In this document: positions 1 through 64,000 of the stretch, piece by piece | Layout of the letters: each line of letters begins with the position of its first letter | How positions within the stretch are numbered: position 1 is the stretch's first letter | Source of the DNA: Deltaproteobacteria bacterium HGW-Deltaproteobacteria-4 | GTDB taxonomy: Bacteria; Desulfobacterota; Desulfuromonadia; Desulfuromonadales; UBA2197 | DNA: 64,000 nucleotides | Assembly (NCBI GenBank): GCA_002841765.1 | Contig: PHAV01000004.1 | Span: 59,075-123,074, forward strand | Reading direction: 5' to 3' | Made by a program: the position numbers and the translations under genes | Notes under the pieces: generated by a model | Database searches by the model: none | The model's input: only the letters and a program-made list of their open reading frames with translations | What the model was told of the DNA's origin: nothing

Positions 1-693
1 CCGGATTTGCGTGAGCTGCTCTTTGCTATCAAGCAGAAGAACGAGCAGATCATCGACACCGTCAGCCTCGATACGGTCCTCTTCTCCGGTTTCACCGAGG
101 AGAAGGCCAAGGGGGTGGTTGAGTCCTTCGAGCAGTTTATCCTTGAGAACAAGGATGAGATCACCGCACTGCAGGTGCTCTACTCCAAGCCGTATAAACA
201 GCGCTTGAAGTTCGAGGATGTGCGCGAGCTGGCTGAGAAGCTGGTCGCCCAGGTCGAGCAGCTGCGTATCTACTCGACCCATCCGCAAGGGTGGGAGAAG
301 CGGGTGCCGGACGAGCTGTGGGCAGCGTATCAGAAGCTGGAGGCGGGCAAGGTGCGCGGGGCAGCGGCCAATCACATCTTGACCGATCTGGTCTCGCTGG
401 TGCGCTTTGCCATGCATCAGGAGAACGAGCTGGTGCCCTTTCCCGAGAAGGTGCAGGTCAACTTCCGCGCCTGGGTCGAGCAGCAGCAGGTCAGCGGGCG
501 GCGCTTTACCTCCGAACAGCGCAAGTGGCTGGAGATGATTCGCGATCATATTGCGGCGAATCTGCAGATCGAGACGGAGGATTTCGATTATGCGCCCTTT
601 GCGCAGGAGGGTGGGATTGGCAGGGTTTGGCAGCTGTTTGGGGATGATTTGAACGTGATTCTTGATGAATTGAACGAAACATTGGCCGCGTAA
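1..693 (+). CDS. hsdR: Type I restriction enzyme R subunit, C-terminal fragment (5' end is upstream of the window)
   Basis: Frame-1 ORF is open from base 1. The tail ...FTSEQRKWLEMIRDHIAANLQIETEDFDYAPFAQEGGIGRVWQLFG... resembles the EcoEI-type HsdR C-terminal domain. hsdS and hsdM follow on the same strand. Confidence 0.75.
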   Translation, partial: PDLRELLFAIKQKNEQIIDTVSLDTVLFSGFTEEKAKGVVESFEQFILENKDEITALQVLYSKPYKQRLKFEDVRELAEKLVAQVEQLRIYSTHPQGWEKRVPDELWAAYQKLEAGKVRGAAANHILTDLVSLVRFAMHQENELVPFPEKVQVNFRAWVEQQQVSGRRFTSEQRKWLEMIRDHIAANLQIETEDFDYAPFAQEGGIGRVWQLFGDDLNVILDELNETLAA

Positions 694-694
694 C

Positions 695-765
695 GTAGGG
701 GCACGGCGTGCCGTGCCCGATTGCAATTGTCGGTTGATTCAGGGCACGGCACGCCGTGCCCCTAC
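695..765. repeat. REP doublet 1: GTAGGGGCACGGCGTGCCGTGCCC (695-718) and its exact reverse complement (742-765), 23-nt spacer
   Basis: Read directly. Each unit folds as a 9-bp stem GGGCACGGC/GCCGTGCCC with a 2-nt loop. It sits between the hsdR stop and the RAYT start. Confidence 0.9.
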
Positions 766-776
766 GGAGGGGGAAC

Positions 777-1355
777 ATGACGTTTAATCCGAATTTTCAT
801 CGCCGGCGTTCCATCCGCCTTAATGATTACGATTACACCCGCGCCGGCGCGTATTTCGTGACGATTTGTGCGTTCGAACGGGAATGTCTGTTTGGCGAGG
901 TCGTGGACGGGGTGATGCGGTTGAACGTACATGGGAAAATCGCTCAGGAAGAATGGTTGTTGACCGCCGAATTGCGGGATTACGTGGTGTTGGACGAATA
1001 CATCGTGATGCCGAATCATTTTCATGCGGTATTGATGATCGATGATTGTAGGGGCACGGCGTGCCGTGCCCTTGATGATGACGTCGCGGTGGAACAGGGC
1101 ACGGCACGCCGTGCCCTTACGGTGGAATTTTTCGGTCAACCCGTCGCCGGTTCGTTGGCGACCATGATCCGGTCATTCAAATCCGCCGTTAGCAAACGCA
1201 TCAATATTCTGCACAACAATCCCGGCGCGCCGGTCTGGCAGCGTAATTATTACGAACGGGTCATCCGCAACGAACGTGAATTGGACGGTATCCGGCAATA
1301 CATTGCCGATAATCCGGCCAAATGGATCGAAGACGAAAACCACCCGACACGATAA
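777..1355 (+). CDS. REP-associated tyrosine transposase (RAYT, IS200/Y1 HUH superfamily)
   Basis: N-terminus YDYTRAGAYFVTICAFERECLFG, HUH motif in MPNHFHAVL, and Tyr motif WQRNYYERVIRNE. GGAGGGGG lies just upstream of ATG 777; the track's GTG at 756 is probably too early. REP doublets flank the gene. Confidence 0.8.
   Translation: MTFNPNFHRRRSIRLNDYDYTRAGAYFVTICAFERECLFGEVVDGVMRLNVHGKIAQEEWLLTAELRDYVVLDEYIVMPNHFHAVLMIDDCRGTACRALDDDVAVEQGTARRALTVEFFGQPVAGSLATMIRSFKSAVSKRINILHNNPGAPVWQRNYYERVIRNERELDGIRQYIADNPAKWIEDENHPTR
1048..1120. repeat. REP doublet 2, in frame inside the RAYT CDS (units 1048-1071 and 1097-1120)
   Basis: Same 24-nt unit plus inverted copy (tail TTAC). It translates as ...CRGTACRALDDDVAVEQGTARRALT... 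between the HUH and Tyr motifs. Confidence 0.9.
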
Positions 1356-1366
1356 AAACCATCATT

Positions 1367-1459
1367 GTAGGGGCACGGCGTGCCGTGCCCGGTTTTTCCG
1401 GGTTGATTGATCGGTATTATCAGGGCACAAAATCTGGGCACGGCACGCCGTGCCCATAC
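1367..1459. repeat. REP doublet 3 (units 1367-1390 and 1436-1459, 45-nt spacer containing a partial extra copy CAGGGCAC)
   Basis: Read directly. It lies between the RAYT stop and the hsdS start. Confidence 0.9.
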
Positions 1460-1490
1460 GAAATCGTTGGTGGAATGAGGCGTTGAAGGC

Positions 1491-3182
1491 GTGAGCGAAG
1501 AAGAAAAAATAGTTTTTGAACCAGACATTCCAAAGGTGCCAACTGGCTGGGACGTAGCGTCTTTCTTGGAAGTGGTGTCGGTCGCGTCTGACGCAGGTAG
1601 GCGGTTAAAGCAGCGCGATTATCTGGAACAGGGCAAAATCCCCGTTATTGACCAAGGCCAGGATTTCATTGGTGGCTATACCAACGATGATGACTTGGCG
1701 TTTGTCGGGGAACTACCTGTTGTTCTTTTTGGTGACCATACACGTGCAATTAAATTTGTAGATAAACGTTTTGCGGTAGGTGCCGAAGGCATCAAAATAC
1801 TAAAATCGGCAAATTGCTACGACTCAAAATTTTTCTATTATCTTCTGACATCTCTACAAATCCCAAGCCGTGGATACAGCAGACATTTTCAGTTTTTGAG
1901 GAAATTTAGTCTGCCAATTGCGCCTATGGCGCAACAAACCCGCATCGTCGCGGAGATCGAAAAACAATTCTCTCGCCTCGACGAAGCTGTTTCCAACCTC
2001 AAGCGCGTCAAGGCCAACCTCAAGCGCTACAAAGCCGCCGTCCTCAAGGCCGCCGTCGAAGGCAAGATCACCGAAGAATGGCGTAAGCAACATCCTGATG
2101 TTGAACCTGCCGACAAACTGCTGGAGCGGATTCTGTCCGAGAGGCGCAAGGTGGTGGGGAAGTTCAAAGAATCCGTTGAGCTGGATACGATCAATCTTTC
2201 GGAATTGCCGACAGGGTGGGTGTGGGCGAGATATGGGCAAGTAGGACGTCTGAATCTCGGTAGACAGCGTGCCCCCAAGTACCACACGGGCGCGAACATG
2301 CGAAAATATCTAAGGGTTCAAAATGTATTCGAGGATCGGATTGATCTCAGCGACGTGATGGAAATGGATTTTCCTCCGGACGATTTTGAAAAGTACGAGC
2401 TTAAAACTGGCGACTTACTTCTCAATGAAGGACAAAGCCCTGAGTTGTTAGGACGTCCAGCGATTTATCGCGGAGAGTTGCCAGGTGCTTGTTTTACAAA
2501 TACATTAATTCGATTCAGGGCCGTTGAAGGTGTTAGTGTTGAGTTCGCACTTATTGTTAGTCGCCATAATATGCGTGCTGGAAGATTTGTCGATGAAGGT
2601 ACGATTACAACGAATATTGCACATTTAAGTCTTGGTAGGCTTTCGACCGTTGAGTTCCCTCTTCCGCCATATACAGAACAACTTCGAATCGTTGCCGAAG
2701 TAGAACGATGCCTCACAATCGTTGCTAATGCCGAAGCCCAGGTCGACGCCAACCTCCGCCGCGCCGACCGCCTGCGCCAATCGATCCTCAAACAAGCCTT
2801 CTCCGGCCAACTTGTTCACCAGGATCCCAACGACGAACCGGCCAGCGTGCTGCTGGAGCGGATACGGACGAATGCAAATGTAGGGGCACGGCATGCCGTG
2901 CCCTTGTCTCAATCCGAACGTTCAAAGCGGGCACGGCACGCCGTGCCCCTGCGAGAAACCGCACCGGCACCTGCAGTCAGCGACAATTTCACCTGCCTCG
3001 ACGACATCACCGCCGCTCTTTTCGCCGCCATGCACTCCGGCCGCGATTATGCCCGCCCCGACTTGGCCGATCCTCTGGGTCTCTCCACCGGCCAGTGGAA
3101 TGCGGCGATTCAGGAACTGAAGCGGCAAGGGAAGGTGCGGCAGACGGGGGAGAAGCGCGGTGCGCGGTATCAAGTCGTGTAA
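1491..3182 (+). CDS. hsdS: Type I restriction-modification specificity subunit with a C-terminal extension
   Basis: Two variable target-recognition regions are separated by conserved helical spacers (QTRIVAEIEKQFSRLDEAVSNLKRVKANLKRYKAAVLKAA and QLRIVAEVERCLTIVANAEAQVDANLRRADRLRQSILKQAF). GTG start. The ~110-aa tail contains a REP doublet and a possible winged-helix end. Confidence 0.85.
   Translation: MSEEEKIVFEPDIPKVPTGWDVASFLEVVSVASDAGRRLKQRDYLEQGKIPVIDQGQDFIGGYTNDDDLAFVGELPVVLFGDHTRAIKFVDKRFAVGAEGIKILKSANCYDSKFFYYLLTSLQIPSRGYSRHFQFLRKFSLPIAPMAQQTRIVAEIEKQFSRLDEAVSNLKRVKANLKRYKAAVLKAAVEGKITEEWRKQHPDVEPADKLLERILSERRKVVGKFKESVELDTINLSELPTGWVWARYGQVGRLNLGRQRAPKYHTGANMRKYLRVQNVFEDRIDLSDVMEMDFPPDDFEKYELKTGDLLLNEGQSPELLGRPAIYRGELPGACFTNTLIRFRAVEGVSVEFALIVSRHNMRAGRFVDEGTITTNIAHLSLGRLSTVEFPLPPYTEQLRIVAEVERCLTIVANAEAQVDANLRRADRLRQSILKQAFSGQLVHQDPNDEPASVLLERIRTNANVGARHAVPLSQSERSKRARHAVPLRETAPAPAVSDNFTCLDDITAALFAAMHSGRDYARPDLADPLGLSTGQWNAAIQELKRQGKVRQTGEKRGARYQVV
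2880..2952. repeat. REP doublet 4, in frame inside hsdS (units 2880-2903 with loop AT, and 2929-2952)
   Basis: Translates as NVGARHAVPLSQSERSKRARHAVPL. The loop change GT->AT keeps the stem intact. Confidence 0.9.
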
Positions 3183-3313
3183 GATCGGAATGCATCTGTT
3201 ATCCGGAATTTCCGTATAACTTTCTCTGTTGTTGCATTTTTTGCACGAACTGGAACTACCGATAAATTCACGGTAGTTCAGTAATGACGTAACAGTCAAA
3301 GGAACGTTGTAAT

Positions 3314-4309
3314 ATGGACTCCGAGAAAGGCGATATCGTCATTTATCAGGCAGAAACCGGCGCAACAGCGCTCGAGGTTCATCTTGATCACGATACTGTT
3401 TGGCTGACTCAAAAGCAATTGGCCGATCTTTTTGACGTCAAGGTCCCCGCGATTTCCAAGCATGTGCGTAACATTGTCGTTTCCGGAGAACTTGCTGCCG
3501 AGGCAACTGTTTCCAAAATGGAAAGAGTTCGTCGCGAAGGCGAGCGCTCGGTGAGCAGAACCGAAGTTGCGTACAATCTGGACATGATCATTTCGATCGG
3601 TTATCGGGTGAATTCTGACAAAGCGACCCGGTTTCGCATCTGGGCAACCCAGGTTCTTAAAGATCATCTGGTCAAGGGCTACACCATCCATGAGCAGCGA
3701 CTGCACGATGAAACCGCCAAACTCCACGATCTGCGCCAGACTGTCGATCTCCTCGCCCGTACCCTGATGACGCAGGAGCTGGTCACCGAGACCGGCAAGG
3801 ATGTGCTGCGGGTGATCAACGATTACGCCTACGCCCTCGCCACCCTCGACCGTTACGATCACGGCACCCTGAGTATCGAGGGGACGACCGGCCAGACGCT
3901 GCGCGTCATCGACTACGCAGAGGGAATCTCTCTGGTCAAGGCGATGAAGGGGGAGTTCGACGGGCTCTTTGGCATCGAGAAGGATCAGGGATTCAAGAGT
4001 GCCCTCGGCACCATCTACCAGACCTTCGACGGTAAAGAACTTTACCCCAGCGTCGAGGAGAAGGGGGCCAACCTCCTTTACTTCGTCGTCAAGAACCACG
4101 CTTTCAGCGACGGCAACAAGCGCATCGCCGCTGCCCTCTTTATCTACTTTCTCGCCGGCAACGCCATCCTCTATCGACCTGACGGCTCCAAGCGCCTCGC
4201 CGACAATGCCCTGGTGGCGCTGACGCTCCTCATCGCCGAGAGCCGTCCCGACGAGAAAGAGACCATCGTTAAAGTCATTGTCAATCTCATCAACCGGAGC
4301 AACGATTAA
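3314..4309 (+). CDS. RhuM-like N-terminal domain fused to a Fic/Doc domain
   Basis: N-terminus IVIYQAETGATALEVHLDHDTVWLTQKQLADLF...IGYRVNSDKATRFRIWATQVLKDHLVKGY is RhuM-like. The C-terminal motif HAFSDGNKRIAAAL is Fic/Doc-like (HxFxDGNKR). Confidence 0.8.
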   Translation: MDSEKGDIVIYQAETGATALEVHLDHDTVWLTQKQLADLFDVKVPAISKHVRNIVVSGELAAEATVSKMERVRREGERSVSRTEVAYNLDMIISIGYRVNSDKATRFRIWATQVLKDHLVKGYTIHEQRLHDETAKLHDLRQTVDLLARTLMTQELVTETGKDVLRVINDYAYALATLDRYDHGTLSIEGTTGQTLRVIDYAEGISLVKAMKGEFDGLFGIEKDQGFKSALGTIYQTFDGKELYPSVEEKGANLLYFVVKNHAFSDGNKRIAAALFIYFLAGNAILYRPDGSKRLADNALVALTLLIAESRPDEKETIVKVIVNLINRSND

Positions 4310-4311
4310 AC

Positions 4312-5799
4312 ATGACCCCCGCCGCAATTGTCAGCAAACTTTGGAACTTCTGCAACGTCCTGCGCGACGACGGCATGAGCTACGGCGACTACGTCGAACA
4401 GCTCACCTATCTCCTCTTCCTCAAGATGGCCGATGAGCGCACCAAAGCGCCCTACAACCATCCCAGCACCGTCCCGCTGAAATGGGCCTGGCCGACGCTG
4501 GTGAAGAAGGACGGCGATGAGCTCTTCGACCACTACCGCCACACCCTGGAAAACCTCGGCAACGAGAAGGGCCTGCTCGGGCTGATCTTCAATAAGTCGC
4601 AGAACAAGTTTCAGGACCCGGCCAAGCTACGCCGTCTGATCGTCGATCTCATCGACAAGGAGAACTGGTCGGTGATGAGCGCCGATGTCAAGGGGGACGC
4701 CTACGAAGGGCTGCTGGAGAAGAATGCCCAGGACACCAAGAGCGGTGCCGGGCAGTACTTTACCCCACGGCCGCTGATCCAGGCGATCGTCGACGTCATT
4801 GCCCCGAAGCCGGGGGAGACAATCTGCGACCCGGCCTGCGGCACTGGCGGCTTTCTCCTTGCCGCCCACGATGCCATCGTTGCCGGTCATCCGCACATGA
4901 CCAAGGACGAGCTCAAGAATCTCAAAGAAGGGACCTTTAAGGGTTGGGAGCTGGTGCAGAGCACGGCGCGCCTGTGCGCCATGAACCTGATGCTGCACGG
5001 CATCGGCGGACTCGATACCGACCTGCCGCTGCTGGTATCCGATTCGCTCGCCGCCGATCCGGGGACGAGGTTCGACATCATCCTCACCAATCCCCCCTTC
5101 GGCAAGAAGAGCAGCACCACCATCGTCGCCGAAGACGGCAAGATCAACCGCGAGACCGAGACCATCGAGCGCGACGACTTCTGGGCCACCACCTCGAACA
5201 AGCAGCTCAACTTCATGCAGCACGTAAAGACTTTGCTCAAGCAGCACGGCCGCGCCGCCGTGGTCGTCCCCGACAACGTGCTCTTCGAAGGCGGGGCAGG
5301 AGAGACCATCCGCCGCAAGCTGCTGCATGAGTGCGACGTCCACACCCTGCTGCGCCTGCCGACTGGCCTCTTCTATGCCCAAGGAGTAAAGGCGAACGTC
5401 CTCTTCTTCACCCGCAAACCGGCCAGCGAGACGCCGTGGACGCGCAAGCTGTGGATCTACGACCTGCGCACCAACCAGCATTACACCCTCAAGACCAATC
5501 CGCTGCAGCGCAAAGACCTCGACGAGTTCGTCCAGCTCTGCACCGCGCCGACTCGCACCGCCACCTGGAGCGCCGAGACCCCCGACGGCCGCTGGCGCTG
5601 TTACGACTACGCCGATCTCGTCGTCCGCGATAAAGCCAGTCTCGATCTCTTCTGGCTCAAGGACGATTCGCTGGAAGATTCGGACAACCTGCCGGCACCG
5701 GGCATCCTGGCGCTGGAGATCGTTGAGGATCTCCAGGCGGCGCTGGAGCAGTTCCGGCTGATTGCCGAAGATTTGGGGGAAGAGGTGGAGGAGGTCTGA
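4312..5799 (+). CDS. hsdM: Type I R-M N6-adenine DNA methyltransferase subunit
   Basis: HsdM N-terminal helix (KLWNFCNVLRDDGMSYGDYVEQLTYLLFLKMADER), AdoMet motif DPACGTGGFL and catalytic NPPFGKK. Confidence 0.92.
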   Translation: MTPAAIVSKLWNFCNVLRDDGMSYGDYVEQLTYLLFLKMADERTKAPYNHPSTVPLKWAWPTLVKKDGDELFDHYRHTLENLGNEKGLLGLIFNKSQNKFQDPAKLRRLIVDLIDKENWSVMSADVKGDAYEGLLEKNAQDTKSGAGQYFTPRPLIQAIVDVIAPKPGETICDPACGTGGFLLAAHDAIVAGHPHMTKDELKNLKEGTFKGWELVQSTARLCAMNLMLHGIGGLDTDLPLLVSDSLAADPGTRFDIILTNPPFGKKSSTTIVAEDGKINRETETIERDDFWATTSNKQLNFMQHVKTLLKQHGRAAVVVPDNVLFEGGAGETIRRKLLHECDVHTLLRLPTGLFYAQGVKANVLFFTRKPASETPWTRKLWIYDLRTNQHYTLKTNPLQRKDLDEFVQLCTAPTRTATWSAETPDGRWRCYDYADLVVRDKASLDLFWLKDDSLEDSDNLPAPGILALEIVEDLQAALEQFRLIAEDLGEEVEEV

Positions 5800-5964
5800 A
5801 TGTTTGAGATGCAGTACAACGAAGAGATGGAGCAGGAGGTTCTGAGGCTTGAAGCCCTCAAACGGGCGAACGATGCCGGTCACCCGGAATGGTTGAATGC
5901 TTGTGCTGTCTGTCACTGTCAGTTAATCGGCATCAACAGCAACCGTTGCGAACAGTGTCGCTAA
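5800..5964 (+). CDS. Small (54 aa) Cys-rich ORF, possible zinc ribbon; hypothetical
   Basis: ATG overlaps the hsdM stop (TGAATG). MFEMQYNEEMEQEVLRLEALKRANDAGHPEWLNACAVCHCQLIGINSNRCEQCR carries CxxCxC...CxxC. It is below the ORF-track cutoff and I translated it by hand. Confidence 0.3.
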   Translation: MFEMQYNEEMEQEVLRLEALKRANDAGHPEWLNACAVCHCQLIGINSNRCEQCR

Positions 5965-5980
5965 GGGAGTACTGACGTCC

Positions 5981-6394
5981 ATGCCGAAATCGCCGCAATT
6001 CCCGATCAGGATCTTCTATGATGGGTCATGCTCTGTCTGCGCCAGGGAGATCCGTCATTATTTGCAGCGGCAGCATGGCGGTAAACTCCTGGGCGTGGAT
6101 ATTAGCGCTCACGATTTCGACCCAGAGCCTTATCGCATCCCCCTGGATGTTTTTATGTATGAGCTGCACGTTATTGACCAGAAGGGGGAGACATATAAAG
6201 GAGTCGAGGCCTTCTGGGCTATCTGGCAGGCGTTTCCAGCTCGCACAGTCTATGGTTTGATGGGGACGATCATCACCCTGCCGGTCGTGAACCCTATTGC
6301 ACGTCTTGTGTATAAGGGCTTCGCGGCAATCCGTCCCTTTTTGCCGAAAAGACACAACTGTGACAGCGGAACCTGCAAGATCGGTAAACATTGA
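5981..6394 (+). CDS. Thiol-disulfide oxidoreductase, DCC family (DUF393)
   Basis: N-terminal IFYDGSCSVCAREI CxxC motif and size are typical of DCC proteins. Confidence 0.75.
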   Translation: MPKSPQFPIRIFYDGSCSVCAREIRHYLQRQHGGKLLGVDISAHDFDPEPYRIPLDVFMYELHVIDQKGETYKGVEAFWAIWQAFPARTVYGLMGTIITLPVVNPIARLVYKGFAAIRPFLPKRHNCDSGTCKIGKH

Positions 6395-6522
6395 GAAAAG
6401 AGGGACACAAAAGGGGAAAGACTTTCTTTGGAACTGGCTTGGAAAAGTAGCCTGCCCCCTTTAACGTCCCCGATCTTGCCATCCAAATCGTCGTGACAAT
6501 CGGCCACTACAGGAGATCCTCC

Positions 6523-6882
6523 ATGGATTTCAACACCCTCCGCACGTACCTGCTGAGCAAGCCGGGCGCCGTCGAAGACTTCCCCTTTGACACTGTCACC
6601 CTGGTGGTCAAGGTCGGTGGCAAGATGTTCGCCTTGGTCGGGATCGATGAAGAGCCGCTGCGCCTCAACCTCAAAGCGCTGCCGGAACAGGCCGAAGTGC
6701 TGCGCGAACTATATCCGGCCGTTATTCCCGGCTACCATATGAACAAGCGTCACTGGAATACCGTCATCCTCGATGGCTCCCTGCCGGACGAGGAGGTGCA
6801 GGGGATGATAGACGAATCGTACCGGCTGGTGGTGCAAGGGCTTCCGCGGGCGCGCCGTCCGGCTGTTCCTGGTTCTCGATAG
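6523..6882 (+). CDS. MmcQ/YjbR family DNA-binding protein
   Basis: MDFNTLRTYLLSKPGAVEDFPFD...GYHMNKRHWNTVILDGSLPDEEV is typical of YjbR. AGGAGA lies upstream of ATG 6523. Confidence 0.8.
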   Translation: MDFNTLRTYLLSKPGAVEDFPFDTVTLVVKVGGKMFALVGIDEEPLRLNLKALPEQAEVLRELYPAVIPGYHMNKRHWNTVILDGSLPDEEVQGMIDESYRLVVQGLPRARRPAVPGSR

Positions 6883-6985
6883 GGGTAATTGCCGAGTTTC
6901 CCGGTTTGAAGTATTAGGAACATATTGAATCAGGATAACGTGTGACGACCGCAGGGAGATCGTGCCGTTTTCATTGAAGGGAAAG

Positions 6986-7768
6986 ATGATGTATTGTCAG
7001 CGACTGAAGTCCACCGCTCTGTTCCTCTCTGCTTTTTTTGCCCTTGTCACGATGACTCTTTCCGGCTGTAATCCCGCTGTCCCTGCAAGATTGTCCGCTG
7101 AGACCGGCAGATCGCCGCTCATTACCGCCATGCTCGACGCCTATGGCGGCAGCAAGGCGCTGTCAGAAGTGCGCACGGTCGTGGCGCGGGGCCGGATCAA
7201 TGATGACCTGCGCCAGGTGTCCGGCGGCTACGCCCGCATTATGCAGCGTCCCGGCTCTTTGCGGATCGAGATCCGTCCGGAACAGGGGGGAGAGATTCGG
7301 GTTCTTGCTGGCGACCAAGGCTGGCAGGGGGCCGGTGACCGTTTCTATCCGGCCAAGCCGATCTCCCTCAGTTCGATGCGCTACCAGTACAGTTATCTGG
7401 ATGTTCCGATGTGTCTGGCCGATCTGAGTTGCACGGCGCAGGAGGGGGGAATAAAGGAGTTGGAGGGGCGCCTCTATGATCTTCTCTTGATCACGGCCGC
7501 CGGTGCTCCACAACTGCGGGTTTATGTCGACCGAGACAGCCATTTGATCCATCGGGTGGCGGCCGAGTTTTCGATGGGGACAATGGGGTCGACCGAACTG
7601 GCTACTGAATATGCCGACTTCCGCGCGGCCAACGGCGTCCTCTTCCCCAGGCTCCTGACCAACTTTGCCGGTGGGAGTAAGATTTCCCTTCTGACCATTG
7701 AAACGTTGGAGGTCAATGGGCCGTTAGCGGCGGAGGTTTTTATTTTTCCTGCACTCCTTGCTCGATAG
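6986..7768 (+). CDS. Hypothetical lipoprotein (LolA/outer-membrane-lipoprotein-sorting-like fold possible)
   Basis: Signal peptide with lipobox MTLSG|C. The start is chosen at the MMYCQRL Met. No catalytic motifs recognised. Confidence 0.55.
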   Translation: MMYCQRLKSTALFLSAFFALVTMTLSGCNPAVPARLSAETGRSPLITAMLDAYGGSKALSEVRTVVARGRINDDLRQVSGGYARIMQRPGSLRIEIRPEQGGEIRVLAGDQGWQGAGDRFYPAKPISLSSMRYQYSYLDVPMCLADLSCTAQEGGIKELEGRLYDLLLITAAGAPQLRVYVDRDSHLIHRVAAEFSMGTMGSTELATEYADFRAANGVLFPRLLTNFAGGSKISLLTIETLEVNGPLAAEVFIFPALLAR

Positions 7769-8184
7769 GAGTATCCACAGTCCATCCGCAGCATTGACGA
7801 TGACAGGCCTGCGCTTGCCACTGTGAACAAGTCGGTTATACTTTCGGTCAGCGGTCGTCAAAGGGGCGGCTGATTGACAGGTTGGCAAGACAGCTTTATA
7901 CGGAGAGGTATTCGAGTCAAGACGTTTGATGAGCCACTGTCCCCCTTCCGGTCTCGCCGTTGTCATGTATTCCCACCGACTGGCTGGGAACTTAGTCGAT
8001 AAATCATTAAAAAATTTTCTTTATCGTAAAATCAAAGGGTTATCAAATATTTTAAGGCGTAATTTAAATTATTAAAAAAACATTGAAAAACATACAGTTA
8101 TCTTCTGTGTAATAAATAGGCAAAATCCTATTCCCTCCATTTATCCGGACTTGTCACCCCTTAGTTGTATCTTTTCCCGCAATG

Positions 8185-8207
8185 TTATCCACAGGGGATG
8201 TGGATAG
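8185..8207. promoter_or_regulatory. Perfect 8-bp inverted repeat TATCCACA-N5-TGTGGATA containing a consensus DnaA box (TTATCCACA) and a near-consensus inverted box (CTATCCACA)
   Basis: Read directly. It lies at the edge of a ~300-bp AT-rich non-coding island (about 7980-8280) with further TTATC cores. Confidence 0.35.
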
Positions 8208-8312
8208 AGTGCTAGAAATTGTGCTGGTCAGGATGTAACTGATTTTGTATATTGCTCCCCTGCGCCCGGCCTGAATTTATTGCCGCCGTTTATTTCGATG
8301 AAGGGAAACAGG

Positions 8313-8609
8313 ATGAAACACAATCAGCGATTGCAACGCGCCATTATTGAAGTTGTCGAAAATCAAATTGAAGCCAATGACCCGCCGGAAATCAAGCAAA
8401 CTTTAGCTCGTCTGGTTTCGGAAGGGTTTTCAATCCAAGCCGGGAAAGAGCTGATCGGTAATGTTGTTGTTGTCGAAGTTTTCGAGGTGCTCAAGGAGGG
8501 CAGACCTTTTGATCTTGATAGATATGTCGCCGCCCTCAACCGGCTTCCGGAACTGCCGCCGCTGCCAACAGCTGAATTGCCTACTGCACCTGTCACCTCG
8601 TCAAATTAA
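8313..8609 (+). CDS. Hypothetical small protein with Pro-rich tail
   Basis: ORF MKHNQRLQRAIIEVVENQIEANDPPEIKQTLARLVSEGF...LPELPPLPTAELPTAP. Start uncertain (8298 or 8313). Confidence 0.5.
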   Translation: MKHNQRLQRAIIEVVENQIEANDPPEIKQTLARLVSEGFSIQAGKELIGNVVVVEVFEVLKEGRPFDLDRYVAALNRLPELPPLPTAELPTAPVTSSN

Positions 8610-8626
8610 GGGTCAATGCCCCCTGG

Positions 8627-9382
8627 TTAGATGTTTAAAGGAGGATTGAGCTCCTGTTTGTCATTTAAGATGTTGAGCAGGAGGGGATGGAAGAAGGCGC
8701 TGGATTGCACTTTCTGCGTCCAGGTCTTCGCCATTCCATTGTTGATCTGGGCTGCAAGGTTGGTGGTGTAGGCAAGATAAACGAGCAAGGGGAAGTTGCC
8801 GCTGATCGCCCCTCCGGGGAGCAGGGTTTCCATCTGTTTGAGCACCCGTGTTTCGGCGTGCTGTGCGGCATTTTGTGTGCTTGCAACATAGTGCACGGGA
8901 TAGGCCACCACCGAACGCTCCAGAGATTCCAGATAAAGACGCTTCTCGAGCGGATCGAGGGTCGAAAAATCGACACAGCACCATTCAGCCGGTTTGGTGG
9001 AGAGGAGGGCACGACAGGCAAGGGGGCGCTGCGCATAGATACTGCAACAACCGCTGCCGTCAAGAAAAGGGCAGGGGCCGATAGCCGAGCGCTGCTTGCG
9101 CAGGACACTGAGAAAGTCGCCGGCACCGGACAGGCTCTCCCGCTGTCGCAAAACATATTCCTGCAGCTTGTACGCTTGCATCGCATCGAGTTCCTCGGCA
9201 ACGAGTAGCGCTTCCACCAGGGTCGACTGCACAAAGAGAGTGCAACAGTTCGAGCATTGCGCCGCACAGAAAATACGTCTTCCCTTTGTAGTGTACTCTT
9301 TCTGCCATTCCGCTATGAGCCCGTCGAGATCAGCCGCCTCGTTTTTTACCGTTTCCTTTAAGTTTTCCCACTGTTCTTTCAA
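8627..9382 (-). CDS. YkgJ-family cysteine-cluster (CxxCxxCC-type) putative Fe-S/Zn protein
   Basis: CAAQCSNCCTLFV cluster near the N-terminus plus a second Cys group (GPCPFLDGSGCCSIY). Confidence 0.7.
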   Translation of the reverse strand: MKEQWENLKETVKNEAADLDGLIAEWQKEYTTKGRRIFCAAQCSNCCTLFVQSTLVEALLVAEELDAMQAYKLQEYVLRQRESLSGAGDFLSVLRKQRSAIGPCPFLDGSGCCSIYAQRPLACRALLSTKPAEWCCVDFSTLDPLEKRLYLESLERSVVAYPVHYVASTQNAAQHAETRVLKQMETLLPGGAISGNFPLLVYLAYTTNLAAQINNGMAKTWTQKVQSSAFFHPLLLNILNDKQELNPPLNI

Positions 9383-10956
9383 CGTAAGACTCCAATAATA
9401 TTATTTTTTTCTAGAAGATTAAGCAAAATCACCTGGATGTTGTCGTGGCACTCCCTGCCGGTATCGATGGTGATGGCATTCTCTTTGGCCGTGGGACGAA
9501 CGAAGCTGCTCAGCTGCTGCTGCAAAATTTCCGGTCGGCCGTCCGAGGAATCAGTCCCCTCCTCCCAGCGTTGTGTCAGGCGTTGGCGGGTCAGTTCTTC
9601 GTCACAATGAAGATAAAGCAGGACAAAAGGAAGACCGGCGGCGGATGCGAGTTGACGGAAGCGCTGGCGTTCTTCTTGATCGCCAAAGGCGGCATCGACA
9701 ATCACGCTCTGTCCGGTGGCAATTTCGCTGCCAGCTAGTTTAAGCAACTGCTCATAGGTCTGGCGCGAACGGACCGGAGCATACAGTCCCTCACCAAAGG
9801 CCGCGGGGTGATGCTGGCGGGGATCGAGTCCGAACAACTCCTTGCGGACGATGTCAGAGCGCAGATGCGTCCCTCTGACCGCCAGGGACAAGGCACGACT
9901 GAGCGTGGTCTTGCCGACCCCCATCGTGCCGCAGGTAATGAAGAGGGTGGGAGGAACCAGATAACCGAGGGCGAGGTCAAAGTATTCTTTGGCGCGTTGT
10001 CTTGCCGCCATCTGCTCTTTTTCCGGCAGTTCCGGATCATCGACGAGGAAGCTGTTTACCTTGCCGCGCACAAAAGCCCGATAGATTTCGTAAAAACGCA
10101 GCAGGGCCGGGTCGATCTCCTCACCCAGAAGGGAGCTCCAGGTCTGTTCGATGATCCTGGCGAGATCCTGCCTCCCCCGTTTGTCGAGATCCATCAGCAA
10201 AAAGGCAAGGTCGGCAAGGATATCACCGACACGAAAGCGGCGGTTGAATTCGATGCAATCGTAGATGCAGATCGGATAGGTGAGGCAGATATGGTCGGCG
10301 TGCAGATCGCCATGCCCGTCGCGTACCCGGCCGGCGGCTTCCCGCTCCTGCATCTGGCGTCGCAGATTATCGATGGCCAGATGCATGCGCTCCCGGAGCA
10401 GGTCGAGAGCCTCCGATCGAATCGTCACACCGGCGTACTGTTCAGTCTGGTTAAAGTTCTCTTCCCAGTTGCGTTGCACCACCGTTGCCACATCCTCAGC
10501 ATCTCCCCGACAGATCTGACAGTCCTGATGCATCTGCGCCAGAGAAGTGCCGAGCCGCACCACTTCCTCCGGCAGACTCGGATCGTTGCGTTCGACGAGG
10601 CGGTCGAGCATCCGCTCTTCCGGGAGGCGGCTCATGACCACGGCGTATTCGATAATCTCCCCCTCCTGGCCGTCGATCAAGAGCTCGCCGTTATGGAGGC
10701 GGATCGGCACGACGCCAAGGTAGGTATCCGGCGCAAAACGGCGATTGAGCAGGATTTCCTGTTGACAAAAATGGTGGCGCCGCTCAAGGGTGCTAAAGTC
10801 GAGAAAGCCGAGATTGACCGGTTTTTTGATCTTGTAGACCTTTTGATCGGTCAGATAAACACAGGAAGCATGGGTTTCGCGAAGTTCGATCGTGCCGGGC
10901 GGGGAGGGGTAGACATGCGGATCAAGCAGGCGCTGATGCAGTTCTTCCGGGGTCAT
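9379..10956 (-). CDS. Bifunctional aminoglycoside-phosphotransferase-like kinase / P-loop ATP-binding protein
   Basis: N-terminal APH/kinase-like region (HGDLHADHI catalytic-loop-like, DCIEFNRRFRVGDILADLAFL). C-terminal P-loop CGTMGVGKTT. 4-nt overlap with the downstream ykgJ-like gene. Confidence 0.8.
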   Translation of the reverse strand: MTPEELHQRLLDPHVYPSPPGTIELRETHASCVYLTDQKVYKIKKPVNLGFLDFSTLERRHHFCQQEILLNRRFAPDTYLGVVPIRLHNGELLIDGQEGEIIEYAVVMSRLPEERMLDRLVERNDPSLPEEVVRLGTSLAQMHQDCQICRGDAEDVATVVQRNWEENFNQTEQYAGVTIRSEALDLLRERMHLAIDNLRRQMQEREAAGRVRDGHGDLHADHICLTYPICIYDCIEFNRRFRVGDILADLAFLLMDLDKRGRQDLARIIEQTWSSLLGEEIDPALLRFYEIYRAFVRGKVNSFLVDDPELPEKEQMAARQRAKEYFDLALGYLVPPTLFITCGTMGVGKTTLSRALSLAVRGTHLRSDIVRKELFGLDPRQHHPAAFGEGLYAPVRSRQTYEQLLKLAGSEIATGQSVIVDAAFGDQEERQRFRQLASAAGLPFVLLYLHCDEELTRQRLTQRWEEGTDSSDGRPEILQQQLSSFVRPTAKENAITIDTGRECHDNIQVILLNLLEKNNIIGVLR

Positions 10957-11070
10957 GGCTACCTTCTGGAGTCAGATTTGATGCAATCGTTCCAGTTTAG
11001 CACGGCTTTATTCTCTGTAAAGGTCTTTTGTGCTGACTTCATTTCACTGTTAGTGAGTTGGCTACGTGAC

Positions 11071-11105
11071 AGGGGCGGCTCCCTGTGGCTGCCCGCTTTG
11101 TCCTT
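11071..11105 (+). repeat. Second-family REP-like hairpin unit, copy A (AGGGGCGGCTCCCTGTGGCTGCCCGCTTTGTCCTT)
   Basis: A direct repeat of copy B lies 296 nt downstream. The hairpin GGGCGGCT/GGCTGCCC is imperfect. Confidence 0.55.
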
Positions 11106-11239
11106 CCGATTTCAACCGAACAAGTTCCGGGGGTTGCGCCCCCAACGACGCCCTACTTCTTTTCCTTGCCGGAAAGAAGTAGGCAAGAAAAGGCACCCCA
11201 ATCGTCTGGCCCTCTACGCGGGTTCCCTGCGTCCGGCAG

Positions 11240-11303
11240 ACGTTTGGCGGGCGGACAAAAACTCGCTGCGCTCAGACATTTGTCCGCCGTTATCGCCAAA
11301 CGT
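11240..11303. repeat. Long imperfect hairpin: ACGTTTGGCGGGCGGACAAA ... TTTGTCCGCC(GTTAT)CGCCAAACGT
   Basis: 20-bp arms with a 5-nt bulge and 19-nt loop, read directly. Non-coding context. Confidence 0.6.
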
Positions 11304-11367
11304 CCACCGCGCTCCGGCGGCGGCGAAAGGGGGGAAGACCAATCCCGAAATCCTATAGATTATTGAT

Positions 11368-11401
11368 AGGGGCGGCCCTTGTGGCCGCCCGTTTTGGTCT
11401 T
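11368..11401 (+). repeat. Second-family REP-like hairpin unit, copy B (AGGGGCGGCCCTTGTGGCCGCCCGTTTTGGTCTT)
   Basis: Perfect 8-bp stem GGGCGGCC/GGCCGCCC with a 5-nt loop. Same orientation as copy A. Confidence 0.6.
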
Positions 11402-11784
11402 AAGCTCACCTCCTTGCTTAAGGAGGACCCAAACAACGGGACTAAGGGGCCGGGGGTGGTAGGTTTCGCCGTCTACTGGGGATCTCGGCTGACAGCCTCA
11501 ATCACCGGCCACAAGCCAGCATCCCGCCGGGATGCGACAGCAGAACCCGGAGGGTTCACAGCAATTAGCCGGTGGTCGAGCGAAGCGATACCACCGGGTC
11601 ACGTGGACGCCGCCGCGCCGATAACATTGGTCACCGGGCGCGATGGTTTTTCCAATGTTGACGCAATGTTGCATTGACATGTCGGGTGTCGGCAGTGTAA
11701 ATAGTCAGGACATTTTTCATGCGCCTGGTTTAAGGCGGTTAAAGTGAGGGATTTGAGATGGGTAGAGGGATAATGGATCGATAA

Positions 11785-11826
11785 TGCCGCCTGGTCAGCA
11801 ATGTGCTGATGGATGGCATTTTTTTT
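11785..11826 (+). terminator. Candidate Rho-independent terminator or attenuator 170 nt upstream of the GGDEF gene
   Basis: TGCCGCCTGGTCAGCA-ATG-TGCTGATGGATGGCA followed by T8. The stem is imperfect. Confidence 0.45.
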
Positions 11827-11995
11827 GAGCGATGATTTGGGGATTTCCGTTTGTCAAGTTTGACCCCTTAGACTCATTTCAGCAGGACCCGGTCGCAACC
11901 TTCTGGAGTCGTGGCTCAGATATTGTGAAGTAATATAGTCAGGTTGGCGTAGTATGTTTGGTCGGGAATACTCTGGAGTCGGAAGGTAAGAGAAC

Positions 11996-13744
11996 GTGGC
12001 CGCAAATCTCCACAAGACAAAAATCAGGCAGATAGTTTCACGGCAAGTCATCAGCGTCAGCGCCGATGCGACCGTGGCCGAGGCAGTTGGCATCATGTCC
12101 CGCAACGGCATAAGCTGTGTGGTTGTAGAAGAAAAGAAAAAGCCTCTCGGTATATTCACGGAGCGGGACCTGGTGAAGCTATCCGACCGCTATGAAGCCT
12201 CCAAAAATCTTCCCATCTGCTCATTCATGTCCAGTCCGGTGGTCTCAATTGCCGGACATCTGACGGTATTTGAGGCCTACAGTCTCTTGATAGCCAACAG
12301 GATTCGCCATCAAGTGGTGGTGGACAAAGGCGGCAGGCTGCTGGGGGTTCTGAGCCAGTCCGATATCATAAGCTTCCTTGGCCTCGAATATTTCATGGAG
12401 CTGAGGAAGATTCAGCAGATAATGACAAGTGATGTCGCCTGCATCGCACCTGGAGCAAAACTTTCTGAAGCGCTGGCGATCATGGCCCGGTCCGATATCA
12501 GCTGCGTGATTGTGGAACAAGCCGGCCGGCCGGCCGGCATTATCACGGAGCGGGATGTAGCCAGGTTGGTGGCTGAGGGGGTTCAGTCGGAGACGGTCTC
12601 GGCAGGATCTGTCATGAGCAGTCCGGTACGGGTCATTCAGGCCGGTGATACGGTCCACAAGGCTGCCGCCCTCATGAAACAGGAGGGGATACGGAGGGTC
12701 GTGGTGGTGAACGACGAAGGGGGGACCGCCGGCATCATTACCCAGACCGATGTGATTAAGGGTCTGGAAGGGGAGTACATCGAATCCCTGAAGGAGATCA
12801 TTCGGGAAAAGGAGGATATTTTTCAGCAGACCGCCAATGATCTCCTGAACAAGTCAGCCTTTCTCGACAGCATTCTCAGATCGGTAACCGACACGGCTAT
12901 CATAGCCACTGATTCGGAGTTTGGTGTCAAGTATTTAAATCCGGTGGCAGAGCAGGTACTTGCCTGTTTCCCTTTTTCGGCCACCGGCAGCAAGATTTTT
13001 GAGCTGAAGGCACTGGAAGGCGAAATCGCCGAAACTCTGCAGGGCGCTCTTGAGCATGCCTGTAAGCGAGGCAAGGCGTCCTTTGTCGGCCAAATTTCGC
13101 AAAACGGGCAGACCCGTTACTATCAGACCAATCTGTCAAGTATACTGAACCGTCAGGCGGCATTGGTGGGGTATGTCATCATGATGAATGACATCACCGA
13201 ACAACGGCAGCAACAGGAGACTATCCGGCACCTAGCATTCCATGACGCCCTGACCGGCCTTCCAAACAGGGTGCTTCTCAGCGAGCGACTGAACCAGGCG
13301 CTGGTTTCCTGTCACCGCAGCGGCACCAGGGGGTCGCTTATGATTCTTGATCTCGATCGCTTCAAGGATATCAATGATACCCTGGGACACAGCATGGGTG
13401 ACCTGCTCCTGAAGGGGGTGGCCGAGAGGCTCAACACCCTGTTACGAAAAAGTGACACGGTCTCTCGCATGGGTGGCGATGAATTTGTGATATTGTTTCC
13501 CCTTGTTAATCACCCGGACGGGGTGTCCGTGGTAGCCGGCAAGATAGTGGAAGCCTTTCGGGAACCCTTTGTCTGCGACGGCCATGTCTTGAGTGTCACA
13601 GCAAGTTTGGGTATAGCCGATTTTCCCGATGATGGTGACGACAACGATACCTTGCTGAAAAAGGCCGACATCGCCCTTTATCGTGTCAAGGAGGCTGGGA
13701 GAAACGGTTTCCAGCGTTATGCCGAACAGGTGACCGTTGACTGA
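11996..13744 (+). CDS. Diguanylate cyclase with two CBS pairs, PAS domain and GGDEF domain
   Basis: Repeated CBS-like segments in the N-terminal half and a PAS-like middle. The GGDEF domain has DLDRFKDINDTLGHSMGD...RMGGDEFVILF. The specificity position is a canonical Asp (GHSMGD), so it is not a Hypr/cGAMP-type GGDEF. GTG start. Confidence 0.9.
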   Translation: MAANLHKTKIRQIVSRQVISVSADATVAEAVGIMSRNGISCVVVEEKKKPLGIFTERDLVKLSDRYEASKNLPICSFMSSPVVSIAGHLTVFEAYSLLIANRIRHQVVVDKGGRLLGVLSQSDIISFLGLEYFMELRKIQQIMTSDVACIAPGAKLSEALAIMARSDISCVIVEQAGRPAGIITERDVARLVAEGVQSETVSAGSVMSSPVRVIQAGDTVHKAAALMKQEGIRRVVVVNDEGGTAGIITQTDVIKGLEGEYIESLKEIIREKEDIFQQTANDLLNKSAFLDSILRSVTDTAIIATDSEFGVKYLNPVAEQVLACFPFSATGSKIFELKALEGEIAETLQGALEHACKRGKASFVGQISQNGQTRYYQTNLSSILNRQAALVGYVIMMNDITEQRQQQETIRHLAFHDALTGLPNRVLLSERLNQALVSCHRSGTRGSLMILDLDRFKDINDTLGHSMGDLLLKGVAERLNTLLRKSDTVSRMGGDEFVILFPLVNHPDGVSVVAGKIVEAFREPFVCDGHVLSVTASLGIADFPDDGDDNDTLLKKADIALYRVKEAGRNGFQRYAEQVTVD

Positions 13745-13774
13745 CCTCCCCTTAGACAATCCGTAGCGATTATC

Positions 13775-13813
13775 GAAAATTCGCCGCCCTCCAGCCGAGG
13801 GCGGCGAATTTTC
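13775..13813. terminator. Bidirectional intrinsic terminator between convergent GGDEF and lutB/A genes
   Basis: GAAAATTCGCCGCCCT-N7-AGGGCGGCGAATTTTC, a 16-bp perfect stem flanked by A/T runs. Confidence 0.8.
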
Positions 13814-13816
13814 TCT

Positions 13817-15928
13817 TCAACCCATCCGTTCCCGCACCAGCGTCGCGGTATGTTCAACCCGAATCTTGCTGCCGCTCGCCTCCAATCCCCCCTCAATCTG
13901 CAACTTGCAACCAGGACAATCGACCGCAAGAATACCAGCCCCGGTCTCGTTAATATTCGCCAGCTTATTCTTCAACACTTCCTGTGAAATCTCCGGATAT
14001 TTGATGCTGTAAGAACCGCCAAAACCACAGCACTTGTCGCAGTCGGTCATCTCCTGAATCTCGGCATTTGCCAATTCCCGCAACACCTGCCTCGGCTCTT
14101 CATGGATCCCGCAGCCCCGTTTCAAATGACAGGCATCGTGGTAGGTCACGACCTGTTTCTCGCCGCCTTCCTGCCCTTTGCTCGCATCGATCTTCCGCGC
14201 CGCCAGCTCCGAATAATTGAAGGTCTTCGCTGCCAATTTCTGCGCCTTCTCCGCATAAAGCGGATCATCTGCCAAGAGTTTCACGAAGTCGTGGGTGATC
14301 GACATGGTGCAGGTCGGGCAGATGGTGACGACAAAATAGGCCTCTTCGCTGAGGAGAACGTCGATGTTGAGCTTGGCCATCTCCCGCGCCGCATCCATTT
14401 CGCCGGAATAACGGGCAGGGATGCCGCAGCAGGATTGTTCCTGCGGGAAGGCGACGCTGTAGCCGAGCTTCTCCAACGATTCGACGGTGTCACTGCACAT
14501 CTCCGGGTAGACAAAATCGGCGAGACAGCCGGAGTAGAAGAGGACCTTTTCCTGCTGCGGGGCGAGGGCAGGGGTGGTTGGCCGTTTGAGCATCAGATCG
14601 CGAAACGGGACTTCGGCAATCGGCGGCAGCGAACGGTTGGCGGTTTCGCGATTAAGCACCATCGGCAGGTGACGAATCCGTCCGCCGGCGCTCTGGAAGG
14701 GTTTCTGGGCGAGATAAGCGGCGCGCAGGGCGGCATGGAAGAGTTTGCGGTTCTTCATCATCGTCCCGAACATGAACTTCTGGCCAAAGGGTTTGCGGAT
14801 CTTGTCGCGCAGATCGACGATCAGCCCTTCGATATCGATCTCGGCAGCGCAGACTTCGTTGCATTTGCGGCAGCCGATGCAGAGTTTGAGGATCTCTTCG
14901 GCTTTGTCGAAGCCGTGGAAGAAGGGGGTGAGGACCAGGCCGATGCCGCCGACGTAGATATGGCCGAAGACATGACCGCCGACGATTTCGTAGATCGGGC
15001 AGACGTTGGCGCAGGCGCCGCATTTGACACATTGCAAGGCGGTCTGGAACTCCGGGTTGGCGGCGAGAGCGACGCGGCCGTTGTCGAGGAGGACGATGTG
15101 CAGTTCGCGGCCATCGCCCCCGGTCGGCCCTTTGATGAAGGAGAGGTAGGAGGTGAGCTTCTGGCCGGTGGCATTCTTGGGGAGGACTTCGATGACATCG
15201 AGAGCTTCGTCGAGGGAGGGGACGATCTTTTCGACGCCGATCAGGGCAATGTGGGTCTGGGGCAGGGTGGTGACGAGGCGGGCATTTCCCTCGTTGGTGA
15301 TGAGCGCTATGGCGCCGCTGTCGGCCATGGCCACGTTCGCCCCGGACATGCCGACCTGACCGGTGAGAAAGCCGCTGCGCAGAGTTTCGCGGGCCTTTTG
15401 CACAAGAAAGGGGATATCAGCCGGGCAGTCGCTGCCGATCTCCTTGGCGAAGAGTTCTGCCACCTCTTCCTTGTTTTTGTGAATCGCCGGCATGACCATG
15501 TGCGAGGGCCGCTCGCCGGCGAGTTGGATGATCCATTCGCCGAGATCGGTCTCCAGACAGCGGACGCCGCGCGCTTCAAGGTAGTGATTAAGTTCGATCT
15601 CTTCTGAAGTCATCGCTTTCGATTTGACAAGAAAATCGGCGTTTTTGCTCTGGATGATCTCAAAGATAGTGCGGTTGGCGTCTTCCGGGGTGCGGCAGAA
15701 ATGGACGATAGCGCCGGCCTTTTCTGCGCTGGCGGTGAACTGGGCGATCAGCTCCAGTAACCGCTGGAGTCCTGCCAGCTTGCTGACGGCGATGCGATGG
15801 CGCAGCGCTGCAAAGTCGATCCCTTCAAAGGCCTTGGCCCGGGCGATCGGGTAAGCGGTGGCAAAATTCTTCAATGCTTTGCGCAGGAAGGTGTTGTTGA
15901 TATTGGTGTTGATCCGTTTGTCAGCCAT
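13817..15928 (-). CDS. lutB: Lactate utilization Fe-S protein, LutB (LUD + 2x[4Fe-4S]) fused to LutA-like CCG-domain protein
   Basis: N-terminal LutB-like LUD region, CVKCGACANVCP and CIGCRKCNEVC ferredoxin motifs, and two C-terminal CCG cysteine-rich repeats (...SCCGIPARYSG, ...DKCCGFGGSYS). Confidence 0.85.
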   Translation of the reverse strand: MADKRINTNINNTFLRKALKNFATAYPIARAKAFEGIDFAALRHRIAVSKLAGLQRLLELIAQFTASAEKAGAIVHFCRTPEDANRTIFEIIQSKNADFLVKSKAMTSEEIELNHYLEARGVRCLETDLGEWIIQLAGERPSHMVMPAIHKNKEEVAELFAKEIGSDCPADIPFLVQKARETLRSGFLTGQVGMSGANVAMADSGAIALITNEGNARLVTTLPQTHIALIGVEKIVPSLDEALDVIEVLPKNATGQKLTSYLSFIKGPTGGDGRELHIVLLDNGRVALAANPEFQTALQCVKCGACANVCPIYEIVGGHVFGHIYVGGIGLVLTPFFHGFDKAEEILKLCIGCRKCNEVCAAEIDIEGLIVDLRDKIRKPFGQKFMFGTMMKNRKLFHAALRAAYLAQKPFQSAGGRIRHLPMVLNRETANRSLPPIAEVPFRDLMLKRPTTPALAPQQEKVLFYSGCLADFVYPEMCSDTVESLEKLGYSVAFPQEQSCCGIPARYSGEMDAAREMAKLNIDVLLSEEAYFVVTICPTCTMSITHDFVKLLADDPLYAEKAQKLAAKTFNYSELAARKIDASKGQEGGEKQVVTYHDACHLKRGCGIHEEPRQVLRELANAEIQEMTDCDKCCGFGGSYSIKYPEISQEVLKNKLANINETGAGILAVDCPGCKLQIEGGLEASGSKIRVEHTATLVRERMG

Positions 15929-15930
15929 GA

Positions 15931-16545
15931 CTATTCCCCCTCCAGCAGCAGAATGTGCAGTTCTTTGGGGCCGTGCACACCGATGGTCAGCACCCGTTCG
16001 ATATCAGCGGTGCGGGAAGGGCCGGTGGTGATCGAAAAATAAGTCGGGCCGGCTCCAAGAAGTTGTGCTTTGAGGGACGCGCTGAGGTCACGCAGGGTCG
16101 GAACGATCGATGAAGTGCGGAGAAAGACCGCATGCTTGGTCGCCAGGGCGGTGGCGGCGCGCTCGGCCGGATCAGTGAGTTGCACCAGGATGCTGCCGGT
16201 CGCGGCAATCCCCGCTTCCGCAAAGCTGATACAGAGCGTGGCATCCGCCGCCGTGCTCAGGTCGCTTAGAATCAGGCCCGCAAGGTGCGCATTCAGTTCA
16301 TCGGGGAGAGTGGAAGCGCAGATGCTCCCGCCGGCGGCAAGCTCCTGTAAAAGCGAACTCAGTTCCTTCGATGTAGAGAAGTGCCGCCCGGCTGCGTTTG
16401 CAGCCCCCAGGCCTGAACCGCAGCTGTGGACCTCTGCTCCGATCACCTGTGCTGCGACCCTGAATTTTTCGACCGTGGTTTCATTCATTGAATTCTTCTC
16501 CGGCGCTGTTGCTGGAATCTGGCAGTTAAGTAGAGGTCTTACCAT
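15931..16545 (-). CDS. lutC: Lactate utilization protein C (LUD domain)
   Basis: Size, position directly upstream of lutB, and the C-terminal ...TGPSRTADIERVLTIGVHGPKELHILLLE motif typical of LutC/YkgG. Confidence 0.8.
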   Translation of the reverse strand: MVRPLLNCQIPATAPEKNSMNETTVEKFRVAAQVIGAEVHSCGSGLGAANAAGRHFSTSKELSSLLQELAAGGSICASTLPDELNAHLAGLILSDLSTAADATLCISFAEAGIAATGSILVQLTDPAERAATALATKHAVFLRTSSIVPTLRDLSASLKAQLLGAGPTYFSITTGPSRTADIERVLTIGVHGPKELHILLLEGE

Positions 16546-16864
16546 TTATAGTTATCTGATAATAGGTGGAAAAATGAGGAGATGTCAATTGCGAAAATAA
16601 CAATGTTTCTGCTTTCTTTGTTTGAATAGGGTTTGCATTCCCGCCTATTCACGAAATTATTATCGTTTTAGCATTTTTTCTGGTTCTATTTTTATAGATA
16701 CAGAACGTCTTTCTATTTTCCGCTTGACAGAAGACGGGCACCTCATTAATCTGGTAAAAAAATAAATGGTAAGGCCAATTATTTGAAATGTCATTTCCCC
16801 CTTGGCCGCCAGTCTTAACGTTGAGGAATTCAGAACCGCACCGCACCGAGGAAAGGAACCTGTC

Positions 16865-18460
16865 ATGCCTGTCCTGTTGTCGTTGTTCCCCATTGTCTTT
16901 TTGATCTACCTGATGACCAAAAAGAAGAGTGTCCCTTCCTTTCGGGCTCTGCCGATCGTCGCTGTCATCCTTTATCTCCTCAAGCTCACTTATTTCGGCG
17001 CCGATGCCAACCTGGTCAACGCCAGCGTCATCAGCGGCCTACTCACCGCTCTGGTCCCGATTTCCATCATCTGGGGAGCGATCTTCTTCTTCAAGACGAT
17101 GGAGTATACCGGGGCGATGGATACCATCCGCACCTGGCTGAACGGGGTGACGACCAACAAGGTCGCTCAGGCGATGATCGTCGGCTGGGCTTTTGCCTTC
17201 CTGATCGAGGGGGCGAGCGGCTTCGGCACACCGGCGGCGATCGCCGCCCCGATCCTTGTCGGCCTCGGCTTCCCCGCGGTGCGGGTGGCGATGCTCTGCC
17301 TGATCATGAACAGTGTGCCGGTTCATTTCGGCGCTGTCGGCACCCCGGGATGGTTCGGCCTTGGCCAGCTCCCCGGCATCGGCCACGAACAGCTCCTTGA
17401 TATCGGTTTCCGCGCTGCGATTATCCACTCCGTCGCCGCTCTGGTCATCCCGGTCATCGCCCTGACCTTTGCCCTGTCTTTTGCGGAGGTCAAGAAGAAT
17501 ATCCTCTTTGTTTACCTGAGTATCCTTTCCACCATGATCCCTTACCTGATAGCCGCCCGTTTCGATTATGAATTCCCCTCGGTCGTTGCCGGCACTGTCG
17601 GCCTTATCTTCTCGGTCGTCATCGCTAAGCAGGGGATCGGTCTGGTCCGTGAAGAGGGGAGCAAGGGGCCTAACTCGATTTCGATTCCCGCTTTAATCAA
17701 GGCCTCGTTCCCCCTCTGGGGAACTGTTATCATCTTGCTGCTGACCCGAATCAAGCAGATCGGCATTAAGCCTCTCCTCACCGGCAGCAACACCTGGATT
17801 GAAGCGTCCCTTGGCACGCTCGGCGACTTTTCCCTGAGTTCTTCGCTCGTCATCACCCTTAAAACCATCTTCGGCACTGACACCGATTGGAAATACCAGA
17901 TTCTCTATGTCCCCTCCCTGGTCCCCTTTATTCTCATTTCCGTCATCACCTTCTTCATGTTCAAGGCGAATAAAGAGGCGATCAGCCGCACGGTCAGTGA
18001 ATCGTTCCTGCAGATGCAAAAACCGGTCATCGCCCTTTTGGCCGCCCTTGTCTTTGTCAAACTTTTGATGCTCAAGACCCCTGGCGTCGACGCCAACACC
18101 ATTCTTATCGGCAAGGCTCTCGCCGACACCATGGGCGCACAGTGGCAGTTCTTTGCCAGTTATCTCGGCGCCCTCGGTGCCTTTTTTTCCGGCTCTAACA
18201 CCGTCTCTAACCTGACATTCGGCGGCATACAGCTCGCCATTGCCAAAGATCTCGGTCTGCATACTAACACCATTCTCGCCATGCAGTCCGTCGGTGGCAG
18301 TATGGGGAATATGGTCTGCATCAACAATATTGTAGCGGTCTGCTCGGTCCTTGGTCTCTCGGCCCAGGAGGGCTTTATTATGAAGCGCACGGTTGTGCCG
18401 ATGCTGATCTACGGCGTCATCGCCGGAATTGTCGGCTATATCCTTTCGCAGGCATTCTAA
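16865..18460 (+). CDS. lctP: L-lactate permease (LctP family)
   Basis: Polytopic membrane protein with LctP-like N-terminus (LSLFPIVFLIYLMTKKKS...) and length ~530 aa. The start is taken at MPVLLSLFP after GGAAAGGAA. Confidence 0.88.
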   Translation: MPVLLSLFPIVFLIYLMTKKKSVPSFRALPIVAVILYLLKLTYFGADANLVNASVISGLLTALVPISIIWGAIFFFKTMEYTGAMDTIRTWLNGVTTNKVAQAMIVGWAFAFLIEGASGFGTPAAIAAPILVGLGFPAVRVAMLCLIMNSVPVHFGAVGTPGWFGLGQLPGIGHEQLLDIGFRAAIIHSVAALVIPVIALTFALSFAEVKKNILFVYLSILSTMIPYLIAARFDYEFPSVVAGTVGLIFSVVIAKQGIGLVREEGSKGPNSISIPALIKASFPLWGTVIILLLTRIKQIGIKPLLTGSNTWIEASLGTLGDFSLSSSLVITLKTIFGTDTDWKYQILYVPSLVPFILISVITFFMFKANKEAISRTVSESFLQMQKPVIALLAALVFVKLLMLKTPGVDANTILIGKALADTMGAQWQFFASYLGALGAFFSGSNTVSNLTFGGIQLAIAKDLGLHTNTILAMQSVGGSMGNMVCINNIVAVCSVLGLSAQEGFIMKRTVVPMLIYGVIAGIVGYILSQAF

Positions 18461-18492
18461 CCATTATTTGATTCATAGAGACGGGGTGATTT

Positions 18493-19866
18493 ATGGACAG
18501 TTCATTGCTCAAGGAATTTAAACAGATCGTCGGTGCAGAATACGCCTTGAGCGATCGGGAGTCGCTTGCGGTCTACGGTTACGACTCGACCCCGGAACTG
18601 GAGAGCCGTCCCGGCGTCGTCCTCCTCCCGGCCTGCCGCGATGAGGTTGTCCGGATCATGGGGCTTTGTGCCGCTGCCGGGGTGAGCGTCACGCCGCGCG
18701 GCTCCGGTACCAACCTTTCGGGCGGGTCGATCTCCAGCGATGGCGGTGTCGTCCTCCAGACCAGCCGGTTGAACCGGATTATAGAGATCGACGAGGAGAA
18801 TCTCACCGCCACCGTAGAGCCCGGCGTTATTACCAGCACGCTGCATCGGCAGGTCGAGGCGCGCGGACTCTTTTATCCGCCCGACCCCGGCAGCATGCAC
18901 ATCTCCACCATGGGGGGGAATGTCGCGGAAAACTCCGGCGGTCTGCGCGGCCTCAAGTACGGGGTCACTGCCGATTACGTTATGGGGCTGGAGACAATCC
19001 TGGCGAACGGCGACCTCCTTCGCACCGGCGGCAAGGTGGTCAAGGATGTGGCCGGCTACAATCTCAATCCCCTCCTCGTCTCCTCGGAAGGGACGCTTGG
19101 GATCTTCACCGGCATTACCGTCAAGCTTATCCCCAAACCGCAGGCGAAGATCACCATGCTCGCCCACTTCCCGGCGATGAGCGATGCCGCCCTGGCGGTC
19201 TCGGCGATTATCGCTGCCAAGGTTATCCCGGCGACCCTGGAGTTTCTCGACAAGGTGACGATCAAGTGTGTCGAGGATTACGCTCACGTCGGTCTCCCCC
19301 TTGATGTCGATGCTGTCCTCCTGATCGAGGTTGATGGCCATCCGGTCGTTATTGCCGAGGAAGCCGCCGCTGTCGCCGAGATCTGTAAAAAGCACCGCTG
19401 CTCCTTCTTCCAGACCGCCAAAGATGCCGATGAAGCTCTCAAACTGGCGACAGCCCGGCGCACCGCCCTTTCGGCCCTGGCGCGACTGCGGCCGACGACG
19501 ATTCTGGAGGATGCGACTGTGCCGCGCAGTTGTATCGCCGCCATGTTGCAGGTGATTCAGGATGCAGCGAAGAAATACGACGTGACCATTGGTACCTTCG
19601 GTCATGCCGGCGACGGCAATCTCCATCCCACCTGTCTGACCGATGAGCGCGATCAGGACGAAATCAAGCGGGCGCATCAGGCCTTTGAAGTCATCTTTGA
19701 TGCCGCTATTGCCATGGGCGGGACGATTACCGGTGAGCACGGGGTCGGGCTGGCGAAGAAGAAGTACCTGCCGCGTCTAGTTGGCGAGTCGGGTGTGCGG
19801 GTGATGCGCGGTATCAAACAGGCCTTTGATCCGCAGGGGATTCTTAATCCCGGGAAGGTCTTTTGA
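18493..19866 (+). CDS. glcD: FAD-binding oxidoreductase, GlcD/D-lactate dehydrogenase-like
   Basis: FAD_binding_4-type N-terminus (VLLPACRDEVVRIMGLCAAAGVSVTPRGSGTNLSGG). C-terminal GTITGEHGVGLAKKKYL...NPGKVF. Confidence 0.88.
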   Translation: MDSSLLKEFKQIVGAEYALSDRESLAVYGYDSTPELESRPGVVLLPACRDEVVRIMGLCAAAGVSVTPRGSGTNLSGGSISSDGGVVLQTSRLNRIIEIDEENLTATVEPGVITSTLHRQVEARGLFYPPDPGSMHISTMGGNVAENSGGLRGLKYGVTADYVMGLETILANGDLLRTGGKVVKDVAGYNLNPLLVSSEGTLGIFTGITVKLIPKPQAKITMLAHFPAMSDAALAVSAIIAAKVIPATLEFLDKVTIKCVEDYAHVGLPLDVDAVLLIEVDGHPVVIAEEAAAVAEICKKHRCSFFQTAKDADEALKLATARRTALSALARLRPTTILEDATVPRSCIAAMLQVIQDAAKKYDVTIGTFGHAGDGNLHPTCLTDERDQDEIKRAHQAFEVIFDAAIAMGGTITGEHGVGLAKKKYLPRLVGESGVRVMRGIKQAFDPQGILNPGKVF

Positions 19867-19867
19867 G

Positions 19868-21127
19868 ATGGATGAGGTCAAGCTGATCAACTGCATGCGC
19901 TGTGGCATGTGTCTGCCGCACTGTCCGACCTACAAGGAGACCTTCCTGGAGACCGCCTCACCGCGCGGCCGGGTGGCGCTGATCCGTAAAGTGTCGGAAG
20001 GGGAACTCGACCAATCGGAGCGCCTCCTCGACTATCTGTCCCTTTGTCTTGATTGTCAGGCCTGCGCTTCGGCCTGCCCCTGCGGCGTTAATGCCGGCGA
20101 ACTTGTGGCGGAATTCAGCTGCGAACGGAAGGGCGGGGAGGGGTTGAACTTCATGGAGGATCTCGTCCTGCGCAAGCTGGTGCCGCATCCTGATCGTCTT
20201 GAGATTTCGATGGTGCCGATGCGTCTGTATCAACGCAGTGGCCTACAGAAGCTGGTGCGGAGCCTCGGGGTGATGAAGATGTTCCCCAAGCCCCTTGAGC
20301 GGATGGAAGGGCTGCTGCCAGAGCTGCCGAAGAAGCCGCTGCGCCAGGAGATCTTCGAGATCACCCCGGCGATCGGCGCGGAGCGCGGCACCATCGGTTT
20401 CTTTCTCGGCTGCGTCATGAGTCTGATCTTTAGTGATGCCAGTCGGGCGACGATCAAACTCCTGTCTTCCCTCGGTTACAAAGTGATCACTCCGAAGAAT
20501 CAGGTCTGCTGTGGCGCCCCGAATATGCTGGGCGGTGATTTCGCTGGTCTGCAGGAGGCAGCCCGCACCAATGTTGAGATTTTCGCTGGTTATGATCTTG
20601 ATTTTATCGTCACCGATTGCGGTGGCTGCGGCGCCGAGTTGAAGAAGTACGAGCATCATATTGACGGGGAAGGGGCGAAAAAATTTAGTGACAAGGTGCG
20701 GGATATCTCTGAAGTCCTCGCCCTGCATGCCGACGAGTTGGCCGCACTCCTTAATCCGTTGCCGCTGAAGGTCACTTATCACGACCCCTGCCATATCGCT
20801 CATTGTCAGGGGATCCGGCAGCAGCCGCGGCAGTTGTTGCAATTAGTTCCCGGCCTCGATTATCAGGAGTTGGCATCGGCCGACGCTTGCTGCGGCAGTG
20901 CCGGGACCTACAATATCTCCAAGCCGTCGATGTCCGACCGCATTCTGCAGCGCAAACTCGATACGATTGCCGCCAGTGGCGCCGACGTGCTGGTGACGAG
21001 TAATCCCGGCTGCCTTCTGCAGCTGAAGAAGGGTCTGGCGGAGCAGTTGCCCGGGGTCAGGATTCTCCATCTCACCGAGCTTCTTCTTCAATCTCTCCTG
21101 GCACCATTGCCGAAGAACCCTTCTTAA
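19868..21127 (+). CDS. glcF: (Fe-S)-binding oxidoreductase, GlcF-like (2x[4Fe-4S] + 2 CCG domains)
   Basis: CMRCGMCLPHCPTY and CLDCQACASACPCG motifs plus CCG repeats (QVCCGAPNM, DACCGSAGTY). ATG 19868 follows the glcD stop (TGAGATG). Confidence 0.88.
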   Translation: MDEVKLINCMRCGMCLPHCPTYKETFLETASPRGRVALIRKVSEGELDQSERLLDYLSLCLDCQACASACPCGVNAGELVAEFSCERKGGEGLNFMEDLVLRKLVPHPDRLEISMVPMRLYQRSGLQKLVRSLGVMKMFPKPLERMEGLLPELPKKPLRQEIFEITPAIGAERGTIGFFLGCVMSLIFSDASRATIKLLSSLGYKVITPKNQVCCGAPNMLGGDFAGLQEAARTNVEIFAGYDLDFIVTDCGGCGAELKKYEHHIDGEGAKKFSDKVRDISEVLALHADELAALLNPLPLKVTYHDPCHIAHCQGIRQQPRQLLQLVPGLDYQELASADACCGSAGTYNISKPSMSDRILQRKLDTIAASGADVLVTSNPGCLLQLKKGLAEQLPGVRILHLTELLLQSLLAPLPKNPS

Positions 21128-21348
21128 AGAGATCTTGACACTTATATTTTATTTATGATAATAATATTTATTATAAATAAAATTATTTCCTAACATCATG
21201 ATTTGTAACAGTAAAAATAAGCCTTGCTGATTATTTCGCATTTGTTAAAATGTTAAATTCTTTCAGCTTGGCAAAGAGCTTGTCCTCTGCCAGCAACGCC
21301 GATTATTGGTTCTTTTCTTTGCCTCCTCCCGGAACGGTCTTTCCTTTC

Positions 21349-22950
21349 ATGGAAATAATCGAAATGCAAGGAGTTGAGTTTACGCATGCTCCGGGCGAGG
21401 GTGCCGGGAAGCCCGCGAAAGCTCTGGATAATGTTTCCCTGTGTATTAATAGGGGTGATTTTGTCGCCATCCTTGGCAGCAAGGGTTCGGGCAAATCAAC
21501 TCTGGCGCGGCTGCTTAATGCCCTGTATCTTCCAACGGCCGGGCGGGTGCGCATTCATGGGATTGACAGCTGCGATGCCAGCCGTCTTTGGGAGATCAGA
21601 CGGTTGACCGGGATGGTCTTTGCGGATACAGCCAACCAGATTGTCGGCACCACGGTCGAGGAAGATGTCGCCTTTGGTCCGGAAAATCTCGGGTTGCCCG
21701 CGGCGGAGATCCTGCTTCGCGTTGAAAGCGCTCTTCAGGCCGTCGGTCTGATGGACTTTGCCGGACGCGCTCCCCATACCCTGAGCGCTGAAGAGCAGCA
21801 GCGTCTGGCGCTGGCCGGGATTCTCGCCATGCAATCCGAGTGTATCATTCTCGATGAAGCGACCACCCGGCTCGATCCGGCGGGGCGGCAGGAGATCATG
21901 CGCTTGCTGCGCCGTCTCAACCGGGAATTGGGGCTGACCATTCTGCACATCACCCGTCACCGGGACGAAGCGGTTCTGGCGGATCGCGTCCTTGTTCTGG
22001 AGTCAGGACAGATCGTTCTCGATGGGACACCGGCGGAGGTCTTCGCTGATGATGCGCGCCTTGCGGCGCTTGGCCTTGCAGAGCCACTGCCGCTCCGTCC
22101 CCCGAAACAGGATGGCGCTGCTATCGATAGTCAAAAGGCCTGGAGCTATCCGCTGGTCATGATGGGGGGCTATGCACCAGGGGACTCGCTTTTGCACCGG
22201 ACCGATGCGCGCAGCAAGATCCTTCTGGCGCTCCTCTTTATGGTGCTTTTGTATAGTGTGGAGAGCTATGGGGCGCTCTTCCTCCTATGCGCCTTTATGC
22301 TGCTGCTGACACTGGGGATCGGGCGTTCACTCAGCGATTCCTGGCGCGGTCTGCGTCCGATCTTGTGGCTGGCGGCCTGTGCTGCTTTTTTCAACATTTT
22401 CTTTGTTTCGGGGGCACCGCTCGCGACTTCCGGGATCTTGAGTTATCTCTCGTATGAAGGGCTGCACCGCTCGGCGAAAATGATGCTGCGCCTGATTCTG
22501 CTGGTGAGCAGTGCCACGCTGCTGACGGCGACGACGTCTCCACTTGCCCTGACTTCCGGGTTGGAGAGTCTTTTGCAACCGTTGAAACGCATCAAGATAC
22601 CGGTTCAGCAATTAGCCATGCTCTTCGCCCTGGCCTTGCGTTTTATCCCGGTGATCGTCGAAGAAGCGGCAAAGAGTATTCAGGCCCGGGCCTCTCGCTC
22701 CCCGGCCTTTCATATCGGCGGCTTACGGCAAAGACTGCAAGGGTATATCCCCCTGCTCTTTCCTCTCTTTGTGGCGATTTTTCGTCGCGGCGAGGCTCTG
22801 GCTACGGCGATGGAGGCACGCTGTTACCGGGGAGATCTGCAACGGACGAGGATGCGACCGTTGCAATTTTCCTCAGCGGACCTGTTCAGCAGTGCTGTGC
22901 TGCTGGTTTTGTTGACCGTGCTGTTTTTTGTTGAAGTTAAAGTTGTATAG
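21349..22950 (+). CDS. ECF-transporter ATPase (EcfA-like) fused to transmembrane T component (EcfT/CbiQ-like)
   Basis: Walker A GSKGSGKST, signature LSAEEQQRLALA and Walker B IILDEAT, followed by a ~270-aa multi-TM EcfT-like region (...ARCYRGDLQRTRM). Start uncertain (21349 or 21364). Confidence 0.8.
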   Translation: MEIIEMQGVEFTHAPGEGAGKPAKALDNVSLCINRGDFVAILGSKGSGKSTLARLLNALYLPTAGRVRIHGIDSCDASRLWEIRRLTGMVFADTANQIVGTTVEEDVAFGPENLGLPAAEILLRVESALQAVGLMDFAGRAPHTLSAEEQQRLALAGILAMQSECIILDEATTRLDPAGRQEIMRLLRRLNRELGLTILHITRHRDEAVLADRVLVLESGQIVLDGTPAEVFADDARLAALGLAEPLPLRPPKQDGAAIDSQKAWSYPLVMMGGYAPGDSLLHRTDARSKILLALLFMVLLYSVESYGALFLLCAFMLLLTLGIGRSLSDSWRGLRPILWLAACAAFFNIFFVSGAPLATSGILSYLSYEGLHRSAKMMLRLILLVSSATLLTATTSPLALTSGLESLLQPLKRIKIPVQQLAMLFALALRFIPVIVEEAAKSIQARASRSPAFHIGGLRQRLQGYIPLLFPLFVAIFRRGEALATAMEARCYRGDLQRTRMRPLQFSSADLFSSAVLLVLLTVLFFVEVKVV

Positions 22951-22978
22951 AAATGACCTTCTCCTGGAGTCAATAGAG

Positions 22979-24298
22979 ATGAAGAGAAGTACTTTTAAAG
23001 GCGGGATCCACCTGGACGGGCACAAGGAGTTGACCAGCAACCTGCCGACGGTTGTCGCCCTGATCCCCGACCGGGTCTACATTCCCTTGTCCCAACATAT
23101 CGGCGCCCCCTGTGTCCCTCTGGTCGTCGCCGGTGATGAGGTCAAGAAGGGGCAGAAGATCGGCACGGCCAAGGGGTTTGTTTCCGCCCCCATCCATGCC
23201 AGCGTCAGCGGCAAAGTCGTCGGCATTGAAGTCATGGAGCACCCCGGCGGCAGTTTTGTCCCTTGTATCATCATTGAGAACGACCACCGGGAAGAATGGG
23301 CGGAAACAGTGCAGCCGGCTGCTGATCCGGCGACTTTGACCCCTGATGAACTGCGCGCGATTCTTCTCGAAGCCGGCATCGTCGGCCAGGGGGGGGCGAC
23401 CTTCCCGACCCATGTCAAGTATGCCCCGGTCGCAGGGAAGAAGATCGACACGGTCATCCTCAACGGCGTCGAATGCGAGCCCTACCTCACCGCGGATCAC
23501 CGCCTGATGCTGGAAAGAGCGGAGAGGATCGTTGCCGGTCTCGGTTATATGATCCGCAGTATCGGCTGCACGCAAGGGGTCATCGCCATTGAAGAGAACA
23601 AGATGGATGCGGTTGCGGTGATGGAGAAGGCGGTTGCCAACCAGCCGAACCTTCGGGTTGTCGTCCTCAAAGAAAAATATCCGCAAGGCTCGGAGAAGCA
23701 GCTCATTTACGCTTGCACCGGAAAAGAACTCCCGGTCGGTGAGCTGCCGTTGTCGGTGGGGGTGATCGTCAATAATGTCGGAACCGCCGCGGCTTTCGCC
23801 GACGCTGTCGAGTTGGGAATTCCCCTGATCGAACGCTACGTCACCGTCAGCGGTCCCGGTATCTGTCATCCTGCCAACTACCTGGTGCGCATTGGCACCC
23901 TCTTCAGTGAATTGATCAAACAGAGTGGCGGTTATCTCGGCGAAGTCGAGAAGATCATTGCCGGTGGCCCGATGATGGGGAAGACTGTTTTCTCCGATGA
24001 ACTGCCGGTGGTCAAAGGGACTTCCGGCATTGTCCTCCTTCATAAAGAGCCCCATCGGGCGCAGAAGGAATACCCCTGCGTACGTTGCGCCAAATGTATC
24101 GACGCCTGTCCCGCCTTTCTCGAACCGACTTCTCTGGCGCGACTGGCCAAGCGCAGTGCCTGGGAAGAAGCGGAAAAAGCCGATGTCATGAGCTGTATAG
24201 AGTGCAGTTCCTGTGTTTATGCCTGTCCCGCCCAGATTCCGTTGATCCAGTATATCCGCCGGGCCAAGCAGGCCATTCTCGCTGCCAAGGCGCGTTAA
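22979..24298 (+). CDS. rnfC: Rnf electron-transport complex subunit C
   Basis: MKRSTFKGGIHLDGHKELT N-terminus, GIVGQGGATFPTHVK NADH/FMN site, and CVRCAKCIDACP / CIECSSCVYACP clusters. Confidence 0.92.
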   Translation: MKRSTFKGGIHLDGHKELTSNLPTVVALIPDRVYIPLSQHIGAPCVPLVVAGDEVKKGQKIGTAKGFVSAPIHASVSGKVVGIEVMEHPGGSFVPCIIIENDHREEWAETVQPAADPATLTPDELRAILLEAGIVGQGGATFPTHVKYAPVAGKKIDTVILNGVECEPYLTADHRLMLERAERIVAGLGYMIRSIGCTQGVIAIEENKMDAVAVMEKAVANQPNLRVVVLKEKYPQGSEKQLIYACTGKELPVGELPLSVGVIVNNVGTAAAFADAVELGIPLIERYVTVSGPGICHPANYLVRIGTLFSELIKQSGGYLGEVEKIIAGGPMMGKTVFSDELPVVKGTSGIVLLHKEPHRAQKEYPCVRCAKCIDACPAFLEPTSLARLAKRSAWEEAEKADVMSCIECSSCVYACPAQIPLIQYIRRAKQAILAAKAR

Positions 24299-24312
24299 GG
24301 GAAGGAAGCCGG

Positions 24313-25272
24313 ATGATTCCGCAGAAAAATCTTATCGTTGTCACCTCCGCACCGCATGTGCACAGTCCGGACAACGTCCCGACCGCCATGCGCGATGTCC
24401 TCATCGCCTTGACGCCGGCGCTGCTGGCCGCCCTCTACTTCTTTCGATTGCCGGCATTACTGGTGATCCTGGCCTGCGTGATCAGTGCCTACGCTGCCGA
24501 GATTGTCTGCCTGAAGATCATGAAGCGGGAATCACCGACCCGGGAGAGCAGCGCCATTATCACCGGCCTCCTTCTCGCCTTCTGTCTGCCGCCGTCGTTA
24601 CCGCTGTGGATGGCGGTCCTCGGTACGATCTTCGCCATTGTTGTTGCCAAGCATCTCTTTGGCGGCCTCGGCCAGAATATCTTCAATCCCGCCCTGATTG
24701 GCCGGGCTTTCCTCCTCGCGTCATTTCCGGTGGCGATGACCAACTGGACCAACCCCCTTGACGGCTTGAGCACCGCCTCCCCCCTCGGGATTATGAAAGA
24801 GGCGGGCGGGGAGATCCTCCCTCCGCTCCGAGATATCTTCCTCGGCTCGGTCAGCGGCAGTATCGGCGAGACCAGTGCTCTGGCTCTGCTCCTTGGCGGT
24901 GCTTATCTCCTGTACCGCAGGCAGATCGACTGGCGCATACCCGGCACCTTCCTCGGCACCGTCTTTCTCCTCACCGCCATGATCGGCGGGATAAAAGGGG
25001 AGGGACTGTGGTATCCCGTTTATCACCTTTGTGCCGGCGGCCTCCTTCTCGGCGCCTTTTTCATGGCGACCGACTGGGTCACCTCACCGGTGACCAAGCT
25101 GGGGCGCATCCTCTTCGGTATCGGCTGCGGTCTTTTGGTCGTCCTGATCCGTCTCAAAGGGGGCTATCCGGAAGGGGTGGCCTACTCGATCCTGTTGATG
25201 AACGTCGTCACCCCGCTGCTCGATCGCTATACCAAATCGCGGGTATTCGGGAGGGTGAAGAGCCATGCGTGA
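24313..25272 (+). CDS. rnfD: Rnf complex subunit D
   Basis: NqrB/RnfD-type polytopic protein (VTSAPHVHSPDNV...). Flavinylation region DGLSTASPLG. Confidence 0.92.
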   Translation: MIPQKNLIVVTSAPHVHSPDNVPTAMRDVLIALTPALLAALYFFRLPALLVILACVISAYAAEIVCLKIMKRESPTRESSAIITGLLLAFCLPPSLPLWMAVLGTIFAIVVAKHLFGGLGQNIFNPALIGRAFLLASFPVAMTNWTNPLDGLSTASPLGIMKEAGGEILPPLRDIFLGSVSGSIGETSALALLLGGAYLLYRRQIDWRIPGTFLGTVFLLTAMIGGIKGEGLWYPVYHLCAGGLLLGAFFMATDWVTSPVTKLGRILFGIGCGLLVVLIRLKGGYPEGVAYSILLMNVVTPLLDRYTKSRVFGRVKSHA

Positions 25273-25852
25273 TATTTTAAAGCTCGGTCTTTTTCTGCTG
25301 CTGGTCGCCGGTGTCGCCGGTGCCGGCCTCAGTTATGTCAACAGCCTCGCCAGTCCGCTGATCGCCCAGCAGATTTTGCAGAACAAGCTTGACAGTTTCA
25401 AGGAAGTTTATCCCCAGTCCGACCGGGTTGTCGACGAAACCGCCACCTATCTCACGTCTCCCTACGATCCGGTGATCAAAGAGGTGAATATCGCTTATCG
25501 CGGCACCGATCCGGTCGGAGTCATCTATGCGGTCGAGACCAAGGGCTACAGCGGGCCGATCGCTCTTCTTGCCGGCTTTGATATCGCGACGGCAAGGATC
25601 ACCACGATCAAGGTCCTTAGCCAGCGGGAAACACCGGGACTCGGCGCCAAAGCGACCGAGAGCAAATTTTATGACCGTTACAAGGATAAAGGGATCGACC
25701 TTGCCCTCGAAGTGACCAAGACCCCGCCGGTCAAGGAGAATCAGGTGCAGGCGATCACCGCCTCCACCATCACCACCAAGGCGGTGACCAAGGGGGTCAA
25801 TGCCGCCCGCGAGCACTTTATTGCCCACTTCGCCGCGGCGAAACAGCCATGA
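25265..25852 (+). CDS. rnfG: Rnf complex subunit G (FMN-binding)
   Basis: N-terminal TM anchor and FMN_bind domain ETPGLGAK...AITASTITTKAV. Confidence 0.9.
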   Translation: MRDILKLGLFLLLVAGVAGAGLSYVNSLASPLIAQQILQNKLDSFKEVYPQSDRVVDETATYLTSPYDPVIKEVNIAYRGTDPVGVIYAVETKGYSGPIALLAGFDIATARITTIKVLSQRETPGLGAKATESKFYDRYKDKGIDLALEVTKTPPVKENQVQAITASTITTKAVTKGVNAAREHFIAHFAAAKQP

Positions 25853-25877
25853 AAAATTTGTCGTGGAGGTCTATCCT

Positions 25878-26468
25878 ATGAACTTGAAGGATCAATTTAG
25901 CAAAGGGCTGGTTCAGGAGAACCCCCTCTTTCGCCTGCTGCTCGGCATGTGCCCGGCCCTGGCTGTGACCACCTCAGTCAATAACGGTCTCGGCATGGGG
26001 GTGGCGGTGACCGGTGTCCTTTTGGCCTCCAATATTGTCGTCTCGGCAATGCGTAAGGTCATCCCCTCCAGCGTCAGGATTCCTGCCTTTATCGTCATTA
26101 TCGCCACCTTTGTCACCATTACCGATATGCTGATGCATGCCTTTACCCCGGCGCTTTACACGGCCCTGGGGATCTTCATCCCCCTGATCGTCGTTAACTG
26201 CATCATCCTCGGTCGGGCGGAATCTTTTGCCAGCCGCAACACCATGCTCCCCGCCATAGTCGATGCCCTCGGTATGGGAATCGGTTTTACCGTGGCGCTG
26301 GTCATGGTCAGTGCGGTCCGCGAAGTCCTCGGCGCCGGGACCTTTTTCGGCCTGCAGCTCCTGCCGGAGAACATTCCTGCCCTGATCATGATCCTTCCGC
26401 CCGGCGGATTCATTGCCCTCGGCTGCCTGTTGGGCCTGATGAACAAATTCCAGAAAAAAACCGCATAA
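25878..26468 (+). CDS. rnfE: Rnf complex subunit E
   Basis: ENPLFRLLLGMCPALAVTTS motif typical of RnfE/NqrD. Confidence 0.92.
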   Translation: MNLKDQFSKGLVQENPLFRLLLGMCPALAVTTSVNNGLGMGVAVTGVLLASNIVVSAMRKVIPSSVRIPAFIVIIATFVTITDMLMHAFTPALYTALGIFIPLIVVNCIILGRAESFASRNTMLPAIVDALGMGIGFTVALVMVSAVREVLGAGTFFGLQLLPENIPALIMILPPGGFIALGCLLGLMNKFQKKTA

Positions 26469-26487
26469 GGGAAGGGGAACCTGTCAG

Positions 26488-27063
26488 ATGCAAGAATATT
26501 TCATCATTATTATCAGCGCCGTCCTGGTTAATAATATCGTCCTGTCGCAGTTTCTCGGGATCTGCCCCTTTCTCGGCGTCTCGAAAAAACTCAGCGCCTC
26601 GCTGGGGATGGGGGGAGCGGTCTCCTTTGTCCTCATCATCGCCAGCCTTATCACCTGGGCGCTCCAGACTTACCTTTTGACTCCGCTCAACATCACTTAT
26701 CTGCAGACGATCGCCTTTATTCTGGTCATCGCTTCGCTGGTGCAGTTTGTCGAGATGGTGATTAAAAAATTCAGCCCGCCGATGTACAAGGCCCTGGGGA
26801 TCTTTCTGCCGCTGATCACCACCAACTGTGCGGTCCTCGGTGTGGCGATTATCAACATTCAGAATGAATACTCCCTCGGCAAGGTTATGGTGCACAGCCT
26901 CAGTCATGCCGCCGGCTTTACCCTCGCTCTCCTCCTCATGTCGGGGATTCGCGAGCGGCTGGAAGATGCTGATATCCCCGAGAGTATGCGGGGAACCCCG
27001 ATCGCCCTTATCGTCGCGGCATTAATGTCCATCTCGTTCCTCGGTTTTTCCGGTTTGACCTAG
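26488..27063 (+). CDS. rnfA: Rnf complex subunit A
   Basis: VNNIVLSQFLGICPFLGVSKK motif typical of RnfA/NqrE. Confidence 0.92.
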   Translation: MQEYFIIIISAVLVNNIVLSQFLGICPFLGVSKKLSASLGMGGAVSFVLIIASLITWALQTYLLTPLNITYLQTIAFILVIASLVQFVEMVIKKFSPPMYKALGIFLPLITTNCAVLGVAIINIQNEYSLGKVMVHSLSHAAGFTLALLLMSGIRERLEDADIPESMRGTPIALIVAALMSISFLGFSGLT

Positions 27064-27076
27064 TGGAGGCGTATTG

Positions 27077-27958
27077 ATGCTAGTTGCAATTTTAAGTCTC
27101 GGGGCCATTGGTGCCGTCTTTGGAATCATTCTCGGCTTTGCCGGCAAGAAGTTTGCCGTCGCCGTCGATCCCCGTGTTGAAGCCCTGCTGCAAATCATGC
27201 CCGGCGCCAATTGCGGCGCCTGCGGGCTGCCGGGTTGCGCAGCCTTTGCCGAGGCAATCGTCGCCGGAAGCGTCAAACCGACTGATTGTGCTCCAGGCGG
27301 AGCGACTCTGTACGAACAGATTGCCGCGATCATGGGGACGGAAGTCTCGGCCTATGAAGAGCGCAAAGTCGCGCAACTCCTGTGTCAGGGGGGCTACGGT
27401 CGGACCCGGATGCTTTATCGCTACGAAGGGATCAAGGATTGTCGTGCCGCCCTCGCCAACTTCAAAGGGCCGAAAGCCTGCGACTTCGGTTGTGTCATGC
27501 AGGGTTCCTGTTTCAAGGTCTGCCCCTTTGGCGCTATCGAGATGGGGGCTGACGGTCTGCCGGTCATCGATTACTACCGCTGCACCGCCTGCAACAAATG
27601 CGTCGTCGAATGTCCGCAGCAGATCCTGAAGCTGATCGGCGTGTCGCATCTGGTCACGGTCCGCTGCGTCAATACCGAAAAGGGCAAAGAGGCCAAGGCC
27701 AACTGTTCCGTCGCCTGCATCAAGTGTAAAATCTGTGAAAAGAACTGCCCGGAAGATGCCGTGCATGTCGTGGCCGTCGGGGAAGGGAGCGTCGCTGTCA
27801 TCGATGTCGAGAAATGCACCAACTGCGGCATCTGTGCCGCCAAATGTCCGACCAAGTCGATTGACATGATTTCACCCCTGTCGGAACATGTTGTTCTTGA
27901 AATCGGCACGACTCCGGACGCCGGTTGTCAGGCCTGCGGCGTCTGCAAGACGGAATGA
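27077..27958 (+). CDS. rnfB: Rnf complex subunit B (polyferredoxin form)
   Basis: N-terminal TM helix, the CGACGLPGCAAFAEA Fe-S motif, and several CxxCxxCxxxCP ferredoxin motifs. Confidence 0.9.
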   Translation: MLVAILSLGAIGAVFGIILGFAGKKFAVAVDPRVEALLQIMPGANCGACGLPGCAAFAEAIVAGSVKPTDCAPGGATLYEQIAAIMGTEVSAYEERKVAQLLCQGGYGRTRMLYRYEGIKDCRAALANFKGPKACDFGCVMQGSCFKVCPFGAIEMGADGLPVIDYYRCTACNKCVVECPQQILKLIGVSHLVTVRCVNTEKGKEAKANCSVACIKCKICEKNCPEDAVHVVAVGEGSVAVIDVEKCTNCGICAAKCPTKSIDMISPLSEHVVLEIGTTPDAGCQACGVCKTE

Positions 27959-29019
27959 CCAGGCGCAGCAATCTCTTGCTGATACTTTGTCTCGGCTTGC
28001 TGGTCGTCGGGGTGAGCGTGTTCCTGTCGGAACACCGGATAAAGGAATACCGCAGCGAGCAGTTTCTCATGGATACGCTGGTCAGTATCAAGGTCTACGG
28101 TGACGATGTCGCGACCTTGCCGGTGGCGGTTACCGCGGCTTATGGCGAGATGCATCGTATTGCTGCTCTTGTCGATCGCTTTCCGTTGCCAGGGACGGAG
28201 GACTGTCGCCGCAGCGATGTCTGTCGCATCAATGAAATGGCCGGAATTAGTCCGGTGCGCGTTGATGCTGACACTCTGGCGATGCTGCTGCTGGCGAAAA
28301 AATATCACAATCTGAGTGCCGGCGCCTTTGACGTGACGATCGGACCGGTGATGGACCTTTGGGACTTTGCCGGGGAAAATCCCAAAATTCCCGCATCTTC
28401 GATCATTGTCGAGACACTGCCGCTGGTCGATATCGAGAATTTAGTGGTCAATGATGTCGAATCGACGGTCTATCTGCGCAACGTCGGAATGAAACTCGAT
28501 CTCGGTGCTCTGGCTAAAGGTTATGCGACTGAAAAGGCGCTGCAGGCTCTTGCCAAACAGGGGATCAAGAAAGCCCTGATCGATGCCGGCGGGAATATTC
28601 GCGTCCTTGGCAGCAATGCCAGCAATGCTCCCTGGCGCATCGGTATCAAGGATCCTCGCAAAGCCGGCGGCCTGATTGCTATTGTCGCCCTTGAGGATGC
28701 TGCGGCCGTGACTTCGGGCGATTATTACCGTTATTTTGAGGTGGCCGGCCAACGTTACCATCACATCCTTGATCCACGCAGCGGTTATCCCGCCAGTGAA
28801 AATATGAGTGTGACGGTGGTGAGCCAGGACGCCGGTCTTGCCGATCTCCTGTCGACAACCTTTTTCGTCATGAAGGGGGAGGAGGCATTGGCTCTGGCGG
28901 AAAAACTCGGCGTCAACCTGGTTTTGGTGAACGTTGACGGGCGCATTTTTCATACCCCCGGCCTTGCTGCTCACCTCGAAGTTCTGCCCGGAGGGGCGTA
29001 TCGCTATGACCCGCGCTGA
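27955..29019 (+). CDS. apbE: FAD:protein FMN transferase (ApbE family)
   Basis: ATGA overlap with rnfB, a signal anchor, and ApbE motifs FDVTIGP, DLGALAKGYA, SGDYYRYFE...YHHILDPRSG. Confidence 0.9.
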   Translation: MTRRSNLLLILCLGLLVVGVSVFLSEHRIKEYRSEQFLMDTLVSIKVYGDDVATLPVAVTAAYGEMHRIAALVDRFPLPGTEDCRRSDVCRINEMAGISPVRVDADTLAMLLLAKKYHNLSAGAFDVTIGPVMDLWDFAGENPKIPASSIIVETLPLVDIENLVVNDVESTVYLRNVGMKLDLGALAKGYATEKALQALAKQGIKKALIDAGGNIRVLGSNASNAPWRIGIKDPRKAGGLIAIVALEDAAAVTSGDYYRYFEVAGQRYHHILDPRSGYPASENMSVTVVSQDAGLADLLSTTFFVMKGEEALALAEKLGVNLVLVNVDGRIFHTPGLAAHLEVLPGGAYRYDPR

Positions 29020-29389
29020 TAAGCTACTGATCGCCGCGATCCTGTTTTGTGCACTATTAGGACTGCTGACGATCTATCGACACTTCTTTACTTCTTCAGA
29101 CCAGCTTTTACCAGCGCAGGCGACGATCACGGTTGAAGGGAAAGTTCTCCGGACTATCGACCTTGACCCCGCCAGCGGTAAAGAGATGATGCAAATTGTC
29201 GGACGTCTAGGCCCGGCAACAGTGGAGGTCGCTGAGGGCAGGATTCGCATGCTCGAAGCGAACTGTCCCGAACAGATCTGTGTCAAGCAGAGCTGGATTC
29301 AGTCGCCGGGTGCGACGATAGTCTGTCTCCCCGGCGAAATCATCATTCATATCGACGGTCCCGCCCCGGTGGATGCCGTCACCCGCTAA
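29006..29389 (+). CDS. NusG domain II-containing membrane-anchored protein (DUF1312-like)
   Basis: TM anchor followed by ...ATVEVAEGRIRMLEANCPEQICVKQSWIQSPGATIVCLPGEIIIHIDG, which is typical of the family. Confidence 0.7.
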   Translation: MTRADKLLIAAILFCALLGLLTIYRHFFTSSDQLLPAQATITVEGKVLRTIDLDPASGKEMMQIVGRLGPATVEVAEGRIRMLEANCPEQICVKQSWIQSPGATIVCLPGEIIIHIDGPAPVDAVTR

Positions 29390-29407
29390 CCGGAGGCGAG
29401 CCCACCC

Positions 29408-29935
29408 ATGTTCAGTACCCGCCGCCTCGTCTACCTTGCTTTATTACTCGCCATGGCCACCACCCTGCATGTCCTTGAAGGGCTGTTCCCTATTCCTTTA
29501 CCCTTCCCCGGGGTTAAACTTGGTTTAGCGAACATTGTGACTTTGCTGGTCCTGTATCTTTATGATCTGCGCGCCGCCATGACCGTGGCGATCGCCCGGG
29601 TCTTTCTCGGGTCATTGCTGGGGGGAACCTTCTTTGCGCCCGCCTTCTTCCTGGGTCTGACCGGGGCTCTGATCAGCACGCTGGTAATGGCTCTACTGGT
29701 TAAAAAGACCACCTTTTTCAGCCCCCTCGGAATCAGTCTGTCCGGTGCCGTCAGCCATAATCTCGGGCAGTTGCTGATGGCGTCCTTCCTTCTGCAGAAT
29801 CAGGCGATCTTTTTCTATCTCCCCATTCTTCTTCTCGGCGCTATACCGACCGGTCTGATGACCGGCTATCTTTTGCAGGGATTACTTGAACGGCTGGAGG
29901 CGACAGGAATTTTAGCGGAATTGACCAAAAATTGA
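29408..29935 (+). CDS. Gx-transporter family membrane protein (annotated historically as heptaprenyl diphosphate synthase component I; ECF S-component-like fold)
   Basis: ~175-aa 5-6 TM protein with GVKLGLANIVTLLVLY...SGAVSHNLGQL motifs. Confidence 0.7.
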   Translation: MFSTRRLVYLALLLAMATTLHVLEGLFPIPLPFPGVKLGLANIVTLLVLYLYDLRAAMTVAIARVFLGSLLGGTFFAPAFFLGLTGALISTLVMALLVKKTTFFSPLGISLSGAVSHNLGQLLMASFLLQNQAIFFYLPILLLGAIPTGLMTGYLLQGLLERLEATGILAELTKN

Positions 29936-30007
29936 AGCGAACTGCAGATTGCACCATCCCGGAAAATAGTGTATTGAAAGCGGATATTAATCTCCTGTGA
30001 TTGCCGG

Positions 30008-30742
30008 ATGACGACTATGACCTTTACGCCGATCAGGCCGAAAAAAATTTCCGCACAGATTGCCGAGCAGATCCGAAACTCGATCATGTCCGGTGAATTT
30101 GTCCCCGGTGACCGCCTCCCTCCAGAGCGGGAACTCGCAGAGATGTTTGGCGTTTCCCGTCCATCTGTCCGGGAGGCCCTGAATATTCTCGGCGCGTCAG
30201 GACTGGTCGAAGCACTGCAAGGGGGCGGGACGACGGTTCTGTCTCTCATGGAACAGGGGAGCGGAAATGCCCTGAGTGATATGATTCGTATCGAGCAGGA
30301 GCGGGCCCTGGACGTCATCGAGGTGCGCAAATGTATGGAGAGCTGGACTGCCTACTTTGCTGCGCAGCGCGCTTTGCCGGAAGATTTACGGCGCATGGAG
30401 GAGATTGTCGACGGCATGCGACAAAATCTGGAGACATTACAGCCCTCAGAAGATCTTGATGCCAACTTTCACATTGTTATTGCCCGAGCGACTCATAACG
30501 TCGTCTGGCTCCATCTTATGCAGAATATTTTTGACGCGATGAAAGAGTTTCAGCGGGGGGTGTGGCGGGCGGTTTATCTGACCGAAGACGATCAAAAGCA
30601 GCTGTTCAATCATCATCACAGTGTCTTTCAGGCTATAAGAAGTGGCGATGCCGAGCGTGCCAGGGTTTTGATGCTTGAACATCTCGGCTTTGCCGAGGAG
30701 CGAAGCAACCTCTATCTGAAGAAGATCAGAGAAGGCCTCTGA
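30008..30742 (+). CDS. GntR/FadR-family transcriptional regulator (wHTH + FCD domain)
   Basis: GDRLPPERELAEMFGVSRPSVREALNIL wHTH and a C-terminal FCD-type helical domain with His residues (DANFHIVIARATHN..., NHHHSVFQAI). Confidence 0.85.
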   Translation: MTTMTFTPIRPKKISAQIAEQIRNSIMSGEFVPGDRLPPERELAEMFGVSRPSVREALNILGASGLVEALQGGGTTVLSLMEQGSGNALSDMIRIEQERALDVIEVRKCMESWTAYFAAQRALPEDLRRMEEIVDGMRQNLETLQPSEDLDANFHIVIARATHNVVWLHLMQNIFDAMKEFQRGVWRAVYLTEDDQKQLFNHHHSVFQAIRSGDAERARVLMLEHLGFAEERSNLYLKKIREGL

Positions 30743-30837
30743 TATATGGTTATCTGTATATTCTCAATGATTGCTTGCACTTCTCTTTTTTTTTGTTAAG
30801 ATAAAGGTGTATTTAATCTCTTGCAGGAGGTGATGTC

Positions 30838-31134
30838 ATGACCGATATTTGGAAAGAACGCGAAAGAGCTCTGGAGAATGAGTACATCTACAAAAGAGAA
30901 AAGTTACTCATCGAGAAGATGAAGCAGATGGAAGAGAAAGAGAAGCTGGCTATCTGTCGTAATCACTGCCCGAAATGCAGCGAAAAATTAGTACCGATGG
31001 ATTTTCGCGGTGTTCCGCTTGATCAGTGCCCCGGCTGCAAGGGAATCTGGCTGGGGCCCAAAGATCTGGCGATCCTTGCAGAAAAAGATCACCGCAACTG
31101 GTTCGATAAATGGTTCAAGGGTGAATTTGAATAG
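30838..31134 (+). CDS. TFIIB-type zinc-ribbon domain protein
   Basis: CPKCSEKLVPMDFRGVPLDQCPGCKGIWLGPKDL. Confidence 0.7.
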   Translation: MTDIWKERERALENEYIYKREKLLIEKMKQMEEKEKLAICRNHCPKCSEKLVPMDFRGVPLDQCPGCKGIWLGPKDLAILAEKDHRNWFDKWFKGEFE

Positions 31135-31175
31135 TCCGTCAGTCAATATTTTTTGTATACGACCAGGAGAATTTT

Positions 31176-32132
31176 ATGTCTGCAGCCCCGGGCAAGACCA
31201 AGTTTCAAGTTGATCTGCGTTGTTATCTGCGTGATTCCAATGTTGATCGTGACTTGACCCGACTGATCTGCGAAATTGCCGATGCCTCGAAATATATCAT
31301 CAACTCCATTCGCACCGGCGATCTCGGGGTCGCAGGAACGTCCAACCTTTACGGCGAAGAGCAGTTGGCCCTCGATGTCCTCTCTGATCGCATCCTGCGC
31401 AAGCGCTTGATCCATTCTGGTGTGGTTTCGACCATTGTCTCCGAGGAGACCAACGAAATCATCAGCGTTGATCATTCCAATAATCAAAATGGTTGCCGCC
31501 GCTTCTCAGTGGCTTATGATCCCCTCGACGGTTCGTCCCTCGTCGATGTTAATCTGGCTGTCGGTACGATCGTCGCAATTTACGACGGGGAGAATATCCT
31601 GCAAGCCGGCCGCCATCAGGTCGCCGCCATGTATATTCTTTACGGGCCGAGGACGACCCTGGTCCTTTCGACAGGCAACGGCGTCCAGGAATTTGCCATG
31701 AACGCACTGATGGAATATACCCTGGTCAATGAAAATATCCGCTTGGCCCAGTGCGGCTCAATCTACTCTCCCGGCGGCCAGCGCAACAAGTATACGGCCG
31801 GGACTGAAAAGTTTGTCCGCCAACTCGAAGAGAAAGGAGCCAAGCTCCGTTATAGCGGCGGCTTTGTTCCGGATATCAATCAGATCCTGATCAAGGGGAA
31901 GGGGATCTTCCTTTATCCGCATCTGCAGGGGGCACCGCAAGGGAAGCTCCGTCTCCTTTATGAATTGTATCCGATGGCTTTTCTGGTTGAACAGGCCGGT
32001 GGCGCGGCCTCGACCGGCAAGGAAAGGATTCTCGATATCATTCCGGCGCAAATTGATGATCGCGCTCCGGTCTTCATCGGCTGCAAAGAGGACGTTGCTC
32101 TGGCGGAAGCTTATATCGCCGAACATGGTTAA
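31176..32132 (+). CDS. fbp: Fructose-1,6-bisphosphatase class 1
   Basis: EEQLALDVLSD, YDPLDGSS metal site, LRYSGGFVPDINQIL...GIFLYP. Confidence 0.9.
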   Translation: MSAAPGKTKFQVDLRCYLRDSNVDRDLTRLICEIADASKYIINSIRTGDLGVAGTSNLYGEEQLALDVLSDRILRKRLIHSGVVSTIVSEETNEIISVDHSNNQNGCRRFSVAYDPLDGSSLVDVNLAVGTIVAIYDGENILQAGRHQVAAMYILYGPRTTLVLSTGNGVQEFAMNALMEYTLVNENIRLAQCGSIYSPGGQRNKYTAGTEKFVRQLEEKGAKLRYSGGFVPDINQILIKGKGIFLYPHLQGAPQGKLRLLYELYPMAFLVEQAGGAASTGKERILDIIPAQIDDRAPVFIGCKEDVALAEAYIAEHG

Positions 32133-32139
32133 TCAATTA

Positions 32140-32176
32140 AAAGGTCAGGCATCGTTATCCGCCTGACCTTTTTTAT
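32140..32176 (+). terminator. Rho-independent terminator after fbp
   Basis: AAAGGTCAGGC-N10-GCCTGACCTTTTTT. Confidence 0.8.
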
Positions 32177-32209
32177 AAACTTAAAAATAACCATATTGGT
32201 AATAATTTC

Positions 32210-32237
32210 TTGACAACGTTTTTTTCATGTGTAGACT
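32210..32237 (+). promoter_or_regulatory. Candidate sigma70 promoter of the peroxiredoxin gene (TTGACA-N16-TAGACT)
   Basis: Perfect -35 at 32210-32215 and a weak -10 at 32232-32237, ~50 nt upstream of the ATG. Confidence 0.35.
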
Positions 32238-32289
32238 GCGAACATTGCTGAGACCACATCTTAAACATCCAATCAAAGGAGTCAAAACA

Positions 32290-32892
32290 ATGGGAGTTCT
32301 TGTCGGGAAAAAAGCCCCGGAATTTAAAACATCTGCGGTCATGGCCGATGGCACGATCAACGACAACTTCAGCCTCTCCGATTACGCCGGTCAGTATGTT
32401 GTCCTTTTCTTTTATCCCCTCGATTTTACCTTTGTCTGCCCGACCGAGTTGATTGCTTTTTCCAAACGCATCGACGAATTCACGTCACGCGGGGTGCAGG
32501 TGATCGGTTGTTCTATCGATTCGCAGTTCACCCACGTTGCCTGGCGCAATACGCCGATCGATGATGGCGGCATCGGTCCGGTGGCTTATCCCCTGGTTGC
32601 CGACGTCAAACACGAAGTTTGCAAAGCCTATGATGTCGAATTCGAGCAGGCCGGGGTTGCCTACCGCGGCTCCTTCCTCATCGATACCAAAGGCGTCGTT
32701 CGGCATCAGGTCGTCAACGATCTCCCCCTCGGCCGTAATGTCGATGAGATGCTGCGCATGGTCGATGCCCTGCAATTTACTGAAAAGTACGGCGAAGTTT
32801 GCCCGGCCGGCTGGAATAAAGGCGAGAAGGGGATGGTTCCTGACAAAGCTGGCGTAGCCTCCTATCTGGCGGCTGAGTCTGGGAAACTGTAA
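32290..32892 (+). CDS. ahpC: 2-Cys peroxiredoxin (AhpC/Prx1 type)
   Basis: LFFYPLDFTFVCPTE peroxidatic Cys motif and resolving Cys in GEVCPAGW. AAGGAG precedes ATG 32290. Confidence 0.9.
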   Translation: MGVLVGKKAPEFKTSAVMADGTINDNFSLSDYAGQYVVLFFYPLDFTFVCPTELIAFSKRIDEFTSRGVQVIGCSIDSQFTHVAWRNTPIDDGGIGPVAYPLVADVKHEVCKAYDVEFEQAGVAYRGSFLIDTKGVVRHQVVNDLPLGRNVDEMLRMVDALQFTEKYGEVCPAGWNKGEKGMVPDKAGVASYLAAESGKL

Positions 32893-32910
32893 TTTTTACA
32901 TACCATCTCT

Positions 32911-32963
32911 GACGTCCATAAAAAAGAGCAGCCTCTTATCGGGGCTGCTCTTTTTATGGACGT
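32911..32963. terminator. Bidirectional intrinsic terminator shared by ahpC (+) and the DUF11 operon (-)
   Basis: GACGTCCATAAAAAAGAGCAGCC-N8-GGCTGCTCTTTTTATGGACGTC, an extended palindrome with A/T runs on both sides. Confidence 0.85.
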
Positions 32964-32971
32964 CTTTCTGA

Positions 32972-35809
32972 CTACTTAATCCTGACTCTGAATTTGACGT
33001 TAAAGGCCGGGTGATTCGTGCCATCTGATCCGTTGAAGGTTCCGCTTAAGGGAATCTTGATATCGGTAACAGACGGGTCGCACTGGTTACTGTCCGGCGC
33101 GGTATTGCTCTTGAGGTAGATATCTGCACCGTTATTTCCGGAGAAGGCAAGGTTGTCCGTTGTGCTGGCCAGACTGGTAAAGGTGTAACTGAGGCCGCTC
33201 GGAATGGGACCATCGGTAAAGAGGACCGGTCCGGAACCGGCCCCATTGATATCACCGACAAAAAGTTCGGTGTTGGCCGGAATCGGGTCGGTAATGACGG
33301 TGCTGTTGTTGTCAACGGCTCCGGGGCCGGTATTGCTGACCGAAATAGTGTATGTCATAAAAGCGCCGGGAATCGCTTTGGGCAAGCTTGTACCGTTGAT
33401 CGGGTCGGAAAAGGTCTGCGCTGATTTAATCACCAGGAGACTCGGTAACGGACTGATCACGGAGGCGCTTTTTATGCCGTAATCGCTGACCGTCCCTTCC
33501 GTCCCCTCGAAAGCATGAACCAGTGCGGTCCAGTTGCCAGAAGTGTTGAGCGTATAGGGGCCATATTCGAAGGTTTTAGTTGCCGGGGTGGTCAGGGCGC
33601 TGAGTTCTGTCATCGGTCTGGCTGTGACCGCGACCGTGCCGTCAGGTTTGGTGAGCGTGAGGGTTGGTAGTGTAGTCGGCTGACTGGCGTTGATGTCATA
33701 ACTGCCGAAGGGATCGCTGATTGTGCTGCGGATGTAGACAATTTTCCCTGGAGCGGCAGAGGTGACAACGCTCCCGGCCGGGTAGGCAGCGTCGTAGTAG
33801 GTAATGGAGTCGACATTGATGACGGTGCTGGCCGGGAGTTCGACCCGCGATCTCCCCCAGGTGGGGTTGGTGATGTAAACGCGCATACTATCAGTCACTG
33901 CGGCGGCAGTGTTGGTGACAGTTAACTCCCACCGGTTGCCTGCGGCACAGGTGACTGGTGTTGTCCAGGGTGGTGTCGGCGTTGACAAATCGAATCGTAC
34001 CATATCCTGATTGATGGTTAAATTGATCGTCTTGGTGTTGGTAAGGGTCGTCCCTCCCGAGGAACATTGCAGATCAACCTTGACGGTGCGGTTGCCGGGG
34101 TTGCTGTTGTACCGCAGGAGCAGATAGACCGGAACTGTGCTGTTGACCTTCGGATCGATAGTGATAGCCGCGGCGGCACCCGGATCCATCGTCCAGCGCT
34201 GCAAACCAGAGAGGGCGATTGTTGCATAGGATGTTGAGCTGTTGGGGGTGCGTGAGAGTTTATGCGCCGGTGTTGAAGTGCTATCGTACAGATAGAGCAG
34301 CTTGTTGCCGCTCCCTGTGACCGTCGCCGCCTGAACGGTGAGTGTCGGCGCTGCTGGTGTCCCCCCGAGGCCGCCGGGATTAGTGACGGTGGCGCTGTTG
34401 GCGATCGGTGTCCCTGCCGGGGTGGCGGCGGCAACGGTGACTTCGAAGACGATGGTTACGCTCCCTGACGCCGGCACAGTAATGCCGGTGAGATTAAGGT
34501 AGCCGGTGCCATTGGTCCCGCCGCCGGTTGTCGAGCTATTGCCGGCTCCGGCGGGGATACTTATAACCGTAAAGTTGTTGACATTGGCGGGGATATTGTC
34601 AGTAACAGAGACGCCGGTGGCAGTGTACCCCGAGTTCTCCTTGAGAGTGATGGTATAGCGCAGGACATCGCCGGGTTGAAGATCATCACCGTTCTTGTCA
34701 AGGACCCCCTTGGTCGAAGTCGAGAGGTCGGGAAAGTTTGCACCGATAATAGTATTGGTGTCACTGGCGCTGGTGCTTTTGTCGGTGACGGAGACAGAGG
34801 CGGTATTGGTGACGGTTCTCGTTCCTGAAGGGGCGGGACTGGCGGCCAGGGTCGCGTTAATGGCGAAAGTCACGCTGCTGTTAACCGGCATGGCAGGAAT
34901 GGTGATTCCGGCCCCCTGCATCGCGGCCACGGTCGTGGCCGGACAGGTCGTCCCGATCGCGCTGCATGAGACGGTGCTGACGGTGAGGTTAGGGGCAACC
35001 GGGTCGGTGAAGACGACATTGCTCAGAGCTGCACCGGTGGTGTTGGTAATTACGACTGTGTAGGTGGTGGCGGCGCCAGGGCTAAGCGCCGTCTTACCGT
35101 CGCTTTTACTGATGGAGGGGAGGACTACGACGTTGATCGAACCGTATTCGACATTAGTGGCGAGCAAGGTGTTCGGCGAGTTGCATTTAGAAGTCGTCCC
35201 GGGGAGGGCATCGGCAATCGAAGTGCAATTGGCTCTTTTTTGATGATCCCAGCTGACGACAAAGGGAATAAAGAGTTTGCCATTACTCAGGTCGACGGCT
35301 TGGCAAAGGACCGGGACATCGTAGAGTCGCACGATGCCCGAGCCTGTGCCGCCGTTAATAGTAGGATTGCCGTCGCCGCAGGTATCGGTGCTGCCGTACT
35401 GTTCGATATCGGTAAAGGGGCTAATAGTTGGCAGGATGCCGACAGTGCAGCTATCAGCGCCGCCACTGGCAGGGAGGAGCTTCGGCGTCTTGCCGTCCCG
35501 GGAAAGGAAGATGCCGACATCATAACGATCAGGCTGGGCAAAATTAACCGTAATATCGAGGTTGGCGGTGAAGGAGCTACCACCGACACAAGCGGTGGGG
35601 GTTCCCGGCGCAACAGAGATGCCGGTAATAGACACATCAGCGGCCGTGCACCCCAGATTTGAGTTGTAGCGCGCCGCCACACATTCGTTGTCGCCGTAGG
35701 CCATTACTGCCGACGCCAAGGTAAGTATGAAGGCACATGTTAAAGCGACAGCGATCAGTGCAGAGCGCAAGAGTTGTCGCCGGTGTAGACCATTATTTGC
35801 AAAGATCAT
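32972..35809 (-). CDS. Secreted 945-aa DUF11-repeat protein (protein J), paralog of the 1389-aa protein but lacking the lectin-like head
   Basis: Signal peptide with an RR motif (NNGLHRRQLLRSALIAVALTCAFILTLASAVMA). DUF11-type repeats (e.g. LQPGDVLRYTITLKENSGYTATGVSVTDNIPANV). The C-terminal ~230 aa are near-identical to protein E and end in FNVKFRVRIK. Confidence 0.85.
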   Translation of the reverse strand: MIFANNGLHRRQLLRSALIAVALTCAFILTLASAVMAYGDNECVAARYNSNLGCTAADVSITGISVAPGTPTACVGGSSFTANLDITVNFAQPDRYDVGIFLSRDGKTPKLLPASGGADSCTVGILPTISPFTDIEQYGSTDTCGDGNPTINGGTGSGIVRLYDVPVLCQAVDLSNGKLFIPFVVSWDHQKRANCTSIADALPGTTSKCNSPNTLLATNVEYGSINVVVLPSISKSDGKTALSPGAATTYTVVITNTTGAALSNVVFTDPVAPNLTVSTVSCSAIGTTCPATTVAAMQGAGITIPAMPVNSSVTFAINATLAASPAPSGTRTVTNTASVSVTDKSTSASDTNTIIGANFPDLSTSTKGVLDKNGDDLQPGDVLRYTITLKENSGYTATGVSVTDNIPANVNNFTVISIPAGAGNSSTTGGGTNGTGYLNLTGITVPASGSVTIVFEVTVAAATPAGTPIANSATVTNPGGLGGTPAAPTLTVQAATVTGSGNKLLYLYDSTSTPAHKLSRTPNSSTSYATIALSGLQRWTMDPGAAAAITIDPKVNSTVPVYLLLRYNSNPGNRTVKVDLQCSSGGTTLTNTKTINLTINQDMVRFDLSTPTPPWTTPVTCAAGNRWELTVTNTAAAVTDSMRVYITNPTWGRSRVELPASTVINVDSITYYDAAYPAGSVVTSAAPGKIVYIRSTISDPFGSYDINASQPTTLPTLTLTKPDGTVAVTARPMTELSALTTPATKTFEYGPYTLNTSGNWTALVHAFEGTEGTVSDYGIKSASVISPLPSLLVIKSAQTFSDPINGTSLPKAIPGAFMTYTISVSNTGPGAVDNNSTVITDPIPANTELFVGDINGAGSGPVLFTDGPIPSGLSYTFTSLASTTDNLAFSGNNGADIYLKSNTAPDSNQCDPSVTDIKIPLSGTFNGSDGTNHPAFNVKFRVRIK

Positions 35810-35907
35810 GATTTTCCAGACAATTGGTCAGGACAATAATTCATCGAGTATAAGATGGTGGCTGATGATAAGCCGCTGTCGTTGCACCGGCATAAGGAAT
35901 GTAACTT

Positions 35908-38900
35908 TTAAAACTGTTGCAGTGCCTCACGCACTGAATTCTGGTCGAACTTGAAGCGGAACTTGACGAACGGTCCCTGGGCGGTGAAGTCAGCGGCAGA
36001 GAAGTCGCGGTCGGTAAAGCCGATAAAGTTATAGCCGACACTGAACCAGGCATTCTTGACCAGATTGTAACCGATGGAGGCGCCACTACCGTATTTTAAT
36101 TGTTTCGCCTGCCAGGAATGAAGCACCTTACCGGTGACGCCGACATCCCATTTACTTGTGAGATCATAGCGCCCTTCCAATCCCGTCAGGTCGGTGTAGC
36201 CGCTGTAGTCGTGTTCATCGATCGTTTCATTAACGTACTTGGCGCCGTATTGCAGCGAAAGCTGCGTCTTGCGATTATGACTCTTCCAGTTAGCGTTGAT
36301 ATTGTTGATCAGCCGCCAGTTGTCATAATTAAAGTCGCCGCCCTGCTGCTTGTCGAAGAGATAATCGAGACGGTTCAGCACAATCCAGGCAGTCTCTTGC
36401 GGCCGATAAGCGAGACTGAAACGGAGATCGCCGTTGGTCTCCTTGGCACCGGCAATACCGTTGGTTTTAAAAATCTGAGCGGCAGCCCCTAAACCAAGAC
36501 CGTCCTGAACTTCGCCGTAGATGCCGGTAAAGAGACCGAACTTGTCTTCCTCATCCGAGGTCCGCATCTCCAGACGACCGGTCCAGGACCAGTTTTCTTC
36601 CTTATACGAAGCCCCGCCAGTGATGGCCGTATAGTCCGAGGTGCCGGCAGCGGCCGGGACATTGACGTTAAAAGGTGCAGTCCCTGATTTTCTGATGGTG
36701 TCGCTCCGGTCGAGTCCGGCGTCAACACTCCATTTCTTCGAGATTTGCCAGGACTGTTTGAGCCCGCTTACCGAGAAGACACGCGTACCATTCTCTGAAG
36801 ATTGCTGTTCCATGGACGAACTGACCTGTCCCCCTGCCCACGGTGAAGATCTCAGGCCGATCCGCGTCATCTGCGTCCGTTCCAGCGAACCCCGGCTCAA
36901 TTCGTGGGCAATAAAGAAGCTCACGCTTTCGCTTAACCTGTAATCAGCACCGATCAAAGTTCGCGTCGGAAAGTCGGCGTTGTCATTGCTGTTGTGCAGC
37001 GATTGGTCATGTTCCGCTCGCAGGGTCAATTTGTCGCCAAAGAGGCTATAGGTGCCGCCGCTGATAAATTGGTCTGAAGTATTATTCTCACCATTTCCCA
37101 AATTATCCTGGGCGTGTCTCAACCCTGCGCGCAGGGAATAACCCTTTTCACTGAAAGCGGTTTGAACTTCAGCCATATCCCTGACAGCGTCCGTGCCAAG
37201 ATTGTTTTGGCGGAAGGCTCCGGTCTGCAAGCTGACCTTTTCATTCCAGCGGTAAGTTCCATCCACGCCGATCTTTCTCGTACCGCTTTCACTTCCCATC
37301 TGTTGACCCAGACCGAAATCATTATCCTGTTCACGCAGATAAATCTTGCCATCGACGACCTTGGTCCGGTGCGAAATTTCTGCCAGATAAGCGATACCGC
37401 TGGCGCTGCTGCCAACGAAGTCGTTTTCGGTTGTTGCCACTTCCGCTTTGATGATCGTCTCTTCCGTGAGCTTGATGGTGGTATCGAGCCCGGAGAGATT
37501 ACCTTCGCCGCCAACACGACCTTCATGGACATGAGTGGCGCCGACTTCGACGCGCTTATCCATGAAGCGCAGTGCTCCTCGTCCGCCGTAATTGTAGGAT
37601 TTGTCGCCGGTATCTACGGATTCATAGTTAATGACGATGTAGATCGGATTAAAGTTTTCATCACGATGGTAAACAGGGCTCTTGAAGAAGAGGGTCCCCT
37701 TTTCGTAATCGATGTCGTAGTCGATATGCCGGTTCAGCTTTTGTGAAGAGATCACCACTTCACTTTTGAACCGATCGCGACTTTCGATGGTGATCGTCTC
37801 GGAGTTAATGACGAGATCTGTTCTTGACAAGCGGTAAAGACCGGAAGTGCCGTCGCCGCGCAGTTCATCCTTGACAAAGGCCTGGTTGGTGTCGCTGACA
37901 AAGAGATTGAAATCAAGATTTTCGCTCTTCATCTCCGACTTCAGACCGTTAAAATTCCGGCTGTAGCGGGAAAGTTCGGTCACCGAGAGCCCGGTATCAT
38001 AATCACCAAAGAGCGCATAGAACTGATCGCGCTCAATCTTGAGATAAAGACTGCGGGCACTGGCGGCCTCATACTGTTGTGACGAAGCGTCGCCGTAAAG
38101 GGTGTAATACTGCTGCGGGTCGATCGTGCCGTAGAGACTTCCGGCCTGACGCATTCCCGCTTTAGCGCTGTCGTAGGCTGCGGTCAGAAGCCATTTCCCC
38201 TGGATCATCCCTTTGGCAAAGAAGGCGAGTCGGCCATCTTCATAATATTCATCATCGATCTGCGAAGCTTTGATGTTCTCCAGATTTCCCGAGAGGGAGT
38301 TATATCCCGCTGTCCCTTCGGCAAAACCGACAATGATCCATTCCCGTTCACCCGGAGTCAGCCAGGCGCGCACTTCGCTTTCTCCCTTAACGAAATTGAA
38401 GCGCAGGGTCGCCTCGCCGGTCTGGGTGGTCGGTTGCAATTCAATGCGGGCGATACCGTCTTCGTCGACCAGATACTTCAGGCGTGCACTCTTGGCAAGC
38501 AGCAGCGGGTTCTCTTTGAGGTCTTTTTCCAGTTGCAAAGGGAGGTAAGGGGGGTCGAGTTGATACTCACCGACCAGTCCTGCACGGGCAGGGTGGCCGT
38601 CTTTGTCGGTCAAACGGACAGCGATCACCGAAGGGAATTTGCCATCTGCGGTCAGCCGCGATTGACCCGGCATCACTTCAGCTTTAACCGGAGAGGTCGA
38701 ATAGTGCAGAGTGCGGGCAACACGGCGCACTTCCTGGCCATCGACAGAGCTTTCAACCGCTTCAAAGAGGTTGTCACCGTCGCTCAGGTGAATGCCGATC
38801 CAGAGGCTAATTGCGACCTGGTTGTCACCCCGCTTTTTGGTGCCGTCAAGATAAAGGGGATCGACCTCTTTACCGTTGAGCAACAGTTTGAGTCTCTTCT

Positions 38901-41682
38901 GCGGATCATGAGTCACAGCGATCTTGGCACTGGGGATGGCGGGATAAAAACCGTTATAGGGCCAGACAAAATTGAGACTGGGCTGAGCTGTTTCGAGCCA
39001 CGTATTATCGAATTCCGGCATGGTGCGGGCGATTTTACGCTCTTTTCTGACCTTCTCCGCCGCCGAGACTTCGGCCAGTTTCAAGGCAGTGACATCGACC
39101 GTTTTAAGGCCACTGTATTCCTTGATATTTTCGAGTTTGGTCCATTGATTGACCAATTCTGTCAAAATCTTTAATTCCACCCGGCGATTCAGTGCGCGGC
39201 CTTCTGCGGTTTCATTGCTGGCGATCGGTTCATCCGGACCCTTGCCGGCAATCGTCACTTGCTCCGGCAACAGGTTAAGGCCGGCCTGCAGATAATCGAC
39301 GACTGATTTCGCCCGGGCCTTCGAGAGTTCATAGTTGTCGGCCATGATGTGTCGACTGCGAGGGGCGATGCGGGTGCTATTGGTATGACCGGTGGCAGAG
39401 ATCTGGCTCACATGCACATTTTTAAATTCGGCGATGATCCCGTCGAGAACTTTTTTGTCAGGATCGGAAAGCTCGTAACCAAACTCATCAAAATACGGGC
39501 GCAGAATAATCGCCGGGATCGACCTGCGTTCGCTGGTGGATTCATTCTTAAGGATATTATCGACCAGCGGCGTGCGCTTGTTCTTCTCTTCGCTGGTATT
39601 GAAGGTCAGCAGCGCTTTCGCCGTCAACTCGCCGTTCTTGAGATGTGGAACCAGTGTCCCCTTTAATCTGATCTTGCCTGTCCAATCCGCCGGACTGTCT
39701 CCCAGGCGATAGGTGAGAACACTTTCCGTCACTTCCGGGTCGGCCAGAGCAAGACCATCGCGGCTGCTGCTAGCGCCTTGATAAATCACCCCATCGGGGA
39801 GGATCACTGTCAAGCGCATATTCGTCGTCGGCACTGCGCCGACATGGAGTGTCACCGTATAAGTGACGTCATCACCGAGCGTGCTTGCCAACTCAAGTCC
39901 GACAGATCCCTGCACCGGTGGGGCTTCCGGCTTTTTCTTGGTGTAAAAATCAGCGCGCCAGAGGGTTCCGCCTTGCAGATCGACAAATTGGGAGAAGGGC
40001 GTCCCGGCAAAGCGACTATTCTCTTCACAGCTGATGAGTTCATACTCGTTCGGAATCGTCTCCAGGTCGAGTTGAACAACATGCGTCCCGGCCTGAATTC
40101 CTTCAAAGTGATACATCCCCTGCAGGTCGGTGATGACGTAAGTACCATTTTCCAGGTAAAGACGTACGCCGGCAAGTCCATCACCCTCTGCGCCGTCATT
40201 CGGGCAGCCGTTGGGATAGACGCGACCGACAATCGTCGTCTTGCTGGAGAAGAGATCCTCTTTAACGACTATTTCGAACTTGGCAATATTGGAAGTGATG
40301 CCGCCGCTGCCGGTGGCGGTGGCAATATTGACCGCCGGTCCCAAGGGTGCCGCGACTGCCACTTCGACGACATAAGTGATGGTCATACTCTGCCCGGCGG
40401 CGAGAGTGCCGACGGTAAAGAGCATGCTTCTGCCGTCGGTTGAGAGCGTCGGGTCGGCAGCACTGACGCCATCGATTTTGGTCGAGCCTTTGCGGTAGCG
40501 CAGGCCAAGGGGGAGGCGGTCGCTGAGCACAACGCTGTTGACAGCGAGAGTCCCGGTATTCTCGGCGGCAATGCGATATTGCAGGAAATCACCGATGGCG
40601 ACGATCGTTTTCGAGGCGGTTTTGTTCAGACGCAGCCAGGTCTGCTGGGGATCGAGAGGGATATCGATATGGAGCGCCGGCCCGGGATTGATCAGGAAGA
40701 CCTCGCCACGGGATCCGGGGTTAATGGCAAAGGGGGCACCGGGGAGGGTCTGAATCTCACTGGTGGAGACCGTCGAGGGGGCAAGATAGCCCGAACCCGC
40801 TGGCGGTGTCACTACGAGGAGATATCTTCCCGGCTCGACAAAAGGAAAACGATAAAATCCATCCGGGAAGGTATAGATGCGTCCAGAGCTGTCGGTGACT
40901 GTTCCCCCTGAAGTTATCGTCGAGGGATAGATGCTGACACCGTCATCGCCGTAAATAGTCGCCGGCAGACCGGTAGCGGCATTGATGAAGGTAATGGTCG
41001 CACCATTCACCGGCAAACCGGTCATGCTGTCAAAGACTATCCCGTAGGGGTCAACAAGGGCACTCGCCGCCGAACTGTCAGTGCCATCGACGACATCAGT
41101 GTAACGCCCCTGAACCCGTGTATTCTGCTGGACGAAGAGGAGACCGTTCCCGGAGGTACTGGTGCCGGTGGTTGTTGACTGGATATAACCGGTGAAGATG
41201 CCGGTATCCGGACCGGTCTCAGTGAGACGCAAGATCTCGGATTCACTCGTTCCCGGAATGGTCAGGGTGACAATGACTGACTCGGCGACGGCGGGGTCAA
41301 GATTTTGGTCGAGGTCGCTCAAACGCAGAAAGAACGGCTCGTTTTCATGGTAGACCGTTGCCAGCACCAGCGGCAGGGTGCCGAGAGTCAGGGGTGCCGA
41401 TGCGCCGAGGGGAAGGGGGGGCGGCATCGGGATAAAGCTGCCGGCAGCAAAATAGCTGGTCGTTGCCACTGGCAGGAGTAAGAGTTTTTCGGGATCAGTG
41501 ACTGAGGGGGCATAAGTCAGGAAATCGAGTTGCGACGGGGTGCGGATGACGGTTGAGACCAGGTTCGATTCTCTAGTCTGGGGCAGAGTGTCGACGTGAT
41601 AGCTGGCATAGGCGGTATTGTCGACAGTTACGGCGGCATGAGCAGAAGGAGCGAGGAGAACAAAAGCCAATAAGAACGTCAT
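35908..41682 (-). CDS. Giant (~1924 aa; up to 2004 aa if TTG 41922 is used) outer-membrane protein (protein I): DUF11 / SdrD-B-like modules + internal OmpA-C peptidoglycan-binding domain + large C-terminal beta-barrel-like region
   Basis: Signal peptide MTFLLAFVLLAPSAHA|A at ATG 41682. DUF11 (IVAIGDFLQYRIAAENTGTLAVNSVVLSDRLPLGL). SdrD-B/CarboxypepD-like (IVGRVYPNG...GVRLYLENGTYVITDLQGMYHFEGIQAGTHVV). OmpA-C (SATGHTNSTRIA...LSKARAKSVVDYL...AEGRALNRRVELKI). About 850 C-terminal aa are rich in alternating-strand patterns, Gly/Tyr/Asp turns, and end ...GPFVKFRFKFDQNSVREALQQF. Confidence 0.85.
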   Translation of the reverse strand: MTFLLAFVLLAPSAHAAVTVDNTAYASYHVDTLPQTRESNLVSTVIRTPSQLDFLTYAPSVTDPEKLLLLPVATTSYFAAGSFIPMPPPLPLGASAPLTLGTLPLVLATVYHENEPFFLRLSDLDQNLDPAVAESVIVTLTIPGTSESEILRLTETGPDTGIFTGYIQSTTTGTSTSGNGLLFVQQNTRVQGRYTDVVDGTDSSAASALVDPYGIVFDSMTGLPVNGATITFINAATGLPATIYGDDGVSIYPSTITSGGTVTDSSGRIYTFPDGFYRFPFVEPGRYLLVVTPPAGSGYLAPSTVSTSEIQTLPGAPFAINPGSRGEVFLINPGPALHIDIPLDPQQTWLRLNKTASKTIVAIGDFLQYRIAAENTGTLAVNSVVLSDRLPLGLRYRKGSTKIDGVSAADPTLSTDGRSMLFTVGTLAAGQSMTITYVVEVAVAAPLGPAVNIATATGSGGITSNIAKFEIVVKEDLFSSKTTIVGRVYPNGCPNDGAEGDGLAGVRLYLENGTYVITDLQGMYHFEGIQAGTHVVQLDLETIPNEYELISCEENSRFAGTPFSQFVDLQGGTLWRADFYTKKKPEAPPVQGSVGLELASTLGDDVTYTVTLHVGAVPTTNMRLTVILPDGVIYQGASSSRDGLALADPEVTESVLTYRLGDSPADWTGKIRLKGTLVPHLKNGELTAKALLTFNTSEEKNKRTPLVDNILKNESTSERRSIPAIILRPYFDEFGYELSDPDKKVLDGIIAEFKNVHVSQISATGHTNSTRIAPRSRHIMADNYELSKARAKSVVDYLQAGLNLLPEQVTIAGKGPDEPIASNETAEGRALNRRVELKILTELVNQWTKLENIKEYSGLKTVDVTALKLAEVSAAEKVRKERKIARTMPEFDNTWLETAQPSLNFVWPYNGFYPAIPSAKIAVTHDPQKRLKLLLNGKEVDPLYLDGTKKRGDNQVAISLWIGIHLSDGDNLFEAVESSVDGQEVRRVARTLHYSTSPVKAEVMPGQSRLTADGKFPSVIAVRLTDKDGHPARAGLVGEYQLDPPYLPLQLEKDLKENPLLLAKSARLKYLVDEDGIARIELQPTTQTGEATLRFNFVKGESEVRAWLTPGEREWIIVGFAEGTAGYNSLSGNLENIKASQIDDEYYEDGRLAFFAKGMIQGKWLLTAAYDSAKAGMRQAGSLYGTIDPQQYYTLYGDASSQQYEAASARSLYLKIERDQFYALFGDYDTGLSVTELSRYSRNFNGLKSEMKSENLDFNLFVSDTNQAFVKDELRGDGTSGLYRLSRTDLVINSETITIESRDRFKSEVVISSQKLNRHIDYDIDYEKGTLFFKSPVYHRDENFNPIYIVINYESVDTGDKSYNYGGRGALRFMDKRVEVGATHVHEGRVGGEGNLSGLDTTIKLTEETIIKAEVATTENDFVGSSASGIAYLAEISHRTKVVDGKIYLREQDNDFGLGQQMGSESGTRKIGVDGTYRWNEKVSLQTGAFRQNNLGTDAVRDMAEVQTAFSEKGYSLRAGLRHAQDNLGNGENNTSDQFISGGTYSLFGDKLTLRAEHDQSLHNSNDNADFPTRTLIGADYRLSESVSFFIAHELSRGSLERTQMTRIGLRSSPWAGGQVSSSMEQQSSENGTRVFSVSGLKQSWQISKKWSVDAGLDRSDTIRKSGTAPFNVNVPAAAGTSDYTAITGGASYKEENWSWTGRLEMRTSDEEDKFGLFTGIYGEVQDGLGLGAAAQIFKTNGIAGAKETNGDLRFSLAYRPQETAWIVLNRLDYLFDKQQGGDFNYDNWRLINNINANWKSHNRKTQLSLQYGAKYVNETIDEHDYSGYTDLTGLEGRYDLTSKWDVGVTGKVLHSWQAKQLKYGSGASIGYNLVKNAWFSVGYNFIGFTDRDFSAADFTAQGPFVKFRFKFDQNSVREALQQF

Positions 41683-41934
41683 GCAGAGATGACGGCAAAG
41701 TTCAGCGCGTTTCGCGAACACTTCACTGCAGGAAGGACTCGCGGTACGGTCTGAAAGAAGCCCCGCAGCGAAGGAAGAACGACGGCTTTGCATCGCCACT
41801 CTTCCCCCGATGCGGGTCATGATGAAGTGTGCAGCACAAAGGCGCAACACGGCGCTGCCGCCGGGAATGATCCCGGCGGTGAAGCGTCGTATTACTGCCT
41901 TTATGCTGCTCAGAGTCGACAAACTGTTTCCTGA

Positions 41935-43179
41935 TTACTGAATAATAACGTTGAAAGTTAATGTGAAGACTTCACCAGGCTTCAATTCCCCGACCGTGTA
42001 ACTGGCTTCGGCGGGGAGCAAGGTTGCAAGGGTGGCCGTGATTGCCTGCCCCGAAAGCTCAACACCATCGGCATCGCTGGTCGTTGTGTAGTACTTAGCA
42101 ACATTTCCGCCAGCAAGGCCGCTACCGGCATTGCCGATTCGACTCCCGGTCACTGATGCCTTGAAACCAGATCCTGCTGCAGATTCAGCTGCAGGCGTTG
42201 CCGGCGTGCTGAAATCAGTCAACAAATCAGCATCCATGAGCAAGCTGGCAATCAGGGTGTCACCGATGCTGGTGAGGGTCGCGGAGGAGGGAGCTCCCGC
42301 GTCATTGGTAATCGTCACAACATATTGCACAATGGCACCGGGGATCGCTTTCGGAGTGGTGGTGTAATTGATCGGATCCCAGAGCGTCGTTGCTACTTTA
42401 TTGACAGAAATATCAGCCGAGGAAACAACGAAGACGCTATAAGCCGAATCTGCCCCATCAAGATTGCCATCTTCTGGACCCGTCCCGGCAGCCGTATCAG
42501 CCAGAACAACGGGGACCGCTGCCGTACAGCCCGGACCATTATAAGTCGATGCATTGGTCGTCTCTGCACCCAGGGCAGCTGCAGTACCACCGGCAGCTGT
42601 ATTTGCATTCAGCGCATAAACCGCTTTACTGCCATTGGCCAAGGCAACAGCAATAGCCGGGGTTCCGGTGGCAACGATATAAACGGTTCTAGATGTATCT
42701 GGTGCAAGTTCGTCGATGTAAGTGGCAACATCTAATACGTCATAACCGACTGCGTCGCCCGATTCGACAACGACGACGACGCCGGAAGCGTTAAAGGTAT
42801 CGACGGAATCGTTCGCTGCCCAGACGGTGTAAGTGCCATTTGCTTTAGTGACCGGGGTAAGGATGTAATCCTGAACGGTATTACCAATATTTGTGACGGT
42901 AAATTCTAACACCGCTTGCAGGGTGCCGGTGCCGGGCACAACAGAGACCCCGGGAGCCGCGTCTGCCGTTATGACCGTGAGATTGACCTTACTCGCGACC
43001 TCAAAAGGTGTAGCAGTGCCATTTTCTACAGGTTGAGTCACTCCTCCGACAGCGTAGGTAAGGGATGCCGTGTTCGTGATGTCTGTACAGACCGGTGTGC
43101 CTGCGGCCAATGCCGATAGCGGCGTCATTGCCGCGAAAGCGGCAGCCAAAAGAAATGCTGATAAACGGGTTCTTTTCAT
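41935..43179 (-). CDS. Secreted 415-aa DUF11-type pilin-sized protein (protein H)
   Basis: AGGAGAG lies before ATG 43179. Signal peptide MKRTRLSAFLLAAAFAAMTPLSALA|AGTP. The mature N-terminus TDITNTASLTYAVGG is shared with protein F. Terminal module WDPINYTTTPKAIPGAIVQYVVTITN. Ends FTLTFNVIIQ. Confidence 0.85.
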   Translation of the reverse strand: MKRTRLSAFLLAAAFAAMTPLSALAAGTPVCTDITNTASLTYAVGGVTQPVENGTATPFEVASKVNLTVITADAAPGVSVVPGTGTLQAVLEFTVTNIGNTVQDYILTPVTKANGTYTVWAANDSVDTFNASGVVVVVESGDAVGYDVLDVATYIDELAPDTSRTVYIVATGTPAIAVALANGSKAVYALNANTAAGGTAAALGAETTNASTYNGPGCTAAVPVVLADTAAGTGPEDGNLDGADSAYSVFVVSSADISVNKVATTLWDPINYTTTPKAIPGAIVQYVVTITNDAGAPSSATLTSIGDTLIASLLMDADLLTDFSTPATPAAESAAGSGFKASVTGSRIGNAGSGLAGGNVAKYYTTTSDADGVELSGQAITATLATLLPAEASYTVGELKPGEVFTLTFNVIIQ

Positions 43180-43263
43180 GGTGCTCTCCTTTTTTGCTGG
43201 TTGTAGTTGTTCTTGCGGGACAATTCCCAGGTGTAAAAGCCAACCCCCTATTTCCAATGTTCG

Positions 43264-43758
43264 TTATTTCACTTTAGCTTTGTAAGAGACGCTGCCCTTG
43301 GCGCCGTCTTGCAGGGCTCCTTCGAATGTCCAGCGGATGTGGGTGTAGTCCGCTGCGCTGGCCGGTTGCTCCTTTCCTTCGGCATCCTTGATCTTCAATT
43401 TGTCGGCCGCGGCGAAGATTTGACCCTTATCAACAGAGAAATCGATGCGCGCCCCTTTCCCCTCGGCCGTATTGTCAAGATAGAGCATATGCTCCGGCAG
43501 CGGATTGTTGATGACCACATTCGTTGCCGGTTTATCTCCCTGGTACTCATAGTGCGTAGTAAAGATGATCGTATCGCCGGGGGTAACATTGGTATCTGCG
43601 GCGGAGACACGAACGGTCTCCTGCTCCCCTTTATCATTCTTGACGATGATATCGATCTCGGCGGTTGACTTGAGTTCGATCCCTTTTTTCTCGGCGGCAC
43701 TGGCGGGGAGGGCGACCAGCACGAGAAGGGATAAAATGGCTAGCAATTTTTTTGTCAT
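43264..43758 (-). CDS. Secreted single-domain DUF11 protein, 164 aa (protein G)
   Basis: Signal peptide MTKKLLAILSLLVLVALPASA|AEKK. One DUF11 repeat (VTPGDTIIFTTHYEYQGDKPATNVVINNPLPEHMLY). Ends SVSYKAKVK. Confidence 0.85.
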   Translation of the reverse strand: MTKKLLAILSLLVLVALPASAAEKKGIELKSTAEIDIIVKNDKGEQETVRVSAADTNVTPGDTIIFTTHYEYQGDKPATNVVINNPLPEHMLYLDNTAEGKGARIDFSVDKGQIFAAADKLKIKDAEGKEQPASAADYTHIRWTFEGALQDGAKGSVSYKAKVK

Positions 43759-43808
43759 AAGTGACTCCTATCTGTCTGGTTCTCTTGAAAAATTTTACGT
43801 TTATCGCT

Positions 43809-44822
43809 TTAGTTGATCGTCACATCGAAGGTGATAGTCTGCTCCGGGGAAGCATTGGTCAGATCGCCGAGACCGACGGTGACCGTCACTGGCGCGCCAG
43901 CGACACTGCCGACATCAAGATCAGCGCCATCGCTTAGCGGTGCGCCGTTTAATTTAAGGGAGCTAACGACATAGGTGGAGTTATCAGGTATTTCGTCGGT
44001 GATCACCACGTCTGCGGCAGTACCGACACCGGTGATGGAGGCTTTGATGCTGTAGGTAAGGATGGCGCCGGGGATTGCCTTCGGAGTGACGAAGAGATTA
44101 GTCGGGTCCCAGGTAATTACCACCGATTTGTTCAAAACCAGAGAAAGGAGGTTGACGGTATAGGTCCCTTCTGACGAGTGTTTTCCGTCACGAGTAGTAT
44201 CACCGGCGGCACTGCCGGCATTATCGGCAAAGATGACATCAACGCCGGCGGTATTAGGGCCGACAGTTGCAGTTGTCACAGTCGTGGTGCCGGCATCGAC
44301 TGTCGTAGCAACAAGTTGATAATCTGATATGTCCCCACTGACCGCCCCTGCCGGGGTGTCGGCAATGATCAAGATTGCAAGGCTGTCATCCGCATCAACG
44401 TCACCAAAGGTGGCAGCGTTGACATAGAGAGTGTCACCGGCATCCAGAACGCCGGGAGTGGTGCCGTTGTCGAGGAAGATGCGGACATTATCCATGACAA
44501 TGCCGGCGCTGTTGGTTGCGTCCAGGGCATAGCGCTGCGTGGTATTGCCTTCGTTCTTGACTGAAAAGACAAGGGCTTGATCGGTTGATCCGGGTAAAAC
44601 AGTGGCGTCACCATTTTTAGTCACCGTCAGGTTGACCTTGTTGTCGACAACGATATTCGGAGCCGATGCGGTCTTGGTCACCGGAGTAGCGCCATCGTTA
44701 TAGGTGGCGGTTGCCGTGTTAGAGATATCCGTCCCCGACGGGGTTCCGGCTGCATAGGCCGCTTGAGTGAGCGGATAGCAGAGCGCCAGGAGCAGAGCGA
44801 TGGTGGCAATCTTTTTTGTCAT
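43809..44822 (-). CDS. Secreted 338-aa DUF11-type pilin-sized protein (protein F)
   Basis: AGGGAGG lies before ATG 44822. Signal peptide MTKKIATIALLLALCYPLTQAAYA|AGTP. TDISNTATATYNDG. Terminal module WDPTNLFVTPKAIPGAILTYSIKA. Ends QTITFDVTIN. Confidence 0.85.
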   Translation of the reverse strand: MTKKIATIALLLALCYPLTQAAYAAGTPSGTDISNTATATYNDGATPVTKTASAPNIVVDNKVNLTVTKNGDATVLPGSTDQALVFSVKNEGNTTQRYALDATNSAGIVMDNVRIFLDNGTTPGVLDAGDTLYVNAATFGDVDADDSLAILIIADTPAGAVSGDISDYQLVATTVDAGTTTVTTATVGPNTAGVDVIFADNAGSAAGDTTRDGKHSSEGTYTVNLLSLVLNKSVVITWDPTNLFVTPKAIPGAILTYSIKASITGVGTAADVVITDEIPDNSTYVVSSLKLNGAPLSDGADLDVGSVAGAPVTVTVGLGDLTNASPEQTITFDVTIN

Positions 44823-44907
44823 GGTGTACCTCCCTTTCTTTTCTTGTGTTGAACCGGGTTTGAAAAGTTGTGAGCGAATAAAAAATCCATATCTTGTTCC
44901 TTTCTGA

Positions 44908-47900
44908 TTATTTGATCCTGACTCTGAATTTGACGTTGAATGAGGGGTGATTGGTTCCATTTGAACCATTAAAGATGCCGATTAAGGGGATTTTTATATT
45001 GGTAACTGTCGAGTCGCAGCCGTTAATGTCCGGTGCTGTATTGCTTTTGTCGTAATTCGTGCCGCCATTGCCGGAAAAGGCGAGATTGTCAGTGGTGCTG
45101 GCCAGACTGGTAAAGGTGTAGCTGAGGCCGCTCGCAGTCGTGCCATTGTTAAAGAGGACAGGACCGATCGATGGCCCGGCACCGTCGAAGTCGTCGACAA
45201 AGAGTTCGGTGTCGGCCGGAATCGAATCGGTAATGACGGTGGTGTTGCTGTCAACTGCGCCGGCGCCAAAGTTGGTGACCTGGATGGTGTAGTCGACAAA
45301 AGCGCCGGGAATTGCTTTGGCTCCTGCTCCTTCACCATTAACCGGGTCGGAGAAGACCTGTGATGATTTGACCACCAGCAGGTTCGGCATCGGCACGATG
45401 ACGCTCAAGGCTTGCAGTGCGTAATCACTGACCGTCCCCTCGGTCCCCTCATTGGCAACGACGCGGGCGGTCCAATTTCCGGCCGGGCCGCCGGCCGGGA
45501 TGGTGTAGGGGCCGTACTGGTAGATCTTGGTGGCGGCGTTTGAATCGTAGGCTACGCTCATGGCGACCGGAGCAGGCGAACCAATCCGGGTAACACCGGA
45601 GGGGTCAGTCAAAGTCAGGGTGGCGCCGGTGATATCGTAACTGCCGAAGGGGTCACTGACCGTGGCGCGGATATAGACCGTGCTTCCGACAGTCAGCGAG
45701 GTAACGCTGCTGCCGCCAGGGTAGAGGGCAGTATGGAAGGTGATGTCGCTGTTATTGATGTTGATGACGTTTTTCGAGTTGATAGTGACCATCGACGAGT
45801 TTCCGGTCGACGGCGCTGGGTAGACGTTGATGTTGCGTCCAGTTCCGGTGCCTCCCTGGGTGTTGGTGATGTCCATGATCAGGGCGTTGCCGCTGGCACA
45901 GGTGTAATCAGTTGACGATACAGGAGTGAGGGTAAAGTCGTAGCGGACGGCGCCTCCGACGACTAAGTCGGCGCTTAGTGAGGTTGTGGCGACGCTCGTT
46001 CCGCCGCACGTCAGCGTAATCGGGATGGTATAGGTACGGTTGCTGTTGGTCGAGAGCCAGAGGGTCACCGGAATATTGCCGTTGCTGATCGTCACATCCG
46101 ACTGCAGGGCCGGGTTGAGCGTCCAACTCTGGGTAATGCTGCCGCGGGGGATCGCGACAATAGAGCCGGCTGCGGTCGGCATCGGTGTGCGCGAGAGTTT
46201 ATAGCTGGGGGTTGAGCTGTTGTTATAGAAGTAGAGGGGTTTGTTCCCGGAACCCGGTAGCGAGCCGCTATTGACGATCAGTGCTGGCGCATCGGGATTG
46301 GCGCCGATGCCGCCGGGGACGGTGACCGTGGCACTGTTGTCGATGACCGTCCCCGTCGCGGTGCCGAGGGGGATGGTGACATCGTAAATGAGCGTGACGC
46401 TGCCGCTGGCCGGGACGGTGATGTTGGTGATATACAGGTAGCCGGTACCATTACCGCCGGTACCGAAGGGGGTCGAGAGGTTGGTGGCGCCGCCCGGCAG
46501 GGGGAGAATGACACTAAAACCGCTAGTGTTGTTGGGGATGGTGTCGGTCACCGACACGTTGCTGGCGCCAACTCCGGCAGTTTCAGTCAGGGTGATAGTG
46601 TAGCGGATGACATCACCGGCCAGGGGGTCGCCGCCGCTGGTGCGGTTAATCCAGTTTTTCGTTGAGGTCGAGAGGTTAGGAATAGCGACAGTTGTGGTGT
46701 CGCTGACGTCACGGGTCTGGCTCGCCAGGCCGGTGGTATATGTGGCGCGGGTAACGACAGTGTCAATCGTTCCGTTCGTGGCGCTGCCCGGAATCGTCTC
46801 ACGCACCAGGATGCAGATATTTTCGTTGGCTTCGAGATTGACCGCCGCAGTGATATCCGATTCGCCGGCATCGAAGCTGCCGTTGCAGTTGTTGTCGCGC
46901 ACATAGGTAATCGCCGGCCAACCCCCCTGGGTACGGCTGTTTGTGGTAAACGTGACATTGCCGCGGGCTGTGGCGGTGAAGATATGCGCGTAGTAGACCG
47001 GTGTTGATGAGTTGCCGACTGCGCTTAAAGGGGTCGGTGTGAAGTTGATAGTGATCGGCGGCGGTATATCGCCGAAAATGAGATTGAAGTAGTCGGTATA
47101 GAGGGTATAGGCAAACTGCTGATATTCACCGGCAATGGTGTAAGTACTGCCGGTCGTGCCGGAGTTATAGCTGACCGAGGTGTAGCCGGCGAGATTGTTT
47201 TCATAGATACGCAGGGTGGCGCTGGCGGTGTTGGTGAAGAGGGCGAAGTTGCCGCCGGCATCGGTGGTGACGGTATCGTAGGTGGTGGTTCCGGTGCTAT
47301 TGCGCAGCGTCAACGTCACCCCGGCGATGCCGGTCTCGGCGGCATTGAGAATACCGTCATAAGCGGTGGTGATACTGCCGTTGAAGCCGTCATCCTTGAT
47401 CACTTTGCCGCTGATGCGACTGCCGTTGTAAAGGAAGAAGTTCCGGTTGGTCAGATTGGCGCCGCTGGCGACAACTCCGCTCAGGGTATAGTTGATGGGG
47501 GTGACATAGATCCAGTTGGCGCTCGGAAAGCTCGGGTCGTAGACATTGACGGTGTTGGTGGAGCTGAGAATGACGACATAATCACCGTAGCTCGGGACTC
47601 CGGAAAAAGTGTAAGTGCCGAGAGTAGTGCTGACCTGCACAGGGGCGACGACAGTGGTACTCAGGTCGCTGGCGCGAAAAAGTTTGGCATAATAGGTCTG
47701 GCCAGTGACCTGGGATTCGCCGCCGTCGCGCACGCCGTTGTGGGCGATGCCGCCGCTAAAACCGTTGTCATTGTACACCGTGCCGCTGATGCTGATCGTG
47801 CCGCTGCTGACGGTGGTGCTGACACTGGCGCTGTTGTCGGCCGGCAGATAGTCAATGATGCCGGCCGGCGGCGTCAGGGTGGCGGTGTTGACCAGGACCG

Positions 47901-49077
47901 TGCCCTGTGGGGTAGCGGCGGCGACCGTGCCGGTGATGGTATAGGTGGCAGCGCCGTTAAAGGGGAGGGTGGCCGTGGTGTTAATGTTGTTGCCGCTCCC
48001 TGCAGCGGCGCCGCAGGTTCCGCCACCGGAGCCGGCGCAGGTCCAGGTAACACCGGTTAACGCTGCCGGGACAGTATCGACGATCGGTACGTTGTTGGCG
48101 ACGGTCACCAGGTTGGGGCCGTAGTTGCGGGCGGTGACGGTATAGGTCAATGCGCCGCCGGGAGCGACGGTCGGGGCAGAAGCGGTTTTCGCGATAGCGA
48201 GATTGATGTTTATCGGTAGGTTGTCGATGGCGAGATTGCGGATTTCGTGATAGTTGGTCGAACCGCCGGTACTGGCGGCATAGCCGACCTTGACCGTGCT
48301 CGGGATCGGCCGCATGGTGTAAAGGGTGTCGACCAGATAGGTCAGGGGCTGGTTGTAGCCAAATTGCATAAAGACATCGACACGCATGTATTCCGGTGCG
48401 GCGACCGGCGTCAGGTAGATGACGACCTTGCGATACTGGCTGCTGAGTTGGCCGGGGCGAAAGGCCTGATTGTACCAGAGGGTGCCGATGTTGGCAGCCG
48501 TGCCGCCAATGTAGTAATAGGCGCCGAGGGAGTGGTCGTAGGGGCCGCGCACTGCCACTGAATTTTGCCGCTGGCCCGGACCACCCAGCCGACCTTCGGT
48601 CGGATTGGAAAAATTGCCGTACTCGTCGATACCGACACCGATATAGCCGCCACTGAGACCGGGGGAAACAGGCGCGACGGTCTTTTTATCGTAGCCAAGG
48701 GAGCCGCCCGAGGCGCCGACCTGAAAGGTTGTAGCGTTATAGGCGCCGTCAAAGAGATAAATACTGTAACCGTCGGCACCGTTGCCGCCCCAGGTGGCGT
48801 AGTCGAACTGGATGACGACTCCCTGTGAAATGTCGAAGGAGCTGTCATACATGGCAAAGCCGGATTGGTTGCCGGTCGGTTCGGTCAGACGCAGCCAGCC
48901 GTTGCCGGGGGCGTCGACACCTGTGCTGGCGGTGAGGTAGGCTGCACCGCCAATGACCCAGCCGGGGGCGGTGGCACCGGTCATTGGCTGGTCGAGGAGG
49001 GCAGCCTGACCCGGCAAAGCCAGGCCGATGGCCAGGATCAGGATTGCGATAATAATTAATGGGTTTCGATTTTTCAT
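44908..49077 (-). CDS. Secreted 1389-aa adhesin-like protein (protein E): L-type-lectin-like head + DUF11 + two SdrD-B-like modules + shared C-terminal region
   Basis: Signal peptide MKNRNPLIIIAILILAIGLALPGQA|A. Lectin-like motifs (GWLRLTEPTGNQSGFAMYD..., GADGYSIYLFDG, GGYIGVGIDEYGNFSNP). DUF11 (VAPGGALTYTVTARNYGPN). SdrD-B-like (ISGTVYNDNGFSGGIAHNGVRDGGE...GTYTFSGVPSYGDYVV; ISGKVIKDDGFNG...GNFALF). Ends FNVKFRVRIK. Confidence 0.85.
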   Translation of the reverse strand: MKNRNPLIIIAILILAIGLALPGQAALLDQPMTGATAPGWVIGGAAYLTASTGVDAPGNGWLRLTEPTGNQSGFAMYDSSFDISQGVVIQFDYATWGGNGADGYSIYLFDGAYNATTFQVGASGGSLGYDKKTVAPVSPGLSGGYIGVGIDEYGNFSNPTEGRLGGPGQRQNSVAVRGPYDHSLGAYYYIGGTAANIGTLWYNQAFRPGQLSSQYRKVVIYLTPVAAPEYMRVDVFMQFGYNQPLTYLVDTLYTMRPIPSTVKVGYAASTGGSTNYHEIRNLAIDNLPININLAIAKTASAPTVAPGGALTYTVTARNYGPNLVTVANNVPIVDTVPAALTGVTWTCAGSGGGTCGAAAGSGNNINTTATLPFNGAATYTITGTVAAATPQGTVLVNTATLTPPAGIIDYLPADNSASVSTTVSSGTISISGTVYNDNGFSGGIAHNGVRDGGESQVTGQTYYAKLFRASDLSTTVVAPVQVSTTLGTYTFSGVPSYGDYVVILSSTNTVNVYDPSFPSANWIYVTPINYTLSGVVASGANLTNRNFFLYNGSRISGKVIKDDGFNGSITTAYDGILNAAETGIAGVTLTLRNSTGTTTYDTVTTDAGGNFALFTNTASATLRIYENNLAGYTSVSYNSGTTGSTYTIAGEYQQFAYTLYTDYFNLIFGDIPPPITINFTPTPLSAVGNSSTPVYYAHIFTATARGNVTFTTNSRTQGGWPAITYVRDNNCNGSFDAGESDITAAVNLEANENICILVRETIPGSATNGTIDTVVTRATYTTGLASQTRDVSDTTTVAIPNLSTSTKNWINRTSGGDPLAGDVIRYTITLTETAGVGASNVSVTDTIPNNTSGFSVILPLPGGATNLSTPFGTGGNGTGYLYITNITVPASGSVTLIYDVTIPLGTATGTVIDNSATVTVPGGIGANPDAPALIVNSGSLPGSGNKPLYFYNNSSTPSYKLSRTPMPTAAGSIVAIPRGSITQSWTLNPALQSDVTISNGNIPVTLWLSTNSNRTYTIPITLTCGGTSVATTSLSADLVVGGAVRYDFTLTPVSSTDYTCASGNALIMDITNTQGGTGTGRNINVYPAPSTGNSSMVTINSKNVININNSDITFHTALYPGGSSVTSLTVGSTVYIRATVSDPFGSYDITGATLTLTDPSGVTRIGSPAPVAMSVAYDSNAATKIYQYGPYTIPAGGPAGNWTARVVANEGTEGTVSDYALQALSVIVPMPNLLVVKSSQVFSDPVNGEGAGAKAIPGAFVDYTIQVTNFGAGAVDSNTTVITDSIPADTELFVDDFDGAGPSIGPVLFNNGTTASGLSYTFTSLASTTDNLAFSGNGGTNYDKSNTAPDINGCDSTVTNIKIPLIGIFNGSNGTNHPSFNVKFRVRIK

Positions 49078-49170
49078 GTCATTTATGCCAAAGACTGCCC
49101 GGATAAAATGTTTATGCTTCTATCCATCTGAATTTGTAAAACTTTTGTTTCATGTTATTTGTGGAAAAAA

Positions 49171-49208
49171 CAATAAAAAACGCTCATTTTCATCCCCGAA
49201 AATGAGCG
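49171..49208 (-). terminator. Intrinsic terminator in the 5' leader of the DUF11 operon (riboswitch expression platform)
   Basis: Minus strand reads CGCUCAUUUU-CGGGGAUG-AAAAUGAGCG followed by UUUUUUAUUGUUUUUU. It lies ~95 nt upstream of ATG 49077 and ~35 nt downstream of the aptamer. Confidence 0.8.
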
Positions 49209-49244
49209 CCTGAATAACTGCTTTTTCTGCGCAGTTAGATCATT

Positions 49245-49340
49245 CACTTTGTCTTCGGTAGCCCGGCTGTCCGTTCATGAAACGGATCCTGAGCTTTGCG
49301 TCGCCGGATTACTCCGGTTTTGCTTTTATCGGAATAAGTG
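49245..49340 (-). promoter_or_regulatory. GEMM-I class cyclic-dinucleotide riboswitch aptamer (c-di-GMP-I family; A at the Vc2 G20-equivalent position suggests the Geobacter-type cGAMP-sensing GEMM-Ib variant)
   Basis: Minus strand reads CACUUAUUCCGAUAAAAGCAAAACCGGAGUAAUCCGGCGACGCAAAGCUCAGGAUCCGUUUCAUGAACGGACAGCCGGGCUACCGAAGACAAAGUG. It has GCAAAA, a CCGGA-GUAA(GNRA)-UCCGG hairpin, the ACGCAAAGC core, a second hairpin (UCCGUU/AACGGA), CAGCCGGGCUACC, and closing pairing CACUU/AAGUG. I aligned it by eye to the V. cholerae Vc2 aptamer. Confidence 0.75.
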
Positions 49341-49357
49341 AAACTAAGATTATTATA

Positions 49358-49387
49358 GTTATAGAACTTTAGACGTTAAATTGTCAA
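49358..49387 (-). promoter_or_regulatory. Candidate sigma70 promoter for the riboswitch/DUF11 operon (TTGACA-N18-TATAAC)
   Basis: Minus strand has TTGACA (49387-49382), an 18-nt spacer and TATAAC (49363-49358). The aptamer starts ~17 nt downstream of the -10. Confidence 0.5.
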
Positions 49388-49848
49388 GTCATTAGGAGCA
49401 GGTTCTGTGCCAATTCAACCTATTGTAAAATCGAGTTTCTTTGGCCTTTTCATGGGGGTGGTGAAAGCTGTGGGGCAGGGGGGTGATCGCCTTAAAAGGA
49501 GGATTATTGCGAGCTGAATGACCAAGGTAAATATCTGAAAAAAGGAGTAGAAACGTTTCAACTATCGGTACAGACACGGTTAAACCTTTGTATTGTCCGG
49601 CTTTAGCAGGATTAGGCCCGAAATACGCGGCGAGTTGTACGAAGACAAAGAGTCTTTTGTGGTCGTGAACTGGCGAGCCGTGACGTGATTTGCCGGTGCC
49701 GTCTCAGCTTGAACCGGCAAATCACGTTGACCGGTTGGTGGGCACGGATCAAGTCGCACCCCTTGAGGGAAGAGCTCCTTTGGCGCAATTTGTCGTTTGT
49801 CCCAATTTGACCTGCCATAAATTGTCATGCGCTCGACTCGCCGCAAGC

Positions 49849-50622
49849 TCAAGGCCTTTTCCCTTGTTGGAGAATCGGGATCATGGCGTCGTGAATCAAG
49901 CCGTTGCTGGCCAGGCATTCGAGTTGGAATGGAGAGAAGGGAGCACCATCGAAATTGCTGACCCGACCGCCGGCCTCGGTGACCAGCAGTATGCCGGCGG
50001 CGGTATCCCAGGGTTTGAGTTTCATCTCCCAGAAGCCGTCAAAGCGGCCGGCGGCAACGCAGGCAAGATCGAGACTGGCAGCTCCGGGGCGGCGGCAGGC
50101 CTGGGCCTTTTCCTGGAAATGGATAAAGTGGTCAAAATTGTTGGTCAGGGAGGAGGAACTGGCCGGCGCGAAACCGGTGGCGAGGAGGGCGCGATCAAGG
50201 CGGTTGATCGCGGAGACCTGCAGGGGGTGGCCATTGAGGGTTGCGCCTTGACCCTTTACCGCAACAAAGAGTTCTTCGTACATGGGGTTGTAAACGATGC
50301 CGAGGATCATCTCGCCGGCATTTTCGAGGGCGATGGAGACGGCGAACCAGGGGAAGGTGTGGGCAAAGTTGGTGGTGCCGTCGAGGGGGTCGATGATCCA
50401 GCGAAAGGGGCTGGAGGTCTGCGGGTAAGCCCCTTCTTCGGCAAGGATATTGTGCTCGGGATAGTTTGCCTGAATAACTCCGACAATCGCTGCCTCGGCT
50501 TCGCGGTCCGCTTCGGTGACGAGATCTTTGGCGCTCTTCTCTTCGATGTGCAGCCGGGTGCCGAATTTGCTGCGCAGGACTGCGCCGCCGGCGCGGGCCG
50601 CGGCCAGAGCGGTCTCTTTCAT
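49849..50622 (-). CDS. suhB: Inositol monophosphatase family protein (SuhB-like)
   Basis: Motifs AEEG, WIIDPLDGTTNF and WDTAAG. ATGA overlap with the upstream radical SAM gene. Confidence 0.9.
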   Translation of the reverse strand: MKETALAAARAGGAVLRSKFGTRLHIEEKSAKDLVTEADREAEAAIVGVIQANYPEHNILAEEGAYPQTSSPFRWIIDPLDGTTNFAHTFPWFAVSIALENAGEMILGIVYNPMYEELFVAVKGQGATLNGHPLQVSAINRLDRALLATGFAPASSSSLTNNFDHFIHFQEKAQACRRPGAASLDLACVAAGRFDGFWEMKLKPWDTAAGILLVTEAGGRVSNFDGAPFSPFQLECLASNGLIHDAMIPILQQGKRP

Positions 50623-51533
50623 GGGGAATTCCTTTTCTCCTGGTCCTCGAACCCCCGCAGATAGAGGGTCCCACAGCCACCATCGGTGTTGCTGCGCCAG
50701 CGATTGGGGCGGCGAACCGAGATGCCCTTTTCGTGTAGATAGTCGTGCCAGTGATCCATATTATCCGGATCGCTGTGAAAGTCCATCCCGACTACCGGAT
50801 TGTAGCGCAGCAGGTGCAGGGTGAAATCCGGCCAGCGTTGCATCAGCCGCTGAAGGGCGAGGAGGTCAGCTTCACGGTCATTCACACGACTGAAGAGGAG
50901 GTAGTTGATGCCGATCTTGCGGCGCTTGCGACGTGAAATCAGATGATAAATCCGGTCAATTTCAGTGCAGAGCAGCTCGAAGTCCGGCCCCTTGGGGATG
51001 AGTTGCTGGTGGATCTCTGCATCGGCGGCATGTAGCGAGATCATGACACCGTTTTCGGCGAGTTCGACCAACTCTGCGAGATGTTTTAAAACAACCCCGG
51101 TGGTGGTGACCGAGATCCCCGGTCCATTTTTCTGGCAAGCAAGCATGTAACTGCGGACATTCTCCCAGTTATGCAGGGGTTCGCCGATTCCCGAGATGGT
51201 CAGGCGCTGTGGTTCGAAGCCGTTCTGTCGCAATCGTTGAAGCTGCAAGTGCAGCTCGGCAGCGGTGAGTTGCCGCTTCAGCCCCTGGCTGCCAGAGGCA
51301 CAGAAGGGGCAGGCCAGAGCGCAGCCGGCCTGAGATGAAATACAGAGGGTGCCGGAGCCGTAATAAACCGCTTCGATAACCAGGCCGTCGTTGAGGCTGA
51401 TCGGGAATTTGAAGTTAAGGGGAGAATGCGAAGGGTTAGTTCTGATTGGACAGCCTGAGGTAGCAGTCAGCTTTGTAGAGACTGGCATCCGGTGCAAGGG
51501 GTGACGACTGGTTTTTTGTGAGAAAAAGGTCAA
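50619..51533 (-). CDS. RlmN/Cfr-family radical SAM enzyme lacking the usual N-terminal accessory domain
   Basis: TLCISSQAGCALACPFCASGSQGLKRQLTAAEL is RlmN-like, including the upstream Cys and the CxxxCxxC cluster. The C-terminal GGCGTL corresponds to the RlmN second catalytic Cys region. Start uncertain (TTG 51533 or ATG 51488), and both overlap the upstream gene by 53-98 nt. Confidence 0.7.
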   Translation of the reverse strand: MTFFSQKTSRHPLHRMPVSTKLTATSGCPIRTNPSHSPLNFKFPISLNDGLVIEAVYYGSGTLCISSQAGCALACPFCASGSQGLKRQLTAAELHLQLQRLRQNGFEPQRLTISGIGEPLHNWENVRSYMLACQKNGPGISVTTTGVVLKHLAELVELAENGVMISLHAADAEIHQQLIPKGPDFELLCTEIDRIYHLISRRKRRKIGINYLLFSRVNDREADLLALQRLMQRWPDFTLHLLRYNPVVGMDFHSDPDNMDHWHDYLHEKGISVRRPNRWRSNTDGGCGTLYLRGFEDQEKRNSP

Positions 51534-52032
51534 ATGATTTCAATGCAGCGCGACAATCATCCCGCCGATAGGCCTTGACAGCCTGCTCAAACAGTTTCTG
51601 CCCGGCTGTGGCGTTAGCGGCAAGTGCCGCACGGTGTTTATTAGTTGATGGCTTAGCGGCAACCGACTTTTTATGTACTTTTTTGCCACCATACAACGGC
51701 GCCTTAGCGTCAGGACGCGGTATTCTCTTTTGTGCAACCGGTACCTTGAACACATCCCCGGGATAAATCTTGTTGGGATTCTTGATGTCGTTAAAGAGTA
51801 AAATCTGGGGGTAATAAGAACCGTATCCGCTGAATCTGCGCGAGATTTTGTAGAGGGTATCTCCCTTTTTTACCGCCACCTCCTGAACCAGAATGGCATC
51901 CTTGCTCTGCGTGGTACTCCCGGACGCCACCACTGCTGCGGGAGAATAGAGATACTGCTGTTGACTCCATCCTGATGGCACATCCACAAATAGGAGTGTC
52001 GCCATAACCATTACAAATACATATCGCATCAT
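51436..52032 (-). CDS. Secreted LysM-domain protein with TPR-like C-terminus
   Basis: Signal peptide MMRYVFVMVMATLLFVDVPSGWS. LysM (VKKGDTLYKISRRFSGYGSYYPQILLFNDIKNPNKIYPGDVFKVP). TPR-like end (GQKLFEQAVKAYRRDDCRAALKSFDLFL...). The start is 2 nt after the upstream stop. Confidence 0.8.
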   Translation of the reverse strand: MMRYVFVMVMATLLFVDVPSGWSQQQYLYSPAAVVASGSTTQSKDAILVQEVAVKKGDTLYKISRRFSGYGSYYPQILLFNDIKNPNKIYPGDVFKVPVAQKRIPRPDAKAPLYGGKKVHKKSVAAKPSTNKHRAALAANATAGQKLFEQAVKAYRRDDCRAALKSFDLFLTKNQSSPLAPDASLYKADCYLRLSNQN

Positions 52033-52033
52033 G

Positions 52034-54373
52034 TCAGTACCTGTTCCCGATTTGATCTTCATATGTCAGAATGTTTTTAATCTGAATATTGGTCCCCATC
52101 CCGGTCCCCGGCTTCACCCGGAACGAGACCTTGATCACACGCTTCTCTCCAGCACCCAATTCACTGAATTCCCAGAGAAGTGTGCCGTCGTCGGCCGAAT
52201 TGGTTGCCGGGTCGGTTGCAACCAACTCAAGCTGTTCCGGCCAGACACTCTTCAGCTCGACAATCCGTGCCAGATTAGATCCACGGTTGGTGATGGTCAG
52301 ATCCGTTGATACAACTTCACCCGGCAAGAGTTTGCCGTCACGACCGCTCATGGCCATCTCTAGAATCGGTCGCGAATAGACCAGACGGGTAACACCGGCA
52401 AAGGAGCGAGCAGGCTCTCCCTCGGAAAGGAACGTAATCTGGGCGTTCTCTTCCGAACCGTCACTGGCTTCACGGGGAGTCTTAATCTCCATGACAATGC
52501 TGGCTTCCTCTTTAGCTGCCAGTGGACCGATCTCTGTGATGACCGGTTCATTGGCCTGCCTGATGCCATCATGGTTAAGATCATGGAAGATTGTTACGGC
52601 CTGCCGGGCATCCCCGCCAGGGACAATGCTGAACTTTTCGCGCACGTTACCGCTGTTAGTCACCACAAATGGCACCGATACCGTCTGGCCGGGGATCACC
52701 ACCAGTCGTTCAGAACCGGTGTGAACCTGAAGCCCGTGTTGCGGTTGAACATAGATAGCAGAAGAGACAATAACGGTTGTCGTTTTCAAAAGGTTGTTGT
52801 GCAACTCGGCCCTGGTCAAGATCTCCTGACCGGCCAATGAGTCCTCCTTGAGCTGAAAGGTCAGATTGAATTCCCGACTTTCACCGGACTTGAGCTGCAC
52901 GCCATCCATCACAAGTGCTGCTTTCATTTCCTGACGGAAACCATTTTTTTCATAGTCGATCGGCTCCAGTTGGGGCGGGAAGTTCAGCCGGAAAGTGACA
53001 TTGCCAGCCCCGGCTGAGCCGATATTCATAATTGTTACTTTATAAGTAATCTTCGCACCAGGCAGCAGGTCGCTGTGATCTGCCTTAACGGTCGCACGTA
53101 GCAGTGGAGCCGAAGCGATGACTTTCACCTCGCGAGATTGTGAAGCCTCACTCACTGTCCGTGAGGCGGCCTTGACCGGGTAAGAAAAGCGCAGGCCGTC
53201 GATACTGGTTGCGGGGATCGTCAGATGGATGAGGCCTTTAAAGGATTCACCGGGGGCCAGCAGGCTGGTCTGATTAATGGCTTGGGCAGGGGATGCGGCA
53301 GAAGAGAATTCTGTTGAAAAGTTAACCGGGAAACCGGATTCCAGATAGAAAGAGTCGCTGCCATTGCCCTGGTTGATGATTTCAAAGGGGAGGCTGACTC
53401 GTTGAGCAACATTGAAGGACTGTGCCTGGGGTGGCAGGTTGAACTCAATTCCTGCCAACTGGGCAACTTCGAGACGCAGTATCTGGGATGTTTCTGAGGG
53501 AGGGTCTGCGACAGCAGTCCGTTGAGGCAGAGCAAATGCTACCCCCAGTTCTTTCAGTTTGACGGCGGCAGTCTCCGCCGCCTTGCTGTTTGGATAGTCG
53601 ACAAGTATCGACTTATATTGTGCAATCGCCTTCTCGCGCAGATCAGACTTGGCATTGCGGGTCTTTTCTTCAGACGCCTGCTGTGTTGCTTGGCGCTGCT
53701 TATCTGCCAAGGTGGGGGCCTGCTTGTCAACCTCAGTCATGCCAGCGTTTTTCATTGTCTGCAATTGCAGGCGATCCTGCGTGGCAGACTCCCTTGGGCG
53801 CGCCTCGGCGACAACGGTGTGCGTCAGTTCGGCCTTTTCAGCCGCTGCGCGTTCTTCTGTCATGCTGGAAGTTTCAAGGCGTTTGATTATACCGGCGGGG
53901 AAGGGCCTTTGTTCTTTACCTATGTCAGTTGTGCCAACAAGCTGAGGCGCGGCACCATCGGCTGTTGTCGGCAAGCCGGTCGGCAATTCTTCGCCTTGAT
54001 CATAACGGGCGGTCAGTGCAAGCAGTTCCTCATCGACTGTTGCCTTGATCGGGTTATCGGGATATTCCTTCAAAAACTGGGACATGACCCTGGCGGCATC
54101 CTGTTGGTTGCCGTTCTTGTAATAGGCGTTGGAAAGCCAGAACAGCACCATGTCACGCAAGGGCGTATCAGGGGCCTTTTGCAAGACCTCGTTCATTTTG
54201 AGAATAGCGACAGGATAGTTTTTCTGAAGGCTGGCGTTGAACCCTGAAATGAAAATCAAGCCATGTGAGTCTTCCGCATCCAGGCTGTAGGCAGGAAGAT
54301 TAGGAGTTGAAGAAATTATAGCCAGTACGATAACTAACCTGATCAGGGTATTACGGCATAATTTCAGAGACAT
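52034..54373 (-). CDS. Secreted TPR + multi-DUF11/CARDB-like repeat protein (~780 aa)
   Basis: Signal peptide MSLKLCRNTLIRLVIVLAIISS. TPR-like N-terminus (KNYPVAILKMNEVLQKAPDTPLRDMVLFWLSNAYYKNGNQQDA...). A Gln/Ala/Glu-rich linker. At least 4 beta-sandwich repeats (LLPGAKITYKVTIMNIGSAGAGNVTFRLNFPPQLEPI; LLPGEVVSTDLTITNRGSNLARIVELKSVWPEQLELV). Start 54373 or 54391. Confidence 0.8.
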   Translation of the reverse strand: MSLKLCRNTLIRLVIVLAIISSTPNLPAYSLDAEDSHGLIFISGFNASLQKNYPVAILKMNEVLQKAPDTPLRDMVLFWLSNAYYKNGNQQDAARVMSQFLKEYPDNPIKATVDEELLALTARYDQGEELPTGLPTTADGAAPQLVGTTDIGKEQRPFPAGIIKRLETSSMTEERAAAEKAELTHTVVAEARPRESATQDRLQLQTMKNAGMTEVDKQAPTLADKQRQATQQASEEKTRNAKSDLREKAIAQYKSILVDYPNSKAAETAAVKLKELGVAFALPQRTAVADPPSETSQILRLEVAQLAGIEFNLPPQAQSFNVAQRVSLPFEIINQGNGSDSFYLESGFPVNFSTEFSSAASPAQAINQTSLLAPGESFKGLIHLTIPATSIDGLRFSYPVKAASRTVSEASQSREVKVIASAPLLRATVKADHSDLLPGAKITYKVTIMNIGSAGAGNVTFRLNFPPQLEPIDYEKNGFRQEMKAALVMDGVQLKSGESREFNLTFQLKEDSLAGQEILTRAELHNNLLKTTTVIVSSAIYVQPQHGLQVHTGSERLVVIPGQTVSVPFVVTNSGNVREKFSIVPGGDARQAVTIFHDLNHDGIRQANEPVITEIGPLAAKEEASIVMEIKTPREASDGSEENAQITFLSEGEPARSFAGVTRLVYSRPILEMAMSGRDGKLLPGEVVSTDLTITNRGSNLARIVELKSVWPEQLELVATDPATNSADDGTLLWEFSELGAGEKRVIKVSFRVKPGTGMGTNIQIKNILTYEDQIGNRY

Positions 54374-54703
54374 CACGATAAACAACCTCATTCTTGGCCG
54401 GTACGTAAAGAAACACACGGAGGGCGGAGAAATATTTAGATAAATAGATCGTTTTGATAGCAACTCTCCGCATCCTTGTCAAGATGAAAAAGAACATATG
54501 AAAAAGGATAGTGGGCAGCGGGTGAAGAGCGTGCAAGTTGAAAAGTTATTTGGGAAATCATGTTACTCAGTGAGTACTTTGCAAAGTAGGTGCGCTGCCA
54601 TTTTTTTTATCATACCATTAAAAAAGTGCATTTTATTTATGCATTATCCTGAAATGTCGATTGTTTTTTCATTAAATTAACCTCTGGCTGTTACTATTTT
54701 ATT

Positions 54704-54718
54704 TGGCATGAAATTTGT
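54704..54718 (+). promoter_or_regulatory. Candidate sigma54 (-24/-12) promoter upstream of the glutamate synthase genes: TGGCAT-N5-TTGT
   Basis: TGGCATGAAATTTGT lies ~50 nt upstream of ATG 54770. The -24 GG is good but the -12 element is GT rather than GC. Confidence 0.3.
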
Positions 54719-54769
54719 TATTAAATGACATCAGGTAAGCGTTGTCACTCCAAAGCGGAGGTTAAAACT

Positions 54770-55876
54770 ATGTGTCGAATCGGCGCCATCAAAAGTCGTA
54801 ATTACGTTCATCCCAGCCTCGCCCTGCTTCTCATGCAATCCCAACAAAAAGGGCACGACAATTCGGGCTTCGCCATGGTCATGCAAGACCTCGGTGGCCT
54901 CTTCGAAGGGTACAAGCATCTCCCGACCCTCTCCATGGCCTGTACTGACGAAGGGCTGAAGCTCGCCGAGGATATTCTGCACGCGGCCGGCTTCAACCGG
55001 GTGTTGCAGTGGGTCCCCGAAACCAACAATCTTCCCGGTCTCGATATTATCGCCATGCCTAACTATGTCTTCGAGACCTTTCAATATCCGAAAAATTACC
55101 GGTCTGCACCGCAGAAGGAGAAGGAAGAGCTCCTTCTGGAGATGCGTCTTAAGCTGCGTGAGGCACTGGAAGAGGATGAAGAAGGTTTTGTCTATTCCTT
55201 CTGGCCCGATGTCATCACTCTCAAGGAGATCGGCAACCCCAAGGATATCGGCACCTATTTCAACCTTTGGGAGCCGGATAACAGGTTCACCGCCAAGGTT
55301 ATTACCGCCCAGTGCCGGCAGAATACCAATTACGACATTGTTCGTTATGCCGCGCACCCCTTCTTTCTACAGGGGTATACCGCTCTGGCGAATGGAGAAA
55401 ATACCTTTTATCAAAAGAATAAAGAGTTTCAAGCCAAGCTGCATTACGGCTACATCGGTTTTGAGTCGGACTCCCAGTGTTTCCTTTACACTATGCACTA
55501 TATTCACCGGGTTCTCGGTTGGCCCCTCAATTATTACAAGCATGTCATCACTCCCCTCCCGTTTGAGGAGTTGAGTACCCGCAATGACAGCGACGTCCTC
55601 CTCGCGATTCGGCAGTCGTTGGCCCATCTGGAGATCAACGGCCCTAACACGATTATTGGTGTCCTTCCCGACAGCACTCTCTTTACCTGCTGTGATGCCA
55701 AGAAGTTGCGCCCCATCGTCATTGGTCGTTCCGATGAGATGGTTGTCTTTTCGTCCGAGGTCTGCGGCATCAATGAACTCCTTCCCGATCGCAATTGGGA
55801 GGATGATATCTATCCCCATGAGCGCGAAATGATCACGATCGATGCTAATCTGGAGGTGCAGAGATGGAAACAGTAA
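54770..55876 (+). CDS. Class II glutamine amidotransferase subunit of a split (archaeal-type) glutamate synthase
   Basis: The mature N-terminal Cys (MCRIGAIKS) is typical of Ntn class II amidotransferases. GGAGG lies before ATG 54770. FMN and GXGXG subunits follow. Confidence 0.8.
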   Translation: MCRIGAIKSRNYVHPSLALLLMQSQQKGHDNSGFAMVMQDLGGLFEGYKHLPTLSMACTDEGLKLAEDILHAAGFNRVLQWVPETNNLPGLDIIAMPNYVFETFQYPKNYRSAPQKEKEELLLEMRLKLREALEEDEEGFVYSFWPDVITLKEIGNPKDIGTYFNLWEPDNRFTAKVITAQCRQNTNYDIVRYAAHPFFLQGYTALANGENTFYQKNKEFQAKLHYGYIGFESDSQCFLYTMHYIHRVLGWPLNYYKHVITPLPFEELSTRNDSDVLLAIRQSLAHLEINGPNTIIGVLPDSTLFTCCDAKKLRPIVIGRSDEMVVFSSEVCGINELLPDRNWEDDIYPHEREMITIDANLEVQRWKQ

Positions 55877-57507
55877 AAGTCCAGGATCTGACCGCCAACG
55901 ACCTCCCCTGGAAGATCCGTTACGACGCTAGTCGCTGCACTCTTTGCGGTTCCTGTGTCGCCACCTGTTCTTTTCGCGCCATTGAAGCCAAGGTCGAGCG
56001 CCGGCGCATGGTCTTTTCCGAAGGGGACTTCCCTGATCCGCAGCAGCGTTTCTCGGCGGTTCCGGTCATCCGTCAGATCAGTACCCTCGTCAGTCACTGT
56101 CGGGGTTGTGGCGCCTGTGAAAAGGTCTGTCCCAACGATGCGATCGGTCCGGTGCGAAATATCGACAATCGCCTGCCGATCGTCACTCGCTGCCTCTCTG
56201 GCGATTCGATCAAGCGAGGCGGTCGAAAGAATCTCGAATCGACGGTACGGACCCTTGACAAGATGCGCGTCGGTCGAATTTCCCAGATGACTGACCCCAG
56301 TCTCGACGCCCAACGTCACACCTTTGATCTCCTTGCTCCCTTTGGCCGGATTCTCCCGGCCGGGAAACTTCCGTTTCACCTCGGTACTGACGGCGAACTT
56401 GTCAAGGATGGTCAGGCACCGCCGGTCCGCTGGATCTATCCGGTCGTCATTGGCGACATGTCGATCGGCGCCCTTTCCTGGCGGATGTGGGAAGCGATCG
56501 CTATGGCCGTCGCCTACCTCAATGAAGAGTGCGGCTTGCCGGTGCGGATGTGTACCGGGGAAGGAGGGGTCCCGGTTCGTCTCCTCAAGAGCAAATACCT
56601 CAAATACATGATTCTGCAGATCGCTTCCGGCCACTTCGGCTGGAACCGTATTGCCAACACCCTGCCGCACATGGTTGAAGATCCTTGCGGCATCATTATC
56701 AAAATCGGTCAGGGGGCGAAGCCGGGGGATGGGGGCTTGCTTATGGCGCAGAAGGTGGCGGATCATATTCAAGCGATTCGCGGCGTTCCCAAGGCGGATC
56801 TCTTGTCGCCCCCCAACCATCAGGGTCTCTACTCCATTGAAGAGAGCGTCCAGAAGATGTTCCTCTCGATGAATGCCGCATTTAAGTTTCGGGTGCCGGT
56901 GGCGATCAAGGTGGCGGCTTCGGCAACGTCGGTTTCGGTCTTTAACAATCTTGTGCGTGACCCTTACAACATCGTCGGCGGCTTCTTCCTCGACGGCGTC
57001 GACGGCGGGACCGGCGCAGCCCACGAGGTCTCCCTCGACCATACCGGTCATCCCATCGTCTCGAAGTTGCGGGATTGTTACCTTGCCGCTGTGACTCAGG
57101 GACGCCAGGAGCAGATCCCTCTCTGGGCTGCCGGCGGTCTCGGTCGCACCGGTGATCTTGCCGCTGACGCTTTCAAGATGATGTGTCTTGGCGCCAATGG
57201 CGTCTTTGCCGGCAAGTTGATCTTGCAGATGGCAGGGTGTATCGGCAACGAGATGGGGCGCTGTAATGCTTGCAACACTGGCCTCTGTCCGGTCGGGATT
57301 ACCACTCAGAACCCGACGCTGGTGCGGCGCCTCGATCCGGAAAAAGCGGCACAGAATATCGTCAACTACTACCTGGCGATGGATCAGGAGTTGAAGAAGT
57401 TGATGGCGCCGATCGGCAATTCGTCGCTGCCGATCGGACGTTCTGATGCGCTGATCACCACTGATCGAGCCGTGGCCGAGCGTCTGAAAATCCAATATGT
57501 CTGTTAA
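55864..57507 (+). CDS. Glutamate synthase FMN-binding (GltB central/TIM barrel) subunit with N-terminal 2x[4Fe-4S] ferredoxin
   Basis: CTLCGSCVATCSF and CRGCGACEKVCPN clusters. GltS FMN-domain motifs (IKIGQGAKPGDGGLL, LSPPNHQGLYSIEE, GLGRTGDLAADAFKMMCLGANGV). Confidence 0.85.
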   Translation: METVKVQDLTANDLPWKIRYDASRCTLCGSCVATCSFRAIEAKVERRRMVFSEGDFPDPQQRFSAVPVIRQISTLVSHCRGCGACEKVCPNDAIGPVRNIDNRLPIVTRCLSGDSIKRGGRKNLESTVRTLDKMRVGRISQMTDPSLDAQRHTFDLLAPFGRILPAGKLPFHLGTDGELVKDGQAPPVRWIYPVVIGDMSIGALSWRMWEAIAMAVAYLNEECGLPVRMCTGEGGVPVRLLKSKYLKYMILQIASGHFGWNRIANTLPHMVEDPCGIIIKIGQGAKPGDGGLLMAQKVADHIQAIRGVPKADLLSPPNHQGLYSIEESVQKMFLSMNAAFKFRVPVAIKVAASATSVSVFNNLVRDPYNIVGGFFLDGVDGGTGAAHEVSLDHTGHPIVSKLRDCYLAAVTQGRQEQIPLWAAGGLGRTGDLAADAFKMMCLGANGVFAGKLILQMAGCIGNEMGRCNACNTGLCPVGITTQNPTLVRRLDPEKAAQNIVNYYLAMDQELKKLMAPIGNSSLPIGRSDALITTDRAVAERLKIQYVC

Positions 57508-57520
57508 CGGGAGGAAGATA

Positions 57521-59833
57521 ATGCCCGCTCTAATTAATGGTTTTGACCATAACAAGAAAAGAATTTCGACTCAGGAACTCCTCGAACAGATCTATCAGGG
57601 GTTAGACGCCGGCGAGACCGAGTTCGAGGTCCTCTCCTCCGGTCATCATGACATCGGCGGGCCCCTGTGGTCGACAGATGGGCAAACTCTGCGCTTCAAG
57701 GTGAAAAATCCCGGGCAGCGGGTTGGTTCCTTTGGCCTCGCCGGAACCGAGATCATCGTCGAGGGATCTGCACCGGCGGATGCCGGTTGGCTCAACTCCG
57801 GTGCGATCCTGACCGTGCGCGGCGATGGTGGTGATACCACGGCGCATTGTGCGGCCGGCGGGAAAATCTATATCGGCGGCCGCGTCGGTACCCGTTCCGG
57901 TTCATTAATGAAGCATGACCCGGCTTTCCCTGCCCCGGAATTCTGGGTGCTGAAGAATACCGGTTCCTTCTCCTTCGAGTTCATGGGGGGCGGCACCGCG
58001 GTTATCTGTGGACTCGGTTGCGAGGATCTCGATTCCATCCTTGGTGACCGTTCCTGTATTGGTATGGTCGGTGGGACGATCTATGTGCGTGGTCCGGTGC
58101 AGGGGATTCCCGACGATGTCTGGCTTCTGGATCTCGACGAAGGCGATTGTGAATTCCTTCGTAACGGTCTGCAGACCTTCCTGCAACAGATTGAACGTCC
58201 GCAGCATCTCGCGACTCTGTCTGACTTCTCCGTCTGGCGCAAGATCGTCGCCAAGACCCTGGAGGAGCGCAAGCACATTCACCGCGTGACCATGCGTGAA
58301 TTCCGTCTCAATAAATGGGTCGAAGGCGGGATTTTCGGTGATATTCTTGATGACGATTATGCCCGGGTGAGTGGTCTGGTCGGCATTGGTGAGGATCGTC
58401 TCAAGATTCCGCACTGGCAGGACAAGCGTTATGGCGCCCCCTGTCAGACCTCCTGCCCGAGCGGTATTCCGACCCAGGATCGCATTAATCTGCTGCGCGC
58501 CGGAAAGACTCAGGAAGCCCTGGAATTTGTGCTGCGCTACTCACCTTTCCCCGGTTCGGTCTGCGGCGAAGTCTGTCCGAATCTGTGCATGGATGCCTGT
58601 ACCCGTCGTTTTATCGACCATCCCGTCGCCATGAAGGAGCTTGGGCGCCTCTCCATCGATGCTGTCGCCCCAGCCATTAAAGAAGCGACCGGCAAGTCGG
58701 TGGCAGTCATCGGCGGTGGTCCCGGCGGTCTCTCGGCGGCGTGGCAACTGCGTCTGGCCGGGCATGCTGTCACCGTTTATGAGTCCGATGTCGAAGTCGG
58801 CGGTAAATTGCGTCAGGTCATCCCCACCGAGCGTCTCCCCGCGGAAATCCTCAGTTCGGAGATAAAGCGGATCAAGCAGAGCGGCATTACCGTCAAGACC
58901 TCGACCAAGGTCGATGCGCCGCTCTTTGCACAAATTCGTCAGGAGCATCATGCAGTTGTTATTGCCAGTGGTGCCCATAATCCGGTGATCATCCCCTTTA
59001 GCGGCCATGAGCGCTTGGTGAAAGGCCTTGATTTTCTCAAGGCAATCAACAACGGCCAGCGTCCGGTCATTGGTGAACGGGTTGTCGTCCTCGGCGCTGG
59101 CAACGCCGGCATGGATGTCTGTCTCGGTGCCTACGCCATGGGCGCTAAACAGGTCACTTCTATCGATATCCAGCGTCCGGCGGCGTATCGTCATGAAATC
59201 GACCGCGTCGAATACCTCGGCGGCAAAATTATCTGGCCCTTCTTTACGGCCAAGGTCGATGAAAAAGGGGTGCATGGCAAGGACGGCCGCCTGCTTGAAG
59301 CTGATACCGTTATCATCGCCGTTGGTGAGCGTCCGGATCTTTCCTATGTGCCGCGGGAGATCTTGAATGACAAGGGGATGGTTGATGTTGACAGCTGCAA
59401 TCAGTCAATCAAGATGCCGGGGGTCTTTGCCATCGGTGATTCGATCAAACCCGGCCTGCTCACTCATGCCATTGGTGACGGAGCAGATGTGGCGCGCTAT
59501 ATTGATGATTTTATTAGCGGTAAAGAGCTTCAGTCGATCATCAAGCCGCAATTGATTCCGCAGAGTTGTTTGTCAAAGGAGCTCTTCCGCCCGCGCAACC
59601 GTGGTCGGCATCGCCCCGGCGATCCCAAGGATGAGACCAATCGTTGTCTGTCCTGCGGTACCTGTCGCGACTGTAAAATGTGTCTGGAGGCCTGCCCGGA
59701 AGGAGCGATCCGCCGCGTCGAACTCCCTAACGGCAAGTTCGAGTACGTCTCCGATGCTGAGTATTGCATCGGTTGCAGCATCTGTGCAGGGATCTGTCCC
59801 TGCGGGATCTGGGCAATGGAGGTTTTGGTTTAA
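57521..59833 (+). CDS. GXGXG-motif (GltB C-terminal) domain fused to GltD-like NAD(P)H-dependent FAD oxidoreductase and C-terminal ferredoxin
   Basis: GDGGDTTAHCAAGGKIYIGGRVGTRSG repeat region, the CPxxC...C GltD Fe-S region, Rossmann motifs VAVIGGGPGGLSAA and VVVLGAGNAGMD, and terminal CLSCGTCRDCKMC / CIGCSICAGICP. GGGAGGAAG lies before ATG 57521. Confidence 0.85.
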   Translation: MPALINGFDHNKKRISTQELLEQIYQGLDAGETEFEVLSSGHHDIGGPLWSTDGQTLRFKVKNPGQRVGSFGLAGTEIIVEGSAPADAGWLNSGAILTVRGDGGDTTAHCAAGGKIYIGGRVGTRSGSLMKHDPAFPAPEFWVLKNTGSFSFEFMGGGTAVICGLGCEDLDSILGDRSCIGMVGGTIYVRGPVQGIPDDVWLLDLDEGDCEFLRNGLQTFLQQIERPQHLATLSDFSVWRKIVAKTLEERKHIHRVTMREFRLNKWVEGGIFGDILDDDYARVSGLVGIGEDRLKIPHWQDKRYGAPCQTSCPSGIPTQDRINLLRAGKTQEALEFVLRYSPFPGSVCGEVCPNLCMDACTRRFIDHPVAMKELGRLSIDAVAPAIKEATGKSVAVIGGGPGGLSAAWQLRLAGHAVTVYESDVEVGGKLRQVIPTERLPAEILSSEIKRIKQSGITVKTSTKVDAPLFAQIRQEHHAVVIASGAHNPVIIPFSGHERLVKGLDFLKAINNGQRPVIGERVVVLGAGNAGMDVCLGAYAMGAKQVTSIDIQRPAAYRHEIDRVEYLGGKIIWPFFTAKVDEKGVHGKDGRLLEADTVIIAVGERPDLSYVPREILNDKGMVDVDSCNQSIKMPGVFAIGDSIKPGLLTHAIGDGADVARYIDDFISGKELQSIIKPQLIPQSCLSKELFRPRNRGRHRPGDPKDETNRCLSCGTCRDCKMCLEACPEGAIRRVELPNGKFEYVSDAEYCIGCSICAGICPCGIWAMEVLV

Positions 59834-59844
59834 AAGATGAACGG

Positions 59845-59877
59845 ATCGGGCGACGCTTGCGTCGCCCGATTTATTTT
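59845..59877. terminator. Intrinsic terminator between convergent glutamate synthase and SNF2 genes
   Basis: ATCGGGCGACG-CTTG-CGTCGCCCGAT followed by TTATTTT. Confidence 0.8.
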
Positions 59878-59882
59878 CAGCG

Positions 59883-62882
59883 TCACCCCTCGATCAAAAA
59901 TTCGAAATCTGCCCGCGTCAACGGCACATCCCCGGCATCCCGTCCTTCCTCCAGCAGGGCTTTAAAGAGCTTTTCCTTGCGGCTCTTGAGCATCATCATC
60001 TTCTCTTCGACAGTGTGCTGCATCAACAAACGCAACACGGTCACAGTACGCGTCTGGCCGATACGGTGGGCGCGGTCGGAAGCCTGATTCTCGACCGCCG
60101 GATTCCACCAGGGGTCGAGGTGGATGACGTAACTCGCCCGGGTGAGGTTGAGGCCGCGTCCGCCGGCTTTGAGGCTGAGCAGAAAGACTTGCGGGACTTT
60201 GCTCCCTTGAAAACGATGGACAAGATCCTTGCGCTGCGCCACCGGGGTCGACCCGTCGAGCCGCAGCCAGGGGATCCCCTCAGCAGCGAGGGCCGGTTCG
60301 ATAAGGTCGAGAAAAGTGGTGAACTGGGAGAAGACGAGGACGCTGTGCCCTTCCTCCATAAGTTCCTGGAGTTGTTCGCAGAGGGCGGTAATCTTCGGTG
60401 CTGCCCCTTCGATTTCGGCGCCGACCAGGCGCGGATCGAGGCAGAGGCGGCGCAGGCGGGTGAGGGCGGCGAGGGCGGTGATGCGGGCCTGGCCGGCGTT
60501 CTGTTGGCTATAAGCAGAGGAGACCGTCCCGCGCAGTTCGTTGACCGTCTGCTGATACAGGAGTTTTTGCGCTTCGTTCATCTCCAGGCGGAGCTCCATT
60601 TCGATCTTGGCCGGGAGCTCGTCGGCGATCATATCCTTGCTGCGGCGCAACACAAAGGGTTTGGTCCGGGCGATGATGGTGGTGAGGCGCTGTTCTTCAT
60701 CTTTGCTGCGAGCGCCGCCAAAGTCCTTTTCATCGCCAAGAAGGCCGGGGAGGACGAGGTCGATAATTGACCAGAATTCGCCCAGGTGATTCTCGACCGG
60801 GGTGCCGGTGAGGGCAAGTTTGAAGGTCCCTTGCAGGCGCCGGGCCGCGGCAGTGATGCCGGTACGGAGATTCTTCACCGCCTGAGCTTCGTCAAAGATG
60901 ATGACATGGAAGGGGAGCTTTGTCAGCTTTTCGATATCGCGGCGCACGAGGTCGTAAGAGGTGAGGACGACATCGGTATTTCTAAAGTCGGTGCTGCGGT
61001 CAAGGCCGCGGTAGATGGTGGTGCGCAGCTCCGGGGCAAAGCGGGCAATTTCACTTTCCCAGTTAAAGAGGAGGCTCGGCGGCATGACGACGAGATGCGG
61101 CAGCGCCTTTTTTTTCGGGGTGCGACTGCTGAGCACCCCCTGCTGCAAGGCGGCTAGGAGGCTGATCGCTTGCAGGGTCTTGCCGAGGCCCATGTCGTCG
61201 GCGAGGCAGGCGCCGAATTTGTGCTCGTAGTGGAAGGCGAGCCAGTCGTAACCATGGCGCTGATACTCGCGCAGCTGCGCCTGGAGTTGCGGCAGGGGGC
61301 GAGAGGGCAGGTCGGAAAAGTGTTCGAGATCATGAAGGATTTTCGCATCGTCCGCGGCGAGTTCGAGGCTGGCACCGAGGCGGCGGAGGGCGAGGCAATC
61401 GAGGATGTGCAGGCGGGGGATGCGCAGGACATCTTCCCCTTTCCGTTGGCGCTGGGTCGGTGCCATGGCGGCGAGGAGGGAGAGGGCCTGCAGGCTGAGA
61501 GCATCAAGGAGATGGAGCTCGCCACCGGCTTCAAAGAGACCGTCAGCGAGGGCGCGGCGCCACTCATCTTCACTGAAGAGGGTACCGTTGTAACGGATCT
61601 CCGGACGGAGTTCAAACCAGTCGATGCCGGCGGCAGTAGCGTTGATCTTGATCTCGATTGCGGCCGGAACCGTCGTTTGGCCAGCCAGGGAGAGTTCAAC
61701 GCCAATCTCTTGCAGGGCCGGCAACAGCATCGGTAAGGAGCTGAAGAAGGAGCGGCGCGGCACCACCAGTTCGCCGGGGATCTGGGCATCGCGCAGGGCG
61801 GTGACACCGAAGTGCTGGTAAAGGATCTCCAGCAGCGCCACTTCTTTCTGGTGGTTACGCTGTTGCAGCACCCAGTTGGCTCCGTCGAGCTGCAGCAGCC
61901 AGTTCTCCTGCTGATCGCGGCTGAGAGCTTCTTCTATCATCCCCTTGGCTTCGCGCACCACGGCCCGTTTACGAAAATCCGGTCCCTGTAAAAAATTGCG
62001 CAGGACGCGGCGATGGGCGGTGATGCCGCTTTCACGGCGGGCGGCGAAGTAAGCATCATAAATGACACGGCGACGCTTCAGGGTGCGCAGCGGCGCCGCG
62101 ACCACAGCAAAGCTCGCTTCACAAAAAAGGGCAAGGGCATGCTGGTCAAGGGGGAATAATCGGTTGGCTGTCTGGGTGACGGCGTGAATAAAGAGTTGTT
62201 CGCTATCTGTCGCATCGAGGATGACATCGATTTTATAATCGTTGAGCAAGCGCTGCTCCGGCGATTGGGCGTTCCCGGTGATGGCCAGGGTTAGGTCGTC
62301 CAGTTGCGGCGTTTGACCGGCGGCAGCGATCAGTTCGATGCCACTGAAACGCTGGGGGGGGATCAGGCAGCTGCCATCGTCCTGGAGGATTCCGTCGAGG
62401 ATGAGGGTGTCCCAGAGCTGCCAGTTGTCGCTTGCCAGGCGCACGAAGCGTTTTGCTGCAAAGTCGGCCAGCCAATCCCGGATGCGCGCGGTGCGGGGGC
62501 TGATATGGCTGCCGTCATCCAGCAGGCGGCGAATAATCAGTCCTTCCAGTTGGAGATCGAGGTGGAGGGTTCCATGCCGTGGTTCCTTGTCAATCCGTAC
62601 TTGCGTAAAGGTATCACCCTCCTGCATCAACAATGGCCAGCAGAAGGTGTCGTTGTCGAGGATTTGCGTGAAATGATTGGCCAGGAGGTAGCGATAATGG
62701 GCATATTCCATTGTCAGCGGTCGTAGCAGAAAAGGGATATCCGCTGTCGAGCTGTCGACCGGCTGGCCGTTGCGCAGCACCGTGAGCGGCAGGGGGTGGT
62801 CAATTTCATGGAGAAGAACGGTATAGACTGACGGACTCTTTTTCGCTGCTAAAGATTTTATGTCGTAGTGCTGCAAATTCAT
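59883..62882 (-). CDS. SNF2-family DEAD/DEAH-box helicase (~1000 aa) with long N-terminal SNF2-associated region
   Basis: LREYQRHGYDWL, ADDMGLGKTLQ, IIFDEAQAVKN, ALTGTPVEN and the C-terminal helicase motifs LVFSQFT and HLDPWWNPAVENQASDRAHRIGQTR. The start is taken at MNLQHYDIKS; the upstream extension to 63041 looks non-coding. Confidence 0.88.
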   Translation of the reverse strand: MNLQHYDIKSLAAKKSPSVYTVLLHEIDHPLPLTVLRNGQPVDSSTADIPFLLRPLTMEYAHYRYLLANHFTQILDNDTFCWPLLMQEGDTFTQVRIDKEPRHGTLHLDLQLEGLIIRRLLDDGSHISPRTARIRDWLADFAAKRFVRLASDNWQLWDTLILDGILQDDGSCLIPPQRFSGIELIAAAGQTPQLDDLTLAITGNAQSPEQRLLNDYKIDVILDATDSEQLFIHAVTQTANRLFPLDQHALALFCEASFAVVAAPLRTLKRRRVIYDAYFAARRESGITAHRRVLRNFLQGPDFRKRAVVREAKGMIEEALSRDQQENWLLQLDGANWVLQQRNHQKEVALLEILYQHFGVTALRDAQIPGELVVPRRSFFSSLPMLLPALQEIGVELSLAGQTTVPAAIEIKINATAAGIDWFELRPEIRYNGTLFSEDEWRRALADGLFEAGGELHLLDALSLQALSLLAAMAPTQRQRKGEDVLRIPRLHILDCLALRRLGASLELAADDAKILHDLEHFSDLPSRPLPQLQAQLREYQRHGYDWLAFHYEHKFGACLADDMGLGKTLQAISLLAALQQGVLSSRTPKKKALPHLVVMPPSLLFNWESEIARFAPELRTTIYRGLDRSTDFRNTDVVLTSYDLVRRDIEKLTKLPFHVIIFDEAQAVKNLRTGITAAARRLQGTFKLALTGTPVENHLGEFWSIIDLVLPGLLGDEKDFGGARSKDEEQRLTTIIARTKPFVLRRSKDMIADELPAKIEMELRLEMNEAQKLLYQQTVNELRGTVSSAYSQQNAGQARITALAALTRLRRLCLDPRLVGAEIEGAAPKITALCEQLQELMEEGHSVLVFSQFTTFLDLIEPALAAEGIPWLRLDGSTPVAQRKDLVHRFQGSKVPQVFLLSLKAGGRGLNLTRASYVIHLDPWWNPAVENQASDRAHRIGQTRTVTVLRLLMQHTVEEKMMMLKSRKEKLFKALLEEGRDAGDVPLTRADFEFLIEG

Positions 62883-63080
62883 ACCTGTCAGCTCGTCTGG
62901 ACTGGATTTGTGCCAGCCCCGAAAGGTCAAGGGGGGAGGGCGAAAGCGGTTTTTTTTCAAAAGGTAAATTATAACACTGCCGCTGTAAGTTACAAAGTTT
63001 TTTTGTCCTTCCTTTCTCTTGACAGTCGTCGATGAAGCCATTACATTGACGCCCGAAACAAGCTCAGGAGGTTGTTAGCT

Positions 63081-63335
63081 ATGCCGATGTATGAATACGA
63101 ATGTCAGGCCTGCGGTAATAATTTTGAGGCCCGGCAGAAATTTTCCGATGCGCCTTTGACTGTCTGTCCCAAGTGCCAGGGTGAAGTGCGCAAGCTGATT
63201 TCTCAGGCAGGATTTGCCCTTAAAGGGGGCGGCTGGTACCAGCAGAGTTACGGCAATGGCGGTGCCGCTCCGTCTTGTGCTGCCAAAGCCGAGGGTGGCG
63301 GCTGCGCCGGTTGCCCCAAAGCGGCGCAAGAATAG
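63081..63335 (+). CDS. FmdB-family zinc-ribbon regulatory protein
   Basis: MPMYEYECQACGNNFE...CPKCQG is the canonical FmdB motif. AGGAGG lies upstream. Confidence 0.85.
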   Translation: MPMYEYECQACGNNFEARQKFSDAPLTVCPKCQGEVRKLISQAGFALKGGGWYQQSYGNGGAAPSCAAKAEGGGCAGCPKAAQE

Positions 63336-63337
63336 AT

Positions 63338-63372
63338 AAAGCCCCCCGACTCAAAGTAGCCGGGGTTTTTTA
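63338..63372 (+). terminator. Probable Rho-independent terminator after the FmdB-like gene
   Basis: AAAGCCCCCCGAC...GCCGGGG followed by TTTTTT. The stem is short. Confidence 0.5.
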
Positions 63373-63454
63373 TTTGCTCACAGGAGGTTTTCGGTATGGA
63401 TAATCAGCGCAGGTCCGGGCCGGAATCCTTTTTTTGCGTTCAGCAGTTCTTGCC

Positions 63455-64000
63455 ATGAAGCGGGCCATGCTGCTCTTCTCCAGTCTCTGCGGTTTGGTTT
63501 TCTGTACTCCGGGACTGGCTCTGTGCAGCGATCTTGGCTATTATGCCCAGGCAATACAGGGACATGTAAAAATTCTCCTGGCGCGCCGGCCGATTGAACA
63601 ACTCCTTGTCGAGTCGAAAATTACTCCTGCACTTAAAGAGCGGCTGCAACTGGTGCTGGAAATTCGCGATTTTGCCAGTCATGAGCTGGACCTGCCGGAG
63701 AATGATAGCTATCGCAGTTATGCCGATATTCAGCGCGCCGCTGTCGTCACCAATGTGATTGCCGCCAAGGAGTTCTCTCTGCAGCCCCTGATCTGGTGCT
63801 TTCCTTTTGCCGGTTGCGTCAGTTATCGCGGATATTACGATCCCCGCAAGGCCGAGAGCTTTGCAGCTGGCTTGCGCGATCAGGGCTATGAGACCGATCT
63901 TTATGGGGTCAGTGCCTACTCGACCCTCGGCTGGTTTGACGATCCGGTTCTCAATACTTTTATCGATTGGCCGGAAGCGGCGCTGGCAGGACAGATCTTT
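63455..64000 (+). CDS. Putative aminopeptidase (DUF2265/PF10023-like) lipoprotein, 5' portion; continues past the window end
   Basis: Hand-translated: MKRAMLLFSSLCGLVFCTPGLALC|SDLGYYAQAIQGHVKILLARRPIEQLL...SYRGYYDPRKAESFAAGLRDQGYETDLYGVSAYSTLGWFDDPVLNTF. There is no stop codon before base 64000, which is why it is absent from the ORF track. Confidence 0.7.
   Translation, partial: MKRAMLLFSSLCGLVFCTPGLALCSDLGYYAQAIQGHVKILLARRPIEQLLVESKITPALKERLQLVLEIRDFASHELDLPENDSYRSYADIQRAAVVTNVIAAKEFSLQPLIWCFPFAGCVSYRGYYDPRKAESFAAGLRDQGYETDLYGVSAYSTLGWFDDPVLNTFIDWPEAALAGQIF

Follow-up and report, generated by a model that had tools for sequence, protein, structure and literature searches.

The C-terminal modules of four proteins of a six-gene operon, E, F, H and J, are, as judged from sequence, isopeptide domains of the CLIPPER (DUF11) type that break off at the end of strand F, and a motif like that of the missing hairpin appears to form the mature N-terminus of F, H and I. 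On balance, we think it somewhat probable that the operon encodes a surface fibre assembled with neither chaperone nor sortase, in which a split CLIPPER (CnaA-like) domain is restored by donor-hairpin complementation and I provides export and anchoring. Such a fibre probably represents a new class of pilus-like structure, with a mechanism that we infer from sequences and structural models. A wider statement is quite possible, and we make it more tentatively: that this is an unrecognised covalent pilus of Gram-negative bacteria needing no chaperone or sortase, that I unites terminator, anchor and translocon, that the system is spread over many phyla, and that it belongs to a cGAMP attachment regulon in Geobacter-like bacteria.

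All positions refer to the window, i.e., the whole stretch of 64,000 nucleotides that was analysed; the sequence comes from a groundwater metagenome. The six co-directional open reading frames of the original prediction are present, all on the minus strand in the order E-F-G-H-I-J:

44908-49077, minus strand: E, ORF of 1389 aa; tip adhesin candidate
43809-44822, minus strand: F, ORF of 337 aa from its ATG; shaft subunit candidate
43264-43758, minus strand: G, ORF of 164 aa; candidate periplasmic cap or chaperone
41935-43179, minus strand: H, ORF of 414 aa; second shaft subunit candidate, paralog of F
35908-41922, minus strand: I, ORF of 2004 aa in its long form, or 1924 aa from an internal Met
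32972-35809, minus strand: J, ORF of 945 aa; alternative tip adhesin candidate
32918..32962, both strands: bidirectional intrinsic terminator (A-run, 8-bp G+C stem, T-run), read by eye

The intergenic gaps are 85 (E-F), 50 (F-G), 84 (G-H) and 98 nt (I-J), and that between H and I is 12 nt with I in its long form. This form probably begins at the upstream TTG, because the extension of roughly 80 aa that it adds is conserved in distant homologs. Signal-peptide-like N-termini, judged by eye, are found in all six proteins, as had been proposed. So is the strong bidirectional terminator downstream, an A-run/stem/T-run hairpin at about 32918-32962 that is visible by eye though absent from the pattern-scan listing; it is common to the operon and a convergent peroxiredoxin gene. 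Housekeeping genes flank the operon. Domain searches of the six proteins and ten flanking ORFs detected no sortase, no PapD-like chaperone (PF00345/PF02753) and no other pilus or secretion machinery, in agreement with the earlier statement that no known chaperone, usher, sortase or secretion component lies in or beside the operon. The LPxTG motif occurs in none of the six proteins. Further, a porin-cytochrome conduit was ruled out, the CXXCH motif being found in 0/6. The composition of E, F, H and J is rich in Thr, Ser and Asn and poor in charge, as in surface proteins.

DUF11 was detected with Pfam in E (52.8 bits), G (27.5), I (54.3) and J (56.8; PF01345 cut-off 24.6). In F the Pfam score is 19.5, below that cut-off, and the TIGR01451 score is 32.7 (cut-off 24); H matches CLIPPER/DUF11 through the family profile only. 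Five of the proteins (E, F, G, I and J) thus carry DUF11/TIGR01451; I also has an OmpA domain, and SdrD_B in E and I falls just under the cut-off.

A divided CLIPPER domain is seen in F and its paralog H (38% identity over 268 aa). The segments concerned, together with their counterparts in the other proteins, are as follows:

44640..44753, minus strand: F donor hairpin (candidate) at the mature N-terminus, containing the invariant Asn, N36 of alignment A2
43812..44150, minus strand: F acceptor tail, a CLIPPER domain cut short, with invariant K233 and D277 (A2 numbering)
44911..45345, minus strand: E acceptor tail, a CLIPPER domain stopping right after strand F
33421-32975, minus strand: J acceptor tail
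41533..41634, minus strand: I donor-type motif at the mature N-terminus (V-D-N-T-A)
40258..40635, minus strand: I CLIPPER domain in full form, in which Lys, Asp and Asn are all present at 9IFR-like spacing

Against a 127-residue canonical CLIPPER domain, the F/H tail covers positions 14-93 (hhalign probability 97%, E 6.8e-11), at which point the polypeptide terminates. The 93 database relatives, the 88 genome neighbours and the 28 tip tails all end no more than a few residues from that strand; in the tails of E, F, H and J the Asn strand is missing, and of the triad only Lys and Asp are present. In alignment A2 of the F/H family, the only invariant columns are N36, V60, N94, K233 and D277. Among 88 independent neighbours, the Lys and the Asp are each kept in 88/88 and N36 in 81/88; the census counts are 282/291 for Asn, 267/303 for Lys and 1212/1272 for Asp. 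These near-sole invariant residues, the Asn of the N-terminal strand and the Lys and Asp of the C-terminal domain, would together make up an isopeptide triad. In the solved CLIPPER domain 9IFR, the triad is Lys715/Asp748/Asn806 and the domain ends at 828 (PMC12617251). E (K297/D334/N397) and I each have a complete CLIPPER domain whose spacings from Lys to Asp, from Lys to Asn and from Asn to the domain end agree with 9IFR, so that the isopeptide Asn falls in the N-T-A strand. The donor segment has no significant likeness to the last hairpin of the canonical domain by a purpose-built HMM or by hhalign (E 0.047, 9 columns), nor did Pfam find a significant match to that hairpin in eight isolated N-termini. 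The identity of the donor hairpin thus rests on motif, spacing and invariance. Both the tail motif common to E, F, H and J and the mature N-terminus common to F and H, which had been noted earlier, are real. The logic of a split CLIPPER domain, with an N-terminal donor hairpin, an acceptor cut short at the C-terminus and invariant Lys, Asp and Asn, had been missed at that stage, as had the presence of the donor motif on I.

The AF2 model of F (pLDDT 88) comprises two Ig-like domains. Its N-terminal strands are placed at pLDDT 83-92, a result that fits a self-complemented, closed form. This raises an alternative, namely that no polymer is formed: the hairpin of F or H would complete the C-terminal domain of the same chain as an intramolecular staple, E or J alone would pair in trans, one-to-one with the N-terminus of I, and the product would be a tethered fibrillar adhesin. 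The bonds reported to date for CLIPPER domains lie within one molecule (PMC12617251), and E and J are long multi-domain stalks on their own, both in keeping with this arrangement. However, it offers no reason for two donor-and-acceptor paralogs and G to be kept beside I (about 41/47 loci; 80-83% of carriers), and structure predictors also self-close known donor-strand pilins, as discussed for archaeal fimbriae (PMC11821415). We consider this polymer-free arrangement unlikely. A complex prediction for two mature copies of F with an alignment gave a median of 0.28 against a mark of 0.42, a value that speaks neither for nor against binding. Fold searches with F returned middling matches to Ig domains (Z 7-9) that fit CnaA and pilin domains without being diagnostic, and PDB sequence searches with F, H, the CLIPPER domain of I and the barrel profile returned no relative.

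E and J have the features expected of tips in the fibre that we propose. E consists of a weak L-type lectin head, the complete CLIPPER domain, SdrD_B-like modules and an acceptor-only tail; the lectin-like head that had been proposed is borne out as a weak match, its score of 32.5 bits lying below the cut-off of 78.3. The tail of E matches the tail HMM (E 2.2e-18) up to the last residue of the protein. J is a paralog of E (51% identity over 626 aa), as first thought, but it is not headless: it has a Cys-rich N-terminal region of ~230 aa of its own and a domain matching the RrgB-type isopeptide model (TIGR04226, at 43.8 bits; cut-off 30), besides CLIPPER domains and an acceptor-only tail. Inspection of the sequences of E and J revealed no donor motif. 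Among 28 tip tails, the Lys is kept in 25 and the Asp in 27. The heads of tip proteins vary, and the adhesin types among them include beta-helix and SpaA domains. The earlier suggestion that E and J are alternative tip adhesins is thus supported at the level of sequence.

The remaining features of I follow its N-terminal motif and CLIPPER domain:

39163..39495, minus strand: OmpA-C-like peptidoglycan-binding domain (PF00691)
38356..39018, minus strand: two predicted Ig-like domains before the barrel (pLDDT 85-92; weak Invasin_D3 match)
35953..38352, minus strand: giant beta-barrel region, from structure prediction

Nearly all intact homologs of I have the F/H-type motif directly after the signal peptide. 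They keep it as A-T-P-x-G-T-x-I-x-N-T-A, and a strict pattern is matched in 49/57. I has no CLIPPER acceptor cut short, and it is likely a donor-only terminator and anchor. PF00691 scores 47.1 bits on residues 730-833 (cut-off 27.2); many homologs lack this OmpA domain. An apparent split of I into two genes in locus L003 was rejected as natural: the break lies inside the OmpA domain and the neighbouring gene is fragmented too, which points to a frameshift or to an error in the assembly. For the C-terminal part of I, a very large beta-barrel is predicted, as had been anticipated, with at least 32 predicted strands (their number, the closure of the barrel and any plug being uncertain) and a small inserted beta domain. 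The last strand is F-x-K-F-R-F-K-F, the terminal residue being Phe. Confidence in this model is middling (mean pLDDT 68.8, pTM 0.44, residues 262-392 below 50).

No Pfam or NCBIfam family covers the barrel. A Pfam search with the C-terminal 1075 aa at E <= 10 yielded a chance-level Ig match to Invasin_D3 alone, and I had no match to Usher (PF00577), type V (autotransporter, intimin/invasin, two-partner), LptD, Omp85/TamA or SprA (Pfam at E <= 10; NCBIfam); in line with the original prediction, no sequence match assigns it to a characterised class among these. Its fold neighbours are all large barrels: SlpA, LptD, SprA, TonB-dependent transporters and FimD, with LptD, SprA and TamA as weak and generic matches only. 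The best Foldseek match, SlpA, is weak (TM about 0.25-0.29), and the match to FimD (Z 13.5 over 317 residues) is level with those to many unrelated barrels. The labels usher-like, SlpA-like and LptD-like were dropped, as the fold searches yield generic large barrels only. The ESM Atlas matches are unnamed outer-membrane-protein clusters of ~850 aa and nothing else. Outer-membrane exchange of the myxococcal TraA/TraB kind was also rejected (NF033763, 34.2 bits against a cut-off of 700, in the OmpA part only). The view of I as an envelope platform, advanced earlier, is supported.

I could instead be mainly a tether or porin between outer membrane and peptidoglycan, of the SlpA, OmpM or OmpA kind, which the other five proteins decorate as periplasmic or surface partners; the result would be an envelope scaffold with no exported fibre. 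The OmpA domain adjoins the barrel, the best barrel match is SlpA, though weak, and the N-terminal part of I, being followed by a periplasmic domain, may stay in the periplasm. We nevertheless regard a scaffold of this kind as improbable. The lectin-like head of E, the variable adhesin-type heads of other tips and the surface-protein-like composition of E, F, H and J argue against it; the OmpA domain is absent from many I homologs; and the cyclic-dinucleotide riboswitch of the leader (see below) is easier to reconcile with a conditional adhesin than with a housekeeping tether. Very improbable is the remaining proposal, that I exports itself as an autotransporter-like adhesin, or serves E and J as a dedicated translocon, with F, G and H as accessories and the shared motifs reflecting common ancestry only: its C-terminal barrel, N-terminal Ig-like repeats and long conserved extension before the signal peptide do recall large type V proteins, but type V, usher, LptD, Omp85 and SprA are unmatched even at E <= 10, a peptidoglycan-binding domain between passenger and barrel is unsuited to an exported passenger, and the invariant split triad goes unexplained.

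G consists of one acceptor-like CLIPPER domain that lacks the Lys/Asp triad. It is rich in Lys and Glu, with 11% Lys as opposed to 1-3% in E, F, H and J, and its gene always lies between the two shaft genes. The original prediction named F, H and G as structural subunits. For F and H this is supported; for G it is unlikely, since the triad is absent and the composition Lys/Glu-rich.

The gene order F-G-H-I (shaft-G-shaft-I) is found in about 41/47 loci, which span Desulfobacterota, Nitrospirota, Gammaproteobacteria, Lentisphaeria, Latescibacterota, Krumholzibacteriota and Eisenbacteria. In bands of rising likeness, the barrel gene has an H-like gene at most 5 kb away in 0/90, <3/78, 42/75 and 30/54 carriers (random places, <3). 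The reverse census found the barrel near the H-like gene in 30/168, 60/75 and 45/54 carriers (random places, 0). Gene order and linkage in both directions thus uphold the co-conservation of the F-G-H-I core across phyla, and the domain, flank and neighbourhood searches support the view of a self-contained, conserved and uncharacterised locus. Of the findings that the original prediction named as contradicting it, these analyses encountered none. We found no published description of the system in the openly accessible literature on DUF11, isopeptide bonds, ushers, donor strands and diderm pili.

The leader upstream of E, recognised at first only as a promoter and leader, is a GEMM-I riboswitch with a cGAMP-type A20, followed by a terminator hairpin:

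49352..49379, minus strand: sigma-70-like promoter candidate (TTAACG-16-TATAAT, 10/12 consensus matches)
49254..49334, minus strand: GEMM-I (c-di-GMP-I, RF01051) riboswitch aptamer, from a covariance-model match
49178..49211, minus strand: leader terminator/attenuator hairpin (15-bp stem and T-run), between the aptamer and the start codon of E

The promoter candidate is a consensus match alone, and such sites occur in the region at chance frequency. The aptamer scores 59.6 bits against a gathering threshold of 35 (E 3.9e-9) over the full model, 1-87, and the leader folds with z = -4.57. In the aptamer, an A replaces the unpaired consensus G ahead of G-C pairs, the GEMM-Ib/cGAMP-type signature (A20); we equate this column with G20 of Vc2 from the consensus structure line. 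G20A is a cGAMP-type mark of GEMM-Ib; binding of both dinucleotides is possible in natural A20 variants (PMC6140456). In three relatives, this riboswitch likewise lies upstream of the tip gene and has A20, and loci L084, L085 and L086 have analogous hairpins 3' of the aptamer. The GEMM-Ib (3',3'-cGAMP) riboswitches of Geobacter are alike in the full-length RF01051 match, the A at position 20 and the terminator that follows. In Geobacter, such switches precede genes for pili, cytochromes and polysaccharides (PMC6456294); we did not find the present type of downstream operon named in PMC6456294 or PMC6140456.

We propose the following course of assembly. A GEMM-Ib-type riboswitch would gate transcription of the operon in response to a cyclic dinucleotide and so tie the fibre to a surface-attached lifestyle. 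The acceptors of E, F, H and J keep the isopeptide Lys and the catalytic Asp and lack the two final strands, that of the Asn among them; once the signal peptide is cleaved, F, H and I would begin with the motif G-T-x-I-x-N-T-A, which resembles that of the missing hairpin. This distribution of donors and acceptors implies a polarity, with E and J as acceptor-only tips, F and H as the shaft, and I as donor-only terminator and anchor. E or J, with its variable head, would come first. F and H, each bearing both donor and acceptor, would add next by complementation in trans, and the donor at the N-terminus of I would close the last acceptor and end the fibre. A Lys-Asn bond between subunits, if formed, would make the fibre covalent, like a natural chain of SpyTag/SpyCatcher pairs. 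G, with its acceptor shape and soluble-protein composition, may reversibly cap donor hairpins in the periplasm. The OmpA domain of I would hold peptidoglycan and tie the fibre to the envelope, and the giant C-terminal barrel, with its small inserted domain, is the likely outer-membrane conduit to the cell surface.

The proposed logic is that of chaperone-usher pili (FimD/PapC, FimC/PapD, FimH/PapG), in which an incomplete Ig-like fold is completed by the N-terminal segment of the next subunit and a donor-less tip with a lectin head, a donor-bearing terminator and a large plugged outer-membrane barrel as platform are encoded in one operon. The present system differs in having no PapD-like chaperone and no sequence match to the Usher family (PF00577); in its two-domain CLIPPER/CnaA subunits with a Lys/Asp/Asn triad, which would donate a hairpin of two strands rather than one; in the fusion of terminator, peptidoglycan anchor and barrel in one polypeptide of ~2000 aa; and in the predicted barrel, with at least 32 strands as opposed to 24 in ushers. 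Sortase-assembled pili (SpaA, RrgB, Cpa) and 9IFR share with it CnaA/CnaB-type Ig domains and Lys-Asn chemistry, J matching the RrgB model. Their fibres are covalent and tied to the cell wall, as is probably the case here. However, there is no sortase or LPXTG motif in this diderm host, the link to the wall via OmpA would be non-covalent, and the bond between subunits would be the domain's own autocatalytic bond split over two chains, whereas sortase joins a Lys to a C-terminus. The threads of Sulfolobus acidocaldarius are reported to combine donor-strand complementation with inter-subunit isopeptide bonds and to use no dedicated chaperone (PMC9715654); unlike the present system, they are archaeal and involve no outer membrane or barrel. 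Type V pili of Bacteroidota (FimA/Mfa1, with anchor FimB/Mfa2) are strand-exchange polymers with tip, shaft and anchor in one Gram-negative operon, as proposed here, but their subunits are protease-activated lipoprotein precursors that donate C-terminal strands, with neither a split isopeptide domain nor a giant barrel-anchor fusion. Tethers of the SlpA (Deinococcus)/OmpM type join a wall-binding domain to a very large C-terminal barrel, as I does; unlike I, SlpA has SLH and coiled-coil parts, no donor motif and no linked subunit genes, and the structural match is weak.

If this proposal is correct, a new assembly pathway would join the short list of Gram-negative pilus classes, and covalently linked fibres, known so far from Gram-positive sortase systems and archaeal threads, would extend to Gram-negative bacteria. 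The barrel of I would represent a very large, widespread and nameless family of outer-membrane proteins that may carry folded proteins, and the split domains would supply natural orthogonal isopeptide pairs for protein engineering. Further, the fibre would be a concrete adhesive output for cyclic-dinucleotide signalling of the Geobacter type, with a bearing on how these organisms attach to minerals and electrodes.

Six minus-strand open reading frames occupy 32972-49077 of the window, where six co-directional genes for secreted proteins had been claimed. All six products (E, F, G, H, I and J, in order of transcription) have signal-peptide-like N-termini, as the original prediction held.

Genes of the operon
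44908-49077, minus strand: E, candidate tip adhesin, 1389 aa
43809-44822, minus strand: F, candidate shaft subunit, 337 aa from its ATG
43264-43758, minus strand: G, 164 aa
41935-43179, minus strand: H, candidate shaft subunit, 414 aa
35908-41922, minus strand: I, giant candidate barrel and anchor protein, 2004 aa
32972-35809, minus strand: J, candidate tip adhesin, 945 aa

Of the domains proposed earlier, DUF11/TIGR01451 was matched in E, F, G, I and J (Pfam, NCBIfam), and the OmpA domain of I was recovered at 47.1 bits against a cut-off of 27.2 (Pfam). The SdrD-B-like modules stand less firmly: an SdrD_B signal is present in E and I, but scores just below the cut-off. The L-type-lectin-like head of E likewise gives a signal, but a weak one (32.5 bits against a cut-off of 78.3). 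J also contains an RrgB-type isopeptide domain (43.8 bits; cut-off 30). The predicted downstream terminator is visible as a convergent hairpin flanked by an A-run and a T-run at ~32918-32962. Housekeeping genes lie on either side of the operon: those for inositol monophosphatase and a radical SAM protein at one end, and those for a GntR regulator, fructose bisphosphatase and peroxiredoxin at the other. Neither in the operon nor in these flanks did we find a chaperone, usher or sortase, or any part of a secretion system.

DUF11 has recently been given the name CLIPPER; it is CnaA-like, and its Asp catalyses an intramolecular Lys-Asn isopeptide bond. In PDB 9IFR, this triad is Lys715/Asp748/Asn806, within a domain that extends to residue 828 (PMC12617251). 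The same spacing recurs in the complete CLIPPER domains of E (K297, D334, N397, end ~423) and I, which places the bonding Asn in the penultimate "N-T-A" strand. The tail profile of F and H aligns to positions 14-93 of the 127-residue canonical domain (probability 97%, E 6.8e-11), and both chains stop exactly where the alignment does. Absent are the last 34 residues, which make up the Asn strand and the one after it. The same abrupt end is found in 93 database relatives, 88 F/H-like neighbours of I homologs and 28 tip proteins. Judged from sequence, these C-terminal tails are truncated CLIPPER domains.

A candidate for the absent Asn strand lies at the other end of the proteins. Mature F and H start with A-G-T-P-x-x-T-D-I-x-N-T-A and mature I with V-T-V-D-N-T-A; nearly all intact I homologs start A-T-P-x-G-T-x-I-x-N-T-A (49/57 by the strict pattern). 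This donor string is almost identical to that preceding the Asn in the complete domains of E and J. In A2, our 42-sequence alignment of F and H relatives, just five columns are invariant (N36, V60, N94, K233 and D277); its reference for F begins one codon before the ATG, so that A2 numbers are F numbers plus 1. Among the 88 independent neighbours, K233 and D277 are each kept in 88/88 and N36 in 81/88, and a genus census of the F/H family gave 282/291 for N, 267/303 for K and 1212/1272 for D. The 28 tip tails have Lys in 25 cases and Asp in 27. Thus, the most strictly kept residues include the isopeptide triad, part of which sits near the N-terminus and part near the C-terminus. N94 lies elsewhere, in the first Ig-like domain of F and H (43809-44822 in F), within the motif K-N-x-G-N, and is invariant in 42/42 and 88/88 sequences.

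The distribution of these elements is polar. The truncated acceptor occurs without a donor motif in E and J, the donor motif occurs without a truncated acceptor in I, and F and H combine the two, a layout equivalent to the tip, shaft and terminator of chaperone-usher pili. In other loci, the same tail carries widely differing tip heads (a beta-helix, SpaA-type domains, a J-like Cys-rich head). We propose that Sec export and signal-peptidase cleavage would expose the donor hairpin, and that the open CLIPPER domain of a tip protein would receive the hairpin of F or H. Every subunit added would provide a new open domain, and Asp-assisted Lys-Asn bonding would turn the joints covalent. The N-terminal hairpin of I would end the fibre, which its barrel, a likely conduit as well, would tie to the outer membrane and its OmpA domain to peptidoglycan. 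The main rival is closure in cis, whereby F and H complete their own domains, as a confident monomer model of F permits. We lean toward the split-CLIPPER fibre as an overall mechanism.

G consists of one acceptor-shaped domain and, like the tails, stops after strand F. Among 54 relatives, conservation of its Lys is poor (30%), and Asn stands in place of the Asp in 80%; further, G is rich in Lys and Glu (11% Lys), whereas E, F, H and J are rich in Thr, Ser and Asn and have 1-3% Lys. Tentatively, G could be a soluble acceptor that forms no bond and perhaps caps donor hairpins reversibly. Directly upstream of the housekeeping genes, the minus strand at 51436-54463 encodes a LysM and TPR protein (208 aa) and a protein of 809 aa that combines TPR, coiled-coil and several CARDB/DUF11-like domains (PF01345, 60.6 bits). 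The latter has neither donor motif nor truncated tail and appears to be a separate envelope protein.

The last 1075 residues of I match no Pfam or NCBIfam family (Pfam even at E <= 10). They are strongly conserved, with >1900 database matches at 50-60% identity from end to end, in groups that include Deltaproteobacteria, Nitrospirota and Acidobacteriota; their database names go no further than "OmpA family protein" or "TIGR01451 repeat protein". An AlphaFold2 model from 36 homologs (mean pLDDT 68.8, pTM 0.44) places two confident Ig-like domains before a low-confidence, highly conserved stretch, a small beta domain and 32 long antiparallel strands. The final strand is a typical C-terminal barrel signal, ending in Phe. 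Structure neighbours (Foldseek, VIA-align) are large barrels only (SlpA, LptD, SprA, TonB-dependent transporters and FimD), at weak or tied scores. Given these strands and fold matches, the region is predicted to form a very large barrel of a family without a name. A 271-residue conserved stretch at its start occurs in 1782/36145 genera and 59 phyla, the majority as weak matches. ESM Atlas clusters hold stand-alone ~850-aa proteins, mostly from Pseudomonadota, that are similar to just the barrel part; barrels lacking the N-terminal stalk and OmpA domain may therefore exist too. At the other end of I, ~80 residues ahead of the hydrophobic signal core (41683-41922, minus strand) have no Pfam match and are conserved in distant homologs, with the motif R-R-x-x-x-G-I-I-x-G-x-x-A-x-L-R-L. 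This conservation makes the upstream codon at 41922, 12 nt after H, the likely start. In concept, this stretch recalls the extended signal-peptide regions seen in secreted proteins of very large size.

Among 47 loci kept for sufficient upstream DNA from 80 in GTDB species, ~41 have the order shaft-G-shaft-I, which a tip gene often precedes or follows. The cassette occurs in Desulfobacterota, Nitrospirota, Lentisphaeria, Latescibacterota, Krumholzibacteriota, Eisenbacteria and Gammaproteobacteria (Methylophilaceae, Thiobacillus, Sulfuriferula); cultured carriers include three Geomonas species, Desulfatibacillum alkenivorans and Desulfosarcina alkanivorans. In the census, by rising likeness band, an H-like gene lay within 5 kb of the barrel in 0/90, <3/78, 42/75 and 30/54 carriers (random places, <3). 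In reverse, carriers of F/H-like genes had the barrel no more than 6 kb away in 30/168, 60/75 and 45/54 cases (random, 0), with <5 carriers tried in the top band. Both directions support linkage of F/H-like genes to the barrel gene. In L003 (7270-13324) and L054, two homologous loci, I is seemingly two reading frames. We rejected a natural two-gene form for L003: the break falls within the OmpA domain, which points to error, and the adjoining F-like gene is fragmentary. The split genes of these metagenome contigs suggest frameshift errors or decay. At 1-216 of another locus, L002, the cassette is immediately preceded by a gene for spore-coat protein U (SCPU, an archaic chaperone-usher subunit) and one for a sigma-54 response regulator; with SCPU so placed, one genome may carry both fibre types.

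The leader of the operon comprises a promoter-like site, a full-length c-di-GMP-I riboswitch on the coding strand (49254-49334; 59.6 bits, gathering score 35), a 15-bp terminator hairpin (49178-49211) and the start of E. The unpaired G20 position, which reads one ligand base, is A in this aptamer. A at this position is the mark of the GEMM-Ib subclass of Geobacter, which senses cGAMP or accepts both ligands (PMC6140456) and whose switches activate pilus, cytochrome and polysaccharide genes in particle-associated growth (PMC6456294). The window comes from a groundwater metagenome, and its nearest relatives are Desulfuromonadales. The same aptamer, also with A, and hairpin stand directly upstream of the tip gene in 3/5 related genomes. 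In the genome of a further locus, L023, four tandem GEMM-I matches lie within 1.2 kb (G004 contig C30:123453-124642), ~5 kb downstream of the I gene.

The system would work like a chaperone-usher pilus, but has no chaperone and no Usher family match; it uses the chemistry of Gram-positive pilins, but has no sortase and no LPXTG. It falls outside the definitions of both and, by sequence models, outside those of type V secretion and of TraAB as well. The nearest reported precedent for donor strands and isopeptide bonds together is the archaeal thread filament (PMC9715654). In the literature searched, with subscription journals outside its coverage, we found no description of the bacterial cassette. 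The operon probably represents a new class, and we are fairly confident of a narrower claim, that it encodes a fibre or adhesin system which is conserved, self-contained and built around the barrel protein I.

Follow-up and report, generated by a model that had tools for sequence, protein, structure and literature searches.

Six genes in Deltaproteobacteria bacterium HGW-Deltaproteobacteria-4 probably encode a surface fiber in which a CLIPPER domain (the family formerly called DUF11) is split between neighboring subunits, and which stands on a giant β-barrel of an undescribed family. A wider reading, which we hold more tentatively, is that the operon represents a new pilus class, widespread among bacteria with two membranes. 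Through a natural 'Tag/Catcher' split, the CLIPPER domain would polymerize tip, shaft and base with spontaneous Lys-Asn bonds, and a barrel of a new family would export the fiber and, with its own N-terminal hairpin, end and anchor it, forming a new outer-membrane secretion and assembly pathway.

The window, the whole stretch of 64,000 nucleotides that was analyzed, contains six minus-strand ORFs, confirming the co-directional series from 49077 down to 32972 proposed in an earlier, sequence-only reading of this DNA.

44908-49077 (-), E, 1389 aa, candidate tip adhesin
43809-44822 (-), F, precursor of 337 aa counted from ATG, pilin
43264-43758 (-), G, 164 aa, small secreted protein
41935-43179 (-), H, precursor of 414 aa counted from ATG, second pilin
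35908-41922 (-), I, ORF of 2004 aa, start probably at 41793-41817, giant base protein
32972-35809 (-), J, 945 aa, second acceptor-only tip protein

In the order E to J the intergenic gaps are 85, 50, 84 and 98 nt, leaving aside the ambiguous one between H and I, in agreement with the 50-98 nt first read. The start of I is placed near 41793-41817 because homologues conserve residues upstream of Met81. All six N-termini look like A-x-A signal peptides, as had been predicted, and in the pilins xGTxxGTxIxN is conserved at the mature N-terminus directly behind. Type V pili (FimA/Mfa) are made as lipoprotein precursors with a lipobox Cys and matured by Arg/Lys-specific proteolysis; the A-x-A signal peptides here lack that Cys. 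At the C-termini there is neither an LPXTG motif nor a hydrophobic tail, and the proteins end in ...DVTIN, ...NVIIQ or ...RVRIK.

In Pfam and NCBIfam scans of the six proteins, CLIPPER is above threshold in E, G, I and J (PF01345 at 52.8, 27.5, 54.0 and 56.8 bits, cut-off 24.6). F passes by TIGR01451 only (32.5 bits, cut-off 24), scoring 19.2 bits with the Pfam DUF11 model (cut-off 24.6), and H, which has no direct match, is placed in the family through its 38% identity to F. The matches to SdrD_B, previously read as modules of E and I, are borderline, and sequence comparison bears out a tail motif common to E, F, H and J.

The CLIPPER or CnaA domain is recognized by a Lys in the first strand, a catalytic Asp or Glu, and an Asn in the penultimate strand, all in one domain. 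Internal domains of E, I and J contain the full Lys/Asp/Asn triad. The terminal domains of E, F, H and J have the Lys and Asp and lack the strand carrying the Asn, so the triad is incomplete within each of them; the Asn strand is found instead at the N-terminus of F, H and I. F and H, rightly judged pilin-sized at the outset, comprise an N-terminal donor hairpin, an Ig-like middle domain and a C-terminal acceptor domain. Both stop exactly a loop short of the strand that bears the Asn in the CnaA-like isopeptide domain, and the missing two-strand hairpin is located at their mature N-termini.

44649..44750 (-), donor hairpin of F, mature residues 1-34, AGTPSGTDISNTATATY..., with the invariant Asn11
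43812..44147 (-), acceptor domain of F, mature residues 202-313, with Lys208 and Asp252, without the last two strands
43054-43104 (-), donor hairpin of H, AGTPVCTDITNTASLTY
42388-42411 (-), acceptor Lys of H, in ISVNK
42250-42273 (-), acceptor Asp of H, in SIGDT

The two strands of the F hairpin span residues 8-19 and 22-34 in the monomer model. Just six residues are invariant across 59 pilins from several phyla. Among them are Asn11 of the hairpin, Lys208, on which strand 1 of the C-terminal domain is centered in the comparison below, and Asp252 of an ITDxIP motif. Lys208 and Asp252 align with the Lys of VHKS and the Asp of IKDQI in Cna, which we take to be its isopeptide residues Lys176 and Asp209, and the pilin C-termini coincide in the alignment with the end of the Cna INYKTKI strand. 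Fold matches of the F acceptor include SpaA, CppA and Cnm N2 at Z of about 7.3-7.5. The fold is CnaA/Ig-like, and Pfam finds no TasA-family match in the six proteins. An HMM made from the 36 N-terminal residues of the pilins matches complete internal CLIPPER domains of E and J (i-E about 1e-4), starting directly after their ...YDVTIP and ...FEVTVA strands. The C-terminus of one pilin and the N-terminus of the next thus correspond to one continuous CLIPPER domain.

Structure prediction also points to association in trans. Two copies of F gave an ipSAE of 0.54, against 0.00 for the best of three controls. This value is the model's own confidence, obtained with an alignment supplied by the analyst. 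Of 30 proteins solved as pairs, 20 score at least as high, as does 1 of 23 solved as single chains. At least 95% of contacts are shared between runs, and the partner pLDDT is 89 or more. Segments 9-20 and 24-38 of one copy touch residues 202-258 of the other, with the pairs 252:13, 249:15 and 208:28. In a natural tandem pilin, P0257, which is a single metagenomic sequence, the last strand of unit 1 runs directly into the hairpin of unit 2.

The head of E is lectin-like and its stalk is built from CLIPPER and SdrD_B-like modules. The protein closes with an acceptor domain (Lys1237, Asp1284) whose last residues are ...FRVRIK, and it has no donor hairpin. The head had been read as L-type-lectin-like; it gives a sub-threshold match only (32.8 bits, cut-off 78.3), while the CLIPPER content and shared tail of E stand. 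J, earlier described as a headless paralogue of E, is indeed a paralogue (51% identity over 626 aa), but with a different head; TIGR04226 matches it in the NCBIfam scan, and its acceptor carries Lys795 and Asp841. In E-like proteins from about 30 loci the acceptor Lys and Asp are kept in at least 90% of sequences, and the hairpin motif occurs at the N-terminus of none. Being acceptor-only, E and J could be placed only at the distal tip, and their variable heads suggest binding functions.

Protein I has the reverse polarity, with a donor hairpin at its N-terminus.

41548..41634 (-), donor hairpin of I, AVTVDNTAYASY... following AHA, immediately behind the signal peptide, with Asn102 (ORF numbering)
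39184..39495 (-), OmpA-like peptidoglycan-binding domain, residues 810-913
38356..38973 (-), two Ig-like β-sandwich domains before the barrel, residues ~984-1189
35953..38043 (-), giant β-barrel, residues ~1294-1990, no Pfam family

The hairpin matches that of the pilins (HMM i-E 6.9e-6; hhalign E 1.3e-5), and the motif is at the same position in the giant-protein homologues among the matches listed (99 aligned). The CLIPPER domain at 430-560 holds its own Lys, Asp and Asn, so no incomplete acceptor is seen within I. Such a donor-only protein could only end a chain. The OmpA domain (PF00691) scores 47 bits against a cut-off of 27.2 and matches OmpA-like domains in the PDB down to E 8.7e-10, and the Ig-like domains match others of that kind at Z 8.7-9.9 in structure comparison.

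The C-terminal ~700 aa of I are predicted as a very large barrel with at least 30 long strands (model, DSSP) and end in Phe, and the last ~1075 residues are more than 50% identical across phyla. The barrel has no Pfam match and no specific structural relative; FimD, LptD, TonB-dependent receptors and SprA fit no better than generic porins. The longest fold alignments are with SlpA and SprA. SprA 6h3i overlaps partially (Z 11.4, 422 residues aligned, rmsd 12.6), and 8gl6 is also among the matches. Autotransporters and inverse autotransporters have barrels of 12-16 strands, and SprA of the T9SS has 36. Usher, autotransporter, LptD and intimin were sought and not found, either for the C-terminal 1075 aa of I by profile against PDB sequences or in the six proteins by Pfam, and PF03797, PF03895 and PF11924 have no Pfam match in I. 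The CLIPPER and OmpA domains, the predicted barrel and the terminal aromatic residue previously read in I are all upheld. In our reading, I would be the base anchor, through its OmpA domain and barrel, and probably also the export pore. If tethered beside the pore, its own hairpin should compete with fiber elongation.

G is homologous to the acceptor domain and has the same end point (hhalign probability 97.1%, E 6e-11). It is a single CLIPPER domain, as was first thought, and had been proposed as a structural subunit; however, the family does not conserve the reactive Lys and mostly has Asn in place of the Asp, so from its sequence G is probably not an ordinary structural subunit. Speculatively, it may be a non-covalent periplasmic cap or chaperone.

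The operon is preceded by a leader and followed by a bidirectional terminator, as had been recognized, and the leader proves to be a riboswitch with its own terminator.

49352..49379 (-), σ70-like promoter TTAACG, 16 nt, TATAAT, just upstream of the riboswitch
49254..49334 (-), c-di-GMP-I (GEMM-I) riboswitch aptamer, RF01051
49178..49211 (-), intrinsic terminator, 15-bp stem and T-run, between the aptamer and gene E
32917..32960 (.), bidirectional intrinsic terminator, common to the operon and a convergent peroxiredoxin gene

The promoter matches at 10 of 12 positions and is a consensus match only, such sites being no commoner in the region than in shuffled sequence. The aptamer is a full-length covariance-model match at 59.6 bits (RF01051 gathering score 35) and deviates in having A in place of the consensus unpaired G before the first helix. 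The terminator 43 nt downstream of it is likely the expression platform. The same arrangement lies upstream of the cassette in two other loci, L074 and L055. Riboswitch and terminator are predicted to control the operon, with c-di-GMP or 3',3'-cGAMP as ligand. The distal terminator was read by eye as an A-run, a GAGCAGCC/GGCTGCTC stem and a T-run, and was not listed by the terminator scan.

The core gene order of tip protein, pilin, small protein, pilin and giant protein recurs in several phyla as a five-gene unit with no other secretion gene alongside. G is present in 42 of 44 loci with enough upstream DNA, and the full F-G-H core in 34 of them. The cassette is found in hundreds of Gram-negative species, among them relatives of Geobacter and Geomonas, Desulfobacterales, Nitrospirota, sulfur-oxidizing Gammaproteobacteria, Zixibacteria, Latescibacterota and Lentisphaerota. 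There are at least 1691 homologues of I, with relatives confirmed at 586 places in single-genome-per-species records, so the operon is not a chance pattern. By Pfam, the six proteins and flanking genes give no score for usher, PapD, sortase or known secretion families, nor for a PF00345/PF02753 chaperone with its subunits, consistent with what the sequence-only reading had recognized. Sortase (PF04203) has zero matches in the genome, which is 100% complete, and the only usher (PF00577) and only PapD-type chaperone (PF00345) lie on contig 23, not on that of the operon. A second locus in the same genome encodes a related barrel protein and a 2850-aa CLIPPER adhesin.

That reading had proposed a self-contained fiber system outside the described classes, with F and H as subunits, E and J as tips and I as platform. 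The co-conservation of F, G, H and I across phyla and a barrel with no specific relative support it. It would have been undermined by homology of I to a usher, autotransporter, LptD or intimin, by genes that did not travel together, or by a C-terminal region not predicted as a barrel; computation found none of these. New beyond it are the splitting of CLIPPER between neighbors, the N-terminal donor hairpin of I, and the riboswitch.

In the mechanism we propose, F and H would leave the cytoplasm via Sec. The hairpin of one subunit would enter the incomplete domain of the subunit ahead, as the sequences and the model suggest, and Lys208 and Asn11 would then probably form a self-catalyzed isopeptide bond, given the invariant triad. 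The fiber order would be tip-(F/H)n-I, with E and J at the distal tip. I would terminate the chain, joining the fiber to the peptidoglycan-binding domain and the barrel in one polypeptide, and its barrel would offer the subunits the most parsimonious path through the outer membrane. Transcription would be gated by the cyclic-dinucleotide riboswitch, which would tie the fiber to surface-attached life.

Other explanations need to be weighed. I might be no more than an OmpA-type fibrillar anchor whose barrel just holds it in the membrane, with the other proteins leaving by an unlinked general pathway or remaining periplasmic. OmpA-anchored CLIPPER adhesins are known (PMC12617251), the barrel has two possible plugs in a low-confidence stretch at model residues 264-369 and a small β domain at about 394-490, and modules vary, as about 16 of 120 listed I homologues have stalk domains and no OmpA Pfam match. 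We think this unlikely, since the barrel far exceeds the needs of anchoring and has its longest alignments with SlpA and SprA, the cassette moves across phyla as a unit with no other secretion gene, and the second locus pairs a related barrel protein with an adhesin. Somewhat less likely still is a reading of F and H as two-domain, circularly permuted surface proteins, each completed by its own hairpin with an intramolecular isopeptide, and serving as separate adhesins or a coat with no polymer. The role established for CLIPPER domains is to form bonds within one chain (PMC12617251). The monomer model of F is confident over the hairpin as well (pLDDT 90-96 there, 95.6 for the model; pTM 0.80) with a defined domain arrangement, so the hairpin could pack in cis, and the strand directions implied by the two-copy model permit a side-by-side cis arrangement. 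Yet E and J have acceptors with conserved Lys and Asp and no hairpin, I has a hairpin and no incomplete acceptor, the two-copy model places the hairpin in trans, and the P0257 fusion links acceptor n to hairpin n+1.

A divergent, non-covalent chaperone-usher system, with G as chaperone, I as usher and subunits held by strand complementation alone, would fit the logic of an incomplete fold, an N-terminal donor, lectin-like tip heads, a small periplasmic protein and a large barrel. FimD (Z 9.2) and chaperone-usher pilins (Z 7.3-8.2) are among the fold matches of I and F, respectively. We consider it improbable, as neither PF00577 (including in I) nor PF00345 matches in the cassette, G is like the acceptor domain and unlike two-domain PapD, and an invariant Asn/Lys/Asp triad would be needless in a non-covalent fiber. 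Less decisively, FimD ranks below generic porins by fold, and the usher barrel has 24 strands against at least 30 in the model of I. Least probable by far is a nutrient uptake or porin complex, with a SusC- or TonB-receptor-like barrel and a CarboxypepD_reg domain serving surface binding proteins. I does have a CarboxypepD_reg match (36.7 bits), TonB-dependent receptors are among its fold matches (Z about 9-12) and one Atlas cluster is auto-named 'TonB-dependent receptor', but Pfam finds no TonB-dependent receptor or plug families in I, and uptake has no use for the donor/acceptor logic of E, F, H, I and J.

For the split-domain fiber, the closest precedents are BsaA, archaeal threads and chaperone-usher pili, with which it has the principle in common but not the parts. 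BsaA matrix fibers of Clostridium perfringens (TasA family) assemble by 'donor-strand exchange and lock' (PMC11580942, preprint). There too an N-terminal segment enters the β-sheet of the next subunit and no sortase is needed; the lock is a self-catalyzed Asn-Lys isopeptide with an acidic catalyst (N35, K74, E56; PMC11580942), with a putative counterpart here. BsaA is Gram-positive, with a TasA-like fold and SipW signal peptidase, and with no outer membrane, tip, base subunits or barrel, whereas the operon has a split CLIPPER/CnaA-like domain, two donated strands, Asp as catalyst and a presumptive bond. The system may thus work like TasA/BsaA fibers and is not one of them. The Sulfolobus acidocaldarius thread (Saci_0406) also uses donor-strand complementation, with apparent covalent links and no sortase (PMC9715654), but its bond runs from the N-terminal α-amine of Asp24 to Asn57 in subunit n+2 (PMC9715654), its fold is not related, and outer-membrane machinery is absent.

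Chaperone-usher pili (type 1, P, CFA/I) share an incomplete Ig-like fold filled by the N-terminal extension of the next subunit, lectin-like tip heads without a donor, a dedicated outer-membrane barrel and implied growth from the base. They differ in being non-covalent, with one strand donated, a PapD-type chaperone and a 24-strand usher with a plug, none of which is in the cassette, where the terminator and anchor is fused to the barrel and OmpA domain. Completion by the next N-terminus is predicted here too, with two CnaA-like strands donated against one strand of the pilin Ig fold. Sortase pili (SpaA, RrgB) likewise have CnaA/CnaB-type domains with Lys-Asn isopeptides, covalent subunit links and a tip, shaft and base, the bonds being putative in our case; in them sortase joins the LPXTG threonine to a pilin-motif lysine, whereas this genome lacks sortase and the proteins lack LPXTG. 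The CLIPPER fibrillar adhesin B9T28_05395 of Acinetobacter silvestris (PDB 9IFR) has the same domain family, Lys/Asp/Asn triad and OmpA-like anchor and is a Gram-negative surface protein, but is one polypeptide of tandem complete domains with intramolecular bonds, not split over gene products (PMC12617251). In SpyTag/SpyCatcher and SnoopTag/SnoopCatcher the domain is similarly cut before the reactive strand, and the engineered pairs reconstitute and ligate spontaneously. Those are laboratory constructs from CnaB domains, whereas this would be a natural CnaA-like split used for polymerization.

If confirmed, the system would be a further pilus and secretion class of Gram-negative bacteria, beside the few already known (chaperone-usher, type IV, type V, curli), and would be the first such Gram-negative pilus with self-catalyzed covalent links between subunits. 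The giant barrel, with no Pfam family, is a good structural target for how large folded proteins cross the outer membrane, and the natural pairs of donors (hairpins of F, H and I) and acceptors (E, F, H and J) could yield new orthogonal protein-ligation tags. The cassette occurs in environmentally important groups, is wired in Desulfuromonadales to what is predicted to be cyclic-dinucleotide signaling, and could help to explain firm attachment to minerals, electrodes and partner cells.

The six co-directional minus-strand open reading frames of the operon, encoding the candidate tip proteins E and J, the pilins F and H, the small protein G and the giant protein I, were found on translation where a sequence-only reading had placed them. 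The intergenic gaps are 85, 50 and 84 nt, an ambiguous one before I, and then 98 nt. That reading had proposed a surface-fibre operon with an OmpA and β-barrel platform. The N-termini read from the translations read as Sec signal peptides ending in A-x-A on all six proteins. F and H are pilin-sized as claimed, with lengths from the likely ATG of 337 aa (43809-44822, minus strand) instead of 338 and 414 aa (41935-43179, minus strand) instead of 415. The I reading frame has 2004 codons, and its start probably lies at 41793-41817, since residues upstream of Met81 are kept in homologues. A long N-terminal extension apparently precedes the hydrophobic core of the I signal peptide (41635-41817, minus strand); it includes a short stretch, ..A.RAE..RH.., conserved in close homologues. 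Large secreted proteins of the autotransporter type have signal peptides with a similar extension.

The operon is flanked by housekeeping genes, with a peroxiredoxin downstream and an inositol monophosphatase upstream, and the bidirectional terminator expected at its end is clean (32917-32960). Further upstream lies a co-directional group (50619-54463, minus strand) encoding an 809-aa TPR and DUF11 (Chlam_OMP6-like) protein, a LysM-TPR protein and a radical SAM enzyme. It looks like another envelope-associated module, and was not seen beside the cassette, the E-like, F, G, H and I gene group, in the gene tables of three other contigs.

The domain assignments of the sequence-only reading stood in part. 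DUF11 matches above threshold in E, G, I and J, and F passes by TIGR01451 only; H has no direct match. H is 38% identical to F. The domain scan places the OmpA domain of I at residues 810-913, and E and J are paralogues as proposed, with 51% identity across the last 626 residues. The SdrD_B modules give borderline matches only, and the lectin-like head of E is sub-threshold. DUF11 now goes by the name CLIPPER, and recent work has established it as a CnaA-like isopeptide domain, in which, as in CnaA, the bond is made by a Lys/Asp/Asn triad (PMC12617251).

Alignment of 59 F/H-type pilins leaves only six invariant residues.

Invariant residues of the pilins (mature F numbering)
Thr3 and Asn11: N-terminal motif xGTxxGTxIxNxAxxxY
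Asn66 and Asn69: middle domain
Lys208: first strand of the C-terminal domain
Asp252: ITDxIP

The Asn of the pilin triad thus lies outside the domain that holds the Lys and Asp. Searching the PDB sequences with the pilin profile gave as best matches 9IFR, a CLIPPER crystal structure, and the collagen adhesin Cna, both weak (E 0.023 and 0.07). In the weak alignment to Cna, its VHKS lysine and IKDQI aspartate pair with Lys208 and Asp252, and the pilin C-terminus coincides with the end of the INYKTKI strand. We take the two Cna residues to be its isopeptide-forming Lys176 and Asp209, with the bonded Asn on the next strand. By fold, F residues 202-313 match the CnaA-type domains of SpaA, CppA, PitA and Cnm with middling scores (Z 7.3-7.5). 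An HMM built from mature pilin residues 1-36 matches complete internal CLIPPER domains in E and J (i-E about 1e-4), and these matches begin exactly past the strands ...TLIYDVTIP and ...TIVFEVTVA, at LGTATGTVIDNSATVT and AATPAGTPIANSATVT. F itself ends ...ITFDVTIN and its mature chain starts AGTPSGTDISNTATATY, so that pilins joined end to start read as an ordinary CLIPPER domain. Together, the Cna and 9IFR match, the CnaA-type fold match and the hairpin-HMM match show that the pilin C-terminal domain stops short and that its missing end is the N-terminal hairpin.

The hairpin could complete the domain of its own chain or that of a neighbor. The first arrangement is physically possible, because the model of the F monomer is likewise confident across the hairpin, and this is the main point against completion in trans. 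Four observations favor the second. In E-like proteins from about 30 loci the heads are highly variable and the acceptor Lys and Asp are kept in at least 90%, and the hairpin motif is absent from the N-terminus of every one, as read by eye. In I the hairpin motif follows the signal peptide directly (after AHA, at AVTVDNTAYASY), and it has the same position in the homologues listed (99 aligned); the CLIPPER domain that I has at residues 430-560 holds a Lys, Asp and Asn of its own. When two copies of mature F were predicted together the ipSAE was 0.54, compared with 0.00 for the best of three controls; this passes a mark that 20 of 30 proteins solved as pairs reach, against one of 23 solved as single chains, a calibration that is only rough because we supplied the alignment. 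Contacts agreed by at least 95% between runs, with a partner pLDDT of at least 89. The predicted interface is head to tail, residues 1-38 contacting 202-258, 297 and 312-313 of the other copy, with strand 8-19 antiparallel to 244-253 (pairs 252:13, 249:15 and 246:17) and strand 22-34 parallel to 203-215 (pairs 204:24, 206:26 and 208:28). We take this geometry to be that of a CnaA-type domain whose penultimate (Asn-bearing) and last strands come from the hairpin. Lastly, P0257, a metagenomic protein of 696 aa, is a natural fusion of two pilin units in tandem, in which ...TIRFSVTVN runs directly into ASQAPNTSIANTGSVAY, pairing the acceptor of one unit with the hairpin of the next. We therefore consider it likely that the hairpin is donated in trans, and rather probable, with somewhat less assurance, that an isopeptide bond then locks one subunit covalently to the next. 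A further pilin-like protein, P0283 (1335 aa), has a large repeat insertion between its N-terminal hairpin and domain and a complete C-terminal pilin unit.

The C-terminal part of I had been proposed to form a β-barrel, and this is borne out by prediction. The model of residues 930-2004 (47-sequence alignment, mean pLDDT 72, pTM 0.57) contains two Ig-like sandwiches followed by a very large barrel, with 30 long strands past model residue 497 and several more before it, counted from the DSSP string. The fold matches OccD2 (Z 14.2 over 255 residues), Deinococcus SlpA (Z 13.9 over 446 residues), which we take to be a 30-strand barrel, SprA (Z 11.4 over 422 residues), MtrB (Z 11.1), the FimD usher (Z 9.2) and LptD (Z about 8.5). 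Foldseek, VIA-align and the ESM Atlas were searched for specific structural kin and returned generic large barrels only, the query being the whole 1075-residue model, with which single-domain matches may be missed. A profile search found no solved relative among PDB sequences. Since the fold matches are generic and the profile finds no solved relative, the barrel as modeled fits no recognisable class.

Past its hairpin, I has a strongly conserved region (residues ~125-420; 40650-41550, minus strand) with 28 invariant residues, including an LTDLDQNLDP-like acidic motif. Residues 85-300 have no Pfam match, and the ~125-420 region is not similar to the middle domain of the pilins. About 16 of 120 listed I homologues, including P0018, P0019, P0026, P0030 and P0104, have stalk domains, lack an OmpA Pfam match and are ~300 aa shorter. 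Five others of 1100-1300 aa (P0046, P0058, P0077, P0079 and P0082) are barrel-only or OmpA-plus-barrel. These short entries may represent split forms, or their genes may have been called too short.

Across 46 homologues, from Nitrospirota, Desulfobacterota, an acidobacterial class and others, the final 1075 residues of I keep 51-83% identity, and they fall in no Pfam family. Relatives were confirmed at a minimum of 586 places when one genome was scanned for each species. Those among the matches listed include the cultured carriers Geomonas silvestris Red330, Geomonas limicola Red745 and Desulfatibacillum alkenivorans DSM 16219 and, by assembly label, Lentisphaeria, Latescibacterota, Zixiibacteriota, Gammaproteobacteria and Sulfuriferula. 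All homologues are annotated only as "hypothetical", "uncharacterized repeat protein", "OmpA family" or similar. Gene order was compared at the 44 loci where the sequence upstream of I extends for 4.5 kb or more. A G homologue is present in 42 and a pilin stands between G and I in 37; the full F-G-H core lies beside I in 34 of the 44. The neighborhood is conserved. The E-like gene mostly precedes the core and sometimes follows I, and gene tables of three more contigs show an identical layout. At four loci of Gammaproteobacteria and Thiohalomonadales (L059, L062, L068 and L083) the E-type tail matches the C-terminus of the pilin between G and I, and tail types have therefore been exchanged between tip and shaft subunits.

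No second cassette was found in this genome. Elsewhere in it (L085; contig 5, 48000-67900) are two overlapping genes, 9535-18087 and 4350-9575, both on the minus strand. One encodes a 2850-aa adhesin with several CLIPPER domains and a C-terminal SdrD_B-like region resembling the I stalk. The product of the other (1741 aa) lacks a donor hairpin; it has OmpA-like domains, and its barrel region shares 28% identity with part of I. The pair looks like an unsplit, unfused relative of the cassette system.

The sequence-only reading noted no known assembly machinery in or next to the operon. The genome (100% complete, 3.0 Mb) has no sortase. Its only usher and PapD genes sit together on contig 23, outside the cassette, as one classical chaperone-usher pair (94517-97218, plus strand; PapD_N 54.5 bits, Usher 78.1 bits). 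None of the six proteins has an LPXTG signal, a lipobox, an autotransporter match or a TasA-family match, and the system departs from every pilus class tested in one defining feature or more. In BsaA of Clostridium perfringens (PMC11580942), subunits have been shown to exchange donor strands and then to lock by a self-catalysed isopeptide; for archaeal threads the same has been proposed (PMC9715654). This is the principle proposed for the cassette, but the parts are not homologous. Chaperone-usher pili have a similar logic of tip, shaft, terminator and barrel, again with non-homologous parts. The cassette appears to be new as a system. We found no description of it in the full-text literature searched, which covered few subscription journals, and it may have been described before.

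The operon leader carries a riboswitch.

Regulatory elements of the leader (window positions)
49254-49334, minus strand: c-di-GMP-I riboswitch aptamer, 59.6 bits against a gathering score of 35
49178-49211, minus strand: intrinsic terminator after the aptamer, ~100 nt before the E start codon

In the aptamer an A replaces the conserved unpaired G just before helix P1. We take this change to mark the Geobacter GEMM-Ib subclass that accepts 3',3'-cGAMP, and the operon may therefore respond to cGAMP instead of c-di-GMP. A riboswitch of the same clan lies directly upstream of the cassette at two further Desulfuromonadales loci (L074 and L055), and none was found upstream at six loci searched, mostly from Nitrospirota. 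A Geobacter MAG (L031, 18528-19717, plus strand) carries four tandem c-di-GMP-I-GGC aptamers within 1.2 kb, some 5 kb downstream of its cassette. Published work annotates the product of GSU1945, a riboswitch-controlled gene of Geobacter sulfurreducens, as having fibronectin type III character.

Profile comparison makes G a homologue of the acceptor domain (hhalign probability 97.1%, E 6e-11), with its end at the same point of the structure. The G family does not conserve the Lys and mostly has Asn in place of the Asp. Elsewhere it has residues with little or no variation, among them the FSxDxG and THIRW motifs. This pattern fits a non-covalent cap or chaperone, a speculative role that we hold only tentatively. 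That the N-terminal extension of G is a degenerate donor hairpin is no more than an idea, the hairpin HMM giving no significant match (E 3.9).

Acceptors are present in E, F, H and J, and donor hairpins in F, H and I. With an acceptor only, the distal tip would be the one place open to E or J; F and H could build the shaft; and I could only end the chain, at the base. I is thus a probable base anchor, whose single polypeptide also holds the Ig-like modules of its stalk, the OmpA domain that binds peptidoglycan, and the barrel. The cassette has no other secretion gene and the 1389-aa E must cross the outer membrane, making the barrel the simplest candidate for the pore; whether it is the conduit for the subunits we judge evenly balanced. 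Growth might proceed from the base, by analogy with chaperone-usher pili. Taken as a whole, a covalently locked fibre built by hairpin complementation on an I base is the mechanism toward which we lean. Should the bonds form, an unbroken covalent chain would lead from the tip of the fibre to a protein that holds on to outer membrane and cell wall alike.

Follow-up and report, generated by a model that had tools for sequence, protein, structure and literature searches.

Described riboswitches of the GEMM-I class

Rfam keeps GEMM-I sequences with the GEMM-Ib-type deviation, an adenine at position 20 (A20), within RF01051 (c-di-GMP-I/GEMM-I), and the GEMM-Ib subclass is defined operationally, by a measured selectivity for cGAMP over c-di-GMP. 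Its sequence mark is an A at the position of G20 in Vc2, the structural reference from Vibrio cholerae, with C92 retained (PMC6140456, PMC6456294; positions are numbered after Smith et al. 2009 as quoted in PMC6140456). In Gmet_0970, the A20G exchange alone converts preference to c-di-GMP, such that position 20 sets ligand preference (PMC6456294), whereas RNAs with A20 in a canonical background, namely the laboratory mutant Vc2 G20A and Cbe 1-2 (a natural A20 aptamer of the firmicute Clostridium beijerinckii, likened here by description), bind both c-di-GMP and cGAMP (PMC6140456). Cbe 1-2 prefers c-di-GMP by ITC (Kd of 30 nM, versus 463 nM for cGAMP), and c-di-GMP binding by A20 RNAs goes through protonation of the adenine to A+ (PMC6140456). 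Given the bispecificity of these two RNAs, A20 alone is insufficient for assignment to GEMM-Ib.

Members of the class also differ in how ligand binding is coupled to termination. In Cd1 of Clostridioides difficile, the terminator stands apart from the aptamer and the switch is OFF, whereas in the pilM riboswitch (Gm0970) the two overlap and the switch is ON (PMC9262584); GSU1761 has an antiterminator that becomes more stable once ligand is bound (PMC9262584, PMC6456294).

The window analysed here, a 64-kb stretch of DNA, derives from an uncultured subsurface deltaproteobacterium (a MAG of the HGW-Deltaproteobacteria-4 type) and encodes a cluster of uncharacterised DUF11/OmpA/isopeptide-domain surface proteins, to which the present reading assigns a cyclic dinucleotide as a putative regulatory signal. 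Judged by its sequence, the RNA element in the 5' leader of this cluster is a true, unexceptional member of the familiar GEMM-I class of cyclic-dinucleotide riboswitches. We consider it very probable that the leader holds a GEMM-I-class riboswitch with A20 that would act by the OFF-type mechanism proposed below, all taken jointly.

A GEMM-I aptamer upstream of a DUF11 operon

The elements of the leader that lie downstream of its promoters are as follows.

49245-49340, minus strand: GEMM-I aptamer including P1 (RF01051 match and minimum-energy fold)
49340-49336 and 49249-49245, minus strand: P1 pairing, CACUU/AAGUG, plus C49331-G49256 and G49330-C49257
49324, minus strand: equivalent of Vc2 G20, here A (Rfam alignment column, model position 11, consensus G)
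49317-49304, minus strand: P2 with GUAA loop, CCGGA-GUAA-UCCGG
49297, minus strand: A47 equivalent, the intercalating adenine in GACGC-A-AAGC (Rfam alignment; canonical)
about 49296-49260, minus strand: P3
49258, minus strand: C92 equivalent, in a Watson-Crick pair with ligand G-beta (Rfam alignment, GCUA-C-CGAA; canonical)
49215-49237, minus strand: linker hairpin UAACUGC/GCAGUUA, between aptamer and terminator (-7.5 kcal/mol, z -2.7)
49165-49211, minus strand: intrinsic terminator from the terminator scan, stem 49211-49178 followed by T6-ATTG-T6

In the Rfam scan, RF01051 matches the minus strand at 49334-49254 with 59.6 bits (gathering score, 35) over the full model (positions 1-87 of 87), with an E value of 3.9e-9 when all 64 kb are searched with 4227 families; it is the sole gathering-level Rfam match within the window. 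The initial annotation had proposed a GEMM-I element of 96 nt from its motifs, and all of the blocks that it described are present between the two strands of P1: GCAAAA, CCGGA-GUAA-UCCGG, ACGCAAAGC, a second hairpin, and CAGCCGGGCUACC. Folded to minimum energy, the aptamer forms P1, P2, and P3 (-26.4 kcal/mol, z -2.1), and the hairpins covary in relatives, so that this family call is borne out: an RNAalifold consensus of 18 related aptamers recovers P2 and P3 with compensatory pairs, with both-sided changes of the P2 closing pair in 6 sequences and of a P3 pair in 8. P2 itself reads ACCGGA-GUAA-UCCGGC in the window and ACCGGG-GCAA-CCCGGU in one orthologous leader (L131).

With Vc2 and the RF01051 consensus, the window element shares the three-helix junction P1-P2-P3, a GNRA tetraloop on P2, the GCAAA and ACGCAAAGC blocks, A47, C92, the pairs G21-C46 and C22-G45, and a place in the 5' leader of a surface/membrane gene cluster; it differs in having A, not G, at position 20. 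The combination of a GUAA tetraloop with a P3 that lacks the 11-nt GAAA receptor (CUAA..UAUG) is that of a known non-receptor subtype.

The initial annotation placed a leader with promoter, aptamer, and terminator upstream of a DUF11 operon, and such a leader does stand there. The ORF list and family scans give the following genes.

35908-49077, minus strand: downstream operon of five ORFs
44908-49077, minus strand: first ORF, 1389-aa DUF11/SdrD-B protein
second ORF, minus strand: 386 aa (337 aa as called in the source record)
third ORF, minus strand: 164-aa DUF11 protein
fourth ORF, minus strand: 440 aa (414 aa as called in the source record)
fifth ORF, minus strand: 2004-aa DUF11 and OmpA protein
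32972-35809: 945-aa DUF11/isopeptide-domain protein, a possible continuation of the operon

Within the operon, no terminator or promoter signal exceeds shuffle expectation, and the riboswitch may control the operon as a whole.

Putative promoters

The promoter-like elements that precede the aptamer are as follows.

49352-49387, minus strand: sigma-70-like promoter, TTGACA (49387-49382), N18, TATAAC (49363-49358) (sequence and promoter scan)
49379-49352, minus strand: alternative, overlapping TTAACG-N16-TATAAT, the version returned by the promoter scan (10/12 matches)
49397-49412, minus strand: sigma-54-type promoter, TGGCAC-N5-CTGCT (-24 GG/-12 GC; consensus match), predicted start near 49386

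The TTGACA-N18-TATAAC promoter of the initial annotation is present, and its two hexamers, though not the spacer, are conserved between the window and two orthologous leaders from other assemblies (L130 and L131). The picture was nevertheless incomplete, as a conserved candidate sigma-54-type element lies just upstream. Promoters of sigma-54 (RpoN) consist of a -24 GG and a -12 GC element at the correct spacing (TGGCAC-N5-TTGCW) and require an enhancer-binding protein. A scan of 26 window proteins against Pfam returned no sigma-54 activator (enhancer-binding) domain. The exact string TGGCACNNNNNYTGCW occurs a single time in the whole window on both strands (0.21 expected by chance), and a 27-nt block around the sigma-54-type element is invariant in three orthologous leaders.

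Terminator, proposed antiterminator, and probable switch polarity

The terminator is stronger than the 10-bp stem at first ascribed to it: 15 pairs are counted at 49211-49178 in the scan, with an energy of -19.1 kcal/mol (z -4.78) that none of 200 shuffles reaches. It lies wholly outside the aptamer, on its 3' side, after a gap of about 33 nt, and ends about 88 nt before the ATG of the 1389-aa protein (49077). Five leaders keep 100% pairing in its lower stem, where two pairs change on both sides, and the linker hairpin is kept in five orthologous leaders, again with two pairs changed on both sides. Overall, five or six orthologous leaders share aptamer, linker hairpin, and terminator in unchanged order and spacing, and compensatory changes accompany this conservation. 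An ON-type layout, in which the 5' arm of the terminator overlaps the aptamer, was sought in the leader and not found. The closest described arrangement is that of Cd1, which likewise has a self-contained terminator downstream of the aptamer, a candidate antiterminator made from the aptamer 3' strand and the terminator 5' arm, and a terminator-plus-aptamer state that is the thermodynamic ground state, hence kinetic read-through. Cd1 differs in having G20, a GAAA tetraloop with receptor, another host, and flagellar genes under its control; the window antiterminator is shorter, is interrupted, and encloses an extra conserved hairpin.

The proposed antiterminator is the following.

49198-49256, minus strand: GAAGA (49256-49252) pairing with UUUUC (49202-49198), and AGUG (49248-49245) pairing with CGCU (49208-49205)

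This candidate structure encloses the linker hairpin and is mutually exclusive both with P1 and with the terminator. Transcription would start at the sigma-54-type and/or the sigma-70-like promoter. Without ligand, the 3' strand of P1 (CGAAGA...AGUG) would capture the terminator's 5' arm (CGCU..UUUUC), and the antiterminator so formed would allow RNA polymerase to continue into the operon. Ligand binding would lock P1, leaving the 5' arm of the terminator free for its 3' arm, and transcription would stop; the switch would thus be turned OFF, as in Cd1.

In folds of the transcript up to 49198, the antiterminator is the minimum-energy structure, at -42.1 kcal/mol versus -39.6 kcal/mol with P1 enforced, a margin of just 2.5 kcal/mol. 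It is also the pre-terminator minimum-energy fold in L130, L131, and L132 (four lineages, together with the window), and its pairing is 100% in five leaders. One compensatory change, of pair 28/76 from A-U to G-C, covaries with terminator pair 76/97, making for a three-way covariation in which A28, U76, and A97 of the window become G, C, and G in L132, L133, and L134. Even in L135, with a much-diverged terminator arm, the same two segments of the aptamer strand can pair (GAAG:CUUC and GGUGU:ACACC). The energy difference is not significant, as 9% to 19% of linker shuffles equal the antiterminator (p of about 0.09 to 0.19), nor are duplex tests lineage by lineage (p = 0.06 to 0.40), and a crude family-wide test of complementarity between aptamer 3' strand and terminator arm gives a mean z of -0.3 over 35 environmental leaders with separate terminators. 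In view of these shuffle tests, the OFF call rests on architecture and on conservation of register. Because the terminator forms at equilibrium with or without P1, any read-through would depend on kinetics.

That the antiterminator is statistically indistinguishable from chance would also fit a terminator that is a constitutive attenuator or leftover, the aptamer being inactive or acting otherwise (on translation, through Rho, or on RNA stability). The leader of the homologous Smithella operon (L007), without an obvious terminator, points the same way, as does the ATG of the 1389-aa protein, upstream of which no Shine-Dalgarno sequence is visible. With about 165 nt between aptamer and start codon, however, the ribosome-binding site is out of reach of direct occlusion, and the co-conservation of aptamer, linker hairpin, and terminator makes such an uncoupling very unlikely in our judgment. 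We retain the riboswitch with a coupled terminator and, where the initial annotation held that the polarity could not be read by eye, now read it with moderate confidence, from folds and architecture, as most likely OFF, in a Cd1-type arrangement.

High c-di-GMP usually favours adhesion, and an adhesin-like operon that c-di-GMP turns OFF would contradict this rule, a point against the OFF reading.

Position 20 and ligand preference

The alignment columns for Vc2 G20 and C92, whose inspection had been proposed along with the original call, read A and C, respectively, and the former (model position 11) immediately precedes the G-C/C-G pair of GCAAA. The aptamer thus carries the sequence mark of GEMM-Ib. 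Both L130 (85% protein identity; GEMM-I aptamer, 55.9 bits) and L131 (73% protein identity; 62 bits) also carry A20, showing that the variant is conserved; this conservation covers the window, L130, and L131, whereas in P0004, P0005, P0006, P0008, and P0009 the contig breaks inside or just past the leader. Across the same three leaders, the J1/2 bases beside A20 vary while A20 stays, a pattern suggestive of selection for this very base. The pocket (A-GC-AAAA ... GAC-GC-AAAG) is otherwise canonical GEMM-I.

We propose, on the sequence of the pocket, that A20 lets the RNA accept 3',3'-cGAMP. Sequence alone does not tell a cGAMP-selective RNA from a bispecific one or from a physiological c-di-GMP sensor; a bispecific sensor is our leading guess because the rest of the pocket is canonical. 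Vc2 G20A matches this aptamer in its canonical GEMM-I pocket with position 20 alone changed to A, although it is a laboratory mutant and the binding of the window RNA is predicted.

The initial annotation had raised, with a hedge, selectivity for cGAMP as in the Geobacter GEMM-Ib RNAs, in which case the element would report a Hypr-GGDEF/cGAMP pathway and turn the operon ON. Gm0970 (pilM) and Gs1761 (pgcA) do share with it A20, C92, a deltaproteobacterial host (here of the Desulfuromonadales neighbourhood, the closest genome match of the DUF11 protein being a Desulfuromonadales MAG at 64% identity), and genes for extracellular/surface proteins; A20 is conserved in the three orthologous leaders, and position 20 by itself flips the selectivity of Gmet_0970 (PMC6456294). 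The flanking pairs, however, part company with those of the cGAMP-selective aptamers. The ligand-adjacent pair is G-C in the window, unlike C21-G46 in Gm0970 (sequence aligned from the supplement of PMC9262584) and C15-G40, at the start of P2, in Gs1761, and the next pair is C22-G45, unlike U22-G45 in Gm0970. The pocket sequence of the window aptamer thus departs from the Gm0970 motif A-CU-AAA ... GAC-GG-AAAG, a trait not proven necessary for selectivity, and its J1/2 reads AUAAAA as opposed to ACAAUA in the Geobacter aptamers. With such a canonical background, described A20 RNAs are bispecific, and Cbe 1-2 even prefers c-di-GMP (PMC6140456). Moreover, the terminator is separate (OFF-type) and clear of the aptamer, unlike those of the Geobacter ON switches, leaving an ON mechanism without a visible structural basis in the window.

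The proteins encoded nearby bear on the same point. Synthases of cGAMP are either Hypr GGDEF proteins, with Ser/Thr in place of the specificity Asp, or DncV/CD-NTase enzymes. Among ORFs of at least 100 aa in six frames, the window holds one credible GG[DE]EF motif, in the protein at 11996-13744, which reads ...GHSMGD...GGDEF and so has the canonical Asp, as had been noted previously; a second cyclase, sought among the window proteins, was not found. A match of GAEDF to the looser pattern G[GAS][DE][DE]F was dismissed because its ORF is spurious. Taken with the pocket, this argues against the cGAMP-selective reading, and we rate it as distinctly unlikely: of the earlier suggestion, A20 stands, while selectivity is not the favoured interpretation.

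The canonical cyclase fits better with an ordinary c-di-GMP riboswitch in a cell that makes no cGAMP, A20 being tolerated through the protonated adenine, for which Cbe 1-2 provides precedent (PMC6140456). Also in keeping with it are the frequency of A20, found in 18 of 124 (about 15%) environmental GEMM-I aptamers that share the P2 core of the window, and the G20 GEMM-I of the homologous Smithella operon. The constancy of A20 amid drifting J1/2 bases counts against mere tolerance, and Hypr GGDEFs are broadly distributed in bacteria (PMC8835794), whereas the cyclase search here covers the window alone. We regard this ordinary c-di-GMP reading as possible, if somewhat doubtful.

A further proposal is that this lineage-conserved, natural G20A GEMM-I, with its canonical pocket and transcriptional OFF layout, responds to cGAMP in vivo; we put this forward tentatively and think it unlikely. 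If it did, it would be a cGAMP-repressed riboswitch, in contrast to all characterised Geobacter GEMM-Ib RNAs, which are ON switches, and would place cGAMP signalling outside Geobacter, over a DUF11, pilin-like surface-fibre operon and atop a sigma-54 promoter. Otherwise, the remainder of the finding is what routine Rfam annotation would give. The locus also adds a conserved natural example of A20 within an otherwise canonical pocket. Sequence does not predict which ligand such an aptamer prefers, and its preference bears on what beyond position 20 makes a GEMM-I RNA cGAMP-selective.

Homologous loci

A scan of the genome collection with the 1389-aa protein returned 8 loci, of which only the Smithella locus has a GEMM-I element; none was found at the Nitrospirota loci, in the uncultured delta proteobacterium (L009), or in Desulfuromonadales GWC2_61_20 (L002). 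With several homologous loci lacking it, the riboswitch is not universal for the operon. In the two closer relatives that do carry the A20 aptamer, L130 and L131, the gene order of the operon is conserved as well.

Identification of the aptamer

The initial annotation proposed a GEMM-I-type riboswitch with an A at the position equivalent to Vc2 G20, and the sequence blocks on which it relied (TTGACA-N18-TATAAC, a 96-nt element, GCAAAA, a GUAA hairpin, and CACUU/AAGUG) read on the minus strand as claimed. A search of the whole window with Rfam 15 returned a single match at the gathering level, to RF01051 (c-di-GMP-I). The match covers positions 1-87 of the 87-position model at 49334-49254 on the minus strand, and its score, 59.6 bits, exceeds the gathering score of 35 (E 3.9e-9). 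Within the 96-nt element lie GCAAAA, the CCGGA-GUAA-UCCGG hairpin, ACGCAAAGC, a second hairpin, and CAGCCGGGCUACC.

Elements of the leader, all on the minus strand
49412-49397: sigma-54-type promoter consensus, TGGCAC-N5-CTGCT, with correct -24/-12 spacing, just upstream of TTGACA
49387-49382 and 49363-49358: sigma-70-like promoter, TTGACA and TATAAC with an 18-nt spacer, read from the sequence
49340-49336 and 49249-49245: CACUU and AAGUG closing the 96-nt element, which begins 17 nt after TATAAC, read from the sequence
49297: A47 equivalent, canonical (RF01051 alignment)
49258: C92 equivalent, canonical (RF01051 alignment)
49237-49215: linker hairpin of 7 bp downstream of P1, -7.5 kcal/mol, z -2.7
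49211-49178: stem of the intrinsic terminator, followed by T6-ATTG-T6, -19.1 kcal/mol, z -4.78

In the RF01051 alignment, model position 11 (consensus G) is A at 49324, as had been proposed; this position adjoins the G-C/C-G two-base-pair helix on its 5' side and corresponds to Vc2 G20 in the numbering of PMC6140456. The G21-C46 and C22-G45 pairs are canonical, and the minimum-energy fold of the aptamer recovers P1, P2, and P3 (-26.4 kcal/mol, z -2.1). Judged from its sequence, the element is a GEMM-I riboswitch carrying the G20A change already known for the class; it was correctly identified, and routine Rfam annotation of any kind would detect it.

Relatives of the riboswitch

The 1389-aa protein encoded by the first gene after the leader, scanned against one genome per species, has eight homologous loci, only one of which, in a Smithella MAG, has an upstream GEMM-I (60.9 bits); among these eight, none was found at the Nitrospirota loci or in the closest Desulfuromonadales genome. 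The Smithella aptamer (positions 2724-2855 of its own locus) has G at position 20, a 55-nt insertion in P3, and a P2 hairpin identical to that of the window, with no obvious intrinsic terminator between the aptamer and the DUF11 gene.

Protein-database matches led to two closer orthologous loci in other assemblies, L130 and L131 (85% and 73% protein identity), which carry leader riboswitches scoring 55.9 and 62.0 bits and share with the window the gene order LysM, radical SAM, inositol monophosphatase, leader, and DUF11 operon. Position 20 is A in both, while the J1/2 bases beside it vary among the three leaders (AUAAAA, AUAAGA, and ACAAGA) and P2 changes in a compensatory manner (ACCGGA/UCCGGC in the window versus ACCGGG/CCCGGU in L131); A20 is thus a lineage-conserved trait rather than noise.

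A metagenome scan with a P2-core pattern recovered at least 120 stretches. Over all fetched loci, 124 aptamer matches (a tally that takes in the window's own copy, the Smithella aptamer, and redundant copies) have G at position 20 in 103 cases, A in 18, and C in 3, such that A20 is a common minority state, at about 15% of matches, redundant copies included. The covariation expected of the two hairpins is also present: the two-pair helix, P2, and P3 all appear, supported by compensatory pairs, in an RNAalifold consensus of 18 GUAA/GCAA-subtype aptamers. Five metagenomic contigs with orthologues of the 1389-aa gene (L132 to L136) all end within or just past the GEMM-I leader (first 100-330 nt), which suggests that these genomes carry the aptamer as a repeat, in several GEMM-I copies that interrupt assembly.

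Expression platform and polarity

The intrinsic terminator of the initial annotation is present, is strong (0/200 shuffles fold equally well), and does not overlap the aptamer. GEMM-I expression platforms follow two designs (PMC9262584): in pilM/Gm0970 of Geobacter, a cGAMP ON switch, the terminator takes the aptamer's own 3' part and the two are mutually exclusive, whereas in Cd1 of Clostridioides difficile, a c-di-GMP OFF switch, the terminator is separate and an antiterminator formed with the aptamer 3' strand competes. The window, with its separate terminator, appears to have the Cd1 design and not that of pilM/Gm0970.

When the nascent transcript is folded only to 49198, the end of the terminator 5' arm, the minimum-energy fold is an alternative structure in which P1 is open (-42.1 kcal/mol versus -39.6 kcal/mol with the aptamer enforced), containing two proposed antiterminator helices.

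Proposed antiterminator helices in the nascent-transcript fold, minus strand
49256-49252 with 49202-49198: helix 1, GAAGA pairing with UUUUC
49248-49245 with 49208-49205: helix 2, AGUG pairing with CGCU and enclosing the linker hairpin

In L130, L131, and L132 the lowest-energy pre-terminator structure is this fold too, and both helices are 100% paired on a five-sequence alignment (A2). In that alignment, L132 and L133 have G-C in place of A-U at pair 28/76 and, concurrently, C-G in place of U-A at terminator pair 76/97; because the two pairs shift together, the change is three-way, and L134 has the same state at these positions. The terminator arm of L135 has diverged (ACACCCGGCUUC) but can still pair with the same two segments of the aptamer 3' strand (GAAG:CUUC and GGUGU:ACACC).

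Opening of P1 would allow the aptamer 3' strand to pair with the terminator 5' arm before the terminator is completed. Folding predicts that at equilibrium the terminator forms with P1 open or closed, and any read-through would therefore depend on kinetics, as has been reported for Cd1. The window riboswitch is probably a Cd1-like OFF attenuator, a polarity in which we place only moderate confidence because the energy advantage over the aptamer-enforced state is small, the terminator wins at equilibrium, and further tests were not significant: 9-19% of linker shuffles match or beat the advantage, per-lineage duplex tests gave p = 0.06-0.40, and a rough test covering 35 environmental leaders did not reach significance.

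Three other environmental A20 GEMM-I aptamers with separate terminators (L059, L077, and L118, from metagenomes) have terminator 5' arms with CUUCGG or UCUUC, complementary to aptamer CCGAAG(A); the L118 duplex reaches -14.3 kcal/mol (p 0.004). Their predicted logic is the same OFF type as in the window, with stronger pairing.

Ligand preference

Ligand specificity is set mainly by position 20, and the A20G change turns Gmet_0970 from a cGAMP-selective into a c-di-GMP-selective aptamer (PMC6456294). A20 is nonetheless insufficient for selectivity, since Vc2 G20A binds both ligands, as does the natural A20 aptamer Cbe 1-2 (c-di-GMP, 30 nM; cGAMP, 463 nM), and bispecificity occurs in several natural GEMM-Ib aptamers, with P1 stability also a factor (PMC6140456). 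Two cGAMP-selective aptamers have been characterised structurally or kinetically, Gm0970 (GACAAUA-CU-AAAC ... GAC-GG-AAAG; PMC9262584 supplement) and Gs1761 (J1/2 comprising A9-A14, P2 beginning at C15-G40; PMC6274999; PMC7288161). Unlike them, the window keeps G-C and C-G beside the pocket, a difference whose bearing on selectivity is conjectural and which is not a disqualifier.

The predicted preference leans towards bispecificity. It is fairly likely that the affinity of the RNA for cGAMP equals or exceeds that for c-di-GMP, selectivity for cGAMP above 50-fold seems unlikely, and c-di-GMP as the physiological ligand is a tenable if less favoured prediction. As initially annotated, the sole GGDEF protein within the 64-kb window has the canonical Asp (GHSMGD) along with GGDEF.

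Promoters

Across the three orthologous leaders the TTGACA and TATAAC hexamers stay constant but their spacer drifts, which supports the sigma-70-like promoter already noted. The sigma-54-type element, TGGCAC-N5-CTGCT, is the sole match to the sigma-54 consensus on either strand of the window (0.21 expected by chance), and the 27-nt block around it does not vary among the three leaders. A putative start near 49386 would add about 46 nt 5' of P1, which leaves the aptamer fold undisturbed; the window proteins scanned included no enhancer-binding protein.

The GEMM-I class and its G20A variation are already known, and the window adds another example. Its residual interest is modest, residing in the conservation of A20 in an otherwise canonical pocket, in the probable OFF wiring, which contrasts with the Geobacter ON switches, and in the candidate sigma-54 promoter.

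Putative downstream operon and neighbourhood

Genes following the leader, all on the minus strand (open reading frame list and family scan)
Gene 1: 1389 aa, DUF11/TIGR01451 repeats and an SdrD-B-like domain
Gene 2: 386-aa open reading frame
Gene 3: 164 aa, DUF11
Gene 4: 440-aa open reading frame, no family match
Gene 5: 2004 aa, DUF11 and an OmpA peptidoglycan-binding domain
Gene 6, 32972-35809: 945 aa, after a 98-nt gap, DUF11 repeats and an RrgB-type isopeptide-forming fimbrial domain (TIGR04226)

By its domains, the cluster is of the cell-surface fibre/adhesin type, a typical GEMM target. The operon interior holds no terminator or promoter signal above shuffle expectation, and co-transcription is plausible. 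The DUF11 repeats and TIGR04226 domain of the 945-aa protein hint at a pilus-like, covalently stabilised fibre as the product of the cluster, in a Gram-negative host. The 1389-aa protein, annotated as hypothetical, is identical to one from GCA_017973775.1 (contig JAEMOH010000061.1); one source lists it under Deltaproteobacteria bacterium HGW-Deltaproteobacteria-4, which has no finer classification inside the Deltaproteobacteria. The 20-25 nt before its ATG (UUGGCAUAAAUGAC-AUG-AAAAAU; 49078-49100; columns 330-351 of alignment A1) are conserved in the three orthologues and contain no recognisable Shine-Dalgarno sequence; just upstream, L131 has lost about 30 nt.

Upstream of the leader (49849-54463, minus strand) are genes for an 809-aa TPR and DUF11 protein, a LysM protein, a radical SAM enzyme, and an inositol monophosphatase-family protein. 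Their synteny with the leader is conserved and, given the TPR and DUF11 protein among them, the DUF11 locus extends to either side of the riboswitch; the DUF11 surface proteins are possible substrates of the radical SAM enzyme. Unrelated neighbouring gene sets encode type I restriction-modification (HsdS and HsdM, 1491-5799), lactate utilisation (LUD/CCG proteins, lactate permease, and FAD-linked oxidase, 13817-21127), and the Rnf complex (RnfC and RnfD, 22928-25272).
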